A stretch of 64,000 nt of DNA from Escherichia coli (GTDB lineage: Bacteria; Pseudomonadota; Gammaproteobacteria; Enterobacterales; Enterobacteriaceae), in the NCBI GenBank assembly GCA_025336725.1, contig GCA_025336725.1_3647.1. One strand, written 5' to 3'. Made by a program: the position numbers and the translations under genes. The notes below the pieces were generated by a model. That model ran no database searches. It was not told the origin of the DNA and saw only the letters and a list, made by a program, of their open reading frames with translations. How positions within the stretch are numbered: position 1 is the first letter of the stretch; each line of letters starts with the position of its first letter. This document shows, piece after piece, positions 1-64,000 of this stretch.

Positions 1-1770
1 TTTTAGCAGGAAGCTTATGGTCAATCTTCAAACGTGGATGATTAAGAAGACCAGTATCAACCTTATCCTCCTTGATTGGATCAAGGACCGATCTGCGGTT
101 TCGCAAGGATAACCACAAGACGATGTCCTTAGCCATTTCTCCGTTCAATTTTTCAAGATTCGGGCACAGGTGCCCAAACGTATCTTTCAGTTGTGGAGAA
201 GTGATAAGTGCCCTGGCTTTTCTACGTATTTTCCCGAATACTTCTTTTTTAATCCTTTCGGAGTTAGGGAAGCTTCGGAACTTGTGCACAGTTGTCTGGA
301 ATTTAGCATCAGTTTTGTTCCAGAAGTTGATAATCAGGTCACAATACTCTGACTCTAAAAGCTCGTCCATATATGCATATACTCGTGCATCAACATCTGC
401 ATCAGGTAAAGCTTTCTTCTTGCTGTCTTTAGTTACATCTTTAGTTCTCCACATTGTTGGAAGCCAACCAGCACTGATCAGGTATCGCTTAATATCGTCC
501 TGATTGCTGATTTTCATGGGTATCTTGCATTCCGGCATTCGCTTCTGCTGCAGATCGCTTATTGCCTGATCCATCAGCTCTTTAGGTAAAGGGTGCGGTG
601 TAGAGGTGCCTTTAATATACCCCCTCAAGAAATCAGCCATCTTGTCTGGGTCTTTGCAGCCCATCTCTTCACACCATTTTATCCCCATTTTACTGACATC
701 CCCTGTGGAGGTAAATGCTCGTTTAGGCGGAGCTTTGAACTCTAAAGCGCTCATGTCCACAGGATAGCCAAGTTTATCTTTTAACCATTTCCAGCCATTA
801 TTAGAAATTGTCCCATCTTGGTTAAACGGCTTTTCAGGGAATTTAGGCCGCTGAGATATTGATAATTCTTTTAAAGGAAGTTGAGGTTCAACACGATCAG
901 CGATCTCTTTCATCCACGCATCACAGCGGTCACGTAAAGCAATAGCCCCGTCTATGTCAAAATACACACCTTGACGGGCCTGCAGCTCCATCAGGAAGTG
1001 CTGCAGCATGCCTCGACGCAATGCATTCTTCCAGGCGATCTTTTTGAACCCTTTCGGCTTCTCTTTGGCAGGATCGTACATAAAGTTCTGCATGTCAGAT
1101 TTGCCGTAGAATACACCTTTCGATTCCGCTACCAATTCTTTCCAGAGCAACTCCTGGATGATAACGTCCTCGAACACACGATCCACATACTTCCACAACG
1201 GAAGCTCGCGCCAGTCATCAATTTGAACTTTTTGGTTACCAAGGGCATAGCCCCATGCCATAAGACCGTGAGGTCCAACAGGCTGCATTTTCTTAGTAAC
1301 TGGGTTAAATACTGAGTCTGGACAACCTTTTGGCAAAGGTCGGTCAGGCCACAAGATTCGGCTCATAGCCAATGTATCAAACAGATTAACCTGGTGGTCG
1401 TTGATAGTTCCCATACACTTAGGATCACGGAACATATCAAAATGAATACCAGATAATCTCTCCATCAGCATAAAGTCGTAGCTGTAGCAGTTGTGGCAGT
1501 TCAAAGCCGTGGGTGACCAGTCAGAATTGCCTGTGAGCCAACCTTCCAACTCTGAAAAATCTGCTATGCGAACTTCAAAATCTTTATAAAGAGTTTTCTT
1601 TGCCAGAATAAAGTTCTTAGCCTTCTCTATATCCTCTTCAGAGTAGTGTGTGCGGTCATTTAGAGGAAGGAACAGCATAAAACGGTTCTTATTCAGCTCT
1701 TTAAACAAGCCGCAGTGATAATAAAGATCTAGGTCTTCTAGTAAACCAGAGGCCTCCAGGTCGAAAGACC
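1..1770 (-). CDS. DNA polymerase, family A (T7 gp5-like), N-terminal 3'-5' exonuclease part; partial, continues past window start
   Basis: Open minus-strand frame from ATG at 1768-1770 (AAGGAG RBS upstream) to the window edge; N-terminus MSMWSFDLEASGL.., ..HNCYSYDF.., ..LMAWGYALGN.. resemble T7 DNAP exo motifs. Confidence 0.8.
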
Positions 1771-1838
1771 ACATACTCATATACAGTTCTCCTTAAAGGG
1801 GAGGCGGTTGTACTACCCCTCCCACTCTTGGTTAAACA

Positions 1839-3920
1839 TTAAAAAGGTGTCTCATCGTCTTCAAAACCGGGAACAGGGTCAGAGGACGGATCATCATACG
1901 GAAGGTTTTCTTGTGTGTCAACAGGGTTAACAGCAGGGGTTATAACCTTATCAGCCACAACCTTGCCCACAGGTGTTTCTACAACTGCATGCTCCTGATC
2001 CTCAAACATAGCCTGAGGTCTCCAAACAACCTCCCCACCTTCCCCATCTGTAAACATCTGCATTTCTTTGTCCCAGTACCAGTTGCTGGCATCATGGAAC
2101 TTGCCTGTGTGGGGATCCATAACTAGAGTGTCTGCAATACCTAAGGTTTTTGCTGGGCGGTTTTTAAGACCTACCAGTCGGACACGTCCACGGGAACGAT
2201 CCACCATCTCCTCTGCCTCTACCCCGACAACCACCCAGCTAAGTTGCTCCAATCCGGCACTACCGCGAAGGTTCTCTTTTCGTACAGGGTACCAGAAAGG
2301 TAACGGATTTCCATCCTTATCCTTCGGAGGTACAATCTCTGTGCGCTTCAGGTGAGCAATCACCAAGATAAACACATTAAACTGCTTACAGAACGCGGCT
2401 AGTTGAGTCATAGCCATGTCAAGTTCTTTGCGCTCATCCTTAACATTAAGCCCTGAAATCACCATAGACAAGTGATCCAGCACAATGTAACGGCAGTGAT
2501 ACAGGCACACCATTTGTTTAAGCTTAGTGATCAGCTCATCTACAGGGATGGAGCCGAAATGCTTGAACACTTTGATTTTTCCGGCCTTGGCCCAAGATTG
2601 ATGAATCTCAGCGTGCTCCTGATCGGTCAGGAACTGACTGGGGTCTTCAACAAACTCTTTAACATCAAACCCCAGCTGGTTAGCGTACAGAGAGTTGATT
2701 GCTTCCTCAGGATCCTCTTCAAGGTGAATCAGGCACAGGCGATCATCCTCTTCATAATCATCAGCTTTAGGGCATGTTGGATCCATCAAGTATCTTGCAA
2801 TGCAATGTTCCAGCTTCTTGGCTACAGTTGTTTTACCACCGCCAGACGGGCCTGTCAGCATCATCAAGGTGCCTTTGTGGAGTCCTTTCAGCATCTTCTG
2901 CAGTTTAGGGAACTCTGCACTAATATCCACGCCATTGGAAGTCTTCTTACGAAGAGATTCAATGGAGAAGTCTTCTAAATCAGATACAGCATCAGGCACA
3001 TATTTGACTGGGTGACGGAACATGTTGACAATATCTTCCAGCTTTTTAGCCTTCAGCATGTCACGAATATCTTTTACACCATCAGGGTCGTTTACCTCAC
3101 CTGGGTATTCCACGTGGTAAACGTTGTCAGCCATCAAAAATGCTGCGATATTATGCGTAGCTTCAACACCTTTGATAACGTGTTTTTGCTTCTCTACCTC
3201 GTTAGCTGCATCGTTGTCCATTGCAAGGACTACTGTTCCGTAGCTACGGATAAATTTCTCATTGTTCGCAAAAGTGTCTACGGCGTTTGCACACCCGCAG
3301 TTAATTCCGACAAAAGGCAGGCATGGTTTTCCTGCCAGATCACCGCCGTTAATAACTGCATCAATCCCATCCTGGACTTCTTTAGCCCACTGCTTCACCT
3401 TCGCCGGGGCTTTAGCATTGGTGAGAATTCCTTTTACTTGTACCTGATATGCAGCCTGCCACGCTGCAATAACATCTCCTTCCCCCTCACAAACGTTAAT
3501 CTGCTTGCGGTTGTTGGAGGATGCACACAGCTTTTGACCAAACATCTGGGAGTTGGCCTTTACTATGCCGACAACCGAGAAATGGCCCCTTTGCTCTTTA
3601 GGGATTGTCCAGTCACGCTTTTTAAAGCCAGATAGATTACCGTAGCGGTCATAATACGGAAAGTAGGTGGCAGTAACAGTTACGCCATCCTCTTGGGATA
3701 GCGATGATCGTACACCAAAATATTGTGCAGCCATCAGTCCAATATTTTGTTGTGGAACAGGGACAATTTTAGTATTTTCTAAAACAGTCTCTACAGTTTC
3801 AACTTCTTTTTCATCACGATAGTCTCGTTTCACACTTCCCCCACTTTTATACTTAGTTGCTTTCGGGTTTGGCTCACCGAAACGGTTGTATGCAGATGCC
3901 ATGAATTTACTGCCCATCAA
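1839..3920 (-). CDS. bifunctional DNA primase/helicase (T7 gp4-like)
   Basis: 693 aa; TOPRIM-like segment (..VVLAMDNDAANE..) followed by RecA-type helicase core with Walker A LTGPSGGGKTT. Confidence 0.8.
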   Translation of the reverse strand: MMGSKFMASAYNRFGEPNPKATKYKSGGSVKRDYRDEKEVETVETVLENTKIVPVPQQNIGLMAAQYFGVRSSLSQEDGVTVTATYFPYYDRYGNLSGFKKRDWTIPKEQRGHFSVVGIVKANSQMFGQKLCASSNNRKQINVCEGEGDVIAAWQAAYQVQVKGILTNAKAPAKVKQWAKEVQDGIDAVINGGDLAGKPCLPFVGINCGCANAVDTFANNEKFIRSYGTVVLAMDNDAANEVEKQKHVIKGVEATHNIAAFLMADNVYHVEYPGEVNDPDGVKDIRDMLKAKKLEDIVNMFRHPVKYVPDAVSDLEDFSIESLRKKTSNGVDISAEFPKLQKMLKGLHKGTLMMLTGPSGGGKTTVAKKLEHCIARYLMDPTCPKADDYEEDDRLCLIHLEEDPEEAINSLYANQLGFDVKEFVEDPSQFLTDQEHAEIHQSWAKAGKIKVFKHFGSIPVDELITKLKQMVCLYHCRYIVLDHLSMVISGLNVKDERKELDMAMTQLAAFCKQFNVFILVIAHLKRTEIVPPKDKDGNPLPFWYPVRKENLRGSAGLEQLSWVVVGVEAEEMVDRSRGRVRLVGLKNRPAKTLGIADTLVMDPHTGKFHDASNWYWDKEMQMFTDGEGGEVVWRPQAMFEDQEHAVVETPVGKVVADKVITPAVNPVDTQENLPYDDPSSDPVPGFEDDETPF

Positions 3921-4671
3921 TTCTTCTCCTTACTGCAGGCTCGTTTGCTAAGAATACAGCTCTTGCCCAGCCACGTGGTGTAAGGCTTCGAATCATCTTC
4001 GTCCTTGCACTCTTTCCACCTAGCTTAGCGTGTTGCATGGAATACCCGCTAACCGCGTCAACTATTTGCGGGACAGGTTTTGTGACCAGGATTATAAATC
4101 CATTACCTATCCAGCCGCAAGTTATTTTTGGATAGGCATCACGTGGAGCTATAAATTCAGGAAACCAAGGGTTTACATCATCCTCCGGTAAATACCCGCC
4201 ATAGTCAGAAGGATGAAAACGGTAATCAGGTTTGCGCCACAGTGTGGACATAACACCAACAGGATTCTCTACATGCCACGGGCAATCGTAAATCTCTCCC
4301 AGCTCTTCCGCAACCCGAGCATCCTTTACAGCATTAATTTGGATCATGGGGTCCTTAGCCAGCTTTTTCTTAAAATGTGCAGCACCTGATACCGCTAAAT
4401 GCGTGCACGGAGGAAATGCAAGAATAAAGTCTGGAGCTGGGTACATGCAAAAAGTTTCCTGAGGGAACCATGGGTCAATCCAATAATCCACATAGTGAAT
4501 GTTGGGATGATCAGTTATCACCTCTGCATAACTGCCGTGATCAGCACCTTCTGCATTAAAGCACAGGCACAGGTACCCAGCTTTTGCCCAGTCAATGACT
4601 GCACCACCAGACCCGTCAAATAGACTCCACACAACACCTTTGTGGTAGTGTTCTTTGTAGATAAATTTCAA
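3907..4671 (-). CDS. SAM-dependent methyltransferase-like protein with DNA cytosine-5 MTase-like motifs
   Basis: FDGSGG (motif I-like), FPPCTHLAVSG (PC motif IV-like), HVENPVG (ENV motif VI-like); start moved to TTG at 4671 (AGGAGA RBS 7 nt upstream) because ORF-track GTG start 4701 lies inside a hairpin. Confidence 0.35.
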   Translation of the reverse strand: MKFIYKEHYHKGVVWSLFDGSGGAVIDWAKAGYLCLCFNAEGADHGSYAEVITDHPNIHYVDYWIDPWFPQETFCMYPAPDFILAFPPCTHLAVSGAAHFKKKLAKDPMIQINAVKDARVAEELGEIYDCPWHVENPVGVMSTLWRKPDYRFHPSDYGGYLPEDDVNPWFPEFIAPRDAYPKITCGWIGNGFIILVTKPVPQIVDAVSGYSMQHAKLGGKSARTKMIRSLTPRGWARAVFLANEPAVRRRIDGQ

Positions 4672-4682
4672 TTTGCTGTCTC

Positions 4683-5204
4683 CTAATGCAAAAAGCCCCA
4701 CCCTTTCGGGCAGGGCCTAGTGTTAAACCCGATACCTATTGTATACTCGGTGGATACCAATGTCAAATCTAAATTTAAAATTTCTTGCATCTCATAGTAT
4801 GCGTCCAGGGTGAGATACATTTCTCCATCCTTTTCTACATACTTGTCCAAGTGCTTGAGGCATTTCGGATAACTATCGAGTGCAGCTTTCAGACACTCAA
4901 ATTCTGTGCTGTTGATGAATCCTTCCATCTTAGCTACCCGTTCTGGAGTAACGATAGCGCTGTAGTGAGATTTAGCTTCCTGAATGCAATGGGTCCAAGC
5001 ATCAACTTTCTCTTCGAAAAGTCCGAAGAACTTCTTTTTAGTGAGCTTCAGATTCTTTAAGTGCTTAAGCACTCGGTTGCCGATCACAGACACATCACGA
5101 AACTTAAGGATCACTTTGTCGATATCCTCGCGACCTATTTTCACAAAGCAAGCCTCACACATTTCAGGAGCTGCGTAACCTACTTTCCACATAAAATCTG
5201 ACAT
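4683..5204 (-). CDS. hypothetical protein with N-terminal Cys-rich motif
   Basis: 173 aa ORF; N-terminus WKVGYAAPEMCEAC resembles motif in plus-strand ORF 22155..22355. Confidence 0.5.
   Translation of the reverse strand: MSDFMWKVGYAAPEMCEACFVKIGREDIDKVILKFRDVSVIGNRVLKHLKNLKLTKKKFFGLFEEKVDAWTHCIQEAKSHYSAIVTPERVAKMEGFINSTEFECLKAALDSYPKCLKHLDKYVEKDGEMYLTLDAYYEMQEILNLDLTLVSTEYTIGIGFNTRPCPKGWGFLH
4690..4716 (-). terminator. terminator-like GC hairpin plus T-run overlapping 3' end of upstream ORF
   Basis: Minus strand GCCCTGCCC-GAAA-GGGTGGGGC followed by TTTTT; overlaps last codons of ORF 4683..5204, so function uncertain. Confidence 0.3.
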
Positions 5205-5215
5205 ACTCCTTCTCC

Positions 5216-5611
5216 TTATTCCTGAAAAGCTATGATATCATATGAACTTGCAGATGATCCTGGTGAAGAATGACTCCAGTCTAGGTCATCAGAGTAGTCA
5301 GCGTACTGTGCACCACTACGTAGTTTGTATTTTACCCACTTACCTGGTGCAGGGTTTTCACCACCTTCCCACACTTCCCAGCCTTCTGGCAGGCCGCCCT
5401 GAGCGTAGTCATCCACCTCACTAATAATCTTAGGGTTTGGCACCAATATTCCTGCTGGTTCTTCCTTCTTAGCAAGTGTCCATACAGCGTAGGTGTCTGA
5501 GCAGGCGCATGATAGCAAAGTATATCCACTATTCAGAACTTCTGCAAGCTCTTTTTCAGCATCTTCCAATTTGGTTAAGTGGTATTGGATAATCTTTACA
5601 CCTGTAATCAT
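5216..5611 (-). CDS. hypothetical protein
   Basis: 131 aa ORF packed in same-strand operon. Confidence 0.5.
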   Translation of the reverse strand: MITGVKIIQYHLTKLEDAEKELAEVLNSGYTLLSCACSDTYAVWTLAKKEEPAGILVPNPKIISEVDDYAQGGLPEGWEVWEGGENPAPGKWVKYKLRSGAQYADYSDDLDWSHSSPGSSASSYDIIAFQE

Positions 5612-5913
5612 CAGAAACCTCCTGTCTCTTCAGCAAATGCAGCCGCTGTTGTTGCTGCATCCAGATAAGACTCTAGTTCACGTGCTGCCCGTTTGTAAAT
5701 CGAGTGGCGAATATCGTTCGGCAGTTGGTAAAAATCCACCTCTTCTCCGTTGTGGTAAACATGCACATCAGTAATCTGTCTAAATCCATAATAATCAACA
5801 TCAGAATCACGGCACTCTGGATCTGGCAACTGGACAACTGCCTGAGCCTCTACAGTGAGCATATTGTCAAGTTCGAAATCGATTTCAAAAGTGTATGGTT
5901 TATAACGCTTCAT
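5611..5913 (-). CDS. hypothetical small acidic protein
   Basis: 100 aa ORF, start/stop abutting neighbour. Confidence 0.5.
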   Translation of the reverse strand: MKRYKPYTFEIDFELDNMLTVEAQAVVQLPDPECRDSDVDYYGFRQITDVHVYHNGEEVDFYQLPNDIRHSIYKRAARELESYLDAATTAAAFAEETGGF

Positions 5914-5974
5914 CGTTTGGTGTTCTCCTTAGTTTTTGTGGGGAGGAGTGCCTCCCCTTTATACTCACATTTTA

Positions 5975-6316
5975 CTACTCAAGGTCTTCAGAGTCAAGCT
6001 CAAAAAGAATCAAACTGTGCATGCCTGCAGAGAGATCAACACACCCTGCAACAATAAGGGTTTGATAGTAAGGTTCAGCACCCTCAATATCTTCGTTAAA
6101 ATCCACAACAAGGTAGTCACCTTTGTTAAAGGTGTATTTGTCCGATGTAAACGCAAAACCTGCCCAGTCCCCTACTGCAGGATCTTTATCAGTCACCTTT
6201 GTTAGTAGTAGATCTTTTTCACGAGATCTTTTAGTAAAATCGTGAATCACAACATCCTTCTCTTCAGGAGTCGGATTGCCACACACGTAGTTAACGATAT
6301 TTCTCCACAAACTCAT
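5975..6316 (-). CDS. hypothetical protein
   Basis: 113 aa ORF, 4-nt overlap with downstream helicase gene. Confidence 0.5.
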   Translation of the reverse strand: MSLWRNIVNYVCGNPTPEEKDVVIHDFTKRSREKDLLLTKVTDKDPAVGDWAGFAFTSDKYTFNKGDYLVVDFNEDIEGAEPYYQTLIVAGCVDLSAGMHSLILFELDSEDLE

Positions 6317-7683
6317 ACGTCCCCCTTTTCTGCTCTAGTTTCAAAATCTTTCCTGACTTTCTCGTCTAAGCCAGGGAAAGTTGTATTATAAAACTCTACG
6401 ACTCTCGGGTCAACAATAATATCCACCTCTCTTAATGGACGCAATAAGTTTATTCCTTGTATCGTCTTAACCCGACTCAAGGCAACATACGTCATTCCGG
6501 GAGAGAAAGCTCCGTTCTTTCCGAGGTCTAGGTTGTAACAATCTAACGTAAGTCCTTGACTTTTATGCGATGTTACTGCGTACCCAGATTTCAAAGGAAG
6601 TTGCTCATAAGACCCGATCACAACCCTCTCTATGAACTTCTCCATCTTCCTTTCGGCAATATTGTACCTCTGGGAAGGTTTGTACTCGTTATTCTCCCAC
6701 AATCTCGGCTCAATTTCAACCTGTGTTCCGTCTTCTAGCTCAACTACTACGGATTTGGTCTTGAATTTTACCACTGTGGCACGTGTCCCGTTAACATAAT
6801 ACGGAACTTTGTGAGTAGGGTCAACATCGTTTGAGGTTATCATAACCTTCATCCCTATCTTCAGCCTCATTTCCTGCTCCACAGGTAGTGTGGAAGGGAA
6901 CTTACCTTTCATTTTACCAATGTAGGTCTTCTCTGGGGCCTTGATGGCATCATAGAAACGTCTGTTCACCTCCTCTGCTTGCTTATTGGTGGCACAGATG
7001 GTCAAGGCATCTGTTGGGACACCACCATGATAGCAACGAGTGTTAAGCTCTGCTACAACCTCTTTTATGCGACGACCTTCACGAACACAGTTCAACATTG
7101 TGGCGAAGCGAACAGATTCCTGACGGAACTGGTCTACCAAGGCTATGTTGTGAAGATTAAGATCCTCCCAAGATTCTGTATAGCAACACAGATCTGTGTG
7201 GTAGAAGTTGAAGTAGGCTTCTTTCTCCATAGAAGAGACAACTGGAGGTGCTTGGTAGAAATCTCCAAACAATAACACCTGAATGCCTCCGAAAGGTTTG
7301 TCATTTTTCCGAAGAAAGCGGAGTTTTCTATCCATCTCTATGAACTTGTCAGCACGGATCATAGAGATTTCATCGATAATCAGGATGGTAAATGCCTTGC
7401 TTTTCAGAGGCTTTGCTGTTTTTGCCCTTATTGCTGTCCAGTCTGACTCCATGCTCACACCTGCGGCAAGATCGAAAGTTCGGTGCGCTGTTGCTCCATT
7501 AACGTTTAAAGCGGCTACCCCTGTCGGGGCAACCGTTATGCAAGAGTCTCCATACATGGACTGGATCATGTTGATAAGATATGTCTTCCCGGTTCCACCA
7601 GGTCCACTTACGAAGACATTCTCACCGCTCATGATTGCAACAAGGGCAGCATCTGTGCCTACATCGTACTGCCCTTTTTCCAT
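6313..7683 (-). CDS. SF1B DNA helicase (PIF1/RecD/Dda-like)
   Basis: 456 aa; Walker A VSGPGGTGKTYL, Walker B IIDEISM, motif LLFGDFYQAPPV typical of PIF1/Dda-like helicases. Confidence 0.8.
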   Translation of the reverse strand: MEKGQYDVGTDAALVAIMSGENVFVSGPGGTGKTYLINMIQSMYGDSCITVAPTGVAALNVNGATAHRTFDLAAGVSMESDWTAIRAKTAKPLKSKAFTILIIDEISMIRADKFIEMDRKLRFLRKNDKPFGGIQVLLFGDFYQAPPVVSSMEKEAYFNFYHTDLCCYTESWEDLNLHNIALVDQFRQESVRFATMLNCVREGRRIKEVVAELNTRCYHGGVPTDALTICATNKQAEEVNRRFYDAIKAPEKTYIGKMKGKFPSTLPVEQEMRLKIGMKVMITSNDVDPTHKVPYYVNGTRATVVKFKTKSVVVELEDGTQVEIEPRLWENNEYKPSQRYNIAERKMEKFIERVVIGSYEQLPLKSGYAVTSHKSQGLTLDCYNLDLGKNGAFSPGMTYVALSRVKTIQGINLLRPLREVDIIVDPRVVEFYNTTFPGLDEKVRKDFETRAEKGDV

Positions 7684-8924
7684 TACGCCTCCTCGTAGAT
7701 AATGTCGATAGTATTACCGTCGCGGTCAACCACGTACTCAATTGGGTCGCCATCTTTGCGCGATTCTGGAGCTACTACGATTTCGTAGCGGCATGCACGG
7801 CACTTGGCGCTGTTGTGTTGGTAAGGTACACTAACTACATCGGCAGGGTCAACCATAACCGTCATCACAGTTCCGTAGCTCTTTGCATACTCTTTGCTGG
7901 CACAGTGCAGGCCATAAGAGCATGCAGCTTCCGGATCATCCTCTACAAAGTTACGAGGCATGGATACAAAAGCCCCCTGGTATTGTGGGACTTTACCACT
8001 GTGCCAATCCACCCACTTGTCGCCGTTAAACTGAACCCCTTTGTAGCAAATGATTCGACCATCTTCTGCAATCTGAATGTCGTTTGCCTGCATAAAATCG
8101 TAGAGCATGTTTACAGATTTTGCAGAAGGATTGCGTAGCAGGCGAACGAGGAATTTCACATAGCGGTCATCCAGTGTTCCGTCTGCATAATCTTTCTCAA
8201 TTTTCTTTGCAATGGTGGATCGCATCTCTACACCGTAGTAGTAGAGCTTACCATCTTTCATGATCAGGTTGTCTGCAAGTGTGGTGAACTCATTCTTTCG
8301 TTCCAGCCAGACAAGGATTTCACCAATTGCCTCGTCATATTCCTGAACAGAGATATGGTCGAAGACTTTCTGGTAAACTTCCTCACTTTCACTGCGGCGA
8401 ATTTCAAAAATACCTTCGTTGCAGGTGATCTGGAGGAGTTCCCCGCAAATAACCACCAAAGGCTCGATGCTTCGGGTCTGTTGCTGAGACACACTGCTCA
8501 CCACCTCCAGCACCGGGTCTTTTACTTCTACTAAAGGTTCTTCTGACTTGATTGCTACCCCAGTGAACCCTACACCGTGAACAACACACAGTGGATATAC
8601 CACACCCCAACGTTTAACGGAACCTTCTCCTAAATCTAAGATCATGGCGTACTTACCGTTATCTTCCAGCCCATATCGAAATAAACGGGCCTCTTCACGG
8701 GTTTCAAAATACTCACGGGTGTAGCAGACGCTGTCACGGTCAGGATCGAACAACTCTGGGGCACCTACTGCCAGTGTCCAGGTTGTGTTACCTTTCTCAA
8801 TAGCGCATGTGAAACCCTTCTTCTCAAGCTCTGCACGGCGGTCACGTGCTTCTTTACGAGTTTTGAAATGTTCGTAGATGAAAATCATCTTGGTCTCCTT
8901 ATTTGATGTTATTCTTTGTATCAA
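7683..8924 (-). CDS. rIIB: rIIB-like protein
   Basis: 413 aa directly downstream of rIIA-like gene; C-terminal region (..LYDFMQANDIQIAEDG.., ..VDPADVVSVPYQHN..) matches my recollection of T4 rIIB. Confidence 0.75.
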   Translation of the reverse strand: MIQRITSNKETKMIFIYEHFKTRKEARDRRAELEKKGFTCAIEKGNTTWTLAVGAPELFDPDRDSVCYTREYFETREEARLFRYGLEDNGKYAMILDLGEGSVKRWGVVYPLCVVHGVGFTGVAIKSEEPLVEVKDPVLEVVSSVSQQQTRSIEPLVVICGELLQITCNEGIFEIRRSESEEVYQKVFDHISVQEYDEAIGEILVWLERKNEFTTLADNLIMKDGKLYYYGVEMRSTIAKKIEKDYADGTLDDRYVKFLVRLLRNPSAKSVNMLYDFMQANDIQIAEDGRIICYKGVQFNGDKWVDWHSGKVPQYQGAFVSMPRNFVEDDPEAACSYGLHCASKEYAKSYGTVMTVMVDPADVVSVPYQHNSAKCRACRYEIVVAPESRKDGDPIEYVVDRDGNTIDIIYEEA

Positions 8925-10881
8925 TCAGTTCACGGTATTCAATCATAGCAGGAGTGTCCCAATATTTCAAGCCTACATGCTTCAAAAGTGGATATTTCTT
9001 TTCCAATCTTGCAATATAGGCCTTCCCGCACTTAACCCCGTTGGCGATTAAGATTTTGGCACGATGATTTAGCTCACCGTATCTCCACGTGGTGCTACCT
9101 TCCCACTTGTGGAAATGTGGCCGATAACTTCCAAAATCCTGCATGGGGATAATTTTACCTAACTGTCTGTACAGGCTGTCATATGAAGTTTCATTTGCTG
9201 CGCGAGTTAGTAAGAATTTCCAAGCATCCTCTTTCAACAAATGTTCCACATCCTTCTCTGTAACATATTGGCAATCAGGATCAGTCCAAAGCAGACGAGA
9301 TTCCGACACCAGGTACAGATCTTCCCCTTCAGGAATCTGGAGTGCCGCACGCACACGGTCATAATCTTGCTGGTAGATGTTGCTCATCTGCCCTAGCCAA
9401 CAACTTCCGCGTTGGATATCCCCCTCATACGGTATGCAGTGCTTAATCTTCCTGAACTCTGCCTTAGTAATACGCTCACGCCGGAAGTAACCATCCTTCT
9501 CAAGTTTTTTAACCCAATAGCCTGGTTCGTAACGGGTTTTGGTTTCACCTTTCTTCGTAGGTCGGCGTGGAAGCTCCGATAACAATTTGACCGTATCTGC
9601 AAAAAACGGATGGTGTGCCGCCTCTTTAAACTCTTTCACCAGATCCGTGTTACGGCAATAGAAAACGTTGCGTCCGGTAATCTCGCTTAAGTAGTTACAC
9701 TTATTCCGGTTATATTTGCCGTCTCCGTCGTTAAATACTAAATAAACTCCCCGTAAGAATTCTACCTTTCCGTAGCAGGCGTAACCTATGCGGCCTTTAT
9801 TTAAGCCGCCAGCGAAGATCTCGCAGTCCCCCAAATTTCCTAGCCCTGTTTCTTCCCAGCGGTCATACATAAAATTCTTACCGAAGATGTGCCCGAACAC
9901 TCCACTGTTCTTCATCATCTCGCGTGCTTCTGAGGATGTTTTTGCTGTCTCCAGTTCTGCAACAACTTCTGCTCCACGAAGGCGAATGCCTTCTTTGACA
10001 AAAGCTTCCAAACGCTCTTGGAATCCACCATCGTCGTGACCTTCTATGGTCCATTCACGCCCTGGGTTAATATTGCAATCTCCGATAGGGATCTCTACAC
10101 AAATTGCAGGATAATCTATTAGTGTCTCCAGGAACTTAGAACGGTAAGGTTGGTGACCCATTACCACACGACTCTCGTCAGAGCTGGTATAACCCTTCAG
10201 GATGGTCATCTTCCAACCATCTTTTTCATAATAATACTGCGCCTCTACTTTGTCTCCCTCCAGCATCTTGCTCGTCATCGGGTCGGTGACAGTGAACGGA
10301 AATTTTGCATAGCGCAGGCATGATGCAATAGCGGTGCGATATTTCAGAACATGCTCTTTCTTAACATGAAACTGAACTTTTACCCCGTTGTGCTCTTCAG
10401 TCTTCCGCTCACGGATCTTGGTGACATTTGGGATACCCTGGTCCAAGAACAATAGGTATGTGCTTTCCACACCGTTGTGCACACTGATTACATCGAAAGT
10501 GTCCACCATGCTGAACGGGGCCTTTGAACCAACACCCTTATTACCAACCAGAGCGTTGCTATTGCGCTTGGTTGACTCACCGAGGTTCATGAAAGTGTTG
10601 CGGACCATTTCTTCTGACATACCGAGGCCAACGTCCTGCACAAAGAAGTATGGTTCAAGATCTGTAGGAGAGTGAATGATGATCGGCATATCACCTCGTC
10701 CAGACTCAACATGGGAGTCCACAGCGTTGAAGATTGGTTCACGGCAGTTTGCCAGCACCTTATCTTCATAAATCCCTTTAATGATTAACCCAAAAGTCTC
10801 TTTGTTCAGAGAAATTGATCCCCTTGTGACCTCCAAATTCCCAGTTAGCACTGCTTTAGTTTCATTACTGTTTACAATCAT
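8899..10881 (-). CDS. rIIA: rIIA-like protein (GHKL/Bergerat ATPase fold)
   Basis: 660 aa; N-terminal GHKL motifs ..VQDVGLGMSEEM.. and ..GNKGVGSKAPFSMVDTFDVISVHNG.. closely resemble T4 rIIA (..RDFGPGMSDFD.., ..[25 protein letters not shown]..). Confidence 0.8.
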   Translation of the reverse strand: MIVNSNETKAVLTGNLEVTRGSISLNKETFGLIIKGIYEDKVLANCREPIFNAVDSHVESGRGDMPIIIHSPTDLEPYFFVQDVGLGMSEEMVRNTFMNLGESTKRNSNALVGNKGVGSKAPFSMVDTFDVISVHNGVESTYLLFLDQGIPNVTKIRERKTEEHNGVKVQFHVKKEHVLKYRTAIASCLRYAKFPFTVTDPMTSKMLEGDKVEAQYYYEKDGWKMTILKGYTSSDESRVVMGHQPYRSKFLETLIDYPAICVEIPIGDCNINPGREWTIEGHDDGGFQERLEAFVKEGIRLRGAEVVAELETAKTSSEAREMMKNSGVFGHIFGKNFMYDRWEETGLGNLGDCEIFAGGLNKGRIGYACYGKVEFLRGVYLVFNDGDGKYNRNKCNYLSEITGRNVFYCRNTDLVKEFKEAAHHPFFADTVKLLSELPRRPTKKGETKTRYEPGYWVKKLEKDGYFRRERITKAEFRKIKHCIPYEGDIQRGSCWLGQMSNIYQQDYDRVRAALQIPEGEDLYLVSESRLLWTDPDCQYVTEKDVEHLLKEDAWKFLLTRAANETSYDSLYRQLGKIIPMQDFGSYRPHFHKWEGSTTWRYGELNHRAKILIANGVKCGKAYIARLEKKYPLLKHVGLKYWDTPAMIEYRELIDTKNNIK

Positions 10882-11378
10882 TTATTGCGCTCCTTGTAGT
10901 AGATATGGTTCCCGAATTGAGCTGTCCTCTGCATCTTTTTTGCCCATTTCGGTCGTATTTTGGTTGTATGGTAGTGTGTTGCTCCACCTGTTATATCCAT
11001 AGCCATGTATGCAACATGGTTGTTATTATAGACCTTTAGAAGCATCTTTGCAAGACTTTTAGCGTGATCCCATGAATCTTTTTCTGTCACCTTAAAAGTT
11101 TTGCCGTGGTTTGTCCACGAAAACTGGTTAGGTTGGTAGACAATCTTTCTTATCGTGTCTGGGTATTTAGGGTGGGATTTCCTGTTTAGTGTGGCAAACC
11201 CAGATGCCAGCATACCCATCGTGCCATCCCCTCTAGCCTCCCTGTAGATATTGCATGCCAGAATGTTTTCCTTAGTATCCGATGGCTTGCAAGTATGATA
11301 TACTTTTTGTTTTGGTGCTGCAACAACAGGCAGCGATAAAAGTGCGCTCAAAATAATAGCAAAGATCTTAATTTTCAC
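10878..11378 (-). CDS. secreted cell-wall hydrolase, SleB family (endolysin candidate)
   Basis: 166 aa; N-terminal signal peptide MKIKIFAIILSALLSLPVVAAP; SleB-like motif NIYREARGDG...ATLNRK...YQPNQFSW. Confidence 0.6.
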   Translation of the reverse strand: MKIKIFAIILSALLSLPVVAAPKQKVYHTCKPSDTKENILACNIYREARGDGTMGMLASGFATLNRKSHPKYPDTIRKIVYQPNQFSWTNHGKTFKVTEKDSWDHAKSLAKMLLKVYNNNHVAYMAMDITGGATHYHTTKIRPKWAKKMQRTAQFGNHIYYKERNK

Positions 11379-11391
11379 AATAACTCCAAAT

Positions 11392-11417
11392 AGAAAATCC
11401 CCGCCGAAGCGGGGGTG
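11392..11417 (-). terminator. rho-independent terminator
   Basis: Minus strand CCCCCGC-TTCG-GCGGGG hairpin followed by TTTTCTATT, just downstream of stop of ORF 11427..11807. Confidence 0.6.
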
Positions 11418-11426
11418 TCTTAGAAA

Positions 11427-11807
11427 TTAATCGTAGTGTGCCAAAATCTCTCCATCGTTGCAAGTTCCTTCTACAAAGTTATGAAGATTCATGCACTCAT
11501 CTTGATAGAAGAATTTACCGCTTTTCAGCCGTAAGCCAAACAACTCCGCATCTCCACGATGGCAAGCCTCTACAAGTTCATAGATTTCATACGGCAACTC
11601 TCCGTCGTCATGGAAGAACCCAGCTTTATCGTTGACATAGATGAAGAAATAATCACTGCTGTCGCAAGCGTCCAATATTTCAAACCAGATTTCATCTACA
11701 TCTTTTTCTCGGATATCGATCACGCAAGTGGAGCTGCATTCGTACTCCTTCTCCGGCTCCTCGGTCAATACTACCAGGTAGTTTCCCCGCTTACCTACTT
11801 TAGCCAT
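11427..11807 (-). CDS. hypothetical acidic protein
   Basis: 126 aa, strongly D/E-rich. Confidence 0.5.
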   Translation of the reverse strand: MAKVGKRGNYLVVLTEEPEKEYECSSTCVIDIREKDVDEIWFEILDACDSSDYFFIYVNDKAGFFHDDGELPYEIYELVEACHRGDAELFGLRLKSGKFFYQDECMNLHNFVEGTCNDGEILAHYD

Positions 11808-11816
11808 ACAACCTCC

Positions 11817-13001
11817 TCAAGCTTTAGCCAAAATGGCGCTAAACTCTTCACCAAACTCTTTTACAATCTTCATCAGGTTTGGGTACGCTTTGATCAGTTG
11901 AGCAACGATCTTGTCACGACCTTTACCGATAAGCAAGGCATTTCCTAAGGCATTAGGTTTCATCATCGCCATAAAGACTGAGAATACAAAGTCTCGGTTC
12001 TCATCCTTGAAATTTTCCCAAAGGAAATCAAGGAAGTTTGCCACACAGCTGACGAGATCTTCGTCGGAGATACTTGCATTTTCCATCATGTTACGAATAG
12101 CGATACAACCTTCAGACCCCAGAATCCACAAGATGTCTGGCTGCTTAGGGCCTACATATTCTTTGCAGCCTCCTGCCATAATCCGACCGATTTCTGGCAA
12201 GTTTCGTTTCTTGGTGTGGTAGGTCCAAATTTCTACCGCTGCAGTGTGACCAATGGCACCTTGTAGAAGAACACGGGCCATAGCGTCAGAAATAATACCG
12301 CTGTCAAAATCGTGCAGGATGTCAGATGCAGCAACCCAAGAGCGCGGTGTAGCAAAAGATGGACAATTAATCTCAGCCATGGCCTCATAATTATCGATGG
12401 CTGATGGGACTCTTTTCAGATATCCAATTACCGAGGAGTGCACCCCATTAAGGAATGCATAGTCCTCAATAAACACCTCTGCACTGCTTGTAACTTCTAC
12501 AATGATAAAGCGGTTAGCTAGAGGAGCTTCGAGTGCCGAAAGAACAGCACCGTCTGTAGCACGGTTACCTGCAGCTACAAAAACAGAGCCTTTAGGAAAT
12601 GCATAGGTGCCGCACTTGTGGTCGAGCATAATTTGCATTGCAACCTTCTGCAGGTAGTTATCTGCATGAGTAAGCTCGTCTAGAAAGATAATTCCGCTCC
12701 AGTCCGGATCTGCAGGCCAAAATTCTGGAATTGCAAACACTGTACGTGTAGTTCCATCTGCCTCCACAGGGATAGGCAGTCCAGATAAGTCAGCAGGATC
12801 TTTATCTGACAACCGCACGTCAACCAGGTTGTCATCTCGCTCACCGAACATATTATCAGCAATCTGCTTCATCACCTGGCTCTTCCCCACGCCCATCGGT
12901 CCTAAAATCAGGACAGATCGGTTATGACGCTGGGCAAATTGAATAATAGCTGGCAACTCGCGGACAGTGATTTGACCACTTTCGAATACGTTTCTCGACA
13001 T
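11817..13001 (-). CDS. MoxR-like AAA+ ATPase (AAA_5 type)
   Basis: 394 aa; Walker A GPMGVGKS, Walker B IIFLDEL, sensor-like VAAGN. Confidence 0.7.
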   Translation of the reverse strand: MSRNVFESGQITVRELPAIIQFAQRHNRSVLILGPMGVGKSQVMKQIADNMFGERDDNLVDVRLSDKDPADLSGLPIPVEADGTTRTVFAIPEFWPADPDWSGIIFLDELTHADNYLQKVAMQIMLDHKCGTYAFPKGSVFVAAGNRATDGAVLSALEAPLANRFIIVEVTSSAEVFIEDYAFLNGVHSSVIGYLKRVPSAIDNYEAMAEINCPSFATPRSWVAASDILHDFDSGIISDAMARVLLQGAIGHTAAVEIWTYHTKKRNLPEIGRIMAGGCKEYVGPKQPDILWILGSEGCIAIRNMMENASISDEDLVSCVANFLDFLWENFKDENRDFVFSVFMAMMKPNALGNALLIGKGRDKIVAQLIKAYPNLMKIVKEFGEEFSAILAKA

Positions 13002-13270
13002 TAGTAAAAGTCCTCTACTTGTGTGTAAGTGTTTTCAAAGTTTTCCAAAACAGACATCACATCGGATCTGTCAATATCATACGCAACTCTCCAGACATAT
13101 GCAACCCTTTCTGCTGTTGCCTCTTCTGGCGCTAGTCGTCTGCTGGCATAAAAGAGTGTTGGAGTACACTTTCTTGCTTGCCCTCTAACTTTCCCATAAT
13201 AATATCTGTGAATATCTTTGTCAAAATTTAATTCTTTTTCTGCACGAAGTTCGTACTGCTGGTATAACAT
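13001..13270 (-). CDS. hypothetical protein
   Basis: 89 aa ORF abutting ATPase gene. Confidence 0.45.
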   Translation of the reverse strand: MLYQQYELRAEKELNFDKDIHRYYYGKVRGQARKCTPTLFYASRRLAPEEATAERVAYVWRVAYDIDRSDVMSVLENFENTYTQVEDFY

Positions 13271-13314
13271 CTCTACTGCTCCTTAAGCAGCATCCTTGCT
13301 GCCATCCATACCCA

Positions 13315-13695
13315 CTAAAATGCAGTCCGAATCCAGACAAGGTTCTTATCTGCCCAATCATAGAGGCAAGTCATTGCACTATTGAATTGCTCACACGGAG
13401 GATAATCTTCTTCCATCTTGCGCATAGCAGAGCCTTGTGGGTAAAGCTCCCGTGCTGCAAACCACGCGTCGTAGTCATCAACGGTATCGAAGTAGTATAC
13501 AACATCCTCCAACTCAGGATCGAACTTTGAACTATCAGGATCCAGCTGTTCAGGGAACTTGGAGCGTAACTTGCCAGCCACAATACTTGCCAACTCGCTA
13601 ACATGCTTGTTGTCCCACTCTACCAGTTTCCCGTCTTCAGTTATGCGTCCTAACCACTGATCATGAAGGTCAACTGTTGTCTTCCACTGGGCCAT
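13315..13695 (-). CDS. hypothetical acidic protein
   Basis: 126 aa ORF. Confidence 0.5.
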   Translation of the reverse strand: MAQWKTTVDLHDQWLGRITEDGKLVEWDNKHVSELASIVAGKLRSKFPEQLDPDSSKFDPELEDVVYYFDTVDDYDAWFAARELYPQGSAMRKMEEDYPPCEQFNSAMTCLYDWADKNLVWIRTAF

Positions 13696-13697
13696 TA

Positions 13698-13955
13698 TCA
13701 GTCTACCTCTTCTTCTCGTTGCAGTTCAAGATACCCATAGGTCTGGATATCTTCAAGGGTGTGGAACTCTCCATCTGCTGCTAAGGCACGGACAACCTGG
13801 CATAGAGTTTTATAAGGTACTTTCTCCAAACCCAGATTCAGCGCAGGAAAAACCTTATCTAAGTCAACAAAATATACAAACTGTAGCTCACCAGTTTCAA
13901 AAGGCGTATCTTCGATAAACATCTTCTCGGCATTAGTCAAGATCTGCACTTTCAT
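13698..13955 (-). CDS. hypothetical acidic protein
   Basis: 85 aa ORF; start overlaps stop of upstream ORF by 1 nt. Confidence 0.5.
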   Translation of the reverse strand: MKVQILTNAEKMFIEDTPFETGELQFVYFVDLDKVFPALNLGLEKVPYKTLCQVVRALAADGEFHTLEDIQTYGYLELQREEEVD

Positions 13956-14311
13956 TATTCTACCCCCTCTTCTTTTTCTTCAGCATTAGTTTCAGTGCTA
14001 CCCCACTCTGGATTTTCCACCTCGATAGTGAACTCACGCACTACACGGTAATTGCCCATGAAGCGCTCCACTTCTTCAAGGCTTATGGAGAGGCCATTGG
14101 CAACCAAATCTGCAGCACCCTTCTCTACCAGGTAGTCCAGATTGGCTTCCAAGGCTTCAGGCTCAAACCCTGTCAATGCAATCATATAACCTTCCCCTTC
14201 ATCAAGGAGGGCAATACAGCCCAACTGATTTTCTTTTAAAAAGCAGTGACCATCACTATTGATTGGTTGCTCATTGCAGTAAATAGCTGCACGATAAGTA
14301 ACTTTAGACAT
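13955..14311 (-). CDS. hypothetical acidic protein
   Basis: 118 aa ORF, acidic C-terminus. Confidence 0.5.
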   Translation of the reverse strand: MSKVTYRAAIYCNEQPINSDGHCFLKENQLGCIALLDEGEGYMIALTGFEPEALEANLDYLVEKGAADLVANGLSISLEEVERFMGNYRVVREFTIEVENPEWGSTETNAEEKEEGVE

Positions 14312-14323
14312 TGGTAGGCCTCC

Positions 14324-14602
14324 TTAGGCAACTGTCATTTTACATTCTTGAAATTTTAGCACAAGACGGTGATTGTGTCTAGTGTCTAAAAAGATTTTTT
14401 CAACCATCAGGCACACGGTGTAACCGTCCATCTTGTTGACAACAAAATCCCCAGGGTGAGGGAGAATGTCCCCAGGATTGGGGAAACATAACCCGCTCAA
14501 GAAGGCATCATCGGTGGTGGACCTGATGGATTTCCACACACTATCTGCCTGGACACTCTCACCAACATAATATACACTACCACATGCCTTCATCATAGTC
14601 AA
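14324..14602 (-). CDS. hypothetical protein
   Basis: 92 aa ORF; 4-nt overlap with upstream gene. Confidence 0.45.
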   Translation of the reverse strand: MTMMKACGSVYYVGESVQADSVWKSIRSTTDDAFLSGLCFPNPGDILPHPGDFVVNKMDGYTVCLMVEKIFLDTRHNHRLVLKFQECKMTVA

Positions 14603-15498
14603 ATCTCCGCGTAAATTAAACTGGAATCAGTATACTTCTTTAGTGGGTAAATATCCTGTCCATAGATGCCGTCATTAAACACCTCATCTACCCAAAGGCT
14701 ACACTTATATCCCATCATCTCTAAAACACCCATCTCTTCTTCGGTAAACTTATCACCGCTCTTGCAAGATGTCAACACCTCATTCTGTACTCTTGCTACC
14801 TCGAAGCGATTATTGGCAATATCGCTATTAGCGATCAAATACTCACCCAAAGGGTGTGCGGCATTAAAGATGCACAGTGGACGGTTGACGTAATAGTCTC
14901 CAGGTGTATAAAAATTATTGAGGTCTTTCACTAGAACATTCTTATCAGTCACTTCATTTATAACATCATGCATATCGCACATCTTTATATGTTTGAGGAT
15001 TCCATCCCCCATCACAAAATAAAAACTTGCTGAAACACTTTCGGCATAGATCTTACTAGATCCGTTGTAGTTGTATTTTACTCGGATGCTAACGGAGGTT
15101 TTTCCTGTCGCGTTAGCCATCATCCAAAGGAACGGAAGTTCAAACTTCTCCTCTGAGGAAACAAAAGGTGAAGTTGCCAGAGATCGGAAACCACCAGAGA
15201 AGTTGAAAGTTACAGAGCCGCTCCGGCGATATGATACCGCATATTCTACTTTTATATCGACATAGCCGTTGGAGTAAGTGTGGCCTCCATTATCCAGATA
15301 TGTCCACTTATCAGATCCGGATACCAGCCTACGCTCAATAACCTTCATTACTATAGGAATTAGCGGGTTGGTACAAACCGATTTTGAAGTAGCTTTATCA
15401 TCCAAAGCCTCGTAAATTGCAGAAAGGATATCACCTGCTGAGAGATTGGTTGTGATATCTTGTTTCCACCGAGTGCTAAAGCTGTTAAGATTTGCCAT
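14599..15498 (-). CDS. hypothetical protein, first gene of leftward early operon
   Basis: Start set to ATG 15498 (AGGAG RBS; MANLNSF..), because ORF-track GTG at 15540 lies upstream of the predicted -10 element. Confidence 0.5.
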   Translation of the reverse strand: MANLNSFSTRWKQDITTNLSAGDILSAIYEALDDKATSKSVCTNPLIPIVMKVIERRLVSGSDKWTYLDNGGHTYSNGYVDIKVEYAVSYRRSGSVTFNFSGGFRSLATSPFVSSEEKFELPFLWMMANATGKTSVSIRVKYNYNGSSKIYAESVSASFYFVMGDGILKHIKMCDMHDVINEVTDKNVLVKDLNNFYTPGDYYVNRPLCIFNAAHPLGEYLIANSDIANNRFEVARVQNEVLTSCKSGDKFTEEEMGVLEMMGYKCSLWVDEVFNDGIYGQDIYPLKKYTDSSLIYAEI

Positions 15499-15538
15499 GA
15501 TTAAGTGCTCCTGTGTTCGTTTTCTTTCGAATGGGTGC

Positions 15539-15567
15539 ACTATATCGTAGATTTATAGTAAAGTCAA
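15539..15567 (-). promoter_or_regulatory. sigma70-like promoter, leftward
   Basis: Minus strand TTGACT (15567-15562), 17-nt spacer, TATAGT (15544-15539). Confidence 0.55.
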
Positions 15568-15580
15568 TACGTTTTTGAGG

Positions 15581-15609
15581 TTGACATCTGTCGAGGCACT
15601 TGATAAGAT
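15581..15609 (+). promoter_or_regulatory. sigma70-like promoter, rightward
   Basis: TTGACA (15581-15586), 17-nt spacer, TAAGAT (15604-15609); back to back with the leftward promoter. Confidence 0.55.
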
Positions 15610-15640
15610 TTCTTCACCTACAAAGCACAAGAGACAACTC

Positions 15641-16630
15641 ATGAATCTTGAAAAATATTATACACCAGAAGAGTTAGAGCGCCTGCTCAAAAAATATAGA
15701 CGTAAACAGAATAATGCACGGAAACGAGATATAGAGTTCAACCTGTCATGGGAAGAATATCTCCTATTTGGTAAAAAACTTTTAGGAGAGGGAGTATGCG
15801 ACTATACCCTTATACCTTTCGACATGCACACAGATGAAAACGGACTGGGAAATCCTTTCTACCCATCTCTAGAGCGGATAGATGATGAAGGTCCTTATGC
15901 GGTTGATAACTGTTGTGTGGTAGGATTGAGATGCAACTCTCTAAAGGACTGTCTGGTAGATAAAAAGACCGCAGTCTTGATTAAAGACAAAACTGATCGA
16001 AAAATTGTCCAGCAGATGATGCTCCACCTGAGCGAAGAGCGTATGGAGAAATTGAAAGGTGATTACACTTTTGAAGATTTCATCTTGCAATATGGAACGG
16101 AAGAGGATAAACTAGCACTCTTTGACGAAGAATGGGAGGAAGATATGTCACCAATGCAGGATTTTAAAAACTTCATGGCTAATCGTGGAGCCAACAAGCA
16201 CATTTCTGACATTGTAAACGAGCCTGCAGTAGAGGAGATTGAAGAGATGACGCAACAGGCTTACGAAGAGGAAAAAGAGCCTCAAGGGGTCGAAGAAGAG
16301 CTTACAGAAGAGGTTCCTGCACTGCCTGACGATGTTGAGATTGCCAAAGCTTACACTTTCTATTGCCAGACGTTCTACGATGCAGGTATGAAAGTTGATC
16401 TGTCATTCAGCCAGTTTAAGAGCACATACATTCGAAAATGTTGTGCTTTAACTGGTGAACGTCTCGGTGCCGGACTTAAACCCCTATTAGTTACCGACTG
16501 GAACAAAGGTTTCACCAAAGGTAACTTCATGGTAGTATCTCCAATCATGGAGAAGGCTATGACAGACCTTATGAAGACCACTCGCATGACAATGACCGAG
16601 TTGGCTGGTATTTTCAAGCACGTTAAATAA
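15641..16630 (+). CDS. hypothetical acidic protein with two degenerate HNH-like halves
   Basis: Start moved to ATG 15641, downstream of promoter; central E/D-rich linker; ..SLERIDDEGPYAVDNCCVVGLRCNSLKD.. and ..CCALTGERLG..LVTDWNKGFTKGNFMVV.. Confidence 0.45.
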   Translation: MNLEKYYTPEELERLLKKYRRKQNNARKRDIEFNLSWEEYLLFGKKLLGEGVCDYTLIPFDMHTDENGLGNPFYPSLERIDDEGPYAVDNCCVVGLRCNSLKDCLVDKKTAVLIKDKTDRKIVQQMMLHLSEERMEKLKGDYTFEDFILQYGTEEDKLALFDEEWEEDMSPMQDFKNFMANRGANKHISDIVNEPAVEEIEEMTQQAYEEEKEPQGVEEELTEEVPALPDDVEIAKAYTFYCQTFYDAGMKVDLSFSQFKSTYIRKCCALTGERLGAGLKPLLVTDWNKGFTKGNFMVVSPIMEKAMTDLMKTTRMTMTELAGIFKHVK

Positions 16631-16642
16631 TGACAGGGGCCA

Positions 16643-18124
16643 ATGGCCCCTTCTGGAGTTTTAATGGATAGCAGAAGTTCAGAAATCATTACCGCACAAA
16701 AAGATGATGCCTTGCGAATGCTGCAGGCCGCTCGCATGTACCTTCTTGAAAAGCTGCCGTTTTATGGCACACTGTTGTCAGGGTTGCAGTTCGTAGAAAA
16801 CCACACATGGTGCTCCACTATGGCAACAGACCATAAACGCATCTACTACAGCCCTGAGTTCATTATGGGGTTGGCAGATGAGCGTAAAACCATTCTTAAA
16901 GCATCTCTGACTGACAAGCAGTTTGAGATGGCTGAGGTTTTCTATTCCCCAAAATCTGTGAAAGAGGTGGCCTTCCTTCTGTCACATGAGGTGGGGCATA
17001 TTATCTGTGATCATCTGGTCCGTGGTAAAAGCTTTGAGCCGGAACTGTTCAATATTGCTTGTGATCACGTTATCAACACAGGTCTTGTGGTTGACTTTAG
17101 CAAGCCTCCTTGTGTTTTCTTCCCGAAGGGGAAAAGCACTGAGTTCGTAAAAGGTAAGCCTTTTGGCTTCTTAGCTAATTGCTACTGCGACATGAAGTTT
17201 CATGGATGGATTGCTGAGAACGTCTATGCAGTTCTTGATAAACAAAGAGATCAGAATAGCGGTAAAAGTAAGAACGGTAAAGGCGAGAACTTCCAAGGAG
17301 ATAAACGACAAACCGATGATCACATGAGCGGGAACGGTGGCACCAGTGATGATCTTGGAAAGGCTATGGGGTATGATCAGCCGCAACCAGTAATCAGTCA
17401 ATCTGATAAAGATCAGGCCATGCAGGACTCTGGTGACATGTTGGAAGCAGCAATGCAAGCTTCAGGAGGTCGTTGCCCTGAGGCGGTGCGCGAGTTTGTC
17501 AAAAACAGAGGCAAGCCTGTAATCAACTATATAGATATTATTAAGCAACGTATGTTGTCTAAACGAAAGGCCGAGCTAACCTACAGAAAACCTGGTCGCC
17601 GATCTGGGTCTTTGACCACCACAATGCGAAAAGTTGGAGCTATAAACAAGAATCAACACATTATTGTTCCTGGTCGTAATCCGGAAAACACCATAGATAT
17701 TGTAGTGGCTTTGGACGTTTCTGGGTCGATCTCGCAAAGAACTTTAAAGAAAATGTTCAATGAGATCACCGGGTTGTGCAATTTGTATAAAGAGTTTAAG
17801 GTTACGATGTTCTGTTGGTCAACCGAGGTTGGAGAGGTTAAAGTATACACTCGCGGTAACATCGATGAGATGATTAACTATGAGGTCCACTCAACATGGG
17901 GCACAACAGCCGCCTGCGTGTTCGAGTATCTGGATGCTAACATACCGAATGCAAAAGATGTCATCGTCCTTACCGACCTCTACTTTGAGCACAACTTTGA
18001 ACAAAAGGCTGTTGACAACAAGTGGAAAAAGTACGATACTTTATGGGTTCTCACCGAAGGGTATAATAAAAATTATATCCCGAGCTTTGGGAAAACTGTG
18101 GAATTAATCGAGTATGCTAAGTAA
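16643..18124 (+). CDS. putative metallopeptidase / von Willebrand factor A domain protein
   Basis: 493 aa; HExxH motif (LLSHEVGHIICDH) in N-terminal half; VWA MIDAS-like DxSGS (IVVALDVSGSIS) in C-terminal half. Confidence 0.6.
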   Translation: MAPSGVLMDSRSSEIITAQKDDALRMLQAARMYLLEKLPFYGTLLSGLQFVENHTWCSTMATDHKRIYYSPEFIMGLADERKTILKASLTDKQFEMAEVFYSPKSVKEVAFLLSHEVGHIICDHLVRGKSFEPELFNIACDHVINTGLVVDFSKPPCVFFPKGKSTEFVKGKPFGFLANCYCDMKFHGWIAENVYAVLDKQRDQNSGKSKNGKGENFQGDKRQTDDHMSGNGGTSDDLGKAMGYDQPQPVISQSDKDQAMQDSGDMLEAAMQASGGRCPEAVREFVKNRGKPVINYIDIIKQRMLSKRKAELTYRKPGRRSGSLTTTMRKVGAINKNQHIIVPGRNPENTIDIVVALDVSGSISQRTLKKMFNEITGLCNLYKEFKVTMFCWSTEVGEVKVYTRGNIDEMINYEVHSTWGTTAACVFEYLDANIPNAKDVIVLTDLYFEHNFEQKAVDNKWKKYDTLWVLTEGYNKNYIPSFGKTVELIEYAK

Positions 18125-18130
18125 GAGAGG

Positions 18131-18397
18131 ATGGTATTTATGGCAACAGAGGTAGTAATTAAAGCTGAACGCCCAGTTAAAAAAGCTATCAACACGTTCC
18201 CTGTAGGAACCATTGTGAGCATGATTACAGAGTCAGGCCGTGTATCTACACTGCTAATCGTGAAATCTGCATGCTCATCTTGTGTGTGGGCATACGATCT
18301 TGACGAGAAAGAACTGAAAGATTTTGTCGGGGAGCTGAAAGCAACAGAGCTTGACGCTCGTATCGAAGTATTTGGTGAAACTATGGAGGAAGAGTAA
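18131..18397 (+). CDS. small hypothetical protein, paralogue 1 of 3
   Basis: 88 aa; shares F-x-x-G-[ET]-[IV]-[VL] and downstream Cys pattern with the next two ORFs. Confidence 0.45.
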   Translation: MVFMATEVVIKAERPVKKAINTFPVGTIVSMITESGRVSTLLIVKSACSSCVWAYDLDEKELKDFVGELKATELDARIEVFGETMEEE

Positions 18398-18660
18398 TGA
18401 CTACAAAAATCACCATTGCAGAACCAAAAGCTAACACGCAACCTATCGAAAAGTTTAAATGCGGTGAGGTGGTAACATTCACACCAGATAATGAAGATGC
18501 CAAGATTTTTGCCATGGTCACAGCCGAGTGGATGTGTGACAATACCACACAGGTGCTGCGTTTTGACACCTATCTTACAGATGAAATCAGGAACGACAAG
18601 ATCGTGACTGGTGTGGATACTGAGATTATTTTCTACAAGAGCTTTTTAGAGGGTTTCTGA
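18397..18660 (+). CDS. small hypothetical protein, paralogue 2 of 3
   Basis: 87 aa; start overlaps upstream stop. Confidence 0.45.
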   Translation: MTTKITIAEPKANTQPIEKFKCGEVVTFTPDNEDAKIFAMVTAEWMCDNTTQVLRFDTYLTDEIRNDKIVTGVDTEIIFYKSFLEGF

Positions 18661-18661
18661 T

Positions 18662-18895
18662 ATGGCAAAAATTCGTAAATTATCCAGCAATCAGGTTGTG
18701 AAAGACTTTGAATCTGGGGAGATCTTGTATGTCCGTGATGCAGATGATGAATGTGAAGATCTTGTTATGCTGGTAGGGCACGCTGAAGACGGATGCATCC
18801 AGGCTGTTTTTCTTGAAACAGCGATGGTGCACTGGATAGAGCTGGACCTGAAAGCACGAAAACCTAAAGCAGAAATCATTATTTACGAAGATTAA
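18662..18895 (+). CDS. small hypothetical protein, paralogue 3 of 3
   Basis: 77 aa; FESGEILYV... pattern. Confidence 0.45.
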   Translation: MAKIRKLSSNQVVKDFESGEILYVRDADDECEDLVMLVGHAEDGCIQAVFLETAMVHWIELDLKARKPKAEIIIYED

Positions 18896-18911
18896 CAAGA
18901 AGGAGAGAGCC

Positions 18912-19361
18912 GTGTTGAGCAAACGTGAATGCGACAGCATTAGCCTGAATTCTTATAAGAAACAATGGTTTGGTGTAGAAGTTTGCCGACTACGGCTGGG
19001 CTCCTACTTGAACTTCGTCCATTATGAGAGCGACAGTCGTATCGTTTCTTATGAAGTGTTCTACACTAAGAATACATTCGAGCTGAGACGTAAGGTGGAT
19101 GGCGGGAGATCTACCGCCCAGAATAATTGGGAAACTATTCTGCCTCCAGATGTTATAGGAAGTCCCCTGAATGTATCTGAAGATGAAAATCTTATGGTTC
19201 ATGCTATGATGGGACTTGACAGCTTAGAGCTGGCGATCTATGATATGTCCATCGAAGCAGTTAAGTTGGACTACATCGAAAACACTTTAGAGGAAGGTAT
19301 CAAGAAGTTTCTCGGTGAGAAATTGAAAGCCCACTTTCATAAGGAGCTATATCTGTTATGA
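18912..19361 (+). CDS. hypothetical protein
   Basis: 149 aa ORF. Confidence 0.45.
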   Translation: MLSKRECDSISLNSYKKQWFGVEVCRLRLGSYLNFVHYESDSRIVSYEVFYTKNTFELRRKVDGGRSTAQNNWETILPPDVIGSPLNVSEDENLMVHAMMGLDSLELAIYDMSIEAVKLDYIENTLEEGIKKFLGEKLKAHFHKELYLL

Positions 19362-19603
19362 AGACCCGTAAAGAACGTAACAAGATTTTACCTGGCGCTC
19401 TCGAACACATGATGAAGTGCAGATCTATCTGGCACTCTGCCAAGGAGGGCCAGCATGTGGTCGTGGTTAGTGATAATGTCAACCCGTTCGGTGATTATGT
19501 CACCATGATGACTCCATACATCCGCGACGGTGTTGTGGAAGTGGTTCCTTATAACGGTCTGCATGAGAGGCATTTTGAGAGCACTTTGCTAGTGGAGCTA
19601 TAA
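19358..19603 (+). CDS. hypothetical protein
   Basis: 81 aa ORF, 4-nt overlap with upstream ORF. Confidence 0.45.
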   Translation: MKTRKERNKILPGALEHMMKCRSIWHSAKEGQHVVVVSDNVNPFGDYVTMMTPYIRDGVVEVVPYNGLHERHFESTLLVEL

Positions 19604-19605
19604 TT

Positions 19606-20088
19606 ATGGCGGTCAATGTGGCTTACAACACAGGAAAGCTTGACAGAGACATTGGGTGTCTTGTCCTTTCAGATACAGAGGAGTATTGGGGTTATGGGTT
19701 GCTGTCAGACCCACACCCGAGCAACCTTGTATCAACGGTGCTCTATCGCTACGACCCTGTACCAACGGTGCACGACAAAGATATTCACGACCTTCGGATC
19801 AAGTGTCTGGAAGATCTTCTGAACAATGGCTGCAACGATCTGCGGGTAGCCAAGGAGAAGCTTACAAACATTCACAAAGAGGAAGTGATGAGCACCCTCA
19901 GTAAGAGGTCAGTGCACAAAAAGATGATGTTAAACTTTGCGATGGGTATCTACATGGATGGGTATAAGGGAGGGGATCCGATCCTCAAGCTTCGCTGCCC
20001 AACACTGTGGGAAAGAGTGGTTGACAGTAAAGACAGTACTGCCCTGCTAGAGAACTCCACACTGCAGGTTGGATTTGGCGGTATGTAG
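19606..20088 (+). CDS. hypothetical protein
   Basis: 160 aa ORF. Confidence 0.45.
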   Translation: MAVNVAYNTGKLDRDIGCLVLSDTEEYWGYGLLSDPHPSNLVSTVLYRYDPVPTVHDKDIHDLRIKCLEDLLNNGCNDLRVAKEKLTNIHKEEVMSTLSKRSVHKKMMLNFAMGIYMDGYKGGDPILKLRCPTLWERVVDSKDSTALLENSTLQVGFGGM

Positions 20089-20230
20089 ACGGATACCCTC
20101 TGTGGGCATGTGGGCCTGGGGAATTTGTTGACAGACCTAGCGCGGTAGTGGATTTGCTATTGCAGTTTGAATAAAAGGTGAGTTATAAAGCATTCATACA
20201 CCTATCAACAATACAACAAGAGAGACTGAG

Positions 20231-20506
20231 ATGACGAAAGAAGAAGCTGACGTATTAGACTTTGCGCTGGAGGCTACGCAAGAGGCCCTGGTGTTAGCTT
20301 GGAAAATGAATCAGCGTGCTGCAGAATGCAACCGCCGAATCAATGAGATCCTGGGTATGTCTATGTATGATTTCACCATGCATGCCGGAGAGATCCCTGA
20401 ATTAACTGCTGAGATGAATGATCTTGACGATAAAATTAATATCATTCTGAAGACAGCAGAAACAACTCATCAAACCGCCCGTAAATTTATCAACGAGAAG
20501 GTGTGA
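20231..20506 (+). CDS. hypothetical protein
   Basis: 91 aa ORF after 140-nt intergenic region. Confidence 0.45.
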   Translation: MTKEEADVLDFALEATQEALVLAWKMNQRAAECNRRINEILGMSMYDFTMHAGEIPELTAEMNDLDDKINIILKTAETTHQTARKFINEKV

Positions 20507-20982
20507 ATATGGACTACAGCTACTGCGGGGAAGAAGTCCCTTTTAACTACAGCAATCTCACCACGAGCAATCCATATGAGACTCGCCACGGCACACACAT
20601 CATTGCCATTGACTTTGATGGAACATTTAATGCGAGTCCTTTCATCTTCTCCCGCCTGATTAAGGACTTGAAAAAGGAAGGGTGGACAGTATACCTTGTG
20701 ACTTCTCGGTTCATCACTCAAGACAACGTGGACATTGAGTATTGGCGTAAGGAGTTGGATGTAGGTGTGTTCTACACAGGCGGTGTACAAAAGGCAGCCT
20801 ACTTGGCACAGTTCGATATCTACCCTGACATCTGGGTGGATGATTCTCCGGCTTGCATTCCTGCTAAAAATCAGTTAGAGTTCGCAATGAAGGAGATTAA
20901 GTATAAGTCTGACGCAAAGCGTAATGGATGGCCTTTTATTATTGAAGATTACCCAGATCCTGAACCGGAGAAAGAGCCATGA
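20503..20982 (+). CDS. HAD-superfamily phosphatase-like protein (nucleotidase-like)
   Basis: 159 aa; HAD motif I IIAIDFDGT followed by ..VYLVTSR.. (motif II-like). Confidence 0.4.
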   Translation: MNMDYSYCGEEVPFNYSNLTTSNPYETRHGTHIIAIDFDGTFNASPFIFSRLIKDLKKEGWTVYLVTSRFITQDNVDIEYWRKELDVGVFYTGGVQKAAYLAQFDIYPDIWVDDSPACIPAKNQLEFAMKEIKYKSDAKRNGWPFIIEDYPDPEPEKEP

Positions 20983-21148
20983 AACGAAGGTATCATTACT
21001 TAATGTGGAAGTTATATCATGGTGCTGCTAAAGCCTATCTCACCACGCTTGGTAATGACAATCACTACATCATGTTACACCTCGCCGCCATTAAGCATCA
21101 CAACGAGTGGATTCATGCAATCGTGGCAGGTGATAAAGACTTTAAGTA
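20978..21148 (+). CDS. small hypothetical protein (56 aa), translationally coupled
   Basis: ATG overlaps upstream TGA stop (ATGA); below ORF-track size cutoff. Confidence 0.35.
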
Positions 21149-21199
21149 AAATATACCTCAAAAACGTATAGTGCAGCTTTCTAGACGGAGACTGATTAA

Positions 21200-21580
21200 A
21201 TGTGCAAGTGTAAATCCTATAATTGGAAAATTAAAGGTGCCAAGCGCCCAAATGTTATCGTCGATGTGCCTAAAAATCTTCGTGACGGCAAAAAACGTGT
21301 GTGCCTTGATAAGTGTATGGCTAAGCCTATCATGAGCTTGTGGGCAGCAGGTTTGAAAACGCTAAACTGCTGCTGTGGTCATAACAAAGATGTTCCAAGC
21401 ATCATTATCCCAGAAGATGCAGATCCTAAAGCTTATGCCAAAATACTGACCCGCTATCCCAGCACCTTCCTGATCGGAAAATGGTGTCACGATGAACTTC
21501 AATGGTGGATAGCCTATGGTAGTATAGGCACCACTTTTGGCTTCCCAGCTTTGTCAGAGCGGTATGTCAAGGTGTCATAA
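21200..21580 (+). CDS. hypothetical Cys-rich protein
   Basis: 126 aa ORF with GGAG RBS; multiple Cys clusters. Confidence 0.45.
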   Translation: MCKCKSYNWKIKGAKRPNVIVDVPKNLRDGKKRVCLDKCMAKPIMSLWAAGLKTLNCCCGHNKDVPSIIIPEDADPKAYAKILTRYPSTFLIGKWCHDELQWWIAYGSIGTTFGFPALSERYVKVS

Positions 21581-21589
21581 TAGAATTTA

Positions 21590-21607
21590 AGGCCTCAAAC
21601 GAGGCCT
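21590..21607 (+). other. stem-loop immediately after stop codon
   Basis: AGGCCTC-AAAC-GAGGCCT perfect 7-bp stem; no T-run, so terminator function uncertain. Confidence 0.3.
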
Positions 21608-21684
21608 GTGCCTTCATAAATTGCCCCACCCTGTGCGATTGCCTTTCTGAATAAAATACCCTCTCAGATCTCTTAAAATTAAGC

Positions 21685-21713
21685 TTGACACCGACACCTG
21701 ATTTGTATATGAT
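21685..21713 (+). promoter_or_regulatory. sigma70-like promoter
   Basis: TTGACA (21685-21690), 17-nt spacer, TATGAT (21708-21713), about 30 nt upstream of ORF 21744. Confidence 0.55.
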
Positions 21714-21743
21714 TCTCTCACCAACCAAACAGAGGGGACTGTC

Positions 21744-22151
21744 ATGGATAATCTTACAAGTGTGAACGTCGAAATTGTTAAACTAAAATTTTTGGGATTT
21801 CGAGACCCTGATTCTTTAACAGCTATACTAATGGATACCCACTTCACGCCAGGGGAAGAGTACACTGCCTTCCGTTATATTCACGGAGATCACGAATCGG
21901 CCTATAGTGTGAATACAAACCTCGGCGAGGGATATTTCATCAAAGATATCACAGATCACTTGTGGGGTATGTGGGAATTGGTGGAAGAAGAGAATAAATC
22001 CCTTCCCAAAGAGATTTGGGTGCACACCTTCCACACAGGTAAGTTCGGAGGTACGGAACATAAGTCTATCCACTATGAAGAAGAAAGTGCCATCAAACAA
22101 CAAGCTGTGCTTGGTGGATCTGTAGAAAAATTTGTTAAATGCGGGGACTGA
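21744..22151 (+). CDS. hypothetical protein
   Basis: 135 aa ORF downstream of strong promoter-like element. Confidence 0.5.
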   Translation: MDNLTSVNVEIVKLKFLGFRDPDSLTAILMDTHFTPGEEYTAFRYIHGDHESAYSVNTNLGEGYFIKDITDHLWGMWELVEEENKSLPKEIWVHTFHTGKFGGTEHKSIHYEEESAIKQQAVLGGSVEKFVKCGD

Positions 22152-22154
22152 GAA

Positions 22155-22355
22155 ATGGCTGATTTTTGTAAAGATTGCTCTGAAGAGTTGTTTGGCTTTG
22201 ACTGCAAAGATTTGGAAGGTCTGATCACTGAGGATCAGTGGAAGGAAGGCTATGCAGCACCTGTTATTTGTGAAGGTTGTGGCTATACCTATGTTGACCA
22301 TAAAGGTAAGCGCGTCAAGCCGTCTGAAGATGGGGCATGTTGGGAGTATTACTAA
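22155..22355 (+). CDS. small Cys-rich (zinc-ribbon-like) protein
   Basis: 66 aa; CKDC...C..C and EGYAAPVICEGCG motifs. Confidence 0.45.
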   Translation: MADFCKDCSEELFGFDCKDLEGLITEDQWKEGYAAPVICEGCGYTYVDHKGKRVKPSEDGACWEYY

Positions 22356-22363
22356 CTATAAAA

Positions 22364-22390
22364 GAAAGGGGGCATTTCTCCCTTTTTTAT
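22364..22390. terminator. bidirectional terminator at convergence of plus and minus operons
   Basis: GGGGG-CATTT-CTCCC hairpin with T-rich flank on the plus strand (TTTTTTAT) and on the minus strand (TTTCTTTT). Confidence 0.5.
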
Positions 22391-22395
22391 CTTTA

Positions 22396-23043
22396 CTACT
22401 TGTTAAAGAGAGAAAGTCGCGTAGGCTCCAGACGATACTGCTGGTCACCAGGGAACATAACACCTATAGAGGCTGTCCCTAGAATCCTACCTTCCTTTCC
22501 AGACTCCATTCTGAACCCTACCCATCCTGAACTCCTTGCAGCCTCGATGTTGTCGCTATACCCGAAAGTGGCAAGATCGTCAACACCAGCCCCAAACAGC
22601 AACTGAAGCTGACTTCTCGGAAGCCCTATAATTTCAGGAATATATGCACCAAAGTACACCATCTGCCCTACCTTAGGACCACTGCCGTACTCCATCGGCT
22701 TGCTTGTAGGAAAAGTCTTCATACCAGAAGTCCCTGCCGGATTAGGGTATGCCCCGTTTGTTGCTGTGCCTATCCACATTCTCCACTGAGGTGCCATCTG
22801 TCTGACAGTGAAAGATGTTGAAGACGTTTTGCGGCCTGCATCATCCGTAACTACAAACTTTATAGTGACATTACCAGGGGCTTTAAATGTTACCAATCCT
22901 GTGGTAGCATCCACTGTTGCAATGCTAGTATTACTACTTTCCCAAGTCTTTCTAATCCCTGGCACATTGGAAGGGGTAATAGAAGGTTCCTGCATCTGCA
23001 GTTTACCGCCCACAATCCCTATGCCGTTACCTGGATTATACAA
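22396..23043 (-). CDS. Ig-like (Big_2-type) domain protein; possibly C-terminal extension of upstream large protein
   Basis: ..WESSNTSIATVDATTGLVTFKAPGNVTIKFVV.. Big_2-like; ORF-track start is TTG, frame open from 14 nt below the upstream stop. Confidence 0.4.
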   Translation of the reverse strand: MYNPGNGIGIVGGKLQMQEPSITPSNVPGIRKTWESSNTSIATVDATTGLVTFKAPGNVTIKFVVTDDAGRKTSSTSFTVRQMAPQWRMWIGTATNGAYPNPAGTSGMKTFPTSKPMEYGSGPKVGQMVYFGAYIPEIIGLPRSQLQLLFGAGVDDLATFGYSDNIEAARSSGWVGFRMESGKEGRILGTASIGVMFPGDQQYRLEPTRLSLFNK

Positions 23044-23057
23044 CGCACCAACTTCAT

Positions 23058-26000
23058 CTACAATGTTACCTGCCTTGAGGTCAGCTTTAGAGAAGCTGGG
23101 GTGCCGTTATATGTGTGTGTCCCTGAGAAGGTTACATCTGCCTTGCCGTTGGAGATGCAAACCAAAGCATACTTCCTGTCAGGTAACTGTGCCCCAGTTT
23201 CTGGGTGAGTTTTACCCACCTGGAACACGCTCGGGTCAGTAGAGTCGTGGCTATCACTAACAGAGCTTGGACCCCCCATCAACTGTGACAAGCAATTCCT
23301 TACCCATGTCCAGTTATTGTCACTAGAGAAGTCTACAGTCAAATCAAACACAACCCACTCATTTGGCTTCCACACAGGTGTTGTGATCAACTTACCAACA
23401 CCCCCACCCTGAAGGGTAGGAGATTGTTCAGTGATCAAGGCAGAGTATGCCAGAGTTCCCAACTGCATAGTCTGGCTTGCTGTCCTCACTACCTTAGAAT
23501 CAGCATCTGTGAAGTTGTTGATGATCTGGAATGTGCCATAAGTGTTTTTACAGGTAATTCTGGCATTCAGTGTATCAATCTTTCTCACATCTGCCATGGC
23601 AGTGTTAGACACAGAGAAGTCAGAAGCTTTAGCTGAGTTTGCTGCAACAGCCGGATCAACGTTGAGGGTTGCGTTGAACTGGCAGGCAGGAGTAACCAGT
23701 AGCTTGTTATCACCTATTTGCTTCCATGAAACACTTTGAACAGGGAGATTCCATTTAATACCTGAGAAAACTTTAGCAACCCTTGGTCCCAAAGCTCCAG
23801 TTCTATTGTCTTTACAGCACATAGACATAGTGATCGTTGACGGAGTTGCTTGACCAAACAATTGCTGTGCTTTTGCAGAGGACATAGTGTAGAAATTGTC
23901 CTTAACAAACTCATCAGCCGCTAACGATCCGTCAGACCTCCACCATTGTACCTGGTACCCTGTCTTATCCCAGCCACCAACCTGCTTCAAGTCCTCCCAA
24001 GAGATTTCTAGATCCCCAGTGGTAGGATTGATTGCAGCAGTTCCTGGTGTACCGGATGACCACAATGGGATATCGAACCACGCAGGTTTAACAGATTGCA
24101 CTGCGTTAGGACCTATTGCAGCAGCAAGTTGCCGGCCCATCAATACGCGAGCATCTTTCACCAGACCCCACTCGATCATAGATCCAGAGTAACCTTCTTT
24201 CTTGTAGGCTGAGGATCCGTTCAGATGGATGAGTCTGCTGCAGTCGAAGCCATACGCCCCGCCACCGTTAGGGTCTGCAAAGTTAGTTATGATTCTATCC
24301 CTAATATTTTTCCATGCCCTACCTCCAATCTCGTAGCCATGATCATAGCATCTTTGCAACGTTGTCCAGCAAATGATTGCCATTCTTCTGCCGCCCGTGA
24401 ACCCGAAAGCGCCGTCATTCAGCTCTTTCCACAGGTAACAGTTGGTTGTCCACATAGCCCTGTGGATATTGAACCAGTTTATAGATTTAGCGGAGTTGTT
24501 CCACCGAGTTCCGGGTAATTCAGGCCACACTGCATTTACTAGCATGTCCTCTGTACCAGCATCTATCAGGAAGCCTCTTACCTTCTTGCCCATACCTGCC
24601 CTGTCTTTAGCAATCCAATTGCCAAACAGTCTCAGTTTTGGACCGTAGACAACATCTTCTGGATGCTCAAAAGAAACATACTTTAGATATACTGTAGGGT
24701 CACCATAGGTGCCATCACAAACAGCTTTGTGCATGTTCTCGCCAAGATCTAAACGAAGTCCTGTTACAACTTTAGACGTGTCGGTGAATTTGTCTGTTAA
24801 ATCAAATTCATACCACCACCATCCACCGCCAAGCATGAATTTCTTGCATCGCACAGTGTCTGTATCGGATATTCTCTTATCCCCAGCAAAAGGTGAATCA
24901 GCAAACTGATAGTGCAGAGCAGTCTCGAACAGATGTGTTGATGTGCCGTTTTCTGCAAGAACTTGCTTGCCTATTAAGTCACACTTAATGATCATCACAA
25001 CACGCTTGTACCCGTTTGTTACCGGAACTTGCATAGATATAGATGTTCCGTCCATGTTCGATCTTAGTACGGTCATGATGATATAGGGGTCAACAGCGTT
25101 GCCTAAAGTTTCAGGCCCTGGGATTATCTTGTACTTCTTGACCTGCCCCATAAATCTATCACTGGCGTAAGTTGCAGCCTCTAAGCAAGAGCCTCCACCA
25201 GGTAACTCACCAGGTCCCCAGAAAAATGCGCCATAACAGTTATAAAACCACTTGTTAGGGTCGTATTTGTTCTTGAAGGTCTGAACCTCGTTGGCCTGTT
25301 TTGTCAAGAAAACCTGCGTATCTGTGAAGATTGCAGGGTTTACTCTTGACTGTCGATTAGCATACCCGGTTTGGTTAAACCATTGATTGCAAGAGTAGTC
25401 CCTCATATAGTCATAATCAGAGTATTTGTTGTTTGCATCCTCGTTCCAACACATATTGAGGTTGGTGCCGCCCATGCACACAATATATTCTTCAACGTAT
25501 TTATCACTTCTGGTAGGAACACCTATGAACCATCTGTTAACAGGCTCATCCCAAGCGGTGCGCTCATCTTTAACGCAGATCGCAATCCAGTTATGTGTCC
25601 CTGTTTTCTTGCACACATCTCGCTTCATACCGTAGTAGAATTCTTTAGTATTTGGCTCAGGTGCGCTTATTAGGTAGCTCCACGCCTGGTCCGCATAGGT
25701 TCCATTGGTACGAGGGTCATGATCAAAAGCATACATGATGATCCTTTCCCCACCAAGATGTTCGCCAAGAGTAACTTTGATATTCACATCGCCGTAACCG
25801 TTGCGAACAACATCCATATTGTCAATAGAGATGCCTCTAGGGGTGTAGGCAATTTTCAGTGAGTTATCCTCACTAGTGCCACCAAGGGTGATCCCTATGT
25901 TGTTTGTTGTCCCGTCGGCATATCTTACTGTGGCTTCCCAGCGTATTCCGAAATATCCTACATCATGGCTGACAATTTTCAGTGTACGAGCACCAGAGTT

Positions 26001-26369
26001 AGGTTTTCCAGGATCAGGCCAAGGGTTTGGGTGTTCGTGAACAGTTAACGATGTCCCGTTTTGTTCATTGACCTGCAACATTTTACCACCTCTGCCGTTT
26101 GGGTTGAACTCCCATAAGGCCTGTGTCTGCACCAAGTTATCATAGGTATTTCGTCGCTGATTATAAATCTCTTGGGTAACATCATAAGTTACTGATCCAG
26201 CATCCATTCTATGGAGTCTGACCATATACGATGTATCCCCTTCTACTGCAGGCTGAGCCGCATTCAGTCCAAAGTATATAGTATCATTAACATGGAACTG
26301 TTTGTTTCTACCGACAGTATGCCATTTACCATCAGACTGGTAAGCCGGGACAATGGTGTTCCAGTTCAA
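23058..26369 (-). CDS. large tail fiber / tailspike-like protein with putative carbohydrate-active domain
   Basis: 1103 aa; ORF-track start is TTG without good RBS; frame open upstream into 3' end of ORF 26423..28033. Confidence 0.45.
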   Translation of the reverse strand: MNWNTIVPAYQSDGKWHTVGRNKQFHVNDTIYFGLNAAQPAVEGDTSYMVRLHRMDAGSVTYDVTQEIYNQRRNTYDNLVQTQALWEFNPNGRGGKMLQVNEQNGTSLTVHEHPNPWPDPGKPNSGARTLKIVSHDVGYFGIRWEATVRYADGTTNNIGITLGGTSEDNSLKIAYTPRGISIDNMDVVRNGYGDVNIKVTLGEHLGGERIIMYAFDHDPRTNGTYADQAWSYLISAPEPNTKEFYYGMKRDVCKKTGTHNWIAICVKDERTAWDEPVNRWFIGVPTRSDKYVEEYIVCMGGTNLNMCWNEDANNKYSDYDYMRDYSCNQWFNQTGYANRQSRVNPAIFTDTQVFLTKQANEVQTFKNKYDPNKWFYNCYGAFFWGPGELPGGGSCLEAATYASDRFMGQVKKYKIIPGPETLGNAVDPYIIMTVLRSNMDGTSISMQVPVTNGYKRVVMIIKCDLIGKQVLAENGTSTHLFETALHYQFADSPFAGDKRISDTDTVRCKKFMLGGGWWWYEFDLTDKFTDTSKVVTGLRLDLGENMHKAVCDGTYGDPTVYLKYVSFEHPEDVVYGPKLRLFGNWIAKDRAGMGKKVRGFLIDAGTEDMLVNAVWPELPGTRWNNSAKSINWFNIHRAMWTTNCYLWKELNDGAFGFTGGRRMAIICWTTLQRCYDHGYEIGGRAWKNIRDRIITNFADPNGGGAYGFDCSRLIHLNGSSAYKKEGYSGSMIEWGLVKDARVLMGRQLAAAIGPNAVQSVKPAWFDIPLWSSGTPGTAAINPTTGDLEISWEDLKQVGGWDKTGYQVQWWRSDGSLAADEFVKDNFYTMSSAKAQQLFGQATPSTITMSMCCKDNRTGALGPRVAKVFSGIKWNLPVQSVSWKQIGDNKLLVTPACQFNATLNVDPAVAANSAKASDFSVSNTAMADVRKIDTLNARITCKNTYGTFQIINNFTDADSKVVRTASQTMQLGTLAYSALITEQSPTLQGGGVGKLITTPVWKPNEWVVFDLTVDFSSDNNWTWVRNCLSQLMGGPSSVSDSHDSTDPSVFQVGKTHPETGAQLPDRKYALVCISNGKADVTFSGTHTYNGTPASLKLTSRQVTL

Positions 26370-26422
26370 AGTCCTTGTTGTATGAGTCCTGCCTGTGCCA
26401 TGTTTGTCATGATAGGTTATTT

Positions 26423-28033
26423 TTACGGATACAGCCCACGTCTGTTAACATTCCTGTTATACTGGGTGACAATAACTTCGTTGGCCCCTCCGTGGTTCCA
26501 GTTGGTAGAGAATTGGTAATTTGCATCTGTAACAACCGTGCCTGCAGCATTTACCAGTTCAATCTTGTCAATAATGAACGTAGCCCCCTCTGGCTGAGGC
26601 TTCAATTTCATCTTGACTGTGTCGCCAATGTAGATATTGCTAACGCTGCTAACACCGTTAACGTCGAAAATATCATCAACTCCCCAACTGTCTACTGGGA
26701 CATTTTTATACCAATTCTCAGGAACCTCTGTGAACCCTTGACTATTAAGTCTGCCGCCAAACAGGTTATTAGAACCTGCAAAACTTCCCCTTGGAATGCC
26801 TGACCACCAAAGTTTACCATTAACAACAGTAAAAGTCCCTAAGAAACCTTCTCTGTGAATGCCTTGGAAATAAACACTTTCTGTCCAGCTAACTGGGAGG
26901 CGTTGCTCAACGTATTTGGCTGTGGCAAGAGCTTGATAGTGGATAAAATTGGCCCTGGGGCTATTGTTTGCAGACTGTGCACCAATATCATTACATAAGT
27001 TGCGAGAGAATCCGCGATACTGCTTAGTACCATTATTGAAGAAAATGCCACTTGTTCCGTACCCACGAGCCATTATTACTTCATGGGTGTAGGTAATATT
27101 TAAGGAACGCCATGTATCATCTCCCCAGACATCTTGCCCGTAGAATACGTTAACAAGCTGCTGATCATTAGGCTTGTGCATCCTCTGCGTTGCAATTATC
27201 GCCCCGTTAGGACCACACATGAATCCTTTCCACTCCTCATCTGCAGGAATGCCTTTCAAATCGTTGCGAGTAATCTGAGCAGGGGGCCAAACAAGGTCGT
27301 TTCTACTGTTGTTTCTCAGAAAGTCGTATCCAGCAATCCAAAAACCTCTAGGCCCACCGAAAATAACAGAGTTGTCATGCACCTCGCAGTTGATACTTGG
27401 GTTTTTCCAAGGGCCTGTTTCAGGATTTTCTGATGTTTCACCAATCTTTACAGGAGTTGCATGCTGGTTCTTATCTACATGTAAAGATCCGTAGGTGTTG
27501 TTACCAGACCCATACAGGTTCAGTATGCCAGTACCTTCTGCCTCTGCAATAACCCAGACAGTGTTGTTAATACCTCCCATTACCTCAATAAGGCGCTCTG
27601 GGTGGGTGTCAAGGTGCAATCCTTTAACAATCTGTTCCGGAAGAGGTGTCCACTCGTTGACGCAAACATCGTTACCACCTGCCGCAGTGGATCCGATAAG
27701 ACCTGCAGTGCAGCCGATGTAGAAAAACTGGTTATCAAAAGTCCGGATCACAAACGCACGGTCTGCTCTCCACACATGATCAACATTCCAGGCTGTCTCG
27801 CTCGGGTAGTTTATAGGGCTACGATCCCCAGTGCGACACTCCCCGAACTTGTTATAGCCAGTAATATTAAGCTGACCATCGTCAAAAAGTATAGCTAAGC
27901 TATTTACATAAGCTACTGTAGTGCTTGTACCGTCACTGTTGTCTATTGGATATGACAGAACAGCAAGTTCCTTAACTCCACTCCTCTTATCGAGGAAATG
28001 ACGACCAAGTTTTAGCAAAGGGATTGGAAGCAT
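26423..28033 (-). CDS. tail fiber/tailspike-like protein, possibly N-terminal part of the 23058..26369 protein
   Basis: 536 aa; ATG with GGAGA RBS; Gly/Asn-rich beta-rich repeats. Confidence 0.45.
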   Translation of the reverse strand: MLPIPLLKLGRHFLDKRSGVKELAVLSYPIDNSDGTSTTVAYVNSLAILFDDGQLNITGYNKFGECRTGDRSPINYPSETAWNVDHVWRADRAFVIRTFDNQFFYIGCTAGLIGSTAAGGNDVCVNEWTPLPEQIVKGLHLDTHPERLIEVMGGINNTVWVIAEAEGTGILNLYGSGNNTYGSLHVDKNQHATPVKIGETSENPETGPWKNPSINCEVHDNSVIFGGPRGFWIAGYDFLRNNSRNDLVWPPAQITRNDLKGIPADEEWKGFMCGPNGAIIATQRMHKPNDQQLVNVFYGQDVWGDDTWRSLNITYTHEVIMARGYGTSGIFFNNGTKQYRGFSRNLCNDIGAQSANNSPRANFIHYQALATAKYVEQRLPVSWTESVYFQGIHREGFLGTFTVVNGKLWWSGIPRGSFAGSNNLFGGRLNSQGFTEVPENWYKNVPVDSWGVDDIFDVNGVSSVSNIYIGDTVKMKLKPQPEGATFIIDKIELVNAAGTVVTDANYQFSTNWNHGGANEVIVTQYNRNVNRRGLYP

Positions 28034-28047
28034 TGTGTTCTCCAGAT

Positions 28048-28072
28048 AAGAAAACCGCCCCGTCAGGAGCGG
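28048..28072 (-). terminator. rho-independent terminator
   Basis: Minus strand CCGCTCC-TGAC-GGGGCGG followed by TTTTCTT, downstream of ORF 28082..29827. Confidence 0.5.
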
Positions 28073-28081
28073 TCAGATATA

Positions 28082-29827
28082 TTAACGTTGTGCAATAACC
28101 ACATCCACAATATCACCAACACCACAATATGTCAATTGTAGCAAGGTGACACTGTTGGCTTTGTTGTTAATAACAGGAGTAGCCGACAGTATGGCATATT
28201 TATCGTGTAAAGTCACGTTGTGGCCTACAGCATCCTGAATGACATAGATGATTGCAGTGAACGGGTAAGGTTTATCTTCAGCCGATGTTCCAGGCCATTG
28301 CCCTATTGTAAAATCCCCTTTCGCGTGGACAACATACATATTGGCCTGCCCGTTAGGTGTCCATGTCCCACTAGATGCGTCAGCCTCCTCTAAGTCAAAC
28401 TCCACCTTCCCTGCATGGAAAGCAGGGGCAGTAATAGTTTTACCAGCTTCAATTTCTTGAGAGGTGGTTATCTTGCCACTGGAGTTAATGCCATTACAGA
28501 CAAAGTTGACATTAGAGAAGTCTGGCAGCCACCCAGTCACTGTACCTGATATTTCAAGGTTGTGAAGGTAGGTGGTGCCCGTCCCTGCTGCGTTTAAACT
28601 AACATCTCCATTTACCTGCAAGTTTCTGGTAACGTTGCAGTTTTCAGAGTTTGCAGTTGTTGCAGTTAGAGTGGTGGTTGTCAGCTCGGTAATTACACCT
28701 TTGTTGGCTGTAAGCCCCTCTCCTTCAAAAGTGGCACGCTCATTCACCCTCAGAGTATTTAAAGATATGTTCTGGACAGATGCTGTGCCACGAATGACTA
28801 TAGATCCACCAACCTCTAAATCTCCATTGATCAGTGCATCTCCCGTGCTTTCAATATAGCTAGGGTAGATCATGGTGCCATCTACAGAGTAGGTTATCCC
28901 TGTAACGGTGCCTGTCACCTCAAGGTTCTTAACCCTAGTGGTCCCATCAACCTGCAATGTCGGTTCGGTGGCTGCCTTCATGGCATTACCACGAATGTAC
29001 ACGTAGTCAAAAAAGTTATTACCTAGACCATCAAAATGCACATCGTTGTTATTAGCCACTGGTTTCCCAGAAGTTATAGTGTCAGCTATAACTCTGTGAG
29101 TTGATACTTCATGAGGTTGCAGCTCTGTGCTTCTCCAGTCTGCATGCTTAGGATCGCTCCACGCAAAAGTTAGTGTAGAAGTATTTGCCGTAAGGATTAG
29201 GTTCCTGAAGCGTGCAGTAGAATCTGCTCCATTAACAGGCCCGTGTAAGGTAAGGGTGCCCCCAACTATGGTGTTAGCAAGTTCTGTAAGACCTTTTACC
29301 ACCAAAGATCCTACAGTAACTTTCATCCCCTCCATGGCTTTAAATATGCTATCCACATAGTCAACAACAAACTCTGTGTTTGCTATAGACTCTGACTTAT
29401 CATCCATCGGAGGTGTAGGTACTCTCGGGTCACCTTCGAACCTTGGGCTGTTAAGTTTTGCGTAGTATTTTGCCATTACTGCAGAATCGGTGTATAATCT
29501 CCAGTTCGGAGATTGTGAAGGATCTGCTGGCATCCTAACCGGGTTAGATTTTGATGCTGCTGGGGCGTACCACCACTGAGTGCCTGTATCCCCTTTAAAC
29601 TCATACAACTGGTTAAAAACTGTTGTGGATGCACCATACGCCCAAGGGATTGGTGGCGTTTTAAAATAAAGGGTGTCAAGCATGGCTTTTCGTACCGTAG
29701 GGATGGTGGTCCCATCCTCTACGACAACTTCATCCACAGCGTTACCGTTGACAATCAAGTGCAAACGTTCAGAATCAACAATTACTTGATCTACCGCCTG
29801 CTCGAAGCTTGTCATGTCTTGCGCCAT
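28082..29827 (-). CDS. tailspike/tail fiber protein (beta-helix-like repeats)
   Basis: 581 aa; AGGAGA RBS; repetitive ..NLEVTGTVTG.., ..NLEISGTVTG.. segments. Confidence 0.5.
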   Translation of the reverse strand: MAQDMTSFEQAVDQVIVDSERLHLIVNGNAVDEVVVEDGTTIPTVRKAMLDTLYFKTPPIPWAYGASTTVFNQLYEFKGDTGTQWWYAPAASKSNPVRMPADPSQSPNWRLYTDSAVMAKYYAKLNSPRFEGDPRVPTPPMDDKSESIANTEFVVDYVDSIFKAMEGMKVTVGSLVVKGLTELANTIVGGTLTLHGPVNGADSTARFRNLILTANTSTLTFAWSDPKHADWRSTELQPHEVSTHRVIADTITSGKPVANNNDVHFDGLGNNFFDYVYIRGNAMKAATEPTLQVDGTTRVKNLEVTGTVTGITYSVDGTMIYPSYIESTGDALINGDLEVGGSIVIRGTASVQNISLNTLRVNERATFEGEGLTANKGVITELTTTTLTATTANSENCNVTRNLQVNGDVSLNAAGTGTTYLHNLEISGTVTGWLPDFSNVNFVCNGINSSGKITTSQEIEAGKTITAPAFHAGKVEFDLEEADASSGTWTPNGQANMYVVHAKGDFTIGQWPGTSAEDKPYPFTAIIYVIQDAVGHNVTLHDKYAILSATPVINNKANSVTLLQLTYCGVGDIVDVVIAQR

Positions 29828-29836
29828 GATTTCTCC

Positions 29837-30103
29837 TTAAGCTTTTTGCTCTTCGTTTTTAACGTAGTCAGGGTGCTGGCAACCCCACCGGAGCGAGATG
29901 AATTTGCTAATAAGCTGGGGGCAAGCTACCGAAGGTGCGTATATCCACGCATACCATTCAGGAAGCGTATCATTATACCCCATATGAATAAACACCCCAG
30001 TCATCACTGCCATGCCTATGTTTGACCATAGCTTAGATTGGGACACTTTCGTAGGGTCATCAGATGCCGCAACCAACCCCCATAAAAACTGAGTTAATTT
30101 CAT
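29837..30103 (-). CDS. small membrane protein (holin-like topology?)
   Basis: 88 aa; 2-3 hydrophobic segments and charged C-terminus. Confidence 0.3.
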   Translation of the reverse strand: MKLTQFLWGLVAASDDPTKVSQSKLWSNIGMAVMTGVFIHMGYNDTLPEWYAWIYAPSVACPQLISKFISLRWGCQHPDYVKNEEQKA

Positions 30104-30112
30104 TTACCCTCT

Positions 30113-30850
30113 TTAAGCATAAGATATCGTGATCCATTGACCGTTTACAAATTTTTGAATAGCACCAGTCCAATAGTCACCTTGATACGGGTGTTTATAG
30201 GCGTAATTGCCGGAGCACATTACATGCCCAGGGTATACTCTTGATTCTCTGTAGGTGGTTCTGAAACGGTTTGCTATCCTTACATCTTCAACACCCCTAC
30301 TAGGCATAGGGATAGTAAGGTTACCACTGCTATCTGCGCTACTACCATTTACCCTGCGGACCACGTTTCTCCCACCAACTGTTGCATATTGACCTCTGGC
30401 GGTTTTATCGTTACAATCTACTCTTCCCCCTATTTGAGCGCTGCCGCAGGATTGTTGTCCATTAACAGTGGCTCTAGGTATCGTTACCGCATTAGCATTT
30501 GCAGAGGAGCTTTTTGCATCATTGCATTCAAGATTCCCTTGGATAGCCAGTCTTGCACGGTTGGCAGTTATAGCATTGAGCTTCATAGCCGAAAACACAG
30601 GTTGCCCACCAGAAGGTTGAAATCTCCAACGGAAACCGTCTATTTGGTGAGAGGGATCATCAAGGTCTGTGCCGTCAGCACCACCTATGTTGTCCATAAT
30701 CCAGAAATCCATCATCGTCTTGTCTGGAGTTATGGTGGTGTATATCGCCGCATTGTCTGTTGACGCGGATGCGAACTCGATTCTTTGAAGACCTAAAGTT
30801 TGAGTCTGGATCATTGTGTCTCCAGCCTTGTCAACATAAAGGTCATCCAT
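30113..30850 (-). CDS. tail fiber 1, C-terminal part (P2 gpH / Mu S-like); frame-split from N-domain ORF
   Basis: C-terminus ..AIQKFVNGQWITISYA resembles P2 gpH end (..IQKYINGTWYNVAQV); paralogue of 32171..32956. Confidence 0.6.
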   Translation of the reverse strand: MDDLYVDKAGDTMIQTQTLGLQRIEFASASTDNAAIYTTITPDKTMMDFWIMDNIGGADGTDLDDPSHQIDGFRWRFQPSGGQPVFSAMKLNAITANRARLAIQGNLECNDAKSSSANANAVTIPRATVNGQQSCGSAQIGGRVDCNDKTARGQYATVGGRNVVRRVNGSSADSSGNLTIPMPSRGVEDVRIANRFRTTYRESRVYPGHVMCSGNYAYKHPYQGDYWTGAIQKFVNGQWITISYA

Positions 30851-31161
30851 TTCTTCAGGCGAGTATACATTGAGAACTTGACGTGCGGCAGCTTTGTCTG
30901 GAACGTCTGCTGATTATTAGTGACCCTTAAGAATCTATTATCCCATCCTGGGACAACATCTTCTGTTAAATGCTTCAACATTTGGTGAGAGAGCATGTGA
31001 AGTTCAAAGTTATCAACCTCACATGCCACTCTTTGTGTCATATCCCAACCTTTCAATCTCTCTTCTTTTTTTGGCTGAGACTTATTCAACTCTCCCGTAT
31101 TTTCAAGCACAACATCCTGATTGGCCCAAATATCAAGAGGGATAACTGGTTTAGTCATCAC
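30811..31161 (-). CDS. tail fiber 1, N-terminal domain ORF (different frame)
   Basis: AGGAG RBS + ATG; MMTKPVIPLDIWANQDVVL..KGWD.. homologous to N-domain ORF 33019..33213; last ~45 codons look out of frame. Confidence 0.5.
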   Translation of the reverse strand: MMTKPVIPLDIWANQDVVLENTGELNKSQPKKEERLKGWDMTQRVACEVDNFELHMLSHQMLKHLTEDVVPGWDNRFLRVTNNQQTFQTKLPHVKFSMYTRLKKWMTFMLTRLETQ

Positions 31162-31209
31162 GTTCTCCTGAGAAAATTCCTTAGACTATTTTAACACTTT
31201 AGAGAACAA

Positions 31210-31240
31210 ATGCAAGAACGGAGTCCTTTCCGTTCTGACC
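31210..31240 (-). terminator. terminator-like hairpin
   Basis: Minus strand GAACGG-AAAGGACT-CCGTTC followed by T-rich tract, upstream of fiber-1 RBS. Confidence 0.3.
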
Positions 31241-31368
31241 TTTGTTTACCTTTTACTATGCTCTACGAGCATGTGCAAAATCTTTTGTATAGTCGGCTCG
31301 ATGTTTCGAGACATCTGTCCTGACATCCTGCTTAAGGTCGTTAATATCGGCCTCTAGCTTGCTTAACT

Positions 31369-31560
31369 CTAAGTCTCGATAACGGAATCGTTATCTTTTT
31401 GTAACCATGCTATTTTCGACACTAAAATGAGGTCTTTCTCCAGCTCATCTAGCCTCTTGGAAATTCCTTTCATTTGCACACTGGTTGAAAGCCCATACAC
31501 AGATCGGGACAACAGTAGCTTCCATGCAGATACCGTATAAAGCCGCCAAATCCAACCCAC
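31369..31560 (-). CDS. small hypothetical protein; coiled-coil continuation in -1 frame to 31256
   Basis: GTG start 5 nt after strong GAGGAGG RBS; -1 frame continues ..LSKLEADINDLKQDVRTDVSKHRADYTKDF.. with no start codon. Confidence 0.4.
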   Translation of the reverse strand: MGWIWRLYTVSAWKLLLSRSVYGLSTSVQMKGISKRLDELEKDLILVSKIAWLQKDNDSVIET

Positions 31561-31571
31561 AACACCTCCTC

Positions 31572-32156
31572 TTAGAGGGTAGGTCGTCTCCCGAAGAAAA
31601 TGTCAGGGGCTTTAGATGTATCTATTTCAAGCAGTTTTACCCTGTATATTTTCAAATCTCTGATGTTGCGTTTTTGGTCATCAGTAAGATCGTATTCAAG
31701 GTCAATCATGTCTTGATAGGCACCAATTCTAGCAGTAGCCCAAGCAAGTTCTGTCTCTATGACACCCTCTGCCTGTTGAACAAAGAATTCATTGTCTGTG
31801 ACAAATTCATCACCAACTAAACGCAAAGCGTCGTGGTGGAGCATAATGTTTTCTGGTACCTCTTCTTTTTTGGCGATAACCACACGAAGACCTGGAGCAG
31901 GCCACAAGGCATCAGGTTCTTCTGTAGATGTCTTAAGAATACCCTTCTCGTCAACAAGTAGGAAGATACAGCCCGGATTTTCTTGTCGTAGTGTTCGTGA
32001 TTGCACATACCAATCGCCATCATCATTACGTAAAAAATATCCGGTGTATGCCGTGTAATCCTCAACCTCCTGAGGAGTCAGCTCCTTGGTCTCCTTGTTG
32101 GTGTAGTATTCGCCAGATCCCGGTTGGTAAAGTTTAAACTCTTGAAGTATTTTCAT
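31572..32156 (-). CDS. tail fiber assembly protein (Tfa / gpG / Mu U family)
   Basis: 194 aa; C-terminus ..IRDLKIYRVKLLEIDTSKAPDIFF.. resembles lambda Tfa (..[22 protein letters not shown]..). Confidence 0.75.
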   Translation of the reverse strand: MKILQEFKLYQPGSGEYYTNKETKELTPQEVEDYTAYTGYFLRNDDGDWYVQSRTLRQENPGCIFLLVDEKGILKTSTEEPDALWPAPGLRVVIAKKEEVPENIMLHHDALRLVGDEFVTDNEFFVQQAEGVIETELAWATARIGAYQDMIDLEYDLTDDQKRNIRDLKIYRVKLLEIDTSKAPDIFFGRRPTL

Positions 32157-32170
32157 GCTAGTCCTCCGAT

Positions 32171-32956
32171 CTATGCATAATTAACAGTGATCCATTGACC
32201 ATTTACAAGTTTTTGTAAAGGTCCTGCCCAGTAGGTTGAACCACGCATCTCTTTTTTGTCACCGAAATGCCAGCCTGTGACAACGTAGCCGTTGCGGATT
32301 GGAGATTCAGAAACGCCGTCCACAAGTCTTGCACCGATTCTGATGTCTTGCACACCTGTCTGCGGGATAGTGATCGTTACATCACCGTTACCGTTAGCCG
32401 TCACTCCGTTCACAGAGCGAACCACATTTCTGTTACCTACAACACAGTGCTGGCTTCTTACAACCATACTGTCACAACTTGCACCACCATTAACATATAC
32501 TGACCCAGCCGTCAACTGACTGGCAACATTACAGTTGGTGAATGTTGCTGTATTGCTGATAGTAAGGTTATTGCACCTCATGTTATCGACAACTTCAACA
32601 TTGCCTACCACTTTCAACAGCGCACGGTTAGCCGTGATCGCGTTAAGGTACATCAAAGTGAACTCTGGATTAATATCCGGCTGAGTTGGCTGGAATCTCC
32701 AACGAAACGCATCTACTGTAGATGTGCCACCATCATCAAACGCCCCAGTGTTATCACTTAACCCAAAGTCGAGAGTTGTCTTATCTGGACCGATAGTTGT
32801 CTCTATCCAAGCCTTATCTGTCTCGGCAGCTTTAAAGTTGATACGCTGCAAACCTAAGGGGCCTGTCATTGTATCGCCTGTAACTTTTACATACCTGGCG
32901 TCTGCCTCTTCCTTAGTAATAATCCCAAGGTTTCTACGGGCAACAGGAATGTTCAA
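32171..32956 (-). CDS. tail fiber 2, C-terminal part (P2 gpH / Mu S-like); frame-split from N-domain ORF
   Basis: C-terminus ..PLQKLVNGQWITVNYA; ORF-track start is TTG preceded by TGA TAA TAA; followed by Tfa gene. Confidence 0.6.
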   Translation of the reverse strand: MNIPVARRNLGIITKEEADARYVKVTGDTMTGPLGLQRINFKAAETDKAWIETTIGPDKTTLDFGLSDNTGAFDDGGTSTVDAFRWRFQPTQPDINPEFTLMYLNAITANRALLKVVGNVEVVDNMRCNNLTISNTATFTNCNVASQLTAGSVYVNGGASCDSMVVRSQHCVVGNRNVVRSVNGVTANGNGDVTITIPQTGVQDIRIGARLVDGVSESPIRNGYVVTGWHFGDKKEMRGSTYWAGPLQKLVNGQWITVNYA

Positions 32957-33018
32957 AAATCGCTCAGGTTATTATCACGTATTGTGATAACGGCCCTCTG
33001 TAAGGTGGGATCTGCTCG

Positions 33019-33213
33019 TCAGCAATATATTTTGCCCAAGTCCCGGAGCATATTGAAAATATAGTTAAGTTCTTCACATGACGGCTTTTGACCAAGATCC
33101 CAACCTTTTCTCCACAAATCATCAATCGGGCGTAGCCTGTTCTGTCTGTGGGTGTTAGGCAGAACCTGATCCTCCTCTGCCCAAATCTCTAATGGAAAAC
33201 TAGGTTTTGACAT
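33019..33213 (-). CDS. tail fiber 2, N-terminal domain ORF
   Basis: 64 aa; MSKPSFPLEIWAEEDQVL..KGWD.. homologous to 30811..31161. Confidence 0.5.
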   Translation of the reverse strand: MSKPSFPLEIWAEEDQVLPNTHRQNRLRPIDDLWRKGWDLGQKPSCEELNYIFNMLRDLGKIYC

Positions 33214-33225
33214 TTTATCTCCTGA

Positions 33226-35298
33226 TTATGAGAAGTCTGGCGGGACAACATCTTCTACATACCCTTTCAGAGCAACCTGCCCCATATGAAGCACGGTAGA
33301 ATCTCTGGCGGTAACAGTGATGCTGTCAGACATTACTTGCGGGTATGCCCACACATACTGTTTTACCTCAGGGTATCTATACTCTATGGTTGCCATGTTC
33401 CCGCAGATACATCTCCATAAAAATTCTTGGTAATTCCTGGTTGGGTCGTAGCCATATACCGGAGCAAGCTCTTTGCTAGGAACGAACCCTGCAAGGTATT
33501 GTATTTCAGACGGTTGCCAACCTAACTTAACGATAGGTATGTTTACAGACTCTTTTGCCTTTTCAATACCACCCTGCATCACCCAATCGTAGCACTCAGT
33601 GCAGAAGAAATCAAGAGCACCTGCTTCCTTTTTATATTGGTCAGCAAGGTTCAGCTTTTGCGTAAGCTCGGTTTCCATAATGGTCGGAAAAAACAGCAAA
33701 GCTGTCATCTGAGCCGATGCAGCGTGTGCTTTTATTGCCTTTGAAATAGCTGCAATACGAGCGCCAAGCTTACCACGACAAAATGCTACATACTTGTCAT
33801 AAACACCACCAGTTTTAGGATCGTCAATAGTCCCAATATCTAATGCATACTCGCCTGTCTCATCATAAAACGCCTGTTTTGTAGGGTAATCATAAATACA
33901 AGGTCTACGAGTATCGGTATTGTACCACCACCATGGTTCACCAACCTGCATAATCACTGGCAGGTTGTTTCTCATAGCGGCTGATGCAAAATTCTTAAAT
34001 ACTGCAGTAAGGAAATTCATACCCTCTTCAATGGTTGGAGACAGGAGGTAGCTACAAGGTGTATACCCTGTTTTAGCGTAGTTATCGTTCCAGTCTCTTT
34101 GGGTCCATTCCAACGGACAGGCATCGCTGAAAAGCTCAAAACTTACAGATTGCATAACGTCGAAGTTATGTCGTTTGGCATTGTACATAAAATCATCATG
34201 CCATTTATAAGCTGCAGCGTTTAGAGCTCCTGTTTTGTTTATAGACCATTGGGTTCCTGACCATGTGTAGTCATAATAATGGCTCATACCAACATAATGG
34301 TTTATGGTTCCTGTATAGCCCAGACGCTTGATATTGCTCAACACCCTTAAAGGGGATACGTTCCACATATCGTCATATGCGGTGCAGATCCCAACGTCAT
34401 GCTCTTTCACTTGAATATTGTTAAGTTGCATCATTTTCCAACCTGTGTCTGGCTGAAGCAGATCTAGGCGCAACTCACACTCTACATTTTCCGTTCTTGG
34501 GTCTGTGCTATTGCTTACCCAATCTTTAGGCATAAGCGGTATTAAAATCCTTCTCACCTGTCGAGGATCAACACCCATCATGTTGTTGTTCTGGTCCATC
34601 CCGACGCAGTCCTCGAAATCAATATGAATTTCTGCAACATTCTTATCCTCTGAGATGCTGACAGCATATTGAGCTAAAGGAACATAGATGATTGTGCCAT
34701 CAACAAGGTCTACAGTCATAATCATCTTTTCAGGGGTGGAGAAGTTGCTGGCATTAGTTATTGACATTCTGAACCAAAGCTTGGTGTTTCTCATCTCATA
34801 GTGATCATCAAATCCAATGCCGAAATGGTCATACTTGTCAACTGTTTCCCAAATGCACCCAGCCATGCCTCCATATGTTCTTGACACTAAACGGTTAATA
34901 CAGCAGTTATTATCCGCAACAATACAGGTGCTTTCAGTCTGCTGTGTGTTTGTAACCCAATATCTTGGGTGAAACATTCTCTCCTCAACGGTATCCCAAG
35001 ATATTCTGTCAAGATTCTCATCTGAAACTATTGTACATTTTGCTCTTTGTGTTCCAATCATAACCCCTTGGGAGTTTGATGAAAACTCCATAAAGAAGCT
35101 TCTTGGCAACCTGTTTGGCAATTTGTCAACAATTTCTACAGGAATCTCAATACTGGTTGCCCCAACCGGGATAGTTACATCGCCCTCAACATGATCATAA
35201 TCCCTACCTGGAACGGCAGTATCTTGAACTGTGCGATAATGAAACCGTGCAGCCATTGTAGAGTAATCACGGTAAGGTTTAAAAACAGCTATTGCCAT
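33226..35298 (-). CDS. tail protein with Calx-beta-like N-terminal domain (receptor-binding / enzymatic candidate)
   Basis: 690 aa; Calx-beta-like ..QDTAVPGRDYDHVEGDVTIPVGATSIEIPVEIVDKLPN..EF.. Confidence 0.4.
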   Translation of the reverse strand: MAIAVFKPYRDYSTMAARFHYRTVQDTAVPGRDYDHVEGDVTIPVGATSIEIPVEIVDKLPNRLPRSFFMEFSSNSQGVMIGTQRAKCTIVSDENLDRISWDTVEERMFHPRYWVTNTQQTESTCIVADNNCCINRLVSRTYGGMAGCIWETVDKYDHFGIGFDDHYEMRNTKLWFRMSITNASNFSTPEKMIMTVDLVDGTIIYVPLAQYAVSISEDKNVAEIHIDFEDCVGMDQNNNMMGVDPRQVRRILIPLMPKDWVSNSTDPRTENVECELRLDLLQPDTGWKMMQLNNIQVKEHDVGICTAYDDMWNVSPLRVLSNIKRLGYTGTINHYVGMSHYYDYTWSGTQWSINKTGALNAAAYKWHDDFMYNAKRHNFDVMQSVSFELFSDACPLEWTQRDWNDNYAKTGYTPCSYLLSPTIEEGMNFLTAVFKNFASAAMRNNLPVIMQVGEPWWWYNTDTRRPCIYDYPTKQAFYDETGEYALDIGTIDDPKTGGVYDKYVAFCRGKLGARIAAISKAIKAHAASAQMTALLFFPTIMETELTQKLNLADQYKKEAGALDFFCTECYDWVMQGGIEKAKESVNIPIVKLGWQPSEIQYLAGFVPSKELAPVYGYDPTRNYQEFLWRCICGNMATIEYRYPEVKQYVWAYPQVMSDSITVTARDSTVLHMGQVALKGYVEDVVPPDFS

Positions 35299-35984
35299 TA
35301 ACCCTCCTGTCTAGTTGCGTTTACTGTAATACTTTCACAATAAATAGTTGTGGTGTCCCAATCAGGTCTTACGTCAGGAACATACAGCAAAGTAGCCAGC
35401 CCACCAACTCCGAACTGGTTTTCTTCCCATACTGATCCGAAGCCAAGAGCTGTGGAGTCTCCTTCAAAACCAAAAGCTTGCCCTTGCGATTCTGTAAGAC
35501 GCAAATGACAAGGCAATGGCAGCATATCTAAGATCTGATCGATGGACTGCAATATGTCAAAGCAGGTTTTTCTAATGTTTATGTCAAATCTAAAGTTGTC
35601 ACCTTTCCACGTATCGAAATTATCTCTTCCGAACAATTGTCGCAAGGTTGAGATGACATCTTCACGAGTCCCGCCCCTCGATGCTGCTGCCTGCTGAATA
35701 ATTAGGGTAGCACGAAAATCAGCATCTGAAAGCCCATTCCGAAGAATACCGAGTTGATTACCAACTTCGTCAAGGTATCTTCCGCTGGCATTGTTAAGCA
35801 ATCTTCCTTCAGCTAAGCCTACCAGCATCTTATCAACATTCTCCAACCTTTTAAGGTACACGGTTAAGAATGTGACTAAATTAACCTTCTCAGCCAGAAA
35901 ATCTCCAGGTAGGTAGTCAAGACCTCCCTGAACAAAATCTGGCAGAGTGTGGATGTGGTTGACATCCGACTTAATCTCTGCCAT
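35298..35984 (-). CDS. baseplate protein (P2 gpI-like, tentative)
   Basis: 228 aa immediately downstream of baseplate J-like gene; called by position. Confidence 0.4.
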   Translation of the reverse strand: MAEIKSDVNHIHTLPDFVQGGLDYLPGDFLAEKVNLVTFLTVYLKRLENVDKMLVGLAEGRLLNNASGRYLDEVGNQLGILRNGLSDADFRATLIIQQAAASRGGTREDVISTLRQLFGRDNFDTWKGDNFRFDINIRKTCFDILQSIDQILDMLPLPCHLRLTESQGQAFGFEGDSTALGFGSVWEENQFGVGGLATLLYVPDVRPDWDTTTIYCESITVNATRQEG

Positions 35985-35995
35985 ATCTCGCCGCC

Positions 35996-37516
35996 TTAAA
36001 TAGTTTGTTGGAAAGTTATATTACTTTCGTCGAGGTCAAACACTTCGGTCATGTTTGCAACAACATCGTTTGTAGTGTAAGCTTCGTCAGAGGCTCCCAC
36101 AGGTTTAACTTGAATTACAAGTCTGTTAAATCTGCCTATTGACACAGCAGCCGATGCAGCGCCAACTAATTGGATATTATACAACGTGTCTGCAACATCC
36201 AAGCCGTTAACAACCTGCAAAAGAGCCTCTGTAATGGCATCTTTTTCGGTAGTGGAAAGTGCAGCACCCGAGTAAGTAATTCTCATATCCAAGCGGTAAG
36301 TGTTTGCCTTAGAATAATAAATCCTTTCAGTCTGACCGTCTGATGTGGTAATATCGTAGAAGATATTCCCATAAGTTCTGTTTGTGCAAGCTATGGTTTG
36401 ATACAGCGCTTGACAAATATCCTCTGTTGCACCACCAAACACTACCACTTGAAATTTGTAAGGTGGTATACCTTTCGCATCCGTTTTATCGGTGTTGTTA
36501 GAGAACACTCTTACTTTCTCAACACCTTTCACTTCGCTTACAGCGCTAAGGATTGCAGGGCGGGTAGCTTTAGATGTCAACTGTTTAGTGCTGGAGGCTC
36601 TTAGGCGGTACTCTGAGTCTTTCTCAACATCTCTGCCCTCATTGAATCTTTCTCGGTTGGTAAGCTTGATAAATCCGCTGGGGGTAGGTGACATTGTTGT
36701 TACAGTTTCTGCCTCTCTTGACAGCTCGCCTGCCTCATTAGCAATAACATCCAAAGTGATAGTTCTTTCCCCTACAATCGGGGATACTCTGAAATCTACT
36801 CTACTATTAAGTCCAACTTGATCAAGATTTGAATTGTACCCTATCCACAACGTTCCTGTCAACATATCGATCTGAATCAAATCGTCGTTCAACAGGGTTG
36901 TATTATCGACAATGAATTGCTTAATCTCTCCGTAAAAGCTTGGCAAATCAGAAGAGTCCAGAGACTTATCTGTTAAAACCAGACTTTTTGTTTTGATACT
37001 TCCATCTGTCTGGTTGGTAATTTGAAAGTTGTATTTCCCAATTCTTAGATCTGGAGCATTTATTCTGTGAGCAATAAGATTCCCTGCTACTTGCACATCA
37101 TTGCTAAGAACAAAGTTGCCACTATCCAGCGTATAAGTTTTGGAATCGTAAATCATATTGTACGGCACAGTTGTGTTGATCGTCAACTGGCAGGTACCTG
37201 ATGATTTAGAACGGCCTCTTCGGTAAATACCCTGTCTTCCAAGAAGTTCGTCTAGGTAAATACCTTCTGCCCCATACAGCGTCTGTGATGCGTATACAGA
37301 TGCTGCCATAAGAATAAGTTGATACTCTCGCTCGTTGAAGATAGTGGTCAGCTTATCCGCAACGGAGTTACTCTGTACGTTGAAGTTTTCGCCAAAAGCA
37401 CGGATCAGGCTTTGCTTAGTTTCAACGATTAGGTCATTTAGGGTTGGTATAACGAAACCAGCCTCTGTCAATCCATACTTAGCCACGTCACTCCTCCGGT
37501 ATGAAAATCTATACAA
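35996..37516 (-). CDS. baseplate wedge protein (Baseplate_J / P2 gpJ / Mu gp47-like)
   Basis: 506 aa; N-terminal ..LIRAFGENFNVQSNSVADKLTTIFNEREYQL..ASQTLYGAEGIYLDELL.. typical of baseplate J family. Confidence 0.55.
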   Translation of the reverse strand: MYRFSYRRSDVAKYGLTEAGFVIPTLNDLIVETKQSLIRAFGENFNVQSNSVADKLTTIFNEREYQLILMAASVYASQTLYGAEGIYLDELLGRQGIYRRGRSKSSGTCQLTINTTVPYNMIYDSKTYTLDSGNFVLSNDVQVAGNLIAHRINAPDLRIGKYNFQITNQTDGSIKTKSLVLTDKSLDSSDLPSFYGEIKQFIVDNTTLLNDDLIQIDMLTGTLWIGYNSNLDQVGLNSRVDFRVSPIVGERTITLDVIANEAGELSREAETVTTMSPTPSGFIKLTNRERFNEGRDVEKDSEYRLRASSTKQLTSKATRPAILSAVSEVKGVEKVRVFSNNTDKTDAKGIPPYKFQVVVFGGATEDICQALYQTIACTNRTYGNIFYDITTSDGQTERIYYSKANTYRLDMRITYSGAALSTTEKDAITEALLQVVNGLDVADTLYNIQLVGAASAAVSIGRFNRLVIQVKPVGASDEAYTTNDVVANMTEVFDLDESNITFQQTI

Positions 37517-37551
37517 GGTATTTTACCAAATTTTGTAACAATAGTCAATCT

Positions 37552-37584
37552 GAGCATAAAAATAAACCCCGCCGAAGCGGGGCT
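37552..37584 (-). terminator. rho-independent terminator
   Basis: Minus strand GCCCCGC-TTCG-GCGGGG hairpin followed by TTTATTTTTAT. Confidence 0.6.
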
Positions 37585-37591
37585 TTAAAGG

Positions 37592-38144
37592 TTAGTCGTG
37601 AGACTCGTTCCAAGGTCCCTGGAAGCTTGAGTTAGAACGGCTTACCACAACAGTAGGACAGGATATTGCGACCCCTGTTACAGAAGACGTTGACCATGGT
37701 GTGTAGATTTCAACAACAATATCTATGGTTTGTTCACCAAGACCTGTTATCCCTACCGCACACATGCCGTTGTTGTCGTTTCCGTATTTCTTACCTGCAA
37801 GGATTTGATGTCCGGCTATCCAAACGTTGAGCTGGGGTTTCGGCAAGAGTAGCCATTCAGTTTAAAGAAGAATGTTACGTTCTTACCCTGACCTGAAACG
37901 TTATCTACGTATCTCCACCTCCAACGGCAAACCCTTTGCTTGGGAGTTATATACTGGAGCACAATCCCCGTAAGTCCCTGTGTGTGCAACAATTGCACCG
38001 AACTGGTTAGCACGGATAACAGAAGCTTCTACACGACCACGGAAGGTATCTCCGGTTGCATCTATGGTGCCTCTAAAGCTACCATTATTGGCATAAATAT
38101 CCCCACGGAAGGTACCACTAGTGGCGTTAACTGCCCCCGTGAAG
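37592..38144 (-). pseudogene. frameshifted 3' continuation of lambda J-like gene (receptor-binding region in three frames)
   Basis: After stop at 38145 a -1 frame encodes ..GNFTGAVNATSGTFRGDIYANNGSFRGTIDATGDTFRG.. (lambda J C-terminal-like), then two more frame changes (ORFs 37816..38013, 37592..37846). Confidence 0.5.
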
Positions 38145-41100
38145 TTACCAGAACTGGCGTTGAGCGTTGCCTTTCACCCACACATCCATAAATTGGGGCG
38201 TGCCCGTTCTTGTTAATATACCAACCGTATTTATGGTACTTCCGTTGCCATCGTAGTTGTTTGACGAAATCTCCTGTGCAATCTTGGCTGAAGAGATCGT
38301 GCCATTTTCTATGAAGGCATCTTTCAAGAACGCTTGGTTGTTCTTGATTGCGAAAGCAAGGGTTGCTGTTCCGTTTCCAGGGTTATATACCGCAAAATTG
38401 TTTGCACTAACCATAAAGTAGGATTGAACTTGGCCCCCAGACCCTTCCATCCCCAACTGGATACCTGCAACATATTTATTCCCTGCGGAGTCCACCTGTA
38501 TTTTTGTGCCCCACTGAGCGTTTACTTTACCCTCTAAGTCGGTTACAGCCTTAGATGTTGTAGCTACTGCAGCCCTGATCTCGGACACATCTCCAACATC
38601 ATCAATGATCTCCTGCTTAGCAACAGCAAGTTCTTGACGAATAGCTGACGCTGTTCCGTTAATCAGGTCAACAGTGGCCTGATTAGTTTCAGAAATATTT
38701 GCAGACAAATCTTTCTTAGCTTGGGTAAGCTTATTATCCAACCCCGTAATATTGTTGGTGTTGGTTGTAATCTGCCCTTTAGCAGAGGTTAATTGTTCAG
38801 ATAAGGCTGCAGTTTTCTGATTCAGCAGGTCCGTTGTGGCCTTGTTGGTGGTAGAGATCAATGTATTGAGATCAGATTTAGTGGTGTTGATCTTGCCATC
38901 TAGAGTGGTGTAGTTTTTAGATACCGTGGCGTTAGTCTGGCTAATCTTCTGGTCAAGAGTCTGAGAAGTTCTATTCAGCAAATCCACAGTGGCCTGATTG
39001 GTGCTCAGAATGCTTGCATCCAGCTCAGATCTCTGAGTATTCAACTTACCTTCCAGGCTCTTATCTCCAGCCAGATATCCTTTTTCAACATCACCGATCT
39101 GCTCGGTTAGCTCACCTTGTGCAGCAACCAGTTTTTCATCCAACGCATCTGTTTTCTTGTTAAGAAGATCAGTGGTGGATTTGTTGGTTGTCTCAATCAA
39201 CGACGACAGTTTGGCACTCTCATTATTCAAGTTGTTGGTCAACTCACCTTTCGTTGCCGTCAGCTTATTGTCCAGTGCCTCGGTTTTCCGATTAAGGAGA
39301 TCTGTAGTCGTCTTATTGGTTGATACAATCAGAGAGTTCAGCTCAGAGCTTTCCTGTGCTAAAGCATCTTCCAACTCCCCCCTTGTTGAAACAATCTTCT
39401 CGTCCAAAGCTTCAGTTTTCTGATTTAGCAGATCGGTTGTAGCTTTGTTAGTGGTCTGGATTAGAGAAGTCAGCTTGCCACTTTCTTTAGAAAGATCATC
39501 TGCAAACTTGTTCTGAGTGGCTACCAGTTTCTGGTCTAGAGTGGTAAGCGTTCCATTAACGTCCTGGAAGTTGTCGTGGGTTTCTTGGATGAATATTCCA
39601 ACCCTATCCCCCAACTGAGCATACAGCTTGTCTACTCTAGAGAACTCACCTTCCATGTGGTCAAAAGCCTCGTCAACTCTACCATCCATGTACCTGTTAA
39701 GTTCTGTGACACGATTTTCAACCTCTTCAATAGAGGAATCCAAAGTGCTCATCAACTCTTTATAAGTTTCTGTCTTTTTGAATTCAGCATCTATCTGAGG
39801 CATCAAATCCTCGATAGAGGTGTAGCAGCGTGCAGCGCATTCTACAAACTGAGAGCTACCAAAAGCGTTTGTGGTTCGAATATACCAATAATAAACCTTA
39901 TCGTTCTGCAGGCCTTCAGATGTCCAAGTTGAACCAACACCCATACGGGTGGCGTTTGAAGTAACGGTTGCATCGCTGGTGTCGGGCAACCTTGTCATAC
40001 CAGATGTCCAAAAGTCATACTGGGTGCTTACACTTGCTAAATCCCTGCTGTGTGGAATCAAGGTGATAGCAAAGTATCCCTGCTTAACCTCTACAGAAAC
40101 AGGAGCTTCAGGTGCCTGAATGTTAAACTCGCAGTACGCTTCTGGAGATACACCACCTTTATAAGATGTTGCAACCACGGTTGCTGTGTATGATCCTTTG
40201 GTCAAGCCTTCTACTCGGACAAACTGCTCAACTGTCTGTGCTGTCCAAACAATCTCTCCGTTCTTTCTTACCTGCACAATATTTTGAGCGTAAGTTCCAA
40301 CGTTGTCCCAAGCCAAAACACCGTGAGTTACTTCCCCGGCTTGGAGAACGGAATACCTGAAGTTTTGCGGTTGAGCTACACCAGATGGAGATATCGGAAT
40401 ATCTACATTACCAGAGTCCGGAAGTTGTCCTGTGGCATCATTCCACTCTTTAGCATCTTGACGGAGTTTTACCTTGACACCACCCTTTTTAGTAAACTCC
40501 CATTCAAGAACCCTCATTTCTTGGCCCACTATACCAATACTTGGGAGGTTCATTGTAACGTAACGACCAGGTTTAAATTTAAAACCTCGCATATTGCAGG
40601 TGACTTCAATAATCCTGCCAGCTCTAGCGCGTCTTAAGAAGATTGCAGAAACACGCTGGGCTTGATAAGGGCTGGTAACAAAGCGATAGTCTATATCGAT
40701 TATCTTTCTTTCTCCATCCTTCTCTATCCACTCTGGGACAAACACTGATGGAAAATCTGTTTCAGAATATCCTTTGGTCGGGCTAGTGAATCTGCCAGTT
40801 ATTGTGTTGGATCTTTTGTCAAACGAGGCTTCCGGATAGATCTTAACCTCACCACAGACACAGTCCTCACTCAGTGTCATTGTTGCAGGGCCATAGTATG
40901 CACCAACCAGCAAACCATACTTACCAGCAACATAACTAAGATCTGCACCACAGGCTTTCAGCATTTCTGCCATAATACTTGCTGGGGCCTCATCCATGTC
41001 GAACTCACCGTTAATTGTGTAACGTCGCTCACTGGTTCCGTCAGCGTTTTTTACCGCCTCGTCGCATATGTTGGCAGCCTCCTTGAAGGACTCCCAGTTG

Positions 41101-41744
41101 ATGGTCTCGTCAGGACATTTAAGGTACGTTCTTAAATAGTCTAGGATCACCAAGGCAGCGTTATTGGTATACACCTCTTTACTGATACGAGGATCATAGC
41201 ATTTTTTACCAACCTTGACGAGTGTGACGTTTGGCAACCCAAAAGGAAACTTGTTAGGGTCAAACTTGAAGCTGGCACGTAGCCAACTGATCCCTCTACC
41301 TATCATGTCTGGTGACCAAGATGGGCAGTGTGTCCCCATGAAAGGATCAGCTGTTTTTCTGTCGTTATGTAGCTCCCACGATACCAAATCTCCATACGAG
41401 GAAATAGGATTACCATCGATAAGTATATCTTCTATACCTTCCAGAGGGTGATTGGCAAGAACAATAGCACAATGAAGAGTTTTGTCTCTATCCTGCTCCA
41501 AAAACGCAAGCAATCCGGATGTGCGTGTCTTACCATACACTACAGAGCAAGGTGCAGCAGAAGATCTGAGAAGCTTTTGTCTATCTTGCTGACTTCTGTA
41601 AGATTTGTTGCCCTCAAAAATCTTATCCAGAGTTCTGGTGGTAACAGTGTTCAGGCTGTCAGCCAGAGCTGCCTTGGATGCGTTCCAGTCATAACTTGAA
41701 GATCTTGCAGAAGCAACGATGTTATCAATCATTGCAATTGGCAT
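38145..41744 (-). CDS. central tail fiber / host specificity protein, lambda gpJ-like
   Basis: 1199 aa; ..APEAPVSVEVKQGYFAITLIPH.. and ..NKYVAGIQLGMEGSGGQVQSYFMVSANNFAVYNPGNG.. match lambda J; internal coiled-coil repeats. Confidence 0.75.
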   Translation of the reverse strand: MPIAMIDNIVASARSSSYDWNASKAALADSLNTVTTRTLDKIFEGNKSYRSQQDRQKLLRSSAAPCSVVYGKTRTSGLLAFLEQDRDKTLHCAIVLANHPLEGIEDILIDGNPISSYGDLVSWELHNDRKTADPFMGTHCPSWSPDMIGRGISWLRASFKFDPNKFPFGLPNVTLVKVGKKCYDPRISKEVYTNNAALVILDYLRTYLKCPDETINWESFKEAANICDEAVKNADGTSERRYTINGEFDMDEAPASIMAEMLKACGADLSYVAGKYGLLVGAYYGPATMTLSEDCVCGEVKIYPEASFDKRSNTITGRFTSPTKGYSETDFPSVFVPEWIEKDGERKIIDIDYRFVTSPYQAQRVSAIFLRRARAGRIIEVTCNMRGFKFKPGRYVTMNLPSIGIVGQEMRVLEWEFTKKGGVKVKLRQDAKEWNDATGQLPDSGNVDIPISPSGVAQPQNFRYSVLQAGEVTHGVLAWDNVGTYAQNIVQVRKNGEIVWTAQTVEQFVRVEGLTKGSYTATVVATSYKGGVSPEAYCEFNIQAPEAPVSVEVKQGYFAITLIPHSRDLASVSTQYDFWTSGMTRLPDTSDATVTSNATRMGVGSTWTSEGLQNDKVYYWYIRTTNAFGSSQFVECAARCYTSIEDLMPQIDAEFKKTETYKELMSTLDSSIEEVENRVTELNRYMDGRVDEAFDHMEGEFSRVDKLYAQLGDRVGIFIQETHDNFQDVNGTLTTLDQKLVATQNKFADDLSKESGKLTSLIQTTNKATTDLLNQKTEALDEKIVSTRGELEDALAQESSELNSLIVSTNKTTTDLLNRKTEALDNKLTATKGELTNNLNNESAKLSSLIETTNKSTTDLLNKKTDALDEKLVAAQGELTEQIGDVEKGYLAGDKSLEGKLNTQRSELDASILSTNQATVDLLNRTSQTLDQKISQTNATVSKNYTTLDGKINTTKSDLNTLISTTNKATTDLLNQKTAALSEQLTSAKGQITTNTNNITGLDNKLTQAKKDLSANISETNQATVDLINGTASAIRQELAVAKQEIIDDVGDVSEIRAAVATTSKAVTDLEGKVNAQWGTKIQVDSAGNKYVAGIQLGMEGSGGQVQSYFMVSANNFAVYNPGNGTATLAFAIKNNQAFLKDAFIENGTISSAKIAQEISSNNYDGNGSTINTVGILTRTGTPQFMDVWVKGNAQRQFW
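38640..39500 (-). repeat. tandem ~130-nt coding repeats inside J-like gene
   Basis: About 6 repeats of ..SxLxSLIxTTNKxTTDLLNxKTxALDxKLxxxxGELT..; boundaries approximate. Confidence 0.5.
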
Positions 41745-42181
41745 TAATACCTCCAGACATCAACAACGATAGAATCTTTCATGTCGAACATAAAGACCCC
41801 TTTATCACCTTTCGCCCAAATCTGGTTGTTCCAGAACACACCAGCGGTGAGCCCGTTCAGACCTTCGAAAATAACAATATCTCCACGCTGAACCTGCTTA
41901 GGAGTGTCCAGTCGAGTCATAAAGAAATCAAAAATAGTAGGCAGGTGTGTAGTTTTGAAACGAAGCATGCACCATCTTTTGCTTTCCAACTCTGTTTTAT
42001 ACGTCCCTTCGAAGTTAGAAAGAAAATCTGTTCCGTATTGGGCATCAACACACTTAGCTGCAAAGGTGCAACAATCGTGGAATCCCCATTCAAAAGGTAT
42101 GGTGGCCTCCTCGTCAAACACTTTCCACAATCTTTCTTGCCAATCCACTAAACGAGGGTGTGTGCTCATTAAACCTCCCAA
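41744..42181 (-). CDS. tail tip assembly protein, NlpC/P60-like (lambda gpK-like)
   Basis: 145 aa; candidate catalytic Cys in ..HDCCTFAAKC..; immediately upstream of J-like gene. Confidence 0.5.
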   Translation of the reverse strand: MGGLMSTHPRLVDWQERLWKVFDEEATIPFEWGFHDCCTFAAKCVDAQYGTDFLSNFEGTYKTELESKRWCMLRFKTTHLPTIFDFFMTRLDTPKQVQRGDIVIFEGLNGLTAGVFWNNQIWAKGDKGVFMFDMKDSIVVDVWRY

Positions 42182-42735
42182 ATGATCGGGCGGCTCGCCA
42201 CCTGATCCACATATTTAAAAAATCTGTCGTTATCGTTTCTTGAGCTGTGGCTTTCCTCCGTGTACCGATAAGGAAAACCTCTTAACCAGCTGTTGAAGAT
42301 GGAAGAGATGGATATGGACAAAGCGCTATTCTCTCCTGTCTGAATAGCCATATCTGTTATAAGGCCGTCAAACAAGCCATTAGTTGTGACAGGCAGACCA
42401 TTCTCCATAGCGGTAATGTACAACGTGGCACGACAACCAGAATACTCCGTCTTCAGCAGATCACCCACATACTTAGGATCAAACCCGTTTAATGTTGCTA
42501 CCACAGATCCGAAGTTGGTGGCATCTTTCTCAGACACAGCAGTTAATGTTGCTGATCCACCTATCCCTATAAAATGTTGCCCCTCAATTACTACAACACC
42601 AGTGCCTGAGCACACCCTAACAGTTCCTGTCGGTAGCTCCAGCTTTGCAGCAATTAAGATCTCAACACCATCAAGCTCCAGCTTTTCAAGAAATAAATTA
42701 TCTAATGGCGCTCTGATCATCTTAGAAATCCTCAA
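42169..42735 (-). CDS. minor tail protein (lambda gpL-like, tentative)
   Basis: 188 aa; position between M-like and K-like genes. Confidence 0.35.
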   Translation of the reverse strand: MRISKMIRAPLDNLFLEKLELDGVEILIAAKLELPTGTVRVCSGTGVVVIEGQHFIGIGGSATLTAVSEKDATNFGSVVATLNGFDPKYVGDLLKTEYSGCRATLYITAMENGLPVTTNGLFDGLITDMAIQTGENSALSISISSIFNSWLRGFPYRYTEESHSSRNDNDRFFKYVDQVASRPIIWEV

Positions 42736-43312
42736 AGAAGTTGATAACTATATTATCACCTTTTTGCATAGCATCGACTTTTTGCTTAATTTTATAAATA
42801 TCTCTGATATGAAACCTACCCTTCGGGGATTGAGTTATTATCTTCATAGTGTCCCCTGCGGCAATAGGTTTTCTAAGTCTTGGAGATATGCTTATAACAG
42901 CAGACCCAACACCATCGCTACGCACTGGAGCTGTTACCACTTTCAATTCATCATTGACAGATATTTTATCCCCAGCTCTGGCTATGTCTCTGTTTGGCTC
43001 CCACCCAACCGTCCTCAAAAAATCATCGTTACCAGTAGGCCCAAGGGCGATTGGCTCATTAGCTGTTACTGAGTGACCGTAAGTTTTAATAAGAAAGATG
43101 TTTCCATCTTTATACACCTGATCAACAAAGCTCTTAAGCTCTAGCAACTGTGACTCGCTGATATTGGAAACCGTCAAAGTGCCTTTCCAGTTAGGTGTGG
43201 CATAGGTTACTTTTTGCGTTTTACCTGTAAACGGACTTTTAAACGTAACAATATCTGCCAGTAGCTCCAATCTAATATCTGGAAGGTATCTAGGCCTTTC
43301 CCATAAAAACAT
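42722..43312 (-). CDS. minor tail protein (lambda gpM-like N-terminal region, tentative)
   Basis: 196 aa; ..GTLTVSNISESQLLELKSFVDQ.. resembles lambda gpM ..YSVTLSVPREEATVLESFLEEHG.. Confidence 0.35.
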   Translation of the reverse strand: MFLWERPRYLPDIRLELLADIVTFKSPFTGKTQKVTYATPNWKGTLTVSNISESQLLELKSFVDQVYKDGNIFLIKTYGHSVTANEPIALGPTGNDDFLRTVGWEPNRDIARAGDKISVNDELKVVTAPVRSDGVGSAVISISPRLRKPIAAGDTMKIITQSPKGRFHIRDIYKIKQKVDAMQKGDNIVINFFEDF

Positions 43313-43373
43313 TGTGCCTCCAGGTTAAACAATCATGATAGTTATTTTACCAGATTTTGAGTTAATACGCAAT

Positions 43374-43403
43374 ACAAACAAAAAGCCCCCGCCGAAGCGA
43401 GGG
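43374..43403 (-). terminator. rho-independent terminator
   Basis: Minus strand GCCCTCGC-TTCG-GCGGGGGC followed by TTTTTGTTTG, just downstream of fiber gene stop. Confidence 0.6.
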
Positions 43404-43411
43404 CAAAACAG

Positions 43412-46400
43412 TTACTTCAGTTTCTCTTGCAACCCAGTAACAACCTCTGTCAATTTTTTAACCTGCTCCTCAAGGGCGGTTATTTTATCATCCTGTTCCC
43501 TGCAAACCTGGACAAGCAAGCCTGTAACAGCTGCGTAGTCAACGTTATAGAACCTTTCCTCGGTCATCAGAGGAATACCGTCTTGAGTAGGACCTTCTAT
43601 TTCCTTCCTTTTCACGAAAGACCCTACTGCCTCTGGCAATGCTTCCATAACCTCTTGAGCAATCACGCCTGCATAAGGCATACCATTCTCTTTCAAGGTG
43701 TAGGTATAGCCTTTCATCTTTCTAATTGCTTCCAGAGCGTTAGGTATGACCTCTATATTATCCTTCAGGTCACGGTCAGAACTTTGACTAACAGTGGTGC
43801 ACTCTACCGTGCCGTTGACAGCAAAATATCTTGATTTAGCCTCATCTGCCTTAGCTCCACAGTGGAATACCCAGCTGGCGGCTGTTGAGTTATCACTTAT
43901 CTGAAGCTCCAGCACACTCTTCCTATCCGCGCCATTACCCCAATAGAATAATCTAGCATTATCAGCAGGTAGGTTACCGTTGTTGCTGGGATCTTCAGAA
44001 CCACCAACATGAATGCATAGCTCTTTATCTGTTTCATCAACATTTCGATTCGGGCGTAACTGGATAGCTTTACCAGAATCATGCCGCCAAACTTCCCACA
44101 TATAAGTGGAGCCAGTTCTATCCATGTTACCAACACGCGTGTATCTGTCACCAAAACGTGTGATGTACTCCTGTACGCATCCTTTCGGATTGTTTGCATT
44201 GTTCTGGTAAACAATCAGAGTACCAGCGTACGGTGCTGGGTAATGTCTTTCAGATGTCGAGTTGGCATCAAGATGTTGGTGATAGATGCCCTCACAAGTA
44301 CCATCGTAAGTGTTTAGGTCTGTAGATTCAAGACCTGCACCTCTGTGTGAGAAGATCTTGTTCCACGGTCTGTGAGCACCACCCTCAATAGATCTGGTAT
44401 ACAACCTATCAAGGCGACCAGCTATCTGGAAAGCATAATTCCCAGAAAATGCCACAGACAGACCGCCAACAACCATCGAACCTTCCGGCCCGTTGACATT
44501 GCCAGCCATTATCTTGGAGGGGTTTGTATTACCAAACTGATTGTTCCAGTCAGCACCTGTCTGGCAAACATAGCCTCCCGGAGGGAAAAATGTGCCGTCT
44601 TTGTTGAAATTGTAGAACTTATGAGCTGTACCTACAACATCGCGAACGATAACTTGACCAGCTTCCGGAGTAGATCTGAACTCTGCCTGGCCTTGCAGTC
44701 TTGCACCATTACCACATTTAGAGGTAAAGGTGTTGTTGATCAGATCCTCTGTTCCTTCCGATGCAGCCTGGAACCCTGCATTAGAGAACAGTGCTTTTCG
44801 AGTAGTCTGACTACCTGGGCAGATGTAGTTAAGACCGTTGCACCATAACTCTGTCAGGCCAAACTCTGTTTTATTGGACAGGAAATATCTGTCAGAAGAC
44901 CCACGATACATCCACTGATTGGTGTAGAAACCTGTTACACCATTAAATTCAGCCAGAGGTCGAGTGTTTGTTACATTGTCACCTTTGATTGCTAGATTCA
45001 AGTCAGCAGATGCTAGAGGTGCACAGAATTTAACACCGTCTTGGTTGTTTGTTACATTGCCAACCTGCCAGTCTTCCTCTCTTGTTGACACCTCTATTAC
45101 GTCAGCGCTGGCATACACTGTTACAGGGAAGGCACGTGCCTCCACATAGAACGCAACATACTCTTGTTTACCCCTTGTTGGAGCAACGCACCCAAGTATC
45201 GCCTTCTCATTCTGGTAGAAATTTATCGACCCGGTAAAGAAGTCACCACGATCAGTCCAGCCACCAGTTCTGTAGTGGCACTGCAGTGTAGCACAGTTCA
45301 TAGGATCGTTGCCAGAAGAAGATCTGGTAACGATGGTTAAATCTGTCCCGATTGTTGGCGCATGGTTAGGATCGGTTCTGACAATAATCGGATAATACTT
45401 GCCATCCTGCATCGCTGCAGTTCTAGGCAGGTTTATATATGGTCTGACACCTGCTGCAAGAGGGATTCTGAATTGTGCCTGGGCATCTCCCACAGTCCTA
45501 GCACTGGTGCCACCGCAACCTATCGGCAAAGGTTCCCATTTAGCCTTGCGGTTGTTATAAACACCCCATTCCAGAGTACCATTACCGGATTCATCCATCC
45601 CTCCATCCCAGATTACCATTTTTGCGGCTTTCTTGGATCCCCAGAACCCTCTTTCTGCTCCTGAACTACGGATCCATTCTCCAAGACCCCAGTTTGTCAG
45701 CTGACCAGTAAGATCCCCAACCTGCATGTATTTAGGGCAGTCTAACACGCCATCTTCGCGGAAACCTAAATATCTATGAGTTTCAGATCCTTTTGCGCCT
45801 TTGTGCAGGTGGAGTGTCAACCAAGCCTTATTGTCGTTTCTTACCTCAGAGTAGATCCTATACCCATGCTCAAGGACACCGTCAGCGCTGTATTTGTCCC
45901 CGTTAACAATACCTGATGCTGACTTAACATCTCCAGAGTATTGAGCTAAGTAAAGGTGCCCGAAGGCTGGTGAGTTGTTTTTACCAAGGCCGATATGAGA
46001 TCTGAAGGTATCATCGTTACGAGGTCTGACCATCGGCTGCCATGCAGTCCACTGATTTGTGTTGGCCTGATAGGTTCTCAAATACCAAACATCTACGTTA
46101 GAGAATGGATAGTATTCCTGACGACAACCTGTACCGCCGTTAGCGTTGTTCTGCCAAACAATCAAGTGACCAGCACCAGAACCTGCAGGGTAACCATTTG
46201 CCTCAGTTGCATAAGCAGTCATCGGCTGGTAGTATATACCATCCTGATTACCAGTCAAGTTATTGATATTGAAATTTGGCTCAAGGGCTGCACGTTGCTT
46301 ATAGAAAGCACCGATATTGGTACGGATTCCAGCGGCATCTCTAGCCCCTGTGCCGCCCTGCTCTATAGCAAGAGGCTGCCAAGAAGCTGTTTGTTGGTTC

Positions 46401-47221
46401 CACATACCCCAACGGCCTGTTGCATCAAGCTGCAAGTACCCTGCCGTGTTTAAATCATCTCCAGCACGGATAACTGTTCTTGTTGGGTTGTTTGCCTCCA
46501 GGCGTTTAAATTCGTCACGAAGTGCTATTCTTTTTGTTGTTGCTACACCGTTGGTTACTGCAATGGTATACATGGCTCCAGAGGTAGCGCCACGGAAAAT
46601 GCCATCAACAGTTGTAGTATCACGACGAGATACCACACCGTTCAGAAATTTTTCACCAGCCGCTTCAGAAGGGTAATTAGTAGTTCTTCCCTCTTCAATA
46701 ACTGCAGGACCAACAAAGTTGACAAGGTGAATAACATCGCCTACAGTATGCACTGTGCCAAAATCTACCCGCTGTGCAAGTGCTTTAGCATCGTTGGCTG
46801 TCTGAACAGTAACATCCATTACATCCTGGACAGACTGCCCTTCGGCTGTCATGATCATAGATGCGCCAATGGTAGACTCCAGCTCCTCCCTTAAGGACGG
46901 ATCTGTATATACCATCCACGCAGCGTCAGTAATCCCACCGTCAGAATATGGTGAAGACAGTGCAGGGACAGTGTGTGGAAATTCGCCTTTCCAACGCAGG
47001 TATAGATCTTCCTCTTCGAAGTAGGCAAAATCCATTGGGCCGTTTAACTTACCACCTTCCTTAAAGGAGATTACATGAGAAACAGTCCCATCCACATGGA
47101 CAACATCGCCAATTTTTACACGACGGGTCAGGTCTGGTTGTTGAACAACCAGGTAATCATCCTCTGTCACTGCGGTAGTGGCAGGAAGAGATTCAATTCT
47201 GACAACTTTAATATCAGCCAT
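43412..47221 (-). CDS. long tail fiber with C-terminal intramolecular chaperone (peptidase S74-like) domain
   Basis: 1269 aa; C-terminus ..SDRDLKDNIEVIPNALEAIRKMKGYTYTLKENGMPYAGVIAQEV..; N-terminal domain shared with ORF 49856..50524. Confidence 0.7.
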   Translation of the reverse strand: MADIKVVRIESLPATTAVTEDDYLVVQQPDLTRRVKIGDVVHVDGTVSHVISFKEGGKLNGPMDFAYFEEEDLYLRWKGEFPHTVPALSSPYSDGGITDAAWMVYTDPSLREELESTIGASMIMTAEGQSVQDVMDVTVQTANDAKALAQRVDFGTVHTVGDVIHLVNFVGPAVIEEGRTTNYPSEAAGEKFLNGVVSRRDTTTVDGIFRGATSGAMYTIAVTNGVATTKRIALRDEFKRLEANNPTRTVIRAGDDLNTAGYLQLDATGRWGMWNQQTASWQPLAIEQGGTGARDAAGIRTNIGAFYKQRAALEPNFNINNLTGNQDGIYYQPMTAYATEANGYPAGSGAGHLIVWQNNANGGTGCRQEYYPFSNVDVWYLRTYQANTNQWTAWQPMVRPRNDDTFRSHIGLGKNNSPAFGHLYLAQYSGDVKSASGIVNGDKYSADGVLEHGYRIYSEVRNDNKAWLTLHLHKGAKGSETHRYLGFREDGVLDCPKYMQVGDLTGQLTNWGLGEWIRSSGAERGFWGSKKAAKMVIWDGGMDESGNGTLEWGVYNNRKAKWEPLPIGCGGTSARTVGDAQAQFRIPLAAGVRPYINLPRTAAMQDGKYYPIIVRTDPNHAPTIGTDLTIVTRSSSGNDPMNCATLQCHYRTGGWTDRGDFFTGSINFYQNEKAILGCVAPTRGKQEYVAFYVEARAFPVTVYASADVIEVSTREEDWQVGNVTNNQDGVKFCAPLASADLNLAIKGDNVTNTRPLAEFNGVTGFYTNQWMYRGSSDRYFLSNKTEFGLTELWCNGLNYICPGSQTTRKALFSNAGFQAASEGTEDLINNTFTSKCGNGARLQGQAEFRSTPEAGQVIVRDVVGTAHKFYNFNKDGTFFPPGGYVCQTGADWNNQFGNTNPSKIMAGNVNGPEGSMVVGGLSVAFSGNYAFQIAGRLDRLYTRSIEGGAHRPWNKIFSHRGAGLESTDLNTYDGTCEGIYHQHLDANSTSERHYPAPYAGTLIVYQNNANNPKGCVQEYITRFGDRYTRVGNMDRTGSTYMWEVWRHDSGKAIQLRPNRNVDETDKELCIHVGGSEDPSNNGNLPADNARLFYWGNGADRKSVLELQISDNSTAASWVFHCGAKADEAKSRYFAVNGTVECTTVSQSSDRDLKDNIEVIPNALEAIRKMKGYTYTLKENGMPYAGVIAQEVMEALPEAVGSFVKRKEIEGPTQDGIPLMTEERFYNVDYAAVTGLLVQVCREQDDKITALEEQVKKLTEVVTGLQEKLK

Positions 47222-47256
47222 TCTTTCTCCTGAAAGGGGGCAAACAGCCCCCTATG

Positions 47257-49854
47257 TTAAAGGTACAATCCACGGTATTGAGCATAAAGTCCCAGACCGC
47301 GAAGGATTTCGCCAGAGTGATAGCCTACCGGATCAGAAACTGCCCAGCAGCCGTTTAAAACATTATCCCCGTTAATGAAGTGGTGCTTTTGCAGTAACTT
47401 CACACAGGCTTCTACAACAATATCTATTTGGGGTATTGTCTCTGAATACCCGCACAGACCTAGCCAGCAGCAACCTGCAAGCCATTCACCAACCACCCAC
47501 ATCCTGTCTCCTCTGTCTTGATAAGAATATCCCCCAGAGGTGTTAAAGTCTGTAGGCAGATTTCCTGAATGAGATGACTGGAATCTGTTGAGGAACCATG
47601 CCCATTTCTGGCAGAACAGGAATAGTCTTTCATCAACAGGTTCTTTATGTTTCTTGAGCTCATATATTGTTCGGCACGCAGCAACAAAAGATCTTGACTG
47701 GAGTTTAGAGTTATCTACCATCTCCCACCAACCAGTCAATCCTTCATTACCTCTCTGCCATACATAACGTGAGGCAACTGGACCCTCTGTCTTAAATGTA
47801 TTATTATACCAGACTTGAGCGTCATACAGAAAGCCTATTGTATTTGACAATCTATGGCGATCTATGTTTTCTGCACCCATGCAGTAGACTGCTGGGTATT
47901 GCATACCAGGGTATGGCCAATTTGGCTTTTCCTCTAAGAGATAGTTTTCCTTATCTATCACCTTTCCGGCAGGGAACACACCCGGTGTGTGCCTGTATGC
48001 ACCTTGCTTGTAGTTTCTGACATAGCAATCACCAACCTTAGCGGTTGATTCTGTCTTGCTTGCCATCCACACGCTAAACCATATTAGATAAGCATCCCTA
48101 TCTGCAATATAGAACTGCGGCAGCGTGTTTACGCAGTACAGATCAAACAAGCCATTACCTATCTGCCTGTCGCTTAGACTGAAATCTACAGAGGTGAGCC
48201 CTTTAGGATTAGCAAAGAAAGGTTTAATCTCTTCTTCGGTGTGATGAGGTTGTGTCGGATCTAGTTTGAAATCTCCTAGAGTAAGAGTTTCTGTTATCCA
48301 TTGTCCATTAGTGGCATATAGATCAGCATACCATAACCACCTATCTTTGTCAAGAAATTTGACCCTTACCATCTCATCATCTGACCGATAAGTTACTGAA
48401 TTTAAAGAAATCTCTCTCCCAAAATTGAAAGTTACTTTACCTCTTGCTATATTACAACGGGTGAAGTTGTCAGAGTGGTTGTAAATGTCGGTATCATACT
48501 GCATACTAACACTAGCGCCACCGCTTACGACAATGTTTTCCTCTTTAGGTAAGAGATACGGATTACCGTCTTTACCAACTACCTCTACGAAATCAGTGAC
48601 CTTGGCAACTGTCTCTGTTACCTCTGACCCTCCAAAAGGGACCCCTATCCTATACTGTTTTTTGTTATTGTTGCCATCATTAAGGATGAAATGTGGCTGG
48701 AACAGAACTCCTTCTCCTCCGAAATTCATAACAATTTCAGCATCTCTGCCGATCTTGTATGTGGTCCCTTTTTGGATTATTTCACAAGGCTGGCGTGCGT
48801 TCATTCTAAAATTGATATACCCGTCGCTGTCCCTACTCATGACAGGAACTGTTCCTGCAACGAGACAGGCTCCATCTGTGAACGGTGCCTTAATCAACGT
48901 GGTCTTTCTAAACAACTTGTCGTAGGCATTTATATCACTGAAATTAAGCAACTTGTTGTAAGACTGTTTAAACGCGGTGTAATACTTTTCCTCACCTGTC
49001 AAGGTGTAGAGTTGATAACAAGCGTCGCACCACATTTCTTCCCCGTCCAACTCTGGGGCTTGATTATCTGCAACCACATTTATAGGATTTACAATTACAG
49101 GGGATCCAGCAGGTATCACCGATCCACCCTGCTCTTGTGGCAATCTCACACAGTAGGTTACCTTGTGGCTGCCTGTAACACCCTTATCCTGCAGTTGGAT
49201 TGTGCCGAACTCTGCAGACGTATGACCACTATCGGCTATGCTACCGTTGGCCCAATAGCGGTTACCGTCCCATGCTATATACCACTCAACCCACCAACTT
49301 AATCCAGATGTTGTCCAATTTGGGTTAGCATCTGTGCCGCCGTAAACATCAGAGTCTACAGTGTTTCTTCCTAACACACCGTTATACGCTTGGAATGCCT
49401 TGTCCAGGTATTCCCCCCATGTTGGAGATCCAGCTGGGATTTTTCCTCTACCGTTGGTAAAAGACACCACCACATCTTTAAACCCACCGTGTGATGGGAC
49501 CCCATCTGTGGATAGAGGGTAGTGGGACAATCTTTGCATTTTACTTTCTACGGCATATGCACCCAGAAGATGACTATTGTACGCTTCCCAAGCATCTTTT
49601 GCCCTATCCAGATAGAAATAGCTTTTCGATGCCCTGTATGCTTCAATGTATCCCAGAATCAACACAGCTTGGGACTCATGCATTGCCCAATCATTATTTA
49701 TCTTACTCCCTGACCAACCTGACGCTATAAGTCCATCTTGGTTTACCAGCTTGTTCTGCGTAGGAAGATTGGTAATACCTGTGTTGTTATCGAGGCACTT
49801 CCTGTGCCCCTCAATCATCTGGAATACGTTATCAATGTTGTGTTGAATACGCAT
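47257..49854 (-). CDS. tailspike-like protein, possible polysaccharide-degrading domain
   Basis: 865 aa; weak resemblance to (alpha/alpha)6-barrel glycoside hydrolases; call is tentative. Confidence 0.35.
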   Translation of the reverse strand: MRIQHNIDNVFQMIEGHRKCLDNNTGITNLPTQNKLVNQDGLIASGWSGSKINNDWAMHESQAVLILGYIEAYRASKSYFYLDRAKDAWEAYNSHLLGAYAVESKMQRLSHYPLSTDGVPSHGGFKDVVVSFTNGRGKIPAGSPTWGEYLDKAFQAYNGVLGRNTVDSDVYGGTDANPNWTTSGLSWWVEWYIAWDGNRYWANGSIADSGHTSAEFGTIQLQDKGVTGSHKVTYCVRLPQEQGGSVIPAGSPVIVNPINVVADNQAPELDGEEMWCDACYQLYTLTGEEKYYTAFKQSYNKLLNFSDINAYDKLFRKTTLIKAPFTDGACLVAGTVPVMSRDSDGYINFRMNARQPCEIIQKGTTYKIGRDAEIVMNFGGEGVLFQPHFILNDGNNNKKQYRIGVPFGGSEVTETVAKVTDFVEVVGKDGNPYLLPKEENIVVSGGASVSMQYDTDIYNHSDNFTRCNIARGKVTFNFGREISLNSVTYRSDDEMVRVKFLDKDRWLWYADLYATNGQWITETLTLGDFKLDPTQPHHTEEEIKPFFANPKGLTSVDFSLSDRQIGNGLFDLYCVNTLPQFYIADRDAYLIWFSVWMASKTESTAKVGDCYVRNYKQGAYRHTPGVFPAGKVIDKENYLLEEKPNWPYPGMQYPAVYCMGAENIDRHRLSNTIGFLYDAQVWYNNTFKTEGPVASRYVWQRGNEGLTGWWEMVDNSKLQSRSFVAACRTIYELKKHKEPVDERLFLFCQKWAWFLNRFQSSHSGNLPTDFNTSGGYSYQDRGDRMWVVGEWLAGCCWLGLCGYSETIPQIDIVVEACVKLLQKHHFINGDNVLNGCWAVSDPVGYHSGEILRGLGLYAQYRGLYL

Positions 49855-49855
49855 C

Positions 49856-50524
49856 TTAGATAGCTCCTGCGATAATCAGTGCTCCGTACCAAGTTAACCC
49901 GTTGTCGTAGGTTTCCAACTTGAAAATGTCTGTTGCACCAGCTGTAAATGTCAGGATAGGATCTCTTCCGTATGCCCATTTAACATTATCAGGCCAATAG
50001 ACTTTGTTACCGCCAGAGGTCTGAGTAATGCATACGGTTATAGTTCTCGCCACACCTTCAAGACCTTCTGTTTGATTTTCAAAAGAGATTGTGGTGTTTG
50101 AAGTTAGTCGAACTTTAAAAGTGTCAGCAACTTCAAGATCCATATCAAGCTGACCACCAATAGATCCGTAATCAACTATTCTGCCAGAAGAAGTTGCAGC
50201 AAGCTCACCAAAAACAGACCAGGCTTTTGCAGACACACCCCCAGCACCCTCTACAGTGGAGTCTGGGAGGATTATTTTAGGATAATCCCCGTTCCACGTG
50301 TAGTAGCGCTTAGTTTCTGGGTCATAAGCAAAGTCCTTCTTGCTCTTAAGATAACCACCCTCTGTGAAATAGACTATCTTAGTAATGCTAAGATCGTTGA
50401 CAACATCGTCAATCTTAGCCTTTCTTGTCCCATCAGTCTGGTTGACAACCAAGAAGTCATCACTCAGGACTGTTTCTGCATCTTCAAGATCTGGAATTGG
50501 TATTGTAGGATAAGCTACAGCCAT
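49856..50524 (-). CDS. tail fiber anchor-domain protein
   Basis: 222 aa; N-terminus ..DDFLVVNQTDGTRKAKIDDVV..FTEGGYL..DFAY.. homologous to N-terminus of the 1269-aa fiber. Confidence 0.45.
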   Translation of the reverse strand: MAVAYPTIPIPDLEDAETVLSDDFLVVNQTDGTRKAKIDDVVNDLSITKIVYFTEGGYLKSKKDFAYDPETKRYYTWNGDYPKIILPDSTVEGAGGVSAKAWSVFGELAATSSGRIVDYGSIGGQLDMDLEVADTFKVRLTSNTTISFENQTEGLEGVARTITVCITQTSGGNKVYWPDNVKWAYGRDPILTFTAGATDIFKLETYDNGLTWYGALIIAGAI

Positions 50525-50533
50525 GATTTCTCC

Positions 50534-51118
50534 TTAGTTAACATCAATAGCACGACCAGACTGGTTGGCAATAGCCTCATCATTGGAGGTAGCAATAACA
50601 CCAGAGTATTCGCGCTCATCTGGAGCAAGCGTCCAGGTATTGCGGTTAATGGTTTGTTCTGCCTCAGTCATCAGCAGATCTTTATCCTGAGTCAACAGAG
50701 AGCCTACAGGGATCGGGTTTTCCATCTCAGGACCAGCATACTGGTTCCACCATGTGGCATCTCCGGTTCTAGGCAATCTGAAGTTGATCAGGTAGTACAG
50801 TTTATTAGCCCACTTAATCCAACCCTCATCATCACAGAGAGAGGTTGTCCCAGAATCAGGCTGTGGGTAGGTGAACTGATCAAGACCTACGAAAGCCAGC
50901 CTTACAATCTCGTTCTCTTTGGTAACAACCTCAAAGAACGCTTGGTATGTTCTAGATCTTCGATCCATGGTAGACTGGAAGTTTATGATGTTTAGCACAT
51001 CCGGCTCTTGTCTTGCCACTTCCATAATCTTGTTATCAAGAACAGTCTTCATGACCTTCTTGCTGAGAAAGTCCATATAAGGGAGCAAACAGCTCGTCAG
51101 CAGCCAGCTCCCTTCCAC
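50534..51118 (-). CDS. baseplate wedge protein gp25/W-like, C-terminal part (frame-split)
   Basis: ORF-track GTG start without RBS; ..KIMEVARQEPDVLNIINF.. downstream of N-part in another frame. Confidence 0.4.
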   Translation of the reverse strand: MEGSWLLTSCLLPYMDFLSKKVMKTVLDNKIMEVARQEPDVLNIINFQSTMDRRSRTYQAFFEVVTKENEIVRLAFVGLDQFTYPQPDSGTTSLCDDEGWIKWANKLYYLINFRLPRTGDATWWNQYAGPEMENPIPVGSLLTQDKDLLMTEAEQTINRNTWTLAPDEREYSGVIATSNDEAIANQSGRAIDVN

Positions 51119-51246
51119 GTATTAAACCTCATCCACAAGCGCTGGCGCAGACTTACCTGGTTTGAATCTATCAACTCAAGACCTTTGTCTATCGCCAAAT
51201 CGCCTGTCTGCGGGTCCATCAATATGTCACTATAAAGCGTAGCCAT
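51097..51246 (-). CDS. baseplate wedge protein gp25/W-like, N-terminal part (49 aa ORF)
   Basis: ATG at 51246 with AGGG RBS right after gpV-like stop; MATLYSDILMDPQTGDLAIDKGLELIDSNQVSLRQRLWMRFNTWKG matches gp25/W N-terminal pattern. Confidence 0.4.
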   Translation of the reverse strand: MATLYSDILMDPQTGDLAIDKGLELIDSNQVSLRQRLWMRFNTWKGAGC

Positions 51247-51258
51247 GAAAGCCCTCTA

Positions 51259-51936
51259 TTAGTGCGGTCCACTTGTCTCGCCATCAGGGCAAGAGTGGGT
51301 ATGACCTTTATATTCTGCATAGAATGAATCCAAATCCACACCTGCAGCAGTTATAATTCTACCAGACGGGTCTATTGTGGCACCATTCATTCTGATATTT
51401 CCATCCACAGCAGCTCGCAAATTGGCAGCCCCGTTAGTAAAAGAGAACTCCCCGCTGCTGTCGCACCGTAGTGTCCCACCAGGTGTTTGAAGCTCAAAAT
51501 CTCCAGAAGGTGTCAGTTTAAAATAAACCCTATCATTCCATAACTCTACGTTATCAGGATCGATCTGTAAAGCGTTTGAGTCTGAATGAACAGAGGTTAT
51601 TGCCCACCCAGGAAACAGACCGTGAGTTTGTTGATCGTCGTTATTGTTTTCATTTCTCTCTGAAAACTGCAATCCTACAACATCTCCAGCCTTAATAGGG
51701 AGTGTTAACCTTGCCTTTCCGCTGTTTGCAGACATCACCTGAATTGGAACATCATAGATAAGGGGATACCTCTCTACATCCCCGTCATCAAACATGGTTT
51801 CGGCTATTGGTTGCACGGCTGCAGAGGGGATACTATAATCTACACTGACAACTCTGGCCCTAATACTGGTGTGGTAGTCCCTCATTATTTTTTCTATAAA
51901 GGATCTTACAGCAGCATCTTTCCTGTTTATTGCCAT
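51259..51936 (-). CDS. baseplate central spike protein (P2 gpV / Mu gp45-like)
   Basis: 225 aa; C-terminal ..HTHSCPDGETSGPH resembles P2 gpV apex motif. Confidence 0.7.
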   Translation of the reverse strand: MAINRKDAAVRSFIEKIMRDYHTSIRARVVSVDYSIPSAAVQPIAETMFDDGDVERYPLIYDVPIQVMSANSGKARLTLPIKAGDVVGLQFSERNENNNDDQQTHGLFPGWAITSVHSDSNALQIDPDNVELWNDRVYFKLTPSGDFELQTPGGTLRCDSSGEFSFTNGAANLRAAVDGNIRMNGATIDPSGRIITAAGVDLDSFYAEYKGHTHSCPDGETSGPH

Positions 51937-52940
51937 TATACCTCCTCAGTTTTGTCAACAACTCCACCCACTGCTTCTCCAAGTCCAAGCTCTGTAATGT
52001 AATCACCACCTTCGATGGTGCCTTTGTGGTGCACCGTGATCACCTTGTAGAAGCCTGTGTATTGTCTACTCTTAAGATAGATGGTGGACTCTGGAAGGAT
52101 AGCCCCGTTAAGGCATGTGGTCACGGTAAGACCAACGTCCTCTTTCGGGTTTTTCTTTTTCTTTTTAGATGTTGAACCGCCTTTTGCAGCAGCTTTAGCT
52201 TTTCGTTTTCTAGCAGGCTCTGGGTTTTTAGGGGTGGGCGATCCATGCATCCCAGACTCTACACTGATTTCAAATACAGAGTCCTTGAACCTTTTTCCAA
52301 CTTTGGTCCAATACAAAGCCCCGTCCTGAACGCTAAATGTTGAGTTGGTCAGTCTTGCAAACCTGCGGAGGTTCTCTGCAGTGTTTCCAGAGAAAGCCAT
52401 AGAGTATTGCAAAGTCTGGTTTCCAAAACCCACAACCCTACCTTTTGGCAAGTTCATATCCTTCAGTAGGTCATTAAGCACAGAGTTCAGAGGTGTGCCT
52501 TTCTGATAAGATCTTGTGCTTTGGCACTTAATGATGTTCTCAGTACCATCCCCAAAGATGAACTTAGTTTTTCTGGTAGGACCTTCCCATCTGTCTTCAA
52601 CAAACTCCACAGTTCCGGAGAATATCAACTGGTTCTCATTATCATAGCCAGCCTCAAACATCACTGCAAGAGCATCAGCTTGGTGCATGTCCAGATAGTT
52701 AACCGTATCGTCAGACAGGTTGTAAACTATCACATAGCCTTTGTTTGGCTCTTTGGTATTGTCCTTTTGTATGTCAAACTCTATATTGGCAGCACCTGTG
52801 TCTGAGCTAACCTCATAAACGCCAGAATCACTTTCTCCTTTCTTTTCAACAGATTTTGGGATATTGGTTTTTGATTTTCCGCCATGTTCTACAGGGCGAC
52901 CAAACAATAATCGCCATGTTCTACGTCTATACTCTGCCAT
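51936..52940 (-). CDS. tail/baseplate protein (hub-like, tentative)
   Basis: 334 aa; upstream of spike gene; Lys-rich internal linker. Confidence 0.35.
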   Translation of the reverse strand: MAEYRRRTWRLLFGRPVEHGGKSKTNIPKSVEKKGESDSGVYEVSSDTGAANIEFDIQKDNTKEPNKGYVIVYNLSDDTVNYLDMHQADALAVMFEAGYDNENQLIFSGTVEFVEDRWEGPTRKTKFIFGDGTENIIKCQSTRSYQKGTPLNSVLNDLLKDMNLPKGRVVGFGNQTLQYSMAFSGNTAENLRRFARLTNSTFSVQDGALYWTKVGKRFKDSVFEISVESGMHGSPTPKNPEPARKRKAKAAAKGGSTSKKKKKNPKEDVGLTVTTCLNGAILPESTIYLKSRQYTGFYKVITVHHKGTIEGGDYITELGLGEAVGGVVDKTEEV

Positions 52941-53320
52941 TATGCTAACCCTTGCTGTTCCTTGTAAAGATCAACTGGGGTGCCGTATACAAGTTGTAGC
53001 TCAGATCTGGCCCCAAGGTTGTATCTTCCAACCCTGCCCCAATATTGATCGTCTTTAAACGACAGAGCCATCAGCCTACCCTTCGGTAAATCGTCTCTGT
53101 AATGCAGCCCGTCTAAAATGTCTTGACAAGCTGTTACTTTTCTGGTTACTAAAGGACTGTCGCCTACTGGACCAAGGGATAACCACCAGGACTCATCCCT
53201 CTCGTTCCATTGCATACGCATTTCATAGGTTTCATTATCTAAAACCACACGCATGGTCTGATCAGGAAAGCCGTCAATGTCCCACACAAAGGTGATTATG
53301 CACCAATCTTTAAGCTCCAT
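52940..53320 (-). CDS. hypothetical tail protein
   Basis: 126 aa ORF in tail operon. Confidence 0.4.
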   Translation of the reverse strand: MELKDWCIITFVWDIDGFPDQTMRVVLDNETYEMRMQWNERDESWWLSLGPVGDSPLVTRKVTACQDILDGLHYRDDLPKGRLMALSFKDDQYWGRVGRYNLGARSELQLVYGTPVDLYKEQQGLA

Positions 53321-53332
53321 TACACGCTCCCC

Positions 53333-53878
53333 TTATTTTCCGTTAACTTTGTTGTAGTTCCCCTGCTCAGATGGGACTATGGTGGAAGGTCTTCCATATT
53401 CCTGATAATACCAATCTGCAGCCGATTGGGTAACACCGTTTTCATCTGTCCACATCATGGATTTGTATGGCTGCCACTCTTCTGCAGCATTTGTGGACGC
53501 GGTGTCTGCAAATGCCCCTGTGTCTCTCTTGTTACCTACGTTACTACCATTCTTGCAATCGTTGACAGCCCCTTTTTGCTGGGTCTTGCCGACCTTCTTG
53601 GGGTTGCTGTATACAGTTGCATTAACAACCTTGTTCAAGTAGAATGTGCGGAATTCTGTAAGTTCCACATCAAACACCATTGCAGCACCCTCACCAACAG
53701 ACTTGTTGGCAGAAAGACTGGTTATAATGTAGTTTTCAAGGAGTCTCTCTTCAGTAACTAAAGAAACCAACTGCCGCTTATTAATGATCTCGTCAAAGTT
53801 TCCAGTGCAGCGCCGCAAGTCGCATAGACGCTGCAGGGTTTTTAGAGTCAGTATTCCTGTCAATGTAGTTTTGCTCAT
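53333..53878 (-). CDS. hypothetical tail protein
   Basis: 181 aa; ATG at 53878 directly after in-frame TAA; overlaps upstream ORF by 86 nt. Confidence 0.4.
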   Translation of the reverse strand: MSKTTLTGILTLKTLQRLCDLRRCTGNFDEIINKRQLVSLVTEERLLENYIITSLSANKSVGEGAAMVFDVELTEFRTFYLNKVVNATVYSNPKKVGKTQQKGAVNDCKNGSNVGNKRDTGAFADTASTNAAEEWQPYKSMMWTDENGVTQSAADWYYQEYGRPSTIVPSEQGNYNKVNGK

Positions 53879-54218
53879 AGATTATATGTGGTGATGTATT
53901 TACCCTACCAGTAAAAGAAAATACACCATCTTTAATTACAGCGTGGTCTGACAGGGTAGATTTATCTTCCACCGCAAACCCAGTCTTATCAACAGAATGT
54001 TTGAAAGAATAGTTCTCAACCTGGTCGAAGATAATGGCAAGATCGTTAGTAAAGTTTTTACCCTTCATCTCCGTATTGCGACCACCATAGTTAAGACCGC
54101 TGACAAACATAGTATACTTTACATCGCTTTCAGTTTGCTGCTCTGCCTTTTCAGCCTTTGGAGATTTAACCTCTTGAGGCTTGTACAGGTCTTTTTCATC
54201 AACTATATTGCTTGGCAT
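53793..54218 (-). CDS. hypothetical tail protein
   Basis: 141 aa ORF; 3' end overlaps next gene in a different frame. Confidence 0.4.
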   Translation of the reverse strand: MPSNIVDEKDLYKPQEVKSPKAEKAEQQTESDVKYTMFVSGLNYGGRNTEMKGKNFTNDLAIIFDQVENYSFKHSVDKTGFAVEDKSTLSDHAVIKDGVFSFTGRVNTSPHIIYEQNYIDRNTDSKNPAASMRLAALHWKL

Positions 54219-54282
54219 AACCTCTCCAGGACACTCCTATACCATCTAGATATTGTATCATAAACAGCTACGTTTTTACAAC

Positions 54283-54312
54283 ACCGATAAAATAAAGGGG
54301 GCCGGAGCCCCC
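54283..54312 (-). terminator. rho-independent terminator
   Basis: Minus strand GGGGGC-TCCG-GCCCCC followed by TTATTTTAT. Confidence 0.5.
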
Positions 54313-54323
54313 TGCACAGTTTA

Positions 54324-54464
54324 TTACCAAAGGTCGGTAGACATGAAGTTGATATCTTTATTGTTCTCCCACTCAAGTTTTGCATCAAATATTTTGTTAA
54401 ACTCGCCCTCATCTATTGAAATCGTGATTTTCCCATCACTGATCTCTAAAGGTAGCATTTCCAT
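54324..54464 (-). CDS. small hypothetical ORF (46 aa)
   Basis: MEMLPLEISDGKITISIDEGEF.., below ORF-track cutoff; sits just upstream of terminator; weak RBS. Confidence 0.25.
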   Translation of the reverse strand: MEMLPLEISDGKITISIDEGEFNKIFDAKLEWENNKDINFMSTDLW

Positions 54465-54637
54465 AGTTCTTAATTGAGAAGCAAAACCGAGGCCACCCCG
54501 GCAACGGAAAATCCCGCCCCATTAAGGTGTCCAAAGGATTAACAAACCCGTTACCTCAAATGAAAGTATCTTTGCGAATCATATCGCTGATAGCATCCAG
54601 CTGCTGATTTCTTTCACTTAGTGGGTTGTAACGGTCA

Positions 54638-56662
54638 TTAAATAATTCCGGCGCTTAGTATTATACCGATAATGCCCAGCTTACCGAGCAGACCAACTTT
54701 GCCACCAGGTGTCTTGAGGCCACCCCCACCTTTTCCTGCCGGAGCTCCACCACCAGATCCTTCTGTAGTAGCGGCACCAGCTGCTGCTGCTGCTCCAGCT
54801 GCACCCCTTAGAGAGTTAAGGAATTTAAAGGTTTTTACAAGCATGGATGCCATGACAAAACCTTTTGTTAGGGCGTTGACTACCAGCATGATGGCAGCAG
54901 CAAACCCTGCCCATTTAGCATAGCTAAAGGTGTCATGAAGCTCTTCAGAATATTCCTTCGTCTTAGCTGTTATGAATCCCCATTTAATCCCCCATTCAAG
55001 GAAAAACATGCGGATCTTGACTATAGTGTTGTTTAGTTCACCAACTACCCAGTTAAGGCCTCTCACAAACCCGCTAACAAAATCACCAGAGGCATCCACA
55101 CAAATTACGGGGAGTCTCGCCAGTGCGAATCAGTGTATAATGAACTCTGTTAATTCATCGCTTAACGGGTGAACAGCTTCTGACAGGATAATTCGATGAA
55201 GGTTTTCAGTCTGTTTTCTGCCAATGCGTTAGACTTCTGCATTCTTTCATAACCGGCTGCAGATGCCTCGTTCATATACTTAGCCACATACTTCATGATC
55301 TTGGCTGTCTTAACCTCACCTTTCTTCATCATGTCCATGAACTGATCCATGGACAGTTCAGAAAAGACCAAAAGCCTCTTTGGTGGCTTTGATAAAGGTT
55401 ATGCGGGCAATGCTTCAGCAAGTTGTTGCTTCAGTTCTTCGGACATTACCTGTCCTTTCCCGAGCAATTTGCTGGATTGCCATGATACCACGCTGGTATT
55501 TTACCTCATCGGCACCATAAGCAGCAGCATACTGTGAGTATGCAGAAAACAGCTCATGCACTTCCTGATTTGTCATCTGGTTTTTGGCGTTTACCGACAT
55601 CTGGGCGTAACCTTGAAGACCAGATTTGAGATCAAAACCAAGACGCATAGCCTCTTGCTGGACAAACGCAACCTCACTGTTGGCTTTGTTTGGATCTCCA
55701 GTAACAGCAGTAAGAGCAGCACTTGCCCCCTCCATCATGTGACCAGATCTGTTCACAGCAGTAAATCCAGAGAAAGCCGTATACGCAGCTGTTGCATTAA
55801 TAACAGACCTACGTAAGTCTCTCATGGCATCACCAAGTGTAAGCGTTTGGCTGGTGGCGCTTTTAAATCCAGACTGCAGAGCTGACAGGTGGGCGTTAAA
55901 GGTTGACTTTTTCATCTCCCCGCGAGCAAACCTGGACTCTAACTCTGAGTATCCAGGCAAGCTTCCACGGAATCCGGCTCCATACTTGGCAGAAAGTCTT
56001 ATCGCAGAGTTGTAGAGGTGGGTTCTCCTTGCCTCACGATCCGACATAAGCCTATTATCCATGCCAGCTTTACTGTCCCTTCTTAGCTGTCTATGATAAC
56101 GATTCATAGCAGCTGTCTGAGCTTTCACAAGGTTAGGGTCGGAAGCCACACCACCCATATTAGGGTTACCAGGGATATACTTGAAAGATTTGGCATTAGC
56201 CAAAACTCTTGCCTTAGGTGCCTTATAACCGCCGTAAGACACTGGTGTAGATTTGGCAGCCTTTTTGGCCTCTTTAGCTTGCTGCTGGTAGAACTTACGC
56301 ATCCTAGCCATTTCTGGATTTTTAGCGGTAAGATTGCCTACAGCTTGTTTACGTCTCGCGTTCTCCCTACGTTCTATTGCGGCCCTTACTGCAGCCTCTT
56401 TCTTGGCTTGTGCTACGCTCTCCCTGTGCAGTTTAGCATTTGCCTGAGATTGCTGTCTGGCAACCCGCTGCATTGTTTGCTGGGTTTTAACAGCCACTGC
56501 CTGCCATCTACTCATCGGGTTGGCTGAGTTAAAATCCTCGCCAAGTTTCCTGAACTCCCTCCCAATACTGCGAATTTTCTCTACAGCTTTTTTGTAGGAG
56601 GAGTTCTCTATCTCAAAGCCAATCTTGTTGACTGTTGTGGCAACTATTTTGTTTGTAGCCAT
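54638..56662 (-). pseudogene. tail tape measure protein gene, apparently disrupted
   Basis: Three consecutive same-strand ORFs in three frames (55415..56662, 55162..55371, 54638..55099) downstream of G/GT chaperone; the two distal ORFs lack RBS and ATG; additional in-frame TAA. Confidence 0.5.
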
Positions 56663-56674
56663 GCTTTCCTCATA

Positions 56675-56711
56675 ATAAAAAGGGCCAGATCCCAGAAAAG
56701 GAATCCGGCCC
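56675..56711 (-). terminator. hairpin plus T-run between chaperone and tape measure genes (terminator or attenuator)
   Basis: Minus strand GGGCCGGAT-(12-nt loop)-ATCTGGCCC followed by TTTTTAT. Confidence 0.35.
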
Positions 56712-56716
56712 TTAGA

Positions 56717-57450
56717 TTATCCTCTCCTGCGCTTAGCTTTCGCAGCAGCTGCGGCAGCCTTCTGCTCCCGCTCCATTTCCCTGTTTTGGACGGTATCTAG
56801 GAATTCTTCGATATCAAGATACTCACAGAGCTTCAGGAAATACGCCATATCTGCAAGATTTAGCGATTCAAAATTTTCCCCTTTGAAATTCTTGAGCACC
56901 CTGCACCAAAGAAAGTCGAACCAGTTAAGTGAACTGTTCTTGGCTGCCCACTCACTGGCCCTCACAACAACCTTGCTTATTCCTGCTCTTCCGGAGTCTG
57001 ATCCAGATTGTTCACCTGCTGGATCATACCCATCTGCTGTAACATCTCCAGAAGGCTTCCTAAACCGTCTTGTGTGAAAAAACAGCCGTAGTTAACCTCC
57101 AGAACCTTACCTGCCAGCTTAATCATCTCCAGCAGATGCCCTGCAAACACAACATCAGGGTTAAGCTTATCCACACCATCCACGGTAATATCTTCGAACA
57201 AGATTTTAAATAACTCTTCAATAGAGTTATCATCAAGTTCCTGGAACAGGTAAGCTAGGGCTGTAGGAAGGACCTCTGCCATATTCTGACCGCCTGAGAG
57301 AATAGATCCACCGATAGCACCTAGCGGGACAGCCACAATCTTACCGATTTTAGGCATGTTTTTCATTGCTTTCATCGGCCCCCAGTGAGTGATCACAAAG
57401 TTGTGCCCTGCTAAATCAATCTCTGTTGTAGGTCTAAAGTTTATAGCCAT
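56717..57450 (-). CDS. tail assembly chaperone frameshift product (gpGT-like) via -1 ribosomal frameshift
   Basis: -1 frame is open from near the slippery site through ORF 56717..56965 (82 aa, no own RBS). Confidence 0.55.
56977..57450 (-). CDS. tail assembly chaperone (gpG-like)
   Basis: 157 aa upstream of tape measure; slippery heptamer near 3' end. Confidence 0.65.
   Translation of the reverse strand: MAINFRPTTEIDLAGHNFVITHWGPMKAMKNMPKIGKIVAVPLGAIGGSILSGGQNMAEVLPTALAYLFQELDDNSIEELFKILFEDITVDGVDKLNPDVVFAGHLLEMIKLAGKVLEVNYGCFFTQDGLGSLLEMLQQMGMIQQVNNLDQTPEEQE
57076..57082 (-). other. -1 slippery heptamer T TTT TTC
   Basis: Minus strand ..GGC TGT TTT TTC ACA..; forward strand A6 run 57077-57082. 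Confidence 0.55.
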
Positions 57451-57493
57451 TTTATAGCATCCTTATTAGTCATGTTGTGCACCATATTTGTGT

Positions 57494-57522
57494 ATTTTAC
57501 CATGATTATAGCGCATTGTCAA
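57494..57522 (-). promoter_or_regulatory. sigma70-like promoter upstream of chaperone gene
   Basis: Minus strand TTGACA (57522-57517), 17-nt spacer, TAAAAT (57499-57494). Confidence 0.4.
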
Positions 57523-57523
57523 T

Positions 57524-58762
57524 TTAACCTTTCAACCAATCCAAGTATGCAGGATCATTTTTACCTTCATCGCTGTGCCATTCGAAGCGAGAGTTGCCGC
57601 TGTTTTCAAGGATATAGCAGCCTGCATTTTTAGCATTCCACTCTTGTGTTTTCTCAGGATCGTATAAGGACTCGTCCAACCCTAAATGCTTCAGTGTCTC
57701 TTGGATGTTTGACTTCCACCAAGCCTGTCTTGGCATTCTGCCACCACGGTAGCTCCAGAAGCTGGTAGATACCTGATCGTCCTCTGCCAAAATCCAGCCA
57801 TCCTCCTCCTTATAGGACACACCTGTGAAGTAATCCCTGTCAAGGAAGGATTGAACATGATCCATCTTAAACTCTTTTTGGATATGCTTAAACAGCTTAC
57901 TACGCCCACCAGGAACGTTACAGCTTGTTGCATACCTTACCATGTCCCACATAACGAAAGGGGTTACCTTTTGATCTCTGTTTTTCAATACCTTAAAACT
58001 CATACAAGCTACCAGCTCACCGTCAGATGTAAACAGACCCTTCTTCACTTCCTTGGCGGGAGCATACCCTTGAATGTGGTTTTTCTCCATAAAGTCACGG
58101 TAAGTTTTATTGTCCACATCCCTAACTGTGCACTTTCTGGCATAGACGGTCTTCTCGTCTTTGACTCCTAAAGCATTCTTAAGATATCTCTCAATGATAG
58201 GTCTTTTCCGAGCATCCTGCCAATCACAATCCCATATAGACAACATGCGAATACCTTGTTTTTCACAGGCCTTCCTTTTCAGGATGTGGTACCATTTCCC
58301 CTTACTATCCACGGAGTGCCAATAGGCACCATTATATTCCACAGCAAGCTTAAGCTCCGGGATATAAATGTCCAGCTCCATCTTTTTCTTGGAAGGATCT
58401 TTAAAGTTGTCCAGAATCCGCACGTTCTCTTCAATATCTCCGCTATAGACACTTTTAATGAACGTCAGGATCTCTTTTTCACCATTAGACTGATTGCGAC
58501 AGCAACGAGGGCATCCTTGTCCTTTCCCGTAATGGAATTCAGGACGCTGCATGAAGATATTCCCACACTCTTTGTGGCGCATCATCATAGGCGTTGAGGC
58601 GTTCACATAAGAGTCTTCAAAATACTCATAATCCCCACCATGAACTTCTACACATCTCTCAACTATTTCTTGGAAGCTAGGAACTTTTTTCACAGAAACA
58701 GACCTTGCTGCGCAAGTCTTGCACCCTTGCCCAGATAAATGCTTGCTGGGTTTCTGATACAT
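57524..58762 (-). CDS. homing endonuclease-like protein (zinc ribbon plus nuclease-like domain)
   Basis: 412 aa between tube and chaperone genes; N-terminal HGGDYEY..C..CG..F.Q.P..H..G.GCP.C zinc-ribbon; central ..LDIYIPELKLAVEYNGAYWH.. Confidence 0.45.
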   Translation of the reverse strand: MYQKPSKHLSGQGCKTCAARSVSVKKVPSFQEIVERCVEVHGGDYEYFEDSYVNASTPMMMRHKECGNIFMQRPEFHYGKGQGCPRCCRNQSNGEKEILTFIKSVYSGDIEENVRILDNFKDPSKKKMELDIYIPELKLAVEYNGAYWHSVDSKGKWYHILKRKACEKQGIRMLSIWDCDWQDARKRPIIERYLKNALGVKDEKTVYARKCTVRDVDNKTYRDFMEKNHIQGYAPAKEVKKGLFTSDGELVACMSFKVLKNRDQKVTPFVMWDMVRYATSCNVPGGRSKLFKHIQKEFKMDHVQSFLDRDYFTGVSYKEEDGWILAEDDQVSTSFWSYRGGRMPRQAWWKSNIQETLKHLGLDESLYDPEKTQEWNAKNAGCYILENSGNSRFEWHSDEGKNDPAYLDWLKG

Positions 58763-58849
58763 TATTCTTCCGCACGTTTTGCAATGAATCTCAACCTTAT
58801 CCCAGAGGTCTTGCTTACTACATGGCTATGACCATACTTTTCAGCATTT

Positions 58850-59149
58850 TCAAGGATATCTTTTTAATACCTTTTTGATCCACTCCTCGGTAGTGCACCT
58901 GTTACCACGCTCATGTGGGAATTTCTTACCCTTTCTTGATTTTGCAGATCTCTCAGCTCCACAAACAGGGCATCCTCTTTTTAGATTTATATGGTTATCA
59001 GGTGTCTGGTTGAAGTGGTTACCGCAGGTATTGCAGACTATTTCTACCTTATCTTTGCATGTTTTGTATTCTATAAGAGAATAATCGTACTTATCTCCGT
59101 GAACCCTACGAGCTTTTTCGATAAACCTTTCTGCACTCAATTTAGCCAT
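58850..59149 (-). CDS. small zinc-ribbon protein related to N-terminus of adjacent endonuclease-like gene
   Basis: 99 aa; HGDKYDYS..CNTCGNHFNQTPDNHINLKRGCPVCG parallels N-terminus of ORF 57524..58762. Confidence 0.45.
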   Translation of the reverse strand: MAKLSAERFIEKARRVHGDKYDYSLIEYKTCKDKVEIVCNTCGNHFNQTPDNHINLKRGCPVCGAERSAKSRKGKKFPHERGNRCTTEEWIKKVLKRYP

Positions 59150-59209
59150 AACTGTCTCCTCCTTTATTGTAGGATACTAAAAACAAACAAATATGTCAAA
59201 ACCCTAAAA

Positions 59210-59237
59210 GCAAAAAAGCCCCACCCGAAGGTGAGGC
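59210..59237 (-). terminator. rho-independent terminator
   Basis: Minus strand GCCTCACC-TTCG-GGTGGGGC followed by TTTTTTGC, downstream of tube-like gene. Confidence 0.55.
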
Positions 59238-59255
59238 TTATACTAAAGTGTGCCC

Positions 59256-59729
59256 TTAGATAATACCTGCAAGACCTGCGAGGCCAGTGAGAGCACCAGT
59301 GATGTTGTCACGGTTGAGCCATGCATCCAGAATACCGATATCCCAGTCCAGTTGACCTACTTCGGTTCCGTAAGTCAGGTCAGGCTGTTTCTGGATCCAA
59401 CCGATTGTAGAAATACCAGGGCCTTGGCTACCTTCCAGCAGAACCGGGAAGAATACCAGACCAGTAATCGATGCCTGTTTCTGCCAGTCGGAAAGGTAGG
59501 CGTTCCATACAGAAGTGTTCTGCAAAGATACAGTCATAACACCGGATTGGTTACGAGACAGAGCCGCAGACATTTCGCCATCCACACCAACGTGAGGGTA
59601 GATGTTGTCTTCATTTCTTGAAACAACGATCTTGGTGTCAGCAGCGAAGCCAGTGACACGCTGCTGCATCAGATACAGTTTGACCTTTTTAGGGTCATAC
59701 GCATAAGGAGTTAAAATTTGAGTTTCCAT
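59256..59729 (-). CDS. tail tube-like protein (tentative)
   Basis: 157 aa directly after 458-aa gene and before chaperone/TMP genes; called by size and position. Confidence 0.45.
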   Translation of the reverse strand: METQILTPYAYDPKKVKLYLMQQRVTGFAADTKIVVSRNEDNIYPHVGVDGEMSAALSRNQSGVMTVSLQNTSVWNAYLSDWQKQASITGLVFFPVLLEGSQGPGISTIGWIQKQPDLTYGTEVGQLDWDIGILDAWLNRDNITGALTGLAGLAGII

Positions 59730-59739
59730 CTAGTATTCC

Positions 59740-61116
59740 TTATTCAGTCATTGCAACAGCATTGGTGGATTTAGAACCAACTTTGTCCAGAAGAACGTTG
59801 ATCCGGATACGAACGAAGTGCAGAGCGTTGTTATACACCAGTTCTACTTTCACACCTTCCAGAACACGAGCAGCCAACTGGTTGGTCGGGATTTCTGCAC
59901 GTTTTGGAACTGTAATGATCGGGTCGTAGAATACATTGTTGTCTTCGTCAAAACCTGTCAGGATAGCACCGTTCTTAATGCCCGTATTGATCGGGTTGTT
60001 CATCAGAACAGACTTGATAACTGGCAGATCATCATCAGACATCTTCATGCTCAGGCCCATATTAGAGCGGCGGTGCATATATCCGAACATGGACTCTTCA
60101 GATCTAAACTTAATCCAGTGAGCGAAGCGGATAGCATCTGCATACTGACCAGAGGCACATTTACCTTCCCAGAAAGCACCAACACCGTTGATTGTTCTGT
60201 AGAAGTTAATGTTGTTCTCCCAAATCGCCATGCGCTGGGTCAATGTCAGTGATGGTGCAAGCACACCAGGCATCTGTTTTAAGTGTAAGCTGTCTCCGTA
60301 AGATGGATCGTTGGATGCCATAGCACCGATAATACCGCCCTCTGGGAAGTCTTTGTCGGCGCGAGGGTCGTACATACCAACACTGTCATATTTTGCAGCT
60401 TTCAGTTTAGCGGCGATGTTGCTGTCTTTACCAGTTACATCTTCTGAAGTAGAGTAGACATGTAACTTGTAGTTAGCCTGAGCCCACTTAGCACACGCCT
60501 CAATGTCTGTGTGGTCTTCATGACACAGGAAGTACCAATTGTCCCGCTCAGCATTGATCTTGTCAATTACTGTAGAAGGTTTTTCAGCATTGGCGATATT
60601 TTTGATTGTATAGTTACCAGTATGATAACCAACAGTGCAGTCACCAGTGATGGTGAGAACACCTTCAGAAGCCTCTACAGTGATATCGTTCAAGCTATCA
60701 TCTGCTTCAATTTTAGTCTTCATTGACTCTGCAATCTGAGTTGCACCTGTTCCACCAGAAACAGGGACTATCAAGGCAGTATTGTAGTCACCTTTTGCAA
60801 TAGTCATTACGACATCGGTATCAGCTGCAGCAGCAATGCCTTTGAAATCTACAGTGGTTTTTTCTTTGGCTTGTCTGCCGATCATAACATATTGTGGAGG
60901 GAATACACCACCAAAAGCTTTTGCTGCAAACTCATATGCTGCAGAGCCTTGTGCGAAACCATCTTCCACCATCTGGTCCAGCTCAGCATATACGCGAGCT
61001 CGCTCAGTAAAGTTATTGTGGATAGCGATGAACAGGGGAGTTTCGAAACCTACAGTGTCAATAGGCTGGGTTCCGAGGTTAACTGTAACATCTACCACTT
61101 TATCTAAATATGGCAT
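59740..61116 (-). CDS. tail sheath-like protein (tentative)
   Basis: 458 aa; GAGGA RBS; position immediately upstream of tube-like gene. Confidence 0.45.
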   Translation of the reverse strand: MPYLDKVVDVTVNLGTQPIDTVGFETPLFIAIHNNFTERARVYAELDQMVEDGFAQGSAAYEFAAKAFGGVFPPQYVMIGRQAKEKTTVDFKGIAAAADTDVVMTIAKGDYNTALIVPVSGGTGATQIAESMKTKIEADDSLNDITVEASEGVLTITGDCTVGYHTGNYTIKNIANAEKPSTVIDKINAERDNWYFLCHEDHTDIEACAKWAQANYKLHVYSTSEDVTGKDSNIAAKLKAAKYDSVGMYDPRADKDFPEGGIIGAMASNDPSYGDSLHLKQMPGVLAPSLTLTQRMAIWENNINFYRTINGVGAFWEGKCASGQYADAIRFAHWIKFRSEESMFGYMHRRSNMGLSMKMSDDDLPVIKSVLMNNPINTGIKNGAILTGFDEDNNVFYDPIITVPKRAEIPTNQLAARVLEGVKVELVYNNALHFVRIRINVLLDKVGSKSTNAVAMTE

Positions 61117-61188
61117 TTGTTTCCTCTTAATATCTGTGCACGGATATCAAACACGCAGTGTAATCATTACACTACACAATTATAACGA

Positions 61189-61740
61189 TTACTGACCGCT
61201 GTCTGTAACCGCTTGACCAGCATCGGGTGAAGGGAAATGTGTGGTTACTTCAGCCTTTATTCCCTGGAGATCTTCAAAAGCCCCAATGTCTGTCTCAACA
61301 AACCTTACGTTAAATGTCAACATTACAGTGGCTCTATTTTCATACGTCTGCTTATTCAACGGCACCCTTTGAGGTGAGATTGTTGAATTGTTAGAGTAGG
61401 CAAAGCACGATCCCAGAGGGAAATACTTGTCATAAAACATTGGGAGATTTATTGCTTGCAGCACTCTACTCAGTGCAGCATATGCCCTGCCACGATAAGC
61501 TGTTAACAGATAAGTAACAGTGTAACTATGGGTGACGTAAGCATTACCCTCCGCATCTTGAAACTCATTGTCTTCCCAAGTGGTAGGATTGATCGCCAAT
61601 GTTTGTAAAAGTACAAACTCACCTTCCGGCTTCGGTATGGTAGAACTTTCTGCCAGAACCACAGTTCTTCCTGTAGCAACCTTGACGAGTTTAGCAATAG
61701 TGGTTTCAAGATCAGAAAAAACTTTTTCGAAAGCTTCCAT
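61189..61740 (-). CDS. virion neck/tail completion protein (hypothetical)
   Basis: 183 aa, translationally coupled with upstream ORF. Confidence 0.4.
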   Translation of the reverse strand: MEAFEKVFSDLETTIAKLVKVATGRTVVLAESSTIPKPEGEFVLLQTLAINPTTWEDNEFQDAEGNAYVTHSYTVTYLLTAYRGRAYAALSRVLQAINLPMFYDKYFPLGSCFAYSNNSTISPQRVPLNKQTYENRATVMLTFNVRFVETDIGAFEDLQGIKAEVTTHFPSPDAGQAVTDSGQ

Positions 61741-62165
61741 TAGTTTTCTCCTTCAGGCTCTTCTACCACAAAAAATCTATATCTTCCCCCACCAGACGTG
61801 ATATATGCATCACACTTTAAAACGGTAAACCATTTCAAGTCACCGCGGATGTCAGGCAGTTGAATTTGATCAGCCATTGCATACGTTCCTTCATCCGGAC
61901 TATACAACTTGGTTGATGAGTAAACTGTAAAAGCCTCATACTGTCTGTCACCCTCAGGGTTTATTTGAGAGGAGTAATCTTTAGCTGCCCTTCCTGTCAA
62001 CGGCTGCACAACACACTCTAAGACATCAAACTCTTCATATTCAAGTTCTAACCCCTCGTTAGCAAAAGGCCCACCAATTGTTTTGTTATACACTCTGTGG
62101 CGACCTTTGAATGTTTTACGAGGTATTAGCCTGTTCTTTCCTATCAGCCTATAACCTGCTGCCAC
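61740..62165 (-). CDS. virion neck protein (hypothetical)
   Basis: 141 aa ORF. Confidence 0.4.
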   Translation of the reverse strand: MAAGYRLIGKNRLIPRKTFKGRHRVYNKTIGGPFANEGLELEYEEFDVLECVVQPLTGRAAKDYSSQINPEGDRQYEAFTVYSSTKLYSPDEGTYAMADQIQLPDIRGDLKWFTVLKCDAYITSGGGRYRFFVVEEPEGEN

Positions 62166-62174
62166 TCAACCCCC

Positions 62175-62651
62175 TTATTTTTGCTGTCCAATTTTAAAGG
62201 TTGCAGATTCAAGCAGCACATCGTAATGCCGCATAGCTTCGTTGAAGCCCTTCTCTTGTGCCCACTGCTCACTAACCGTAGGATTACTAAACTGCCCCGC
62301 CTCAATAACAAACTGGATAGCTTTAGCCCCTGTATCCCCCATCTGCTTAAGAATAGCCTCTGCACTTGATCCTCTAGCCATAGCTCTCAACAATTTTTCT
62401 GTCAAGGTCTGCAGTTGCGTGCTGTGAAATGCAAAGGCCGTCTCCATGAAATTGCGAACAGGCAGCCCGTTCCAACCGAAGTTGTGAATAGCTGCCAATG
62501 TTGCCATATTTAAGCCTGACGGGTGAGGTTCATCATAAAAGCCGTAGGTTATTGTTTTGCTTTCTAGTTTCACAAGGTCTTTGTAAAAGCGATCTAAACG
62601 CTTTAGGTTGAACCTGGTTTGACATCTAACCTTTAGCATTATATTCCTCAC
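62175..62651 (-). CDS. virion morphogenesis protein (hypothetical)
   Basis: 158 aa ORF. Confidence 0.4.
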   Translation of the reverse strand: MRNIMLKVRCQTRFNLKRLDRFYKDLVKLESKTITYGFYDEPHPSGLNMATLAAIHNFGWNGLPVRNFMETAFAFHSTQLQTLTEKLLRAMARGSSAEAILKQMGDTGAKAIQFVIEAGQFSNPTVSEQWAQEKGFNEAMRHYDVLLESATFKIGQQK

Positions 62652-62692
62652 TAATGTATTTTACCACAAAGATACATCAAAAGCAACAATTT

Positions 62693-63313
62693 TTAAAAAC
62701 TGCGTTTGCGTCTTGGGTGGCGAGGAGGTTGGTTATTTAGACCACTGATAGGTGTAATCCCCTGGACATCGAACGGTCCGTTGCTGTTTTCATTAAATTT
62801 AACCCGAATTCCTTCATCTACACGAACACCCCCAATGATAATCATTCTGCTGTAAGCATCTAGCTCAGAATCTACATAGTCTGGGTTTGCCAGCAACCAA
62901 TCAAGGAAATCTTTCCATTGGGCGTAGGAAGATCCACCACGAATCTCTATGGTCTCATCACCTATTTTTTCCAGACGGGAAGTTATACTTGCATTACCGC
63001 TGGACACTTCCTGCATCATCAGCCACCGCACAAGCTGCACAAGCACATTGTACTTAAGTAGGGGAAGCTTATCAGGGTCTGCCGGATAATTTAATTTCAA
63101 CTTTTCCATGTCAAGGAATGTTTTAATTACCTCATCAGGGAGGGTTTCCTCATCAACATTGCCAAGCAACAACCTCATAATATTAATAAGAGGTTGGTCT
63201 GGATCAGGTTCCGGAGGTACAGGATCTTCTTTTGGTGGTTCTTCTGGGGTATCGACTACACCATCATGGTTAGGCGGGGACGGGATAATCTCTTCATCTT
63301 CATACCATGCCAT
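62693..63313 (-). CDS. hypothetical virion protein with Pro/Glu-rich N-terminus
   Basis: Start set to ATG 63313 (MAWYEDEE.., GAGGT RBS) rather than ORF-track 63370. Confidence 0.4.
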   Translation of the reverse strand: MAWYEDEEIIPSPPNHDGVVDTPEEPPKEDPVPPEPDPDQPLINIMRLLLGNVDEETLPDEVIKTFLDMEKLKLNYPADPDKLPLLKYNVLVQLVRWLMMQEVSSGNASITSRLEKIGDETIEIRGGSSYAQWKDFLDWLLANPDYVDSELDAYSRMIIIGGVRVDEGIRVKFNENSNGPFDVQGITPISGLNNQPPRHPRRKRSF

Positions 63314-63372
63314 TTGAAAATACCTCGTAAAAATAAAGCCCCATTCCTGATTTGGAAGGGGCCTTAACAAAA

Positions 63373-63942
63373 TTATGCCAGTGCAGCCTCAAAATCTTTC
63401 ATCATATTTTGGAAAGTTTTTGCCTTACTTAAGGTAACACCGTGCTCTTTAGCGAAGGTTTGGAGTGCATCTTTTGAACCACTTTTGTCATCTTCGTTGT
63501 TAAGAGCTGCGGCCTGTTTAAGGATTTCATCCTTATTCTCAACAGCTGCAGATGCGAAAGAGGCTACAGTCACATCTTGTGGATCTGCTACAGGACCTTC
63601 ACCGTCACCCTCAAGAGGTGGTTCCGGAACTTCAGGTTCAGGCTCTGGGGCCACTGTAGAGGTCAGCCCAAGATTTACAACCTGAGAGCGTTTCTTAGGC
63701 CATTCGATGGTGAAAGTTTGGGTATCTTCTTCATAAACAATGTTGCATTGCTCATCGTTTATGGTCACTTTCTTAGGCATACCTTCAGGGTCCCACAGAT
63801 GGCCCTCTGCAACGGAAACTTGGAAAGCAGCATCTACTTCTTTAAATACTGACGGGGTGAGTGTGATATTGACATCCCCACTTTGCAGTGTTAAAGTGCT
63901 TTCATCAAGGTTTTCTGTGAAGAACAGAAGAATAACACCCAT
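63373..63942 (-). CDS. hypothetical virion protein with PEPEPE linker; 5' end may lie further upstream
   Basis: 189 aa from ATG 63942; frame may continue toward window end. Confidence 0.4.
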   Translation of the reverse strand: MGVILLFFTENLDESTLTLQSGDVNITLTPSVFKEVDAAFQVSVAEGHLWDPEGMPKKVTINDEQCNIVYEEDTQTFTIEWPKKRSQVVNLGLTSTVAPEPEPEVPEPPLEGDGEGPVADPQDVTVASFASAAVENKDEILKQAAALNNEDDKSGSKDALQTFAKEHGVTLSKAKTFQNMMKDFEAALA

Positions 63943-64000
63943 ACGGATAGTTGAAATACCAGTATCAATTGGCAGGCCTGTGTGTTTTGCAATCTTCTGG

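Follow-up and report, generated by a model that had tools for sequence, protein, structure and literature searches.

PacI, a bacterial restriction enzyme of the His-Me finger (HNH) superfamily, is active despite missing the superfamily's histidine, as an omega-loop tyrosine stands in for it and its single metal is bound by an aspartate together with an asparagine; the tyrosine, the aspartate and the asparagine are named as the catalytic residues, unnumbered (PMC5714182, PMC4081073). Viral members of the PacI group (His-Me group 20) come from giant viruses, Pandoravirus included (PMC5714182). A second point of reference is Srd of phage T4, one of the few phage proteins known to manipulate the RNA degradosome. 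As cited in PMC13232886 and PMC4980113, Qi et al. 2015 found that Srd binds RNase E in its catalytic N-terminal half and speeds host mRNA decay; the effect is reported to depend on RNase E, and no nuclease activity of Srd itself is described. The role of T4 Srd as a sigma decoy is a mere postulate, given as a note in the T4 record. Gp11 of phage rV5 has been called a probable Srd homolog from PSI-BLAST, with speculation about a sigma-decoy role (PMC3606486). The gene, its loose link to Srd and a PHROG label of HNH endonuclease are already known. The literature we searched makes no mention of an internal duplication, of a PacI-type signature common to this protein and T4 Srd, of a zinc-less scaffold or of an active-plus-dead tandem design; it nowhere describes Srd as an HNH or His-Me protein, and Srd is absent from the His-Me classification paper (PMC5714182).

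Here we describe a gene of this type in a window of 64,000 nucleotides from an Escherichia coli assembly (GCA_025336725.1). The open reading frame at 15641-16630, flagged in a preliminary description made from the letters of the window, is a genuine gene and the ortholog of rV5 gp11. Over 15400-16800 the DNA matches that of more than 100 rV5-like E. coli myoviruses (Vequintavirus) at 94-98% identity, phage ECP26 being the closest (98.3%); the ECP26 protein is 100% identical to the 329-aa product over all 329 aa (tblastn), phrog_3118 matches the product at 5.9e-112, and the gene is full length in 118 of 118 megablast-matching records. Its names across records are at odds with one another and include 'anti-sigma factor', 'HNH endonuclease', 'anti-termination protein', 'Srd postulated decoy protein' and 'hypothetical protein', and one metagenome record has 'type II restriction endonuclease'. 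The features of the locus are as follows.

15567-15539, minus strand: divergent promoter TTGACT-17-TATAGT (10 of 12 consensus positions).
15581..15609, plus strand: sigma-70-like promoter TTGACA-17-TAAGAT with a TG extension (10 of 12 consensus positions).
15641 (ATG)-16630 (TAA), plus strand: coding sequence, 329 aa plus stop, equal to the GenBank-annotated CDS of phage ECP26.
15668..15976, plus strand: N-terminal PacI-type His-Me finger domain, residues 10-112 (AF2 model, PacI profile match, PHROG matches, T4 Srd HMM).
15977..16132, plus strand: helical middle segment, residues 113-164 (common to T4 Srd; AF2 helices).
16133..16327, plus strand: disordered acidic spacer, residues 165-229 (19 D/E vs 4 K/R).
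16328..16627, plus strand: C-terminal degenerate copy, residues 230-329 (hhalign against the N-terminal domain, AF2, Foldseek, conservation).
16635..16651, strand unassigned: perfect hairpin rich in GC, GGGGCC-AAT-GGCCCC, within the 33 nt that separate the gene from the next one.

The gene leads a rightward block of small genes that a 100-bp region parts from a leftward block. Within this region the divergent pair of sigma-70-like promoters upstream of the gene is at most suggestive; promoter-like matches there are as frequent as in shuffled sequence, and both promoters are consensus matches only. The reading frame is open back to a TTG at 15575 (ORF listing) which, unlike the ATG at 15641, lies upstream of the sigma-70-like -10 box (15604-15609). 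In Salmonella phage PVP-SE1 the arrangement is kept, with a protein that is 39% identical and a promoter annotated at the same relative place. Judged by these comparisons the gene is a core gene, vertically inherited from rV5-like phages to PVP-SE1, and it is probably expressed early. The hairpin that follows it, called terminator-like on the minus strand by a terminator scan, may be a transcript-end or processing signal, and whether it is part of the same feature is uncertain. We also considered whether the gene forms one system with the adjoining metallopeptidase-VWA and MoxR genes and rejected this, as the adjacency is kept within Vequintavirinae but fails in unrelated phage groups, the homolog loci of Stephanstirmvirinae and Plateaulakevirus having other small hypothetical neighbours and no MoxR/VWA genes.

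Domain architecture and fold

The protein carries two homologous domains of ~100 aa, and the similarity of its halves is borne out by profile comparison (hhalign, E 6.5e-13). Aligning one half directly with the other by BLAST gives nothing meaningful (E 3.6), and an hhalign comparison built on 13 sequences is marginal (probability 17.5%, P 0.0014). With 160 family representatives the two halves align at a probability of 97.7% (E 1.7e-12), and a second comparison using independent subsets (37 N-terminal vs 32 C-terminal sequences) returns a probability of 97.9% at the E-value given above over 81 columns. The homology of the halves emerges only with deep alignments. The single N-terminal domain of T4 Srd aligns to both halves, by BLASTP (9e-8 and 5e-4 for the N and C halves, respectively) as well as against the deep N and C profiles (HMM 4.6e-21 and 1.1e-11). 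The N-C arrangement is present in 160 of the 175 best family sequences analysed, and the two-domain architecture is the rule in the rV5 gp11-type family. We hold the architecture of the protein and the homology of its domains with high confidence. The family is large, as an exhaustive profile search of cluster representatives returned 11,740 at E<=0.001, 505 at E<=1e-10 and 77 at E<=1e-30.

Both halves are predicted to adopt the beta-beta-alpha core that defines the His-Me superfamily (AF2, Foldseek), with strands at residues 75-79 and 91-95 and a helix at 96-107 in the N half, and strands at 282-284 and 296-298 and a helix at 301-314 in the C half. The N domain is modelled at a pLDDT of ~92-97 except for a loop at 61-70, the full-length model reaches a pTM of just 0.50, and the C half modelled by itself has a pLDDT of 89 and a pTM of 0.77. 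At the level of sequence profiles the N half matches the PHROGs labelled endonuclease (3.1e-13) and endonuclease VII (2.5e-10) as well as Srd, and the N-domain profile finds residues 31-122 of PacI (3LDY) at an E-value of 9.8e-5, the sole credible PDB sequence match. Foldseek comparison of the full model to the PDB returns nearly exclusively HNH nucleases (Cas9 HNH, PacI, McrA, Gme HNH, Cap5, Hpy99I), PacI having the highest probability (0.98). PacI is also the top match of the C half alone (probability 0.99, query-normalised TM 0.61, E 0.029), with other HNH proteins next. In the viral structure library BFVD the matches are phage 'anti-sigma factor'/Srd proteins, phage HNH endonucleases and giant-virus proteins (Pandoravirus, Medusavirus, Fadolivirus and Pithovirus).

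Several searches gave nothing. Foldseek against the PDB yields no E-value below 0.001 for either the full model or the C half; in Pfam no family, HNH models included, matches the whole protein at E<=10, and 37 N-domain sequences have just weak single-member matches to unrelated families. The NCBIfam search returned just a sub-threshold DUF406 match on the linker, which we disregarded, and both a single-sequence phmmer search of the PDB and a search of PDB sequences with the C-domain profile gave noise only. As all PDB Foldseek E-values exceed 0.001 and no Pfam HNH family matches, the fold call rests on several weak-to-moderate lines, and it is the agreement of sequence-profile and fold evidence that supports a predicted His-Me fold in both halves. 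The two HNH-like halves proposed in the preliminary description hold up in that the fold is detected in each, with PacI as the nearest solved structure for both.

The long E/D-rich linker between the halves had also been read correctly, as residues 141-229 hold 28 D/E vs 5 K/R (net charge -23, pI 4.05) and residues 194-223 are the most acidic 30-mer. The middle segment is predicted to form helices at residues 117-129, 132-138, 144-151 and 154-162, and the pLDDT falls below 50 at residues 165-172 and 182-226, with the flanking domains mostly above 85. Strains with domains 96-100% identical share just 67-72% identity in the spacer, which also carries indels, and in distant relatives it is largely missing. 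Because the net charge of the inter-domain segment has a family median of -1 (160 two-domain relatives) vs -21 here, the acidity of the spacer is a trait of the rV5 clade and not of the family.

The relation to T4 Srd covers only part of the protein. BLASTP with T4 Srd (NP_049634) aligns only residues 8-143 at 24% identity, so that the homology stops at residue 143 and is not full length; phrog_1400 (Srd) matches residues 13-194 at 3.4e-10, vs 5.9e-112 for phrog_3118; and residues 4-158 of T4 Srd match positions 7-169 of the 287 of phrog_3118. On this sequence evidence the rV5 gp11-type family is best described as a sister family of Srd that shares a domain with it, not as a strict Srd ortholog. 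T4 Srd is the only relative that has been studied by experiment. The C-terminus of T4 Srd was considered as a truncated C domain (NLSFIDKLKLKR vs DLSFSQFKSTYIRK), which is plausible by eye, and was rejected, its score against the C profile being below 0.

Active-site residues of the two halves

The histidines of the two halves had been described as partly replaced. Replacement is correct but it is complete, as neither half has the canonical histidine at the end of beta-strand 1. The N half has R79 there, an arginine in 100% of the family, and the C half has V284. Arginine also occupies this position in PacI, and as PacI is active with it the missing histidine is not proof of a dead N half. We compared the halves with PacI position by position. 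Residue numbers of PacI were counted along the chain in the HMMER alignment, its catalytic Tyr, Asp and Asn are inferred to be Y100, D92 and N113 by reading that alignment, and conservation was taken from 160 family representatives, many of which are just 20-35% identical overall. In the window the PacI active-site motif equivalents of the N half, assigned from the PacI alignment, are placed as follows.

15872..15946, plus strand: the motif as a whole.
15872-15874, plus strand: E78.
15875-15877, plus strand: R79.
15896-15898, plus strand: Y86.
15908-15910, plus strand: N90.
15935-15937, plus strand: N99.
15944-15946, plus strand: K102.

The corresponding positions in PacI, the N half (with conservation), T4 Srd and the C half are listed here.

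PacI D92: N half E78 (Glu 87%, Asp 12%); T4 Srd E64; C half L283.
PacI R93: N half R79 (100%); T4 Srd R65; C half V284.
PacI D95: N half D81 (74%); T4 Srd D67; C half D286 (kept, 85%).
PacI Y100: N half Y86 (100%); T4 Srd Y72; C half F291.
PacI N104: N half N90 (100%); T4 Srd N76; C half N295 (kept, 93%).
PacI N113: N half N99 (Asn 96%, His 3%); T4 Srd N85; C half E304.
PacI K116: N half K102 (97%); T4 Srd R88; C half M307.

The N half keeps E78, R79, Y86, N90, N99 and K102 at 87-100% conservation across the 160 representatives, and these include equivalents of the Tyr/Asp/Asn set of the PacI group (E78, Y86 and N99) and the Asn or His expected as a metal ligand in the core helix (N99). Since the PacI active-site equivalents are conserved to this degree in 160 diverged relatives we argue for a working N site, and consider it slightly favoured that the site predicted in this way is functional. 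The C half has L283, F291 and E304 in place of the Tyr/Asp/Asn set, the core-helix position being variable (Q/E/A), and of the motif positions it retains just D286 and N295, which look structural. The earlier suggestion of an inactivated nuclease is thus supported for the C half only (L283, V284, F291, E304 and M307), the PacI set being intact in the N half.

Loss of the site in the C half is unlikely to mean that this half is decaying. In the same distant homologs the C domain is 43-47% identical and the N domain 48-52%, and the C half is basic (net charge +4, pI 9.0). As the C domain diverges no faster than the N domain it is under selection, and on this comparison we take it to be a non-catalytic domain that selection maintains, as opposed to a remnant in decay.

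The zinc site of PacI is missing as well. Neither half keeps the cysteine pairs C63/C66 and C109/C112 of PacI, that is, the Cys4 zinc site; the pairs align with C53/T56 and G95/C98, of which only C53 is conserved in the family, and in each half the CxxC knuckle is reduced to C-x-x-T, with only its first cysteine left (C53/T56 and C268/T271). With these pairs lost the scaffold is unlike that of every characterised PacI-like enzyme.

Possible roles in infection

The likeliest reading suggested by the sequence comparisons, for which we see the case as evenly balanced, is a host-takeover factor in the form of a PacI-type tandem that acts on host nucleic acid, probably by cutting or nicking it. In such a model host RNA polymerase would transcribe the gene early, using a sigma-70-type promoter that heads the rightward operon. 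The product would be an internally duplicated PacI-type His-Me finger of the histidine-free HNH branch, with a tyrosine replacing the catalytic histidine. By analogy to PacI, the N copy would hold the metal through E78 and N99 and contact the phosphate through R79 and K102, with Y86 as the base or the nucleophile. The second half of the nucleic-acid-binding surface could come from the C copy, much as it comes from the second subunit in the PacI homodimer, and the chain would be a pseudo-dimer of tethered domains in which only one site is functional; this pairing of the N and C domains is proposed by analogy and is tentative. The acidic disordered spacer would then be a clade-specific tether that is perhaps self-inhibitory too. 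So built, the protein would engage host nucleic acid early in infection and probably cut or nick it. By homology to T4 Srd the likeliest pathway would be faster host mRNA decay together with RNase E, which we regard as rather doubtful, the guide here being a 24%-identical and only partly homologous protein.

It is also conceivable, and in our judgement fairly unlikely, that both halves are dead and that the protein is a non-enzymatic adaptor or decoy that binds DNA, RNA or protein, its acidic linker being perhaps a mimic of nucleic acid. Such a binder would account for the canonical histidine being gone from both halves, for the loss of the PacI cysteine pairs and for the strongly acidic spacer (net -23), and it would agree with the one studied relative, T4 Srd, which is described as acting through RNase E binding (PMC13232886, PMC4980113). 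However, near-invariant equivalents of the PacI active site in the N half and in T4 Srd are hard to explain for a pure scaffold, and the acidity of the spacer is not a family-wide trait (median linker charge -1).

Unlikely, too, is an autonomous rare-cutting or nicking DNA endonuclease that, independent of RNase E, attacks host DNA or serves the DNA metabolism of the phage. The nearest solved structure is that of a DNA restriction enzyme, the related PHROGs are labelled 'HNH endonuclease', 'endonuclease' and 'endonuclease VII', and the active-site set of the N half is complete, all of which count in favour of such an enzyme. Against this, the sole functional data in the wider family, those for T4 Srd, concern RNA decay, each chain has one active site, and no recognition element or target was identified in the protein.

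It is very improbable that the protein redirects host RNA polymerase, be it as an anti-sigma factor, as a sigma-70/sigma-S decoy or as an anti-termination protein. This reading has behind it the GenBank labels, the Srd-like decoy role suggested from PSI-BLAST (PMC3606486) and a short resemblance between residues 225-247 and residues 381-403 of sigma-70, but the latter (IAKAYT/IAKKYT) is at chance level, Pfam yields no sigma-70 region at E<=10, and direct comparison to E. coli RpoD finds no similarity by BLASTP (best E 0.47) or hhalign (probability 0.2%). The decoy idea for T4 Srd is moreover a postulate, and the experiments cited showed RNase E stimulation instead (PMC13232886, PMC4980113). 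As far as the sequence goes, we find nothing that backs the 'anti-sigma factor' label. The most improbable reading is a free-standing selfish homing HNH endonuclease, to which the HNH-superfamily fold in a phage genome and the several records that say HNH endonuclease would point, but the gene keeps the same locus at the operon head from rV5-like phages to PVP-SE1 (~39% identity), diverging along with the genome, and its full-length presence in all 118 matching records is unlike the patchy distribution that is typical of homing genes.

Returning to the host-takeover reading, the same motif in T4 Srd raises the question of how far it can be extended. That the whole Srd superfamily, T4 Srd included, consists of active tyrosine-dependent His-Me nucleases is an extrapolation from shared residues that we think unlikely. 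If true, the RNase E-stimulating effect would be Srd's own catalysis, e.g. a first cut or end-processing step after which host transcripts pass to RNase E. The rV5-type proteins, each with a live site and a dead partner domain, would then be pseudo-dimers in one chain, built on a PacI fold without zinc, and together these proteins would form a class of phage host-shutoff nuclease not recognised before. Independent of this, T4 Srd is now linked to the histidine-free PacI branch, the PacI motif it carries is a lead on how it works, and the contradictory labels carried by this gene in more than 100 phage genomes are replaced by a structural description that can be tested.

Comparison with known systems

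Among characterised enzymes PacI is the closest. A domain of ~95 aa aligns with PacI residues 31-122 and has the beta-beta-alpha fold in common, and both proteins are without a catalytic histidine and share the motif D/E-R-x-D...Y...N...N-x-x-K, in which a tyrosine takes the place of the histidine. The sequence similarity is at the profile level only. PacI is a homodimer of identical subunits, whereas the phage protein holds two diverged copies in a single chain, one of them catalytically stripped; it has an acidic disordered spacer and the cysteine pairs of PacI are gone. PacI is furthermore a bacterial restriction enzyme, whereas the rV5 gp11-type protein is the product of a phage early gene.

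With T4 endonuclease VII and the classical HNH enzymes (PF02945, PF01844, PF13392) the protein has the superfamily fold in common, but it differs from them in having neither the catalytic histidine nor the CxxC...CxxC zinc site and in matching no Pfam family. T4 Srd, by comparison, is homologous in the N domain and the helices that follow it, has the active-site-like residues in common, and is likewise encoded by a lytic coliphage, where srd is found among the host-takeover genes modA, modB, srh and mrh; it differs in being a single domain joined to an unrelated C-terminal part and in having no acidic spacer. Finally, single-chain pseudo-dimeric nucleases that combine an active domain with a degenerate one exist, and the rV5 gp11-type protein resembles them in its tandem of homologous domains of which one would be catalytic, a likeness of design without homology.

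Flanking genes and the labels they carry

Four features lie around the studied gene, the rV5 gp11 ortholog often labelled 'anti-sigma factor':

about 11817-13001, minus strand: MoxR ATPase by annotation in the rV5-like coliphage ECP26 and the Salmonella phage PVP-SE1 (GenBank labels)
14599-15498, minus strand: divergent neighbour upstream of the studied gene; many records annotate it as 'putative alpha 1-3 fucosyltransferase'
16635-16651, no strand assigned: perfect GC-rich hairpin (GGGGCC-AAT-GGCCCC), located in the short stretch that separates the studied gene from the metallopeptidase gene
16664-18124, plus strand: fusion of a DUF2201_N putative metallopeptidase domain (HEVGH motif; Pfam, 5e-28) with a VWA-like DUF2201 domain (Pfam, 2.7e-11)

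The metallopeptidase-VWA gene directly follows the studied gene and likewise bears the label 'anti-sigma factor' in the ECP26 record and several others, a name that looks to have been transferred from the adjoining studied gene. The hairpin between the two could be a terminator, an attenuator or an RNA-processing site; an ORF listing places an ATG within it at 16643, and the GenBank start of the downstream gene is 16664. On the other side, a Pfam search with the product of the divergent upstream gene returned no match at E ≤ 0.001, which leaves its fucosyltransferase label unsupported here.

For the MoxR-annotated gene the Pfam match here is a weak one to AAA_14, under the cut-off. It lies ~3.7 kb from the metallopeptidase-VWA gene on the opposite strand, and the pair is kept in PVP-SE1. 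As VWA proteins are the usual working partners of MoxR ATPases, the metallopeptidase-VWA protein may be a partner of the MoxR-annotated product.

Nucleotide matches to the studied region also included 16 'Campylobacter phage' records (e.g. MG065644, MG065662 and MG065658), which share 92-97% identity with E. coli rV5-like phages there. Such identity is surprising given the distant host, and mislabelled hosts or contamination may be its cause.

Chance-level likeness to sigma-70

Residues 225-247 of the studied protein show a short likeness to residues 381-403 of E. coli RpoD (LPDDVEIAKAYTFYCQTFYD versus LRLVISIAKKYTNRGLQFLD), which is statistically at chance level (probability 0.2%). Likenesses of this kind may have nourished the historical idea of 'similarity with rpoD' for Srd-like proteins.

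PacI-like domain copies and the lone cysteine

Among relatives found by profile search, P0126 (852 aa) and P0156 (827 aa) each have the N-type PacI-like domain four times in tandem, and P0168 has two N-type copies; tandem multiplication of this domain is therefore recurrent. The residues matching the PacI active site (ER...Y...N...N) are kept in all four copies of P0126, and in P0156 the Glu is substituted in two of the four copies and the helix Asn falls beyond the aligned stretch in one.

The studied protein itself holds one C-x-x-T/S motif per half:

15797-15808, plus strand: C53/T56, N half, aligned to the PacI CxxC
16442-16453, plus strand: C268/T271, C half, at the position of the PacI CxxC

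Conservation of this lone, near-invariant Cys in the family alignment is 98% for the N half and 91% for the C half. Where PacI has CxxC, the studied protein has C-x-x-T/S at the same place in both halves, and the remaining cysteines are not retained.

Follow-up and report, generated by a model that had tools for sequence, protein, structure and literature searches.

The locus and its surroundings

Three small open reading frames lie side by side on the plus strand of the 64-kb stretch of DNA analysed here, which as a whole is called the window. ORF1 (18140..18397, 85 aa), ORF2 (18397..18660, 87 aa) and ORF3 (18662..18895, 77 aa) are the counterparts of gp014, gp015 and gp016 of phage rV5. They are members 1, 2 and 3 of the family described below; ORF1 occupies a hypervariable position, termed slot 1, and ORF3 is the most divergent member. 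A first-pass annotation had reported three consecutive, coupled small genes at this place. This was borne out. The frames are adjacent and all on the plus strand (18131/18140-18397, 18397-18660 and 18662-18895), the stop codon of ORF1 overlaps the start of ORF2 (TAATG), the stop codon of ORF2 is a single nucleotide away from the start of ORF3 (TGAtATG), and each frame is preceded by a Shine-Dalgarno sequence. ORF1 likely starts at the ATG at 18140 (MATEVV..., 85 aa) rather than at 18131, because a Shine-Dalgarno sequence, GAGAGG at 18125-18130, is located 9 nt upstream of this ATG, all ORF1 orthologues and paralogues begin with MAT or MTT, and most ORF1 orthologue clusters in the databases are 83-85 aa long.

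The source phage is a Vequintavirus, i.e. an rV5/FV3-like E. coli myovirus. More than 110 Vequintavirus genomes, i.e. those of rV5, FV3 and their relatives, share 93-98% identity with it over the 5 kb surrounding the array; in deposited records the orthologues of gp014-gp016 are almost uniformly labelled hypothetical proteins. Sixteen deposited 'Campylobacter phage' records (MG0656xx; for 15 of them the host is given as C. jejuni) are about 93% identical to the E. coli Vequintaviruses at the locus, and their C. jejuni host attribution looks doubtful.

A consensus scan identified a sigma70-type promoter-like site on the plus strand at 15581..15609 (TTGACA-17-TAAGAT with an extended -10 TG). It is probably the counterpart of promoter P11, which the rV5 record annotates upstream of gp011 at the head of unit 11-26. 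Transcription unit 11-26 was defined in the rV5 genome paper, which also proposed gp11 as an Srd-like anti-sigma protein; ORFs 14-16 and their paralogy are not mentioned there (PMC3606486), and in the literature otherwise we found no study of gp014-016. The gp011 homologue (15575..16630, plus strand) is the first gene of the operon. It matches PHROG families described as Srd anti-sigma and sigma70-decoy, and its true start is probably downstream of the listed TTG. The gp012 homologue follows (16643..18124, plus strand), lies between the Srd-like gene and the array, and abuts the latter on its 5' side. It encodes a putative metallopeptidase with a DUF2201_N domain (PF13203, 5e-28) plus a VWA-like domain (PF09967, 3e-11). 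Its MoxR-type AAA+ partner gene is on the minus strand at 11817-13001; the AAA/MoxR matches are weak, and the homologue in a deposited record is labelled MoxR ATPase. Downstream, the array is bounded by the gp017 homologue (18912..19361, plus strand), a gene which is kept in array-free phages. We assign the array to the sigma70-driven unit 11-26, in which the DUF2201/VWA gene precedes it and gp017 follows. From the promoter predictions, the unit is probably transcribed early by the host polymerase.

Some of the deposited annotation at the locus deserves comment. Unlike in the window, where an intact ORF of 493 aa occupies 16643-18124, the DUF2201/VWA gene of the rV5 reference (NC_011041; L003 1757-3218) is split into gp012 and gp013 by a gap of 1 nt; this is probably a frameshift or a sequencing error in the reference. 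Public labels for the gp011 and gp012 homologues are 'HNH endonuclease' or 'anti-sigma factor', and for gp017 'tail protein'; they match PHROG family descriptions. A Pfam search of the gp017 homologue returned no tail-related match.

The three frames are conserved genes

Compared with rV5, ORF1 carries 16 synonymous and 0 non-synonymous differences, and ORF2 carries 26 and 0 (dS ~0.78). ORF2 is 94-100% conserved across 118 phage records. The dN/dS ratio of ORF3 is 0.05-0.16; in most comparisons ORF2 and ORF3 have ratios of ~0-0.06, and few genes at the locus are more conserved than these two. For the neighbouring gp012 the ratio is 0.035. These substitution patterns mark ORF1-ORF3 as real protein-coding genes under strong purifying selection. 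At the gathering threshold Rfam had no family match in the whole 64-kb window, hence no RNA element was found in the region.

The three proteins are distant paralogues

The motif F-x-x-G-[ET]-[IV]-[VL], said by the first-pass annotation to be common to all three, occurs in the 127,996 six-frame codons of the window three times only, once per ORF. It begins at residue 20 in ORF1, 20 in ORF2 and 16 in ORF3, i.e. at equivalent positions. A family relationship is not apparent at the level of simple comparisons. Pairwise BLASTP among ORF1, ORF2 and ORF3 yielded no significant similarity, no DNA-level repeats between them were found, and PHROGs sorts them into three separate families of unknown function, each with a full-length match (ORF1 into phrog_10698, 6e-48; ORF2 into phrog_12861, 9e-62; ORF3 into phrog_12046, 2e-54). 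The orthologue sets of all three are very shallow. Additional depth came from phage A6-1, which at slot 1 carries two other genes, A and B. By alignment these are unambiguous paralogues (BLASTP 1e-12 between them); B compared with ORF2 or with ORF3 by BLASTP again gave nothing significant.

HMMs were then compared with the sequences, using 20,000 composition-preserving shuffles as the null. The ORF1-clade HMM, consisting of ORF1 enlarged with the A/B paralogues, matched ORF2 with 15.2 bits (p=1e-6; 0/20,000 shuffles) and ORF3 with 7.5 bits (25/20,000 shuffles), in collinear alignments that cover nearly the whole length of the proteins. The HMMs of ORF2 and ORF3 matched each other with p ~1e-3; the ORF3 HMM against ORF1 was not significant. 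When the 668 six-frame segments of the window were ranked, the best non-self matches of the ORF1-clade HMM were ORF2 and then ORF3, those of the ORF2 HMM were ORF3 and then ORF1, and that of the ORF3 HMM was ORF2. Profile-profile comparison by hhalign with the shallow family alignments gave P values of 7.7e-5, 0.003 and 0.038. The last is the direct comparison of ORF2 with ORF3, which is marginal; thus, their link is mostly transitive. After addition of A, B and the outgroup protein P0037 (see below) the match to the ORF2 family reached P=2e-6 (probability 89%, 40 columns) and that to the ORF3 family P=1.2e-5 (probability 81%, 68 columns). The ORF2 alignment spanned 75 columns with the first profile and 40 with the enriched one; the alignments of both families are collinear. 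The proposed similarity of the three proteins is therefore significant on formal alignment by family HMMs, by an outgroup sequence and by profile-profile comparison; pairwise BLASTP alone fails to detect it.

A single-copy outgroup

A superfamily profile from which A and B had been left out was run against 1.84 billion representative proteins. Only 11 matches were obtained, among them the B-type (5e-11), the A-type (3e-6) and a new protein of 83 aa, P0037 (2.6e-7). The gene for P0037 is present once on a divergent metagenomic phage contig of 124 kb (L012), in the syntenic slot. The gene is directly downstream of the DUF2201 gene and is followed by homologues of gp017 (46% identity), gp018 and gp019. 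P0037 matched ORF1 with p=8e-11, ORF3 with 11.5 bits over 65 residues (0/20,000 shuffles) and ORF2 with 9.4-9.6 bits (5/20,000 shuffles). Among the 668 window segments exactly these three ranked at the top (ORF1 27.9, ORF3 11.5 and ORF2 9.4 bits; the next segment scored 4.1). The profile, outgroup and hhalign matches together thus identify ORF1, ORF2 and ORF3 as true, ancient and highly diverged tandem paralogues specific to rV5-like phages.

Two observations were made in passing. A 2353-aa high-GC repeat protein (P0038) matched profile positions 13-69 in seven repeats with a whole-library E value of 2e-6. The repeats also resemble AMP-binding C-terminal-like units, and P0038 was rejected as a family member: the match is via a repeated beta-hairpin-like segment and is probably a motif-level coincidence. 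Contig L012 carries a TnpB / IS605 OrfB-like gene (Cas12f1-like_TNB) at 1119-2258, at the divergent promoter region between the genes in the fucosyltransferase and the Srd-like positions.

Copy number and alleles at slot 1

The number of family genes at the locus varies among relatives. There is no copy in Seunavirus GAP31, Mydovirus KB57, UPEC06 and Certrevirus KaOmega (L004-L007), where the DUF2201 gene is directly followed by the next downstream gene (gp017-like in GAP31 and KB57). One copy is present in the divergent contig with P0037, three in the source phage, rV5 and YP-6, and four in about 44 of 118 Vequintavirus records, including A6-1, and also in L015-L017. No other family member was found among the six-frame segments of the window or at the loci of other Vequintavirinae genera. 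The first-pass annotation had spoken of a tandem triplication. In the light of the homology statistics, the predicted five-strand layout common to the models (see below) and the series of 0, 1, 3 and 4 copies at the locus this holds in a modified form, as an ancient and highly diverged expansion in situ.

The four-copy records were evident in tblastn, where ORF1 had matches at ~40% identity only, and at two places. In A6-1, slot 1 holds the two 87-aa genes A and B, each ~40% identical to ORF1, and near-identical ORF2 and ORF3 follow. The window aligns with A6-1 at 92-93% over 16122-18151 and 18385-20130; in between, from 18151 to 18385, the 233-bp body of ORF1 is swapped in A6-1 for 503 bp with A and B. 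In a third haplotype, that of L015-L017, the slot is taken by A' and B', which are 56% and 66% identical to A and B, respectively; ORF2 (97%) and ORF3 (92%) come next. These comparisons show slot 1 as an allelic cassette whose variants have diverged deeply (ORF1, A+B and A'+B', 35-66% identical), whereas ORF2 and ORF3 align as nearly invariant genes.

The stretch of the window from 18393 to 19084, which covers ORF2, ORF3 and the 5' end of gp017, is 88% identical to L015:3754-4444, with an ORF2-ORF3 dS of 0.5-0.7. In the gp012 gene beside it in L015, identity falls to 75% and the synonymous sites are saturated. This difference suggests that a segment of about 700 bp with ORF2 and ORF3 was recently exchanged between lineages by recombination. 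In another divergent lineage solo ORF1-like or ORF2-like genes are found at a distance of at least ~2 kb from the DUF2201 gene. Amid or beside these solo genes is a conserved Cys-rich ORFan of 142 aa without a Pfam match (L008:3172-3600 and L009:3558-3986); in L009 a second, unrelated 142-aa gene is located just upstream of it.

Predicted fold and physical properties

Structures of ORF1 and ORF3 were modelled with AF2, each from its own family alignment only. Confidence was moderate (pLDDT 61 for ORF1 and 66-66.5 for ORF3). Both models have the same order and spacing of five strands after a short turn at the F-x-x-G motif, and the first four strands occupy aligned columns. Foldseek searches of the PDB with either model returned only weak matches (E>=0.03, TM 0.4-0.6). 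Nearly all were SH3-like small barrels. The matches comprise Tudor, extended Tudor, PWWP, Agenet and KOW domains, a designed SH3 barrel, the BrxR WYL domain and the translocation-signal domain of TraI; several PDB entries were common to both searches. In BFVD the ORF3 model matched proteins of phage nomo (87 aa) and Pr121LW (84 aa). They are possibly the neighbouring paralogues, but neither match is counted as evidence.

The family is acidic throughout (pI 4.2-5.0). Its barrel has a net charge of -6 to -11 and stands behind a short neutral-to-basic N-terminal tail; nothing in the family members is suggestive of secretion or membrane-insertion signals. We therefore predict, with moderate confidence, that each protein of about 80 aa is a soluble, acidic, five-stranded small beta-barrel of the SH3/Tudor-like type. 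A downstream Cys-containing segment had initially been proposed as a second common feature besides the motif. This was correct in part. A Cys just before strand 3 is present in ORF1, B and ORF3; in ORF2 it is three columns off, and A, P0014 and P0037 lack it. In the alignment the Cys segment is only partly conserved and not family-defining.

Pfam, NCBIfam and PDB sequence searches of the family members gave no informative match. Several known small-barrel families were tried individually and rejected. Bacterial SH3_3 (PF08239) was suggested by a multi-repeat match to P0040, yet hhalign against seven SH3_3 repeats aligned only 24 columns with a probability of 25%, and none of 16 members had an SH3_3 Pfam match at E<=10. 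Homology to the CarD/Mfd RID failed similarly: hhalign against the PDB-verified residues 1-62 of Mtb CarD covered 7 columns at a probability of 0.6%, and the PDB profile search did not return the CarD RID. Membership in the Sm/Hfq-like proteins was rejected as well, because at E<=10 none of the 16 members matched LSM or Hfq; KOW and CarD_TRCF were equally without Pfam matches in this set.

Proposed function and alternatives

Taken together, we consider it probable that the locus is an array of ancient paralogues, probably small barrels, for which binding to partner proteins is proposed. As a best guess, held with low confidence, the family proteins would stoichiometrically bind proteins of the host, or possibly of the phage, during takeover or counter-defence. 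The proposal is based on four properties: the proteins are small, acidic and probably cytoplasmic, they are encoded in a probably early unit, the family is genus-restricted with a variable copy number, and the first slot swaps alleles. It also fits that the array shares its sigma70-driven operon with the Srd-like gene, which it follows at a distance of two genes. The paralogues would have diverged to different targets, such that the slot-1 alleles would track a polymorphic target and ORF2 and ORF3 would bind conserved ones. Homology to known takeover or anti-defence proteins was not found in the PHROGs, Pfam and NCBIfam annotations. Further, arms-race genes are not usually as extremely conserved as ORF2 and ORF3, and the pattern does not indicate a simple, fast-evolving arms race.

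A more specific version, which we regard as rather unlikely, is that the proteins form a new class of Tudor/SH3-like phage inhibitors, with slot-1 specificity variants maintained by balancing selection and recombination next to invariant ORF2 and ORF3. The slot-1 variants would then neutralise a polymorphic E. coli immunity factor or a surface-independent restriction factor, and ORF2 and ORF3 would inactivate host proteins that are themselves conserved. If this were true, the locus would be a compact modular cassette for counter-defence or takeover which helps to set the strain range of rV5-like therapeutic phages.

Other explanations were considered. The ORFs might be three unrelated ORFans which resemble each other only in a short strand motif near the N-terminus and in a beta-rich composition, either by coincidence or because they converged on a common small-barrel fold. 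The failure of pairwise BLASTP, the three PHROGs and the non-significant comparison of the ORF3 HMM with ORF1 are in line with this, as is the occurrence of F-x-x-G-[DET]-x-V in unrelated SH3-like domains (SH3_3 repeats, CarD). However, the alignments are collinear and for ORF3 (68 columns) near full length, the empirical p values range from below 5e-5 to 1e-3, and an independent outgroup places exactly these ORFs at the top of 668 segments. Moreover, the locus has clear paralogues in A and B and a single copy at the syntenic slot, and the motif is unique within the window. An origin from unrelated ORFans is thus largely refuted and in our estimate highly improbable.

The position of the genes raises a different question, namely whether the proteins are adaptors, substrates or regulators of the DUF2201/VWA-MoxR AAA+ system, for example acidic ligands for the MIDAS site of the VWA domain. 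VWA domains commonly bind acidic ligands via MIDAS sites, the family proteins are acidic, and the DUF2201 gene is separated from the array, and likewise from the single copy of L012, by 12-16 nt within one operon. Yet there are DUF2201 genes without the family in Seunavirus, Mydovirus, Certrevirus, UPEC06 and numerous further phages; in UPEC06 and KaOmega a MoxR is annotated beside it. That so many phages have this gene pair and no family member weakens such a role, and so do the solo ORF1-like and ORF2-like genes at ~2 kb or more from the DUF2201 gene and the swapping of slot-1 alleles beside a conserved gp012. We consider it decidedly unlikely. A role as nucleic-acid- or RNA-polymerase-binding regulators of the Sm/Hfq-, KOW- or CarD/Mfd-RID-like kind, which would act with the Srd-like protein to re-program transcription or RNA metabolism, is to be judged as very unlikely. 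Here, the argument is built on the acidity of the proteins and on the negative tests for CarD, Sm and KOW: a barrel net charge of -6 to -11 is unfavourable for nucleic acid, only 7 columns of the CarD RID were aligned by hhalign (probability 0.6%), no LSM, Hfq, KOW or CarD_TRCF match emerged for the 16 members at E<=10, and PDB sequence relatives were not found. These points outweigh, in our view, that the fold matches include KOW, PWWP-ssDNA and WYL domains, that an Srd-like gene is in the same operon and that the first-strand motif resembles the CarD sequence F-K-V-G-D-x-V-V.

Significance

The family is new, i.e. absent from Pfam, split three ways in PHROGs and unnoted in the rV5 paper (PMC3606486). 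For annotation, three 'hypothetical proteins' and two to four more types in relatives become one superfamily with a probable fold. A diverged family of small accessory genes is as such an ordinary feature of a large lytic phage. To our knowledge, most non-structural genes of rV5-like phages have no known function. They are in wide use as components of cocktails for the biocontrol and treatment of E. coli O157 and further pathotypes. The series with 0, 1, 3 and 4 copies and the swappable slot-1 alleles constitute a natural design for experiments. Should the proteins prove to be inhibitors of host factors, the known anti-defence and takeover proteins would gain a new fold family; otherwise, the locus is an ordinary case of an old tandem duplication in a phage accessory region.

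Comparison with known systems

The proteins are best compared with Tudor/SH3-like barrels. These are the best, though weak, Foldseek matches of both models; a five-strand barrel of ~60 residues with a short turn before it is predicted here as well, and the first strand resembles that of SH3_3 repeats. Unlike them, the family is without Pfam membership and consists of stand-alone, acidic, phage-encoded proteins, and neither a Tudor-type aromatic cage nor an SH3b W/GW motif is evident in the family alignment. With the CarD/Mfd RID they would have in common a small Tudor-like barrel, here a predicted one, which opens with F-K-x-G-[DE]-x-V, and a transcription-related neighbourhood with an Srd-like gene would fit; however, the formal profile test fails (0.6%, 7 columns) and there is no Pfam or PDB sequence match. 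PHROGs treats phrog_10698, phrog_12861 and phrog_12046 as unrelated, whereas here they are united in one superfamily together with the A, B, A', B' and P0037 types.

At the level of the genes, the array is slightly reminiscent of 'gene accordions', the tandem amplification of counter-defence genes such as tifA in T4 (PMC9391042). In both cases small accessory genes are arranged in tandem on the same strand, and the copy number varies among close relatives (0/1/3/4 here). Accordion copies are recent and near-identical, whereas the paralogues here are 18-40% identical, have no residual DNA similarity and are each under purifying selection. The array therefore appears to be old and sub- or neo-functionalised, and not a dosage amplification.

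Follow-up and report, generated by a model that had tools for sequence, protein, structure and literature searches.

Clustered private frame disruptions in the tail gene block of a Vequintavirus genome probably reflect a localised sequence or assembly artefact

Does this genome really carry a set of broken tail genes, and what could have broken them, or is the sequence itself faulty where the reading frames change? In the window, that is the whole 64-kb stretch of DNA that was analysed, the region 22396-57450 contains late genes whose coding sequence passes from one frame to another. Taken at face value, the record would point to tail genes that are pseudogenised or recoded in an E. coli phage of therapeutic type, and its annotation would list about 25 ORF fragments where relatives have 10 genes. 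An earlier note on this DNA had counted at least six split late genes and offered three candidate explanations: homopolymer sequencing error, a decaying defective prophage, and slippage-based on/off switching of receptor-binding proteins. Judged by ORF tiling the region looked intact, with fragments that tile neatly, a reading that comparison with annotated relatives overturned and ruled out.

Identity of the genome

Nucleotide comparison with published genomes places the window among the Vequintaviruses, lytic E. coli myoviruses of the rV5-like type. More than 100 published genomes are collinear with it across the whole 64 kb, with 90-97% identity; when it was searched in segments, 100 or more records spanned at least 80% of each query segment, again at 90-97% identity. 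Of the 70 proteins of phage EmilHeitz, 66 map to the window in order. Gene order and content are those of the structural module of EmilHeitz (Bas49, MZ501062), ECP32, HMD-6 and rV5 (DQ832317), with lateral and short tail fibres, a Dit-like tube initiator, baseplate hub, spike, wedge, tape measure and chaperone pair in common. Its biology is ordinary: the tail and multi-fibre module is standard for a Vequintavirus, and the conserved chaperone frameshift site is the usual one. A megablast search against plasmids gave as its sole match a relative at 95.7% identity, and exact-protein look-ups for one fragment ORF and two intact ORFs returned no match.

These data bear directly on the proposal of a decaying prophage whose late genes are becoming pseudogenes. 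The presence of many broken genes in one contiguous block would fit such decay. However, the window is collinear with virulent phages over its full 64 kb and has no host flank, no integrase is found among the annotated homologues, no megablast match was obtained in 5,426 complete E. coli genomes, and neither large deletions nor IS insertions are present. Moreover, the gene fragments match functional homologues at 93-100% identity and bear the signatures of purifying selection, so that integration, relaxed selection and deletions, the marks of prophage decay, are all missing from this locus. We consider this explanation extremely improbable.

Broken genes and their lesions

Split genes were detected by tblastn of the 70 EmilHeitz proteins against the window. 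Eight genes within 22396-57450 are spread over two or three frames, and two further broken genes, the HNH endonuclease and a small early gene, lie beyond this region. The ten genes are:

19606..20171, plus strand: small early gene, homologue of bas49_0048 (188 aa)
22396..28033, minus strand: Ig-like/intimin-domain lateral tail fibre, in relatives one 5634-nt ORF (1877 aa)
30113..31161, minus strand: short tail fibre, homologue of EmilHeitz bas49_0038 (347 aa), in pieces 30113-30850 and 30811-31161
31249..31563, minus strand: small 104-aa gene, phrog_5345, the small coiled-coil gene of the earlier note
32171..33213, minus strand: short tail fibre, homologue of bas49_0035 (346 aa; phrog_4465)
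37592..41744, minus strand: J-like lateral tail fibre (Ig_J, Ig_J_second, Phage_Tail_Tip), with FnIII, split in its C-terminus
50534..51246, minus strand: baseplate wedge-like protein, 238 aa, phrog_120, called gp25/W-like in the earlier note
53333..54218, minus strand: Dit-like tail tube initiator, 294 aa, split by two lesions (-1 at 53791, +2 at 53814)
54261..56662, minus strand: tape measure protein (TMP_3; 775-779 aa in relatives) with its 3' intergenic terminator region
57527..59149, minus strand: HNH homing endonuclease, 541 aa in HMD-6, phrog_559/3339

The Ig-like fibre occupies three minus-strand ORFs in three frames (22396-23043, 23058-26369 and 26423-28033) and carries private lesions of -1 at 22427, -3 and -1 at 23083-23098, and -1 at 26429; when its private indels are reverted, a 5637-nt ORF with no internal stop is obtained. 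In the bas49_0038 homologue the break comes from the private loss of a single nucleotide at 30911, in the non-repeat context CTGCT|GATT, and after repair the gene is stop-free over 1044 nt. In the other short fibre the lesions form a patch: one base is lost at 32958, and one is gained at 32985, at 33000 and at 33045. Six private insertions (+1 at 37841, 37852, 37940, 38164 and 38195, and +2 at 38240) distribute the C-terminal ~180 codons of the J-like fibre over three frames; repair restores a stop-free ORF of 4146 nt, the length of the ECP32 allele. The wedge-like gene has a 25-nt patch at 51085-51110 (-2, -2, +1, -1) and becomes a stop-free 717 nt once repaired, while the tube initiator becomes a stop-free 885 nt, its flanking fragments having 98.5% and 100% amino-acid identity to EmilHeitz.

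The remaining genes are more disturbed or lie at the margins. The 104-aa gene is heavily scrambled, with seven private indels (31292-31557) and three internal stops, even when compared with its best-matching allele class, that of bov10K2 (90%). The tape measure holds the largest patch, with about 15 private indels and micro-scrambles in 54261-55466, and falls into four to five ORF fragments in three frames (five HSPs in tblastn); non-coding DNA beside it, at 54261-54313, is also lesioned. The HNH endonuclease gene, which lies as a variable insert between the genes for tail tube and chaperones, is interrupted by two lesions (+1 at 58853, -1 at 58804), and the 16 out-of-frame codons contain three stops. 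In the early region the final 36 codons of the bas49_0048 homologue, the sole broken gene outside the tail block, are put out of frame by a private insertion of 2 nt at 20053.

The eight genes of 22396-57450 are single ORFs in EmilHeitz, ECP32, ECP26, YP-6, HMD-6 and bov10K2, barring isolated splits of those records; the Ig-like fibre, for example, is also split in the YP-6 and ECP26 records, at other positions. The same holds for all ten genes among the Vequintavirus relatives, each of them encoded as one ORF, whereas in the window they are interrupted by patches of private indels. This answers the check that had been suggested in the earlier note, namely whether the homologues are single ORFs. 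Over the same span the window has 10 split genes and the control genomes 0-2. Counted in the same alignment columns of 22396-59200, private small indels whose length is not a multiple of three number 40 in the window and 2-4 in each of four control genomes, while the early region is normal in this respect (4 in the window, 3-7 in the controls).

The distribution follows position and not function. Lesions range from 20053 to 58853, a positional block that includes a lesion-free run of 12.8 kb (38240-51085), and no lesion falls in the late genes for tail tube, sheath and neck at 59.2-64 kb; patch-level clustering is modestly significant only (p about 0.02). The splitting of multiple late genes was thus correctly perceived in the earlier note, although undercounted. 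Its picture of intact early genes is confirmed with the one exception at 20053, and its contrast between late and early genes has to be redrawn, given the clean late genes after 59.2 kb and the lesions that reach 20053 and 58853.

Signature of the lesions

The lesions fall into about 12 short patches, from 1 nt to about 1.2 kb, in which indels of 1-2 nt are mixed with substitutions irrespective of codon position. Their positions, in two groups of six, are:

Patches 1-6: 20053; 22427; 23083-23098; 26429; 30911; 31183-31557
Patches 7-12: 32958-33045; 37841-38240; 51085-51110; 53791-53814; 54261-55466; 58804-58853

Among the 41 private frame-breaking indels, 26 (63%) are not changes in a mononucleotide run and only eight lie in runs of at least four; with 20 insertions and 21 deletions, the two types are balanced. 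The breaks had been placed at short homopolymers in the earlier note, an assignment that does not survive this count. In particular, the coding strand reads CTC at 38162-38164, where AAA had been reported; AAA stands at 38172-38174, and the real lesion is the private 1-nt insertion at 38164. Likewise, the T5 noted in a fibre gene, the bas49_0035 homologue, arises by loss of a non-T base and not by a change of run length. A search of the patches for repeats, tandem repeats and paralogous matches found none, and inspection by eye only revealed no common sequence or methylation motif at the lesions.

Substitutions reach 68.5/kb within 25 nt of a private indel and 23.0/kb elsewhere, a difference to be read with the caution that some mismatches beside gaps may be alignment artefacts. 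Third positions take 41-44% of the substitutions near lesions and 68% elsewhere (p = 2e-7). The transition/transversion ratio does not differ significantly (1.83 near lesions, 2.24 elsewhere; p = 0.35). Outside the patches 24 of 26 private substitutions in the tube initiator and 62 of 85 in the Ig-like fibre fall at third positions; for unbroken late genes and broken genes outside patches the share is 83-100%. Judging from these substitution patterns, the broken genes are under strong purifying selection outside the patches. In agreement with this, the fragments retain 93-100% amino-acid identity to their homologues and every protein is covered end to end. Reverting the indels restores five full-length ORFs (tube initiator, wedge, one short fibre, Ig-like fibre and J-like fibre), and in the other broken genes the stop codons left after indel repair all lie within the scrambled patches.

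Absence of the lesions from other genomes

Neither the six aligned isolate genomes nor two independent metagenome contigs carry the lesions, and among about 119 records the best match to the patch regions was 93.8% or 96.1%. Exact patterns spanning the lesions were not found in IMG/VR, in 241 M metagenome records or in 16.6 M genome contigs. The lesions are private with respect to distant relatives also: a Vequintavirinae lineage at ~70% identity keeps the reading register, so that alignment to it requires 0 gaps for the intact allele and 7 for the window patch.

We evaluated whether the patches could derive from other sequences. Natural divergent alleles do not account for them, because a better class exists for the 104-aa gene (90%) and its seven indels persist against it, and because no better allele was found for the tape measure or J-like fibre patches. 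Conversion tracts from the divergent Vequintavirinae lineage are rejected since the patches align worse to that lineage than the intact alleles do, and misassembly or gene conversion driven by repeats or paralogues is rejected since neither was found at the patches. Part of the patch in the 104-aa gene is natural allelic divergence, a point against the artefact reading.

Programmed frameshifting and phase variation

One locus in the region does carry the features of a programmed frameshift:

56717..57450, minus strand: tail assembly chaperone pair, ORFs 56977-57450 and 56717-56965

A slippery heptamer T_TTT_TTC lies in the zero frame at 57082-57076, and from 57091 onwards the -1 frame is open. 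The pair itself is unbroken, and all five genomes share exactly this site. As in the -1 frameshift of the lambda G/GT type, a zero-frame heptamer and an overlapping -1 ORF are found upstream of the tape measure. We regard this heptamer as the only candidate programmed frameshift in the region, since the hallmarks of the lambda type are limited to 56717-57450 and none occurs in the ten broken genes.

It could be proposed that the frame changes in the broken genes are functional too, either as ribosomal frameshifts or other recoding, or as phase variation by slippage that switches receptor-binding proteins. Several affected genes are indeed fibres, eight of the 41 indels lie in runs of four or more, and a -1 frameshift signal is present nearby in the chaperone gene. 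However, the relatives encode every affected protein as a single ORF, 26 of the 41 indels lie in non-repeat contexts, and several genes would require 3 to 15 successive shifts of both signs through stretches that contain stops. Essential genes that have no part in receptor binding (tape measure, Dit-like, wedge) are hit as hard as the fibres, which also speaks against the on/off switching suggested earlier, and relatives show no tract-length polymorphism at the lesion sites. A literature search on recoding of Vequintavirus structural genes found no report, its frameshift matches being host-gene mutations only. With no tandem repeats, invariant relatives and non-receptor genes among those affected, the pattern of a phase-variable contingency locus is lacking, and that of programmed frameshifting is confined to the chaperone pair. 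Functional frame changes thus appear extremely improbable, and the comparative data effectively refute them.

Origin of the lesions

The lesions exist, they are private, patchy and codon-blind, and they are sufficient for all the ORF breaks. As to what produced them, a localised low-quality consensus, from sequencing or assembly, is the likely answer on the sequence evidence. About 12 stretches of poor consensus would be embedded in an otherwise normal and functional Vequintavirus genome; in each, bases would have been lost, added or miscalled, breaking the local gene or intergenic region, and the gains and losses that often lie tens of nucleotides apart would correspond to local mis-registration of a read or of the consensus. 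Codon-blind noise within the patches, with purifying selection elsewhere, and the five genes restored cleanly by reversion are what such an origin would leave. Candidate causes are low-coverage or single-pass stretches, an unpolished long-read consensus, a reference-guided consensus or co-assembly of a mixed lysate. Uniform per-base error is excluded by the clean early genes and the clean late genes at 59.2-64 kb, and a cause of the localised low quality therefore has to be assumed; the search for repeats, paralogues and a common motif at the patches turned up none, which weighs against the artefact reading. Sequence error, the first of the earlier proposals, is thus the best supported in its general form, although not as homopolymer slippage.

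In contractile-tailed phages the virion cannot do without the tape measure, the Dit-like tube initiator and the baseplate wedge. With all of these genes broken and with no prophage state, a lytic phage could not be propagated, which favours an artefact. The main alternative is that the mutations are real and belong to a non-viable, helper-dependent ("cheater" or defective) Vequintavirus, which would obtain its virion proteins in trans from an intact co-infecting phage, for instance in a mixed or high-multiplicity lysate or in an environmental population. Its replication genes would remain under selection and its tail genes would be free to break. This would account for the spared replication and early genes, the transition/transversion ratio around the lesions does not clearly point to error, and the one or two split genes sometimes seen in deposited relatives, such as the Ig-like fibre of YP-6 and ECP26, suggest that loss of dispensable fibres may be real. 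However, the tail module shows no relaxed selection, its late genes at 59.2-64 kb and the run 38240-51085 are unaffected, intergenic DNA is lesioned too, and none of the lesions occurs in any second genome. The mutations are also packed, with 15 indels within 1.2 kb in the tape measure and four within 25 nt in the wedge, while neutral decay would scatter them singly. We consider helper dependence unlikely. Genuine lesions in the fuller sense of a defective genome, natural or laboratory-arisen, with ten broken genes (eight of tail, baseplate and fibre), packaged by a helper as a structural-gene cheater and with patches made by localised error-prone repair, seem to us very unlikely.

Because these breaks are private, occur in patches and can be reverted, re-sequencing or polishing of the genome should come before any conclusion on its host range, its fibre repertoire or recoding. 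If the disruptions are artefactual, as we think probable, they resemble frameshift artefacts of other deposited phages in being private breaks of conserved essential genes that can be reverted and that come with local substitution noise. They differ from the classic 454, Ion Torrent and Nanopore pattern, being confined to a 39-kb block and mostly non-homopolymer. They also differ in density: other records of the genus have 0-2 splits per 64 kb, and the window exceeds them 5-10 times.

Identity of the window

When four segments spanning the window were searched by megablast, 126-143 phage records were matched, nearly all Escherichia Vequintavirus (rV5-like) myoviruses of ~137 kb. In more than 100 of them, collinear sequence of 90-97% identity covers at least 80% of every segment; none of the phage matches is identical to the window. 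The sequence was not found in IMG/VR, in 5,426 complete E. coli genomes or in an exact-protein index. Vequintaviruses are virulent, which agrees with the zero matches in complete host genomes. In the plasmid collection the sole match was a 95.7% relative, the 137.6-kb "plasmid" CP057073.1 (79546-87091) of an E. coli assembly from cattle faeces; it is a Vequintavirus genome, apparently a lytic phage assembled as an extrachromosomal replicon of the bacterial isolate. On the minus strand, replication and rII genes occupy 1.8-15.5 kb, and the module for fibres, baseplate, tail and neck occupies 22.4-64 kb; the small early genes at 15.6-22.4 kb are on the plus strand.

Across the whole module, 16-18 unannotated GenBank records titled "Campylobacter phage" (MG0656xx) are ~93% identical, suggesting mislabelled or contaminant genomes.

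Genes broken across reading frames

Plain ORF tiling, with its long minus-strand ORFs and small gaps, suggested an intact region, but this was misleading: the pieces of broken genes line up tidily by chance. The comparison with related phages proposed in the earlier note overturned this impression, since several ORFs of the window correspond to one long ORF in annotated relatives. Using tblastn with 70 proteins of the relative EmilHeitz (Bas49), we found eight genes within 22396-57450 spread across two or three frames and two more outside this interval, so that the splitting described in that note is real and stronger than it had stated; its gene identifications were confirmed by Pfam and PHROGs.

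Broken genes of the window
within 22396-57450, tape measure protein (TMP_3)
within 22396-57450, Dit-like tube initiator (Dit_like)
within 22396-57450, baseplate wedge-like protein (phrog_120)
within 22396-57450, J-like fibre, C-terminus (Ig_J with Phage_Tail_Tip)
within 22396-57450, two short tail fibres, both broken (tblastn)
within 22396-57450, 104-aa small gene (tblastn)
within 22396-57450, 1877-aa Ig-like fibre (tblastn)
57527-59149, minus strand, HNH homing endonuclease (+1 at 58853, -1 at 58804, three stops between)
20053, small early gene (+2)

Four relatives that cover the full 64 kb were aligned with the window, and the changes private to each genome were counted.

Private small indels of a length not divisible by three
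1-22395: window 4, each control 3-7
22396-59200: window 40, each control 2-4
59201-64000: window 1, each control 0

By the same split-gene test, 10 genes are split in the window versus 0, 0, 2 and 2 in the four controls. The opposition of broken late genes and intact early genes proposed earlier holds only in part: the early region is largely clean, its private indels being intergenic or within the last two codons of a gene, but an early gene is hit at 20053, and the late tail tube, sheath and neck genes (59.2-64 kb) are clean. The lesions (private frame-breaking indels) therefore delimit a block by position (20053-58853), not by gene function. If the ~12 patches in which they cluster are treated as independent events, their restriction to 61% of the window is modestly significant (p ~0.02).

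The bas49_0073 homologue has a private 1-nt deletion at 4730, two codons short of its stop, that lengthens it by 13 codons (173 vs 160 aa), so that it runs into the beginning of the Dcm methyltransferase gene; this may be a further lesion or harmless natural variation. Among the relatives, YP-6 (22773-28410) and ECP26 (24150-29786) each have the Ig-like fibre gene in two parts, with break positions different from those of the window, and this giant fibre may undergo recurrent loss in culture or recurrent mis-sequencing. The DNA helicase of ECP26 is also split (7812-9180).

Anatomy and privacy of the lesions

Lesions by extent
single sites: 22427, 26429, 30911
clusters of 25-90 nt: 51085-51110, 53791-53814, 32958-33045, 58804-58853
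longer patch: 31183-31557
longer patch: 37841-38240
longer patch: 54261-55466 (~15 indels)

Every lesion is absent from EmilHeitz, YP-6, ECP32, ECP26, HMD-6 and bov10K2, and two metagenome-derived IMG/VR contigs depart from the window at the lesion positions. Among ~119 records, no match exceeds 93.8% in the tape measure patch or 96.1% in the J-like fibre tail, all being 3 and 7 nt shorter there, respectively; the pattern covering both tube-initiator lesions does not occur in metagenome or genome collections. A Vequintavirinae lineage of ~70% identity agrees in register with the intact alleles and not with the window. One natural allele class fits the 104-aa gene better (90%), and the apparent scramble of this gene is therefore partly genuine divergence, but seven indels persist against that class.

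Gains and losses are frequently paired a few tens of nucleotides apart, with small scrambled blocks of bases in between, and the tape measure patch extends partly into an intergenic terminator region. The 41 private frame-breaking indels of the block are balanced (20 insertions, 21 deletions). Breaks had been placed at short homopolymers, but 26 of the 41 are not mononucleotide-run changes; four are in runs of 2, three in runs of 3, and only eight in runs of at least 4. At 38162-38164, where AAA had been read, the coding strand has CTC, and the "T5" of the second short fibre arises by G/C loss beside an A4 run, not by a change of run length.

Reversal of the window-private small indels alone restored full-length genes with no stops:

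tube initiator, 885 nt
wedge protein, 717 nt
one short fibre, 1044 nt
Ig-like fibre, 5637 nt
J-like fibre, 4146 nt (the ECP32 allele length)

Scrambled patches contain all of the few stops left in the tape measure gene, the remaining short fibre and the 104-aa gene. Programmed recoding or phase variation is highly improbable: relatives encode single ORFs, most lesion contexts are non-repetitive, several genes would require many shifts of both signs, and stops are present in the out-of-frame stretches.

Private substitutions reach 68.5/kb within 25 nt of a private indel versus 23.0/kb elsewhere, and the third-codon-position share is 41-44% near these indels versus 68% elsewhere (p = 2e-7); the transition/transversion ratio (1.83 versus 2.24) does not differ significantly. 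Away from the patches, 24/26 private substitutions in the tube initiator and 62/85 in the Ig-like fibre are at third positions, and fragments of broken genes are 93-100% identical to relatives. Patches aside, the broken genes look fully selected, a substitution pattern indicative of purifying selection. A decaying prophage hardly deserves credence, since no decay is seen, the window is collinear with lytic phages and it is absent from host genomes.

Origin of the disruptions

The lesions are private, patchy, blind to codon position, present also in intergenic DNA, and enough to explain every break. We consider it likely that they have a technical cause and reflect locally poor consensus quality in this assembly. 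Contractile tails cannot be assembled without tape measure, Dit-like tube initiator and baseplate wedge proteins; given also the virulent lifestyle, propagation of a phage with this genotype would therefore not have been possible. If the genome were truly defective and helper-dependent, the sparing of replication genes would be accounted for, but selection should then be relaxed and single mutations scattered over the tail module; neither is seen, and we regard this reading as unlikely. Among the explanations offered earlier, sequence error survives, although not as homopolymer error, while prophage decay and slippage switching do not. A uniform error rate is excluded, since the early genes and 59.2-64 kb are clean; tests for repeats, for paralogues and for conversion from a divergent lineage gave no explanation of lesion placement. 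The frame disruptions are best attributed to the record and not to the phage, and are therefore of low biological interest.

Probable chaperone frameshift site and accessory variation

In the intact tail assembly chaperone pair (56717-57450, minus strand), the canonical -1 slippery heptamer T_TTT_TTC lies in the zero frame at 57082-57076, and the -1 frame is open from 57091 and runs into the 82-aa downstream gene; the heptamer site is identical in all five aligned genomes. It is the only frame change here with the hallmarks of programmed frameshifting, and is probably the G/GT-type frameshift of the genus.

The HNH gene (541 aa; phrog_559, phrog_3339), which has the tail tube gene on one side and the chaperone genes on the other, is carried by HMD-6 and absent from EmilHeitz, YP-6, ECP26 and ECP32; megablast coverage suggests that JEP1 and some of the "Campylobacter phage" records have it too. 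This mobile insert is polymorphic within the tail operon. The N6-adenine methyltransferase and homing endonuclease genes of EmilHeitz have no tblastn match in the window (~5913-5975 and ~3907-3920); these are presence/absence polymorphisms of replication-module accessory genes. The lateral tail fibre at 43412-47221 (minus strand) is intact (1269 aa, with Tail_spike_N and a Peptidase_S74 chaperone domain) and is a different, shorter allele than the 1478-aa form of EmilHeitz, ECP26 and HMD-6, without the small downstream gene (bas49_0027 homologue). ECP32 has the same 3810-nt form, and the allele difference is natural receptor-binding-module swapping.

Follow-up and report, generated by a model that had tools for sequence, protein, structure and literature searches.

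An rV5 gene 27 orthologue that reads as three open reading frames in a Vequintavirus sequence, most probably through sequence errors

The window (the whole stretch of DNA analysed, 64,000 nucleotides) belongs to a Vequintavirus (rV5-like) coliphage, and its gene order follows EmilHeitz 0038-0048 gene for gene. It is not rV5 itself: rV5 gp37, gp41 and gp30 comprise 1279, 1272 and 347 aa, against 1199, 1269 and 245 aa for their counterparts in the window. Three consecutive open reading frames (ORFs) on the minus strand and the features associated with them are as follows.

28033..26423, minus strand: 536-aa ORF (segment 1), ATG start at 28033
26369..23058, minus strand: 1103-aa ORF, TTG start
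23043..22396, minus strand: 215-aa ORF with a Big_2 domain, TTG start
23058..26444, minus strand: segment 2, the 1103-aa ORF plus 25 open upstream codons, residues 536-1644 of the intact protein
22396..23106, minus strand: segment 3, the 215-aa ORF plus 21 open upstream codons, residues 1645-1869 of the intact protein
26429..26431, minus strand: frame break 1, one base fewer than in all relatives compared
23081..23106, minus strand: frame break 2, one base lost at ~23099 inside a CCCC run
22429..22431, minus strand: frame break 3, GGG reduced to GG
22362..22388, plus strand: terminator-like hairpin with T-rich and A-rich flanks, between the end of the gene and a convergent plus-strand gene ending at 22355

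The ATG of the 536-aa ORF is preceded by GGAG (28043-28040), and the neighbouring genes carry GGAG or AGGAG 6-9 nt 5' of their ATG codons. Unlike these neighbours, neither of the two TTG codons has a usable Shine-Dalgarno sequence; before the TTG of the 1103-aa ORF lies caacaaggact, in which AAGGA, the sole purine-rich core, stops 2 nt short of the TTG. The frame of this ORF is open for exactly 25 codons 5' of the TTG, up to 26444, and overlaps the final 22 nt of the 536-aa ORF. The coordinates confirm in this respect the preliminary description, which had reported a TTG start lacking a usable ribosome-binding site and about 25 open codons running upstream into the 3' end of the 536-aa ORF. 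Upstream of the 215-aa ORF, 21 codons are open, to 23106, and its TTG lies 14 nt past the TAG of the 1103-aa ORF (23060-23058). The offset between the two frames is +2, equivalent to -1 (26369-23043 = 3326 = 3x1108+2); this arithmetic and the Pfam result given below likewise bore out the placement of a TTG-initiated Big_2 ORF in the -1 frame, 14 nt after the preceding stop.

Profile comparison placed the three ORFs collinearly on a single family, PHROG 15684 (profile length 1878), at positions 1-535, 556-1646 and 1666-1871 (E = 0, 0 and 1e-132, respectively). In tblastn searches, residues 1-535 of Bas49_0041 matched segment 1 in one frame (96.8% identity) and residues 536-1644 matched segment 2 in a second frame (95.6% identity). 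Residues 1-535 of segment 1 correspond one to one with those of the intact protein (1877 aa), and the open codons upstream in segment 2 read ...SVKITYHDKHGTGRT, identical to the homologue. Homology extends upstream of both TTG codons, as far as the frame breaks. In a survey of annotations, 60 relatives were sampled across the ranking and 46 had a named feature under the match, which was single in 40 (39 with at least 87% coverage) and split in six. EmilHeitz and YN3 each carry one CDS, of 5634 and 5637 nt. The gene is split in ECP26 by an amber codon and in YP-6 by an extra T, at two other positions, and the split points of the window are common to no homologue compared. At identities of 53-96%, each homologue is a single protein, 1711-1930 aa long, and continues across the junctions; the homologue clusters, of 1878 aa (820 members), 1876, 1929, 1711, 1930 and 1716 aa, are contiguous there, and an IMG/VR contig is continuous over break 1 for 1458 aa. 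Relative to EmilHeitz in the single-ORF frame, dN/dS was 0.049 for segment 1 and 0.056 for segment 2.

These comparisons bear directly on whether the locus could hold three genuine, separately translated genes, two of them with TTG starts. ORF callers would indeed report three separate ORFs. Against this stand the TTG codons, which lack the usable Shine-Dalgarno sequence that the neighbouring genes possess, the homology running upstream of both TTG codons right to the frame breaks, and the failure of genes with these boundaries to occur in any homologue compared. The homologues already refute separate genes, and we give this reading virtually no credence. Homologues consistently divided at the same boundaries had been named beforehand as the observation that would speak against one gene; the opposite was found. 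The earlier proposal that the three ORFs constitute the gene for one giant protein was thus borne out by the collinear PHROG match, the annotation of relatives, the distant homologues and the three-base repair described below.

Sequence comparison strongly supports the assignment of 28033-22396 (minus strand, 5.6 kb) as a single gene orthologous to rV5 gene 27 and Bas49_0041. Full-length collinear similarity links it to rV5 gp27 (1878 aa, 208 kDa, Big_2), LL12 gp27 and Bas49_0041, the 'lateral tail fiber protein with intimin domain' of PHROG 15684. In common with this group, it closes the lateral-tail-fibre cluster, lies downstream of a 581-aa glycosidase-domain fibre gene, is convergent with small plus-strand genes and encodes a C-terminal Big_2 domain; unlike in the group, its frame is interrupted by three single-base deletions. 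For rV5, gene 27 has been described as encoding 1878 aa (208,334 Da) with a Big_2 domain (PMC3606486 Table S3), in a genome sequenced at 3.6-fold Sanger coverage (PMC3606486). The gene family is already known, and the split is an ordinary finding.

At break 1, relatives read CTGTACTCTGTAAAA and the window reads CTGTA-TCCGTAAAA, creating a TAA at 26425-26423. The corresponding region of the full-length protein is ...RRGLYSVKITYHDK.... The loss is an isolated single base in otherwise clean sequence, and neither a homopolymer nor a slippery heptamer is present at the site. Break 2 falls in the gene's densest patch of window-unique differences (10 of 30 columns), which also contains an additional in-frame 3-nt deletion at ~23085; the query covers 301 nt here, and each of the 15 best-matching relatives listed covers 305 nt, 4 nt more. 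The window has one codon fewer than its relatives at break 2; it also contains one extra Asn codon, shared with YP-6, an ordinary polymorphism. Break 3, overlooked in the preliminary description, is again an isolated single-base loss in clean surroundings. It replaces the conserved C-terminal ...RLGAYATFSL* with ...RLEPTRLSLFNK*, rewriting the last eight codons, so that the frame ends at a TAG (22398-22396) and no longer at the ancestral TAA (22405-22403); the frameshifted tail had a pLDDT of ~31 in the AlphaFold2 model. The isolation of breaks 1 and 3 in clean sequence, and the position of break 1 outside homopolymers, count against error; the dense patch around break 2 counts in its favour.

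Restoring one base at each of the three sites (~26430, 23099 and 22430) yields an ORF of 1877 aa that is 96.1% identical to Bas49_0041 over residues 1-1877. An uninterrupted ORF of ~1.7-1.9 thousand codons is missing from the sequence as given and present after the three-base repair, a discrepancy that we attribute to sequence error and not to a different gene structure. We count the single gene and the exact positions of the indels as observations, and the nature of the indels as errors, not real mutations, as what we infer.

The three frames could also be joined by programmed recoding, in which ribosome or RNA polymerase slippage by -1 at each junction would give a long product together with shorter ones. 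All three breaks require a shift in the same direction (-1), and 25 and 21 open codons precede the called starts of the downstream frames. The arrangement recalls the -1 frameshifting of the lambda G/GT-type chaperones, with overlapping frames in the tail module and a downstream frame without its own start signal. In lambda G/GT, however, the shift takes place on a slippery heptamer and is conserved among homologues, whereas the three overlap zones of the window lack both A or T runs and any canonical X XXY YYZ heptamer, and each intact homologue has one additional base per site and reads through the same residues without a change of frame. The two-frame arrangement is unique to the window and is not conserved among the single-frame homologues at 53-96% identity. 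To our knowledge, three independent recoding sites in one gene are unprecedented, and we regard recoding as highly improbable. As written, the sequence cannot yield the fused protein, and the cause lies in missing bases, very probably errors, instead of recoding.

In a three-way alignment of the window with EmilHeitz and YN3 (46.6 kb), lineage-specific small indels that are not multiples of 3 numbered 42 in the window, 10 in EmilHeitz and 6 in YN3; lineage-specific substitutions were similar (1563, 1572 and 1183, respectively). Many of the indels lie within patches where identity is 73-90% for the window and 97-100% between EmilHeitz and YN3. The excess is window-wide and not special to the fibre gene, which holds three of the 42 indels, occupies 5.6 of the 46.6 kb aligned (12%) and shows no enrichment. 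When EmilHeitz proteins were used as tblastn queries, the tape measure was recovered in five frame pieces, the tail-tube initiator in two and the baseplate protein 0023 in two. The fn3 tail fibre, both short tail fibres and genes 0037 and 0048 were also broken in the window. All of these genes are single-frame in YN3. At least nine other window genes, the tape measure included, are broken likewise. A viable phage could not carry genuine frame breaks in all of the tape measure, initiator, baseplate and short fibre genes, and the sequence is therefore unreliable. Because similar window-specific frame-breaking indels riddle these other, essential structural genes, the locus is best explained as one known gene of ~1877 aa that reads as three ORFs through three missing bases that most probably arose as mistakes in base calling or assembly. 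On this view the phage itself would translate a single full-length protein, beginning with the ATG at 28033, and the TTG 'starts' at 26369 and 23043 would be ORF-calling artefacts.

Alternatively, the three deletions could be real, and the phage or the sequenced stock could carry a recently inactivated gp27-like fibre gene. Lateral fibre genes get lost in laboratory stocks, as in the frameshift of lambda stf: in lambda PaPa, the side tail fibre gene stf is split into orf401 and orf314, a verified and real laboratory-stock mutation. The window gene has no sequence relationship to lambda stf but similarly presents a long fibre gene as adjacent ORFs in different frames through a single-base deletion. 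If inactivated in this way, the gene would yield a product ending after the N-terminal 535 residues and a single altered one, a loss like that of stf in laboratory lambda. The interruption of the gene in six of the 46 named relatives, with varied positions and lesions, suggests that it can be dispensable on laboratory hosts, BASEL data suggest effective monovalence of these phages on K-12 (PMC8594841), and the clean surroundings of breaks 1 and 3 are in keeping with real events. On the other hand, frame breaks also hit the tape measure (five pieces), tube initiator, baseplate protein and both short tail fibres, and, unlike in lambda PaPa, these many similar lesions in essential genes point to sequence error. 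The lack of indel enrichment in the fibre gene and a dN/dS of ~0.05 downstream of break 1, which indicates no long decay, argue in the same direction. Exact-pattern scans (20-mer type) with the break-1 and break-2 variants gave no matches in IMG/VR, and the variant sequences of the breaks were absent from homologous DNA in every collection scanned. Single matches in metagenome and genome collections showed no homology to the window; a 20-mer in ~6e11 bases is expected to give about one match by chance. We consider real inactivation unlikely. A phage that carries real deletions and naturally makes a ~59 kDa truncated fibre, or low-frequency full-length protein by non-canonical slippage, appears very improbable; if true, it would imply an altered or switchable tail-fibre set.

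Under the preferred explanation by sequence errors, the product would be a protein of ~1877 aa (208 kDa) encoded by the final large gene of the Vequintavirus lateral-tail-fibre cluster. Its N-terminal ~200 aa, common to other tail proteins (residues 41-197 match PHROG 11922 'tail protein', E = 1.7e-27), presumably attach to the baseplate or the fibre scaffold. A long middle region without a recognisable domain would follow, and then the C-terminus with an intimin-like Ig domain (Big_2) and a beta-rich domain of ~130 aa. The Big_2 domain was detected at residues 21-68 of the 215-aa ORF (Pfam PF02368, E = 4.7e-10, 39.7 bits, cut-off 22.8) and lies at ~22840-22983, followed by the C-terminal domain. 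The Ig part of the AlphaFold2 model was confident (pLDDT 86-93). Pfam searches of the 1103-aa ORF and the full-length protein (P0001) found only Big_2, and the 536-aa ORF gave a weak RCC1-like match (E = 1.7e-4, 21.5 bits against a cut-off of 150). The AlphaFold2 model of the N-terminal 536 aa, built from an 8-sequence alignment, was unusable (mean pLDDT 38.7). A PDB sequence search with the repaired protein returned intimin chains on top, for the Ig domain only (E ~2e-3), and no solved relative outside it. When the C-terminal model was compared with PDB folds, the top match was 7quz, a Big_2-CBM56 tandem (TM-score 0.31, driven by the Ig domain); the beta-rich domain might bind carbohydrate, which we offer as a lead only.

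Its position in the tail-fibre module, the annotation of homologues and weak virion mass spectrometry of rV5 gp27 suggest that the protein is a putative receptor-binding fibre. The rV5 virion data comprise three low-scoring gp27 peptides on both sides of break 1, with 3.1% coverage, non-tryptic and low-rank (PMC3606486 Table S5).

These results are useful mainly for annotation. The three ORFs should be entered as a single gene, or else marked as a frameshifted pseudogene, and should bear the name of an rV5 gp27 orthologue. All of the window is best handled as error-prone sequence, and any finding of an 'unusual start codon', 'overlapping frame' or 'split gene' within it should be compared with relatives before a biological reading is attempted. 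Nothing new follows for phage biology. At the position of the terminator-like hairpin beyond the end of the gene, relatives carry a cleaner GGGCC/GGCCC stem.

All three ORFs of the preliminary description, which had proposed that together they form one giant receptor-binding protein, are present with the expected start codons:

28033..26423, minus strand: 536-aa ORF, ATG start
26369..23058, minus strand: 1103-aa ORF, TTG start
23043..22396, minus strand: 215-aa ORF, TTG start

As described, the frame of the 1103-aa ORF is open upstream of its TTG, for exactly 25 codons, and reaches 26444, giving a 22-nt overlap with the 3' end of the 536-aa ORF. Likewise, the TAG of the 1103-aa ORF is followed 14 nt later, in the -1 frame, by the start of the 215-aa ORF, and 21 open codons precede the TTG of the latter. 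No usable Shine-Dalgarno sequence was found before either TTG, as had been claimed for the 1103-aa ORF, whereas nearby genes start at an ATG preceded at 6-9 nt by GGAG or AGGAG. The Pfam search identified Big_2 in the 215-aa ORF (E = 4.7e-10, above the gathering score), only a sub-threshold RCC1-like match in the 536-aa ORF, and no match in the 1103-aa ORF.

The proposal of a single gene is borne out by the relatives. All three ORFs match one family, PHROG 15684 (profile length 1878), and do so collinearly (1-535, 556-1646, 1666-1871). A megablast search with the 5.6-kb stretch matched 121 phage records, all rV5-like myophages (Vequintavirus) at 84-93.5% identity, and 108 of them span at least 80% of the query. 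In EmilHeitz (Bas49) the whole stretch is a single 5634-nt CDS (bas49_0041, ‘lateral tail fiber protein with intimin domain’), in YN3 a single 5637-nt CDS, and in rV5 the orthologue is gene 27, encoding 1878 aa (208,334 Da) with Big_2 present (PMC3606486 Table S3). When 60 records evenly spaced through the ranking were sampled, 46 carried a named feature under the match; this was a single feature in 40 (39 of them at ≥87% coverage) and several features in ECP26, YP-6, phita32, magaca, V18 and APECc02. The interruptions in ECP26 (an amber at codon 617, TAC to TAG) and YP-6 (an additional T within a T-run at about codon 400, near locus 4290) differ in place and kind from those of the window. Such multiple-feature records reflect either sequencing errors gathering in long genes or repeated fibre loss in culture. 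Queried with the 1103-aa ORF, a collection of 5.8 billion proteins yielded seven clusters, with lengths of 1878 (820 members), 1876, 1929, 1711, 1930, 1716 and 882 aa. By BLASTP these are unbroken proteins rather than separate genes with the window's boundaries: all seven run across the first junction, and those keeping the C-terminus also cross the second, down to 53% identity. An IMG/VR contig is likewise continuous through the first junction, over 1458 aa.

Alignment of the window with EmilHeitz, ECP26, YP-6 and YN3 showed that one base is absent, in the window only, at each of three sites, the third of which the preliminary description had overlooked:

about 26430, minus strand: break 1, relatives CTGTACTCTG, window CTGTA-TCCG
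about 23099, minus strand: break 2, within a CCCC run, adjoining an in-frame 3-nt deletion and several substitutions
22429-22431 (about 22430), minus strand: break 3, GGG to GG

Break 3 rewrites the last 8 codons, turning the conserved C-terminal GAYATFSL* into EPTRLSLFNK*. Restoring one base per site yields an uninterrupted 1877-aa ORF with 96.1% identity to Bas49_0041 (residues 1-1877) and 95.2% to the YN3 protein. In this single repaired frame, dN/dS against EmilHeitz was 0.049 for the 536-aa segment and 0.056 for the 1103-aa segment with its 25 upstream codons, and thus the sequence past break 1 has evolved as coding sequence; the last segment holds 18 differences, too few for a meaningful ratio. 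The break 2 patch is the densest in the gene for window-unique differences (10 in 30 columns, where the gene averages 1.75 per 100) and the break 1 patch the fifth densest. The second densest, an in-frame patch at 24545-24574 inside the 1103-aa segment (7 window-unique substitutions in 30 nt), could represent miscalls or a small recombination patch.

As far as can be read from the sequence, programmed frameshifting is excluded: the overlap zones of the three breaks all lack an X XXY YYZ heptamer, and the two-frame arrangement is seen in the window only. The break 1 and break 2 variants were not found in homologous DNA of IMG/VR, nor was the break 1 variant in homologous DNA of the metagenome and genome collections, where two 20-mer matches lacked homology to the window and are due to chance.

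The three missing bases are very probably sequence errors, judging from the state of the window as a whole. When EmilHeitz proteins were compared with the window and with YN3 by tblastn, every protein tested kept one frame throughout in YN3. The tape measure gene of the window (54324-56662, minus strand; 775 aa in relatives) falls into five frame pieces with at least 10 window-specific indels, and ORF calling yields fragments of 415 and 153 aa. For a lateral fibre gene, a recent real inactivation by three deletions would be plausible biologically, if less economical, but a tape measure in five pieces in the same window is incompatible with a viable phage; the fault therefore lies in the sequence and not in the phage, and this breakage is the clearest sign of many indel errors. 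Also in the window, two pieces were seen for the tail-tube initiator and two for baseplate protein 0023, the fn3 lateral tail fibre changes frame close to its C-terminus, and both short tail fibres and genes 0037 and 0048 are also broken. Frame changes relative to EmilHeitz and YN3 lie at:

53333-54218: tail-tube initiator
50534-51246: baseplate protein
37592-38241: fn3 C-terminus
32171-33213 and 30116-31158: both short fibres
31186-31560: 104-aa gene, alone with 10 window-specific indels
19606-20174: 188-aa gene

Lineage-specific differences in the 46.6-kb three-way alignment (small indels not a multiple of 3; substitutions)
Window: 42; 1563
EmilHeitz: 10; 1572
YN3: 6; 1183

Many window indels fall in patches where the window is 73-90% identical while EmilHeitz and YN3 are 97-100% identical to each other, a pattern that resembles poor sequence quality more than evolutionary divergence. 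The giant fibre gene makes up 12% of the aligned length and contains 3 of the 42 indels, so that it is not singled out. For annotation, the three ORFs should be merged into one gene, and frame-level oddities elsewhere in the window should be distrusted.

Since this gene is already known and conserved in Vequintavirus, nothing about it is novel. It is the last of the lateral-tail-fibre cluster; these phages are described as co-expressing three lateral fibre sets, with gp27 as the final large gene among the lateral tail fibres and moderate allelic variation in it (PMC8594841). Residues 41-197 match a PHROG ‘tail protein’ family (E = 1.7e-27), and in mass spectrometry of rV5 virions gp27 is listed at 3.1% coverage, from 9 spectra and 3 peptides (PMC3606486); all three peptides are non-tryptic and low-ranked, two of them mapping to the first segment and one to the second. 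AlphaFold2 modelled the C-terminal 215 aa (mean pLDDT 70.5) as a confident Ig domain and, C-terminal to it, a beta-rich domain of moderate confidence, with the frameshifted last ten residues disordered (pLDDT about 31); the best PDB fold match was a Big_2-CBM56 tandem with a TM-score of just 0.31. As a working model, the protein would form a fibre or spike anchored at the baseplate, with a distal Ig and beta-sandwich end that may contact surface glycans.

Other differences from EmilHeitz and YN3 were observed. Both lack a 1642-nt insertion (~57550-59191, minus strand) that separates the tail tube gene from the gene after it and carries a gene for an HNH/homing endonuclease (PHROG 559, E = 1e-88); this gene is itself split into 99-aa and 412-aa ORFs. 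EmilHeitz genes 0027, 0053, 0054, 0070 and 0075 have no blastn match within the window; among them are genes for an N6-adenine methyltransferase and for a homing endonuclease adjoining the primase. Lateral fibre genes 0026 and 0031 are strongly diverged in their C-terminal parts, which is the allelic variation that the BASEL study (PMC8594841) describes.

Upstream of the giant gene, two signals were found:

28053-28074, minus strand: terminator-like hairpin (9-bp stem, 6 GC pairs, T-rich tail) in the 48-nt gap directly before the ATG
28107-28135, minus strand: promoter-like site (10/12 consensus positions) within the 3' end of the fibre gene upstream

On these consensus matches, the gene may be under its own transcriptional control.
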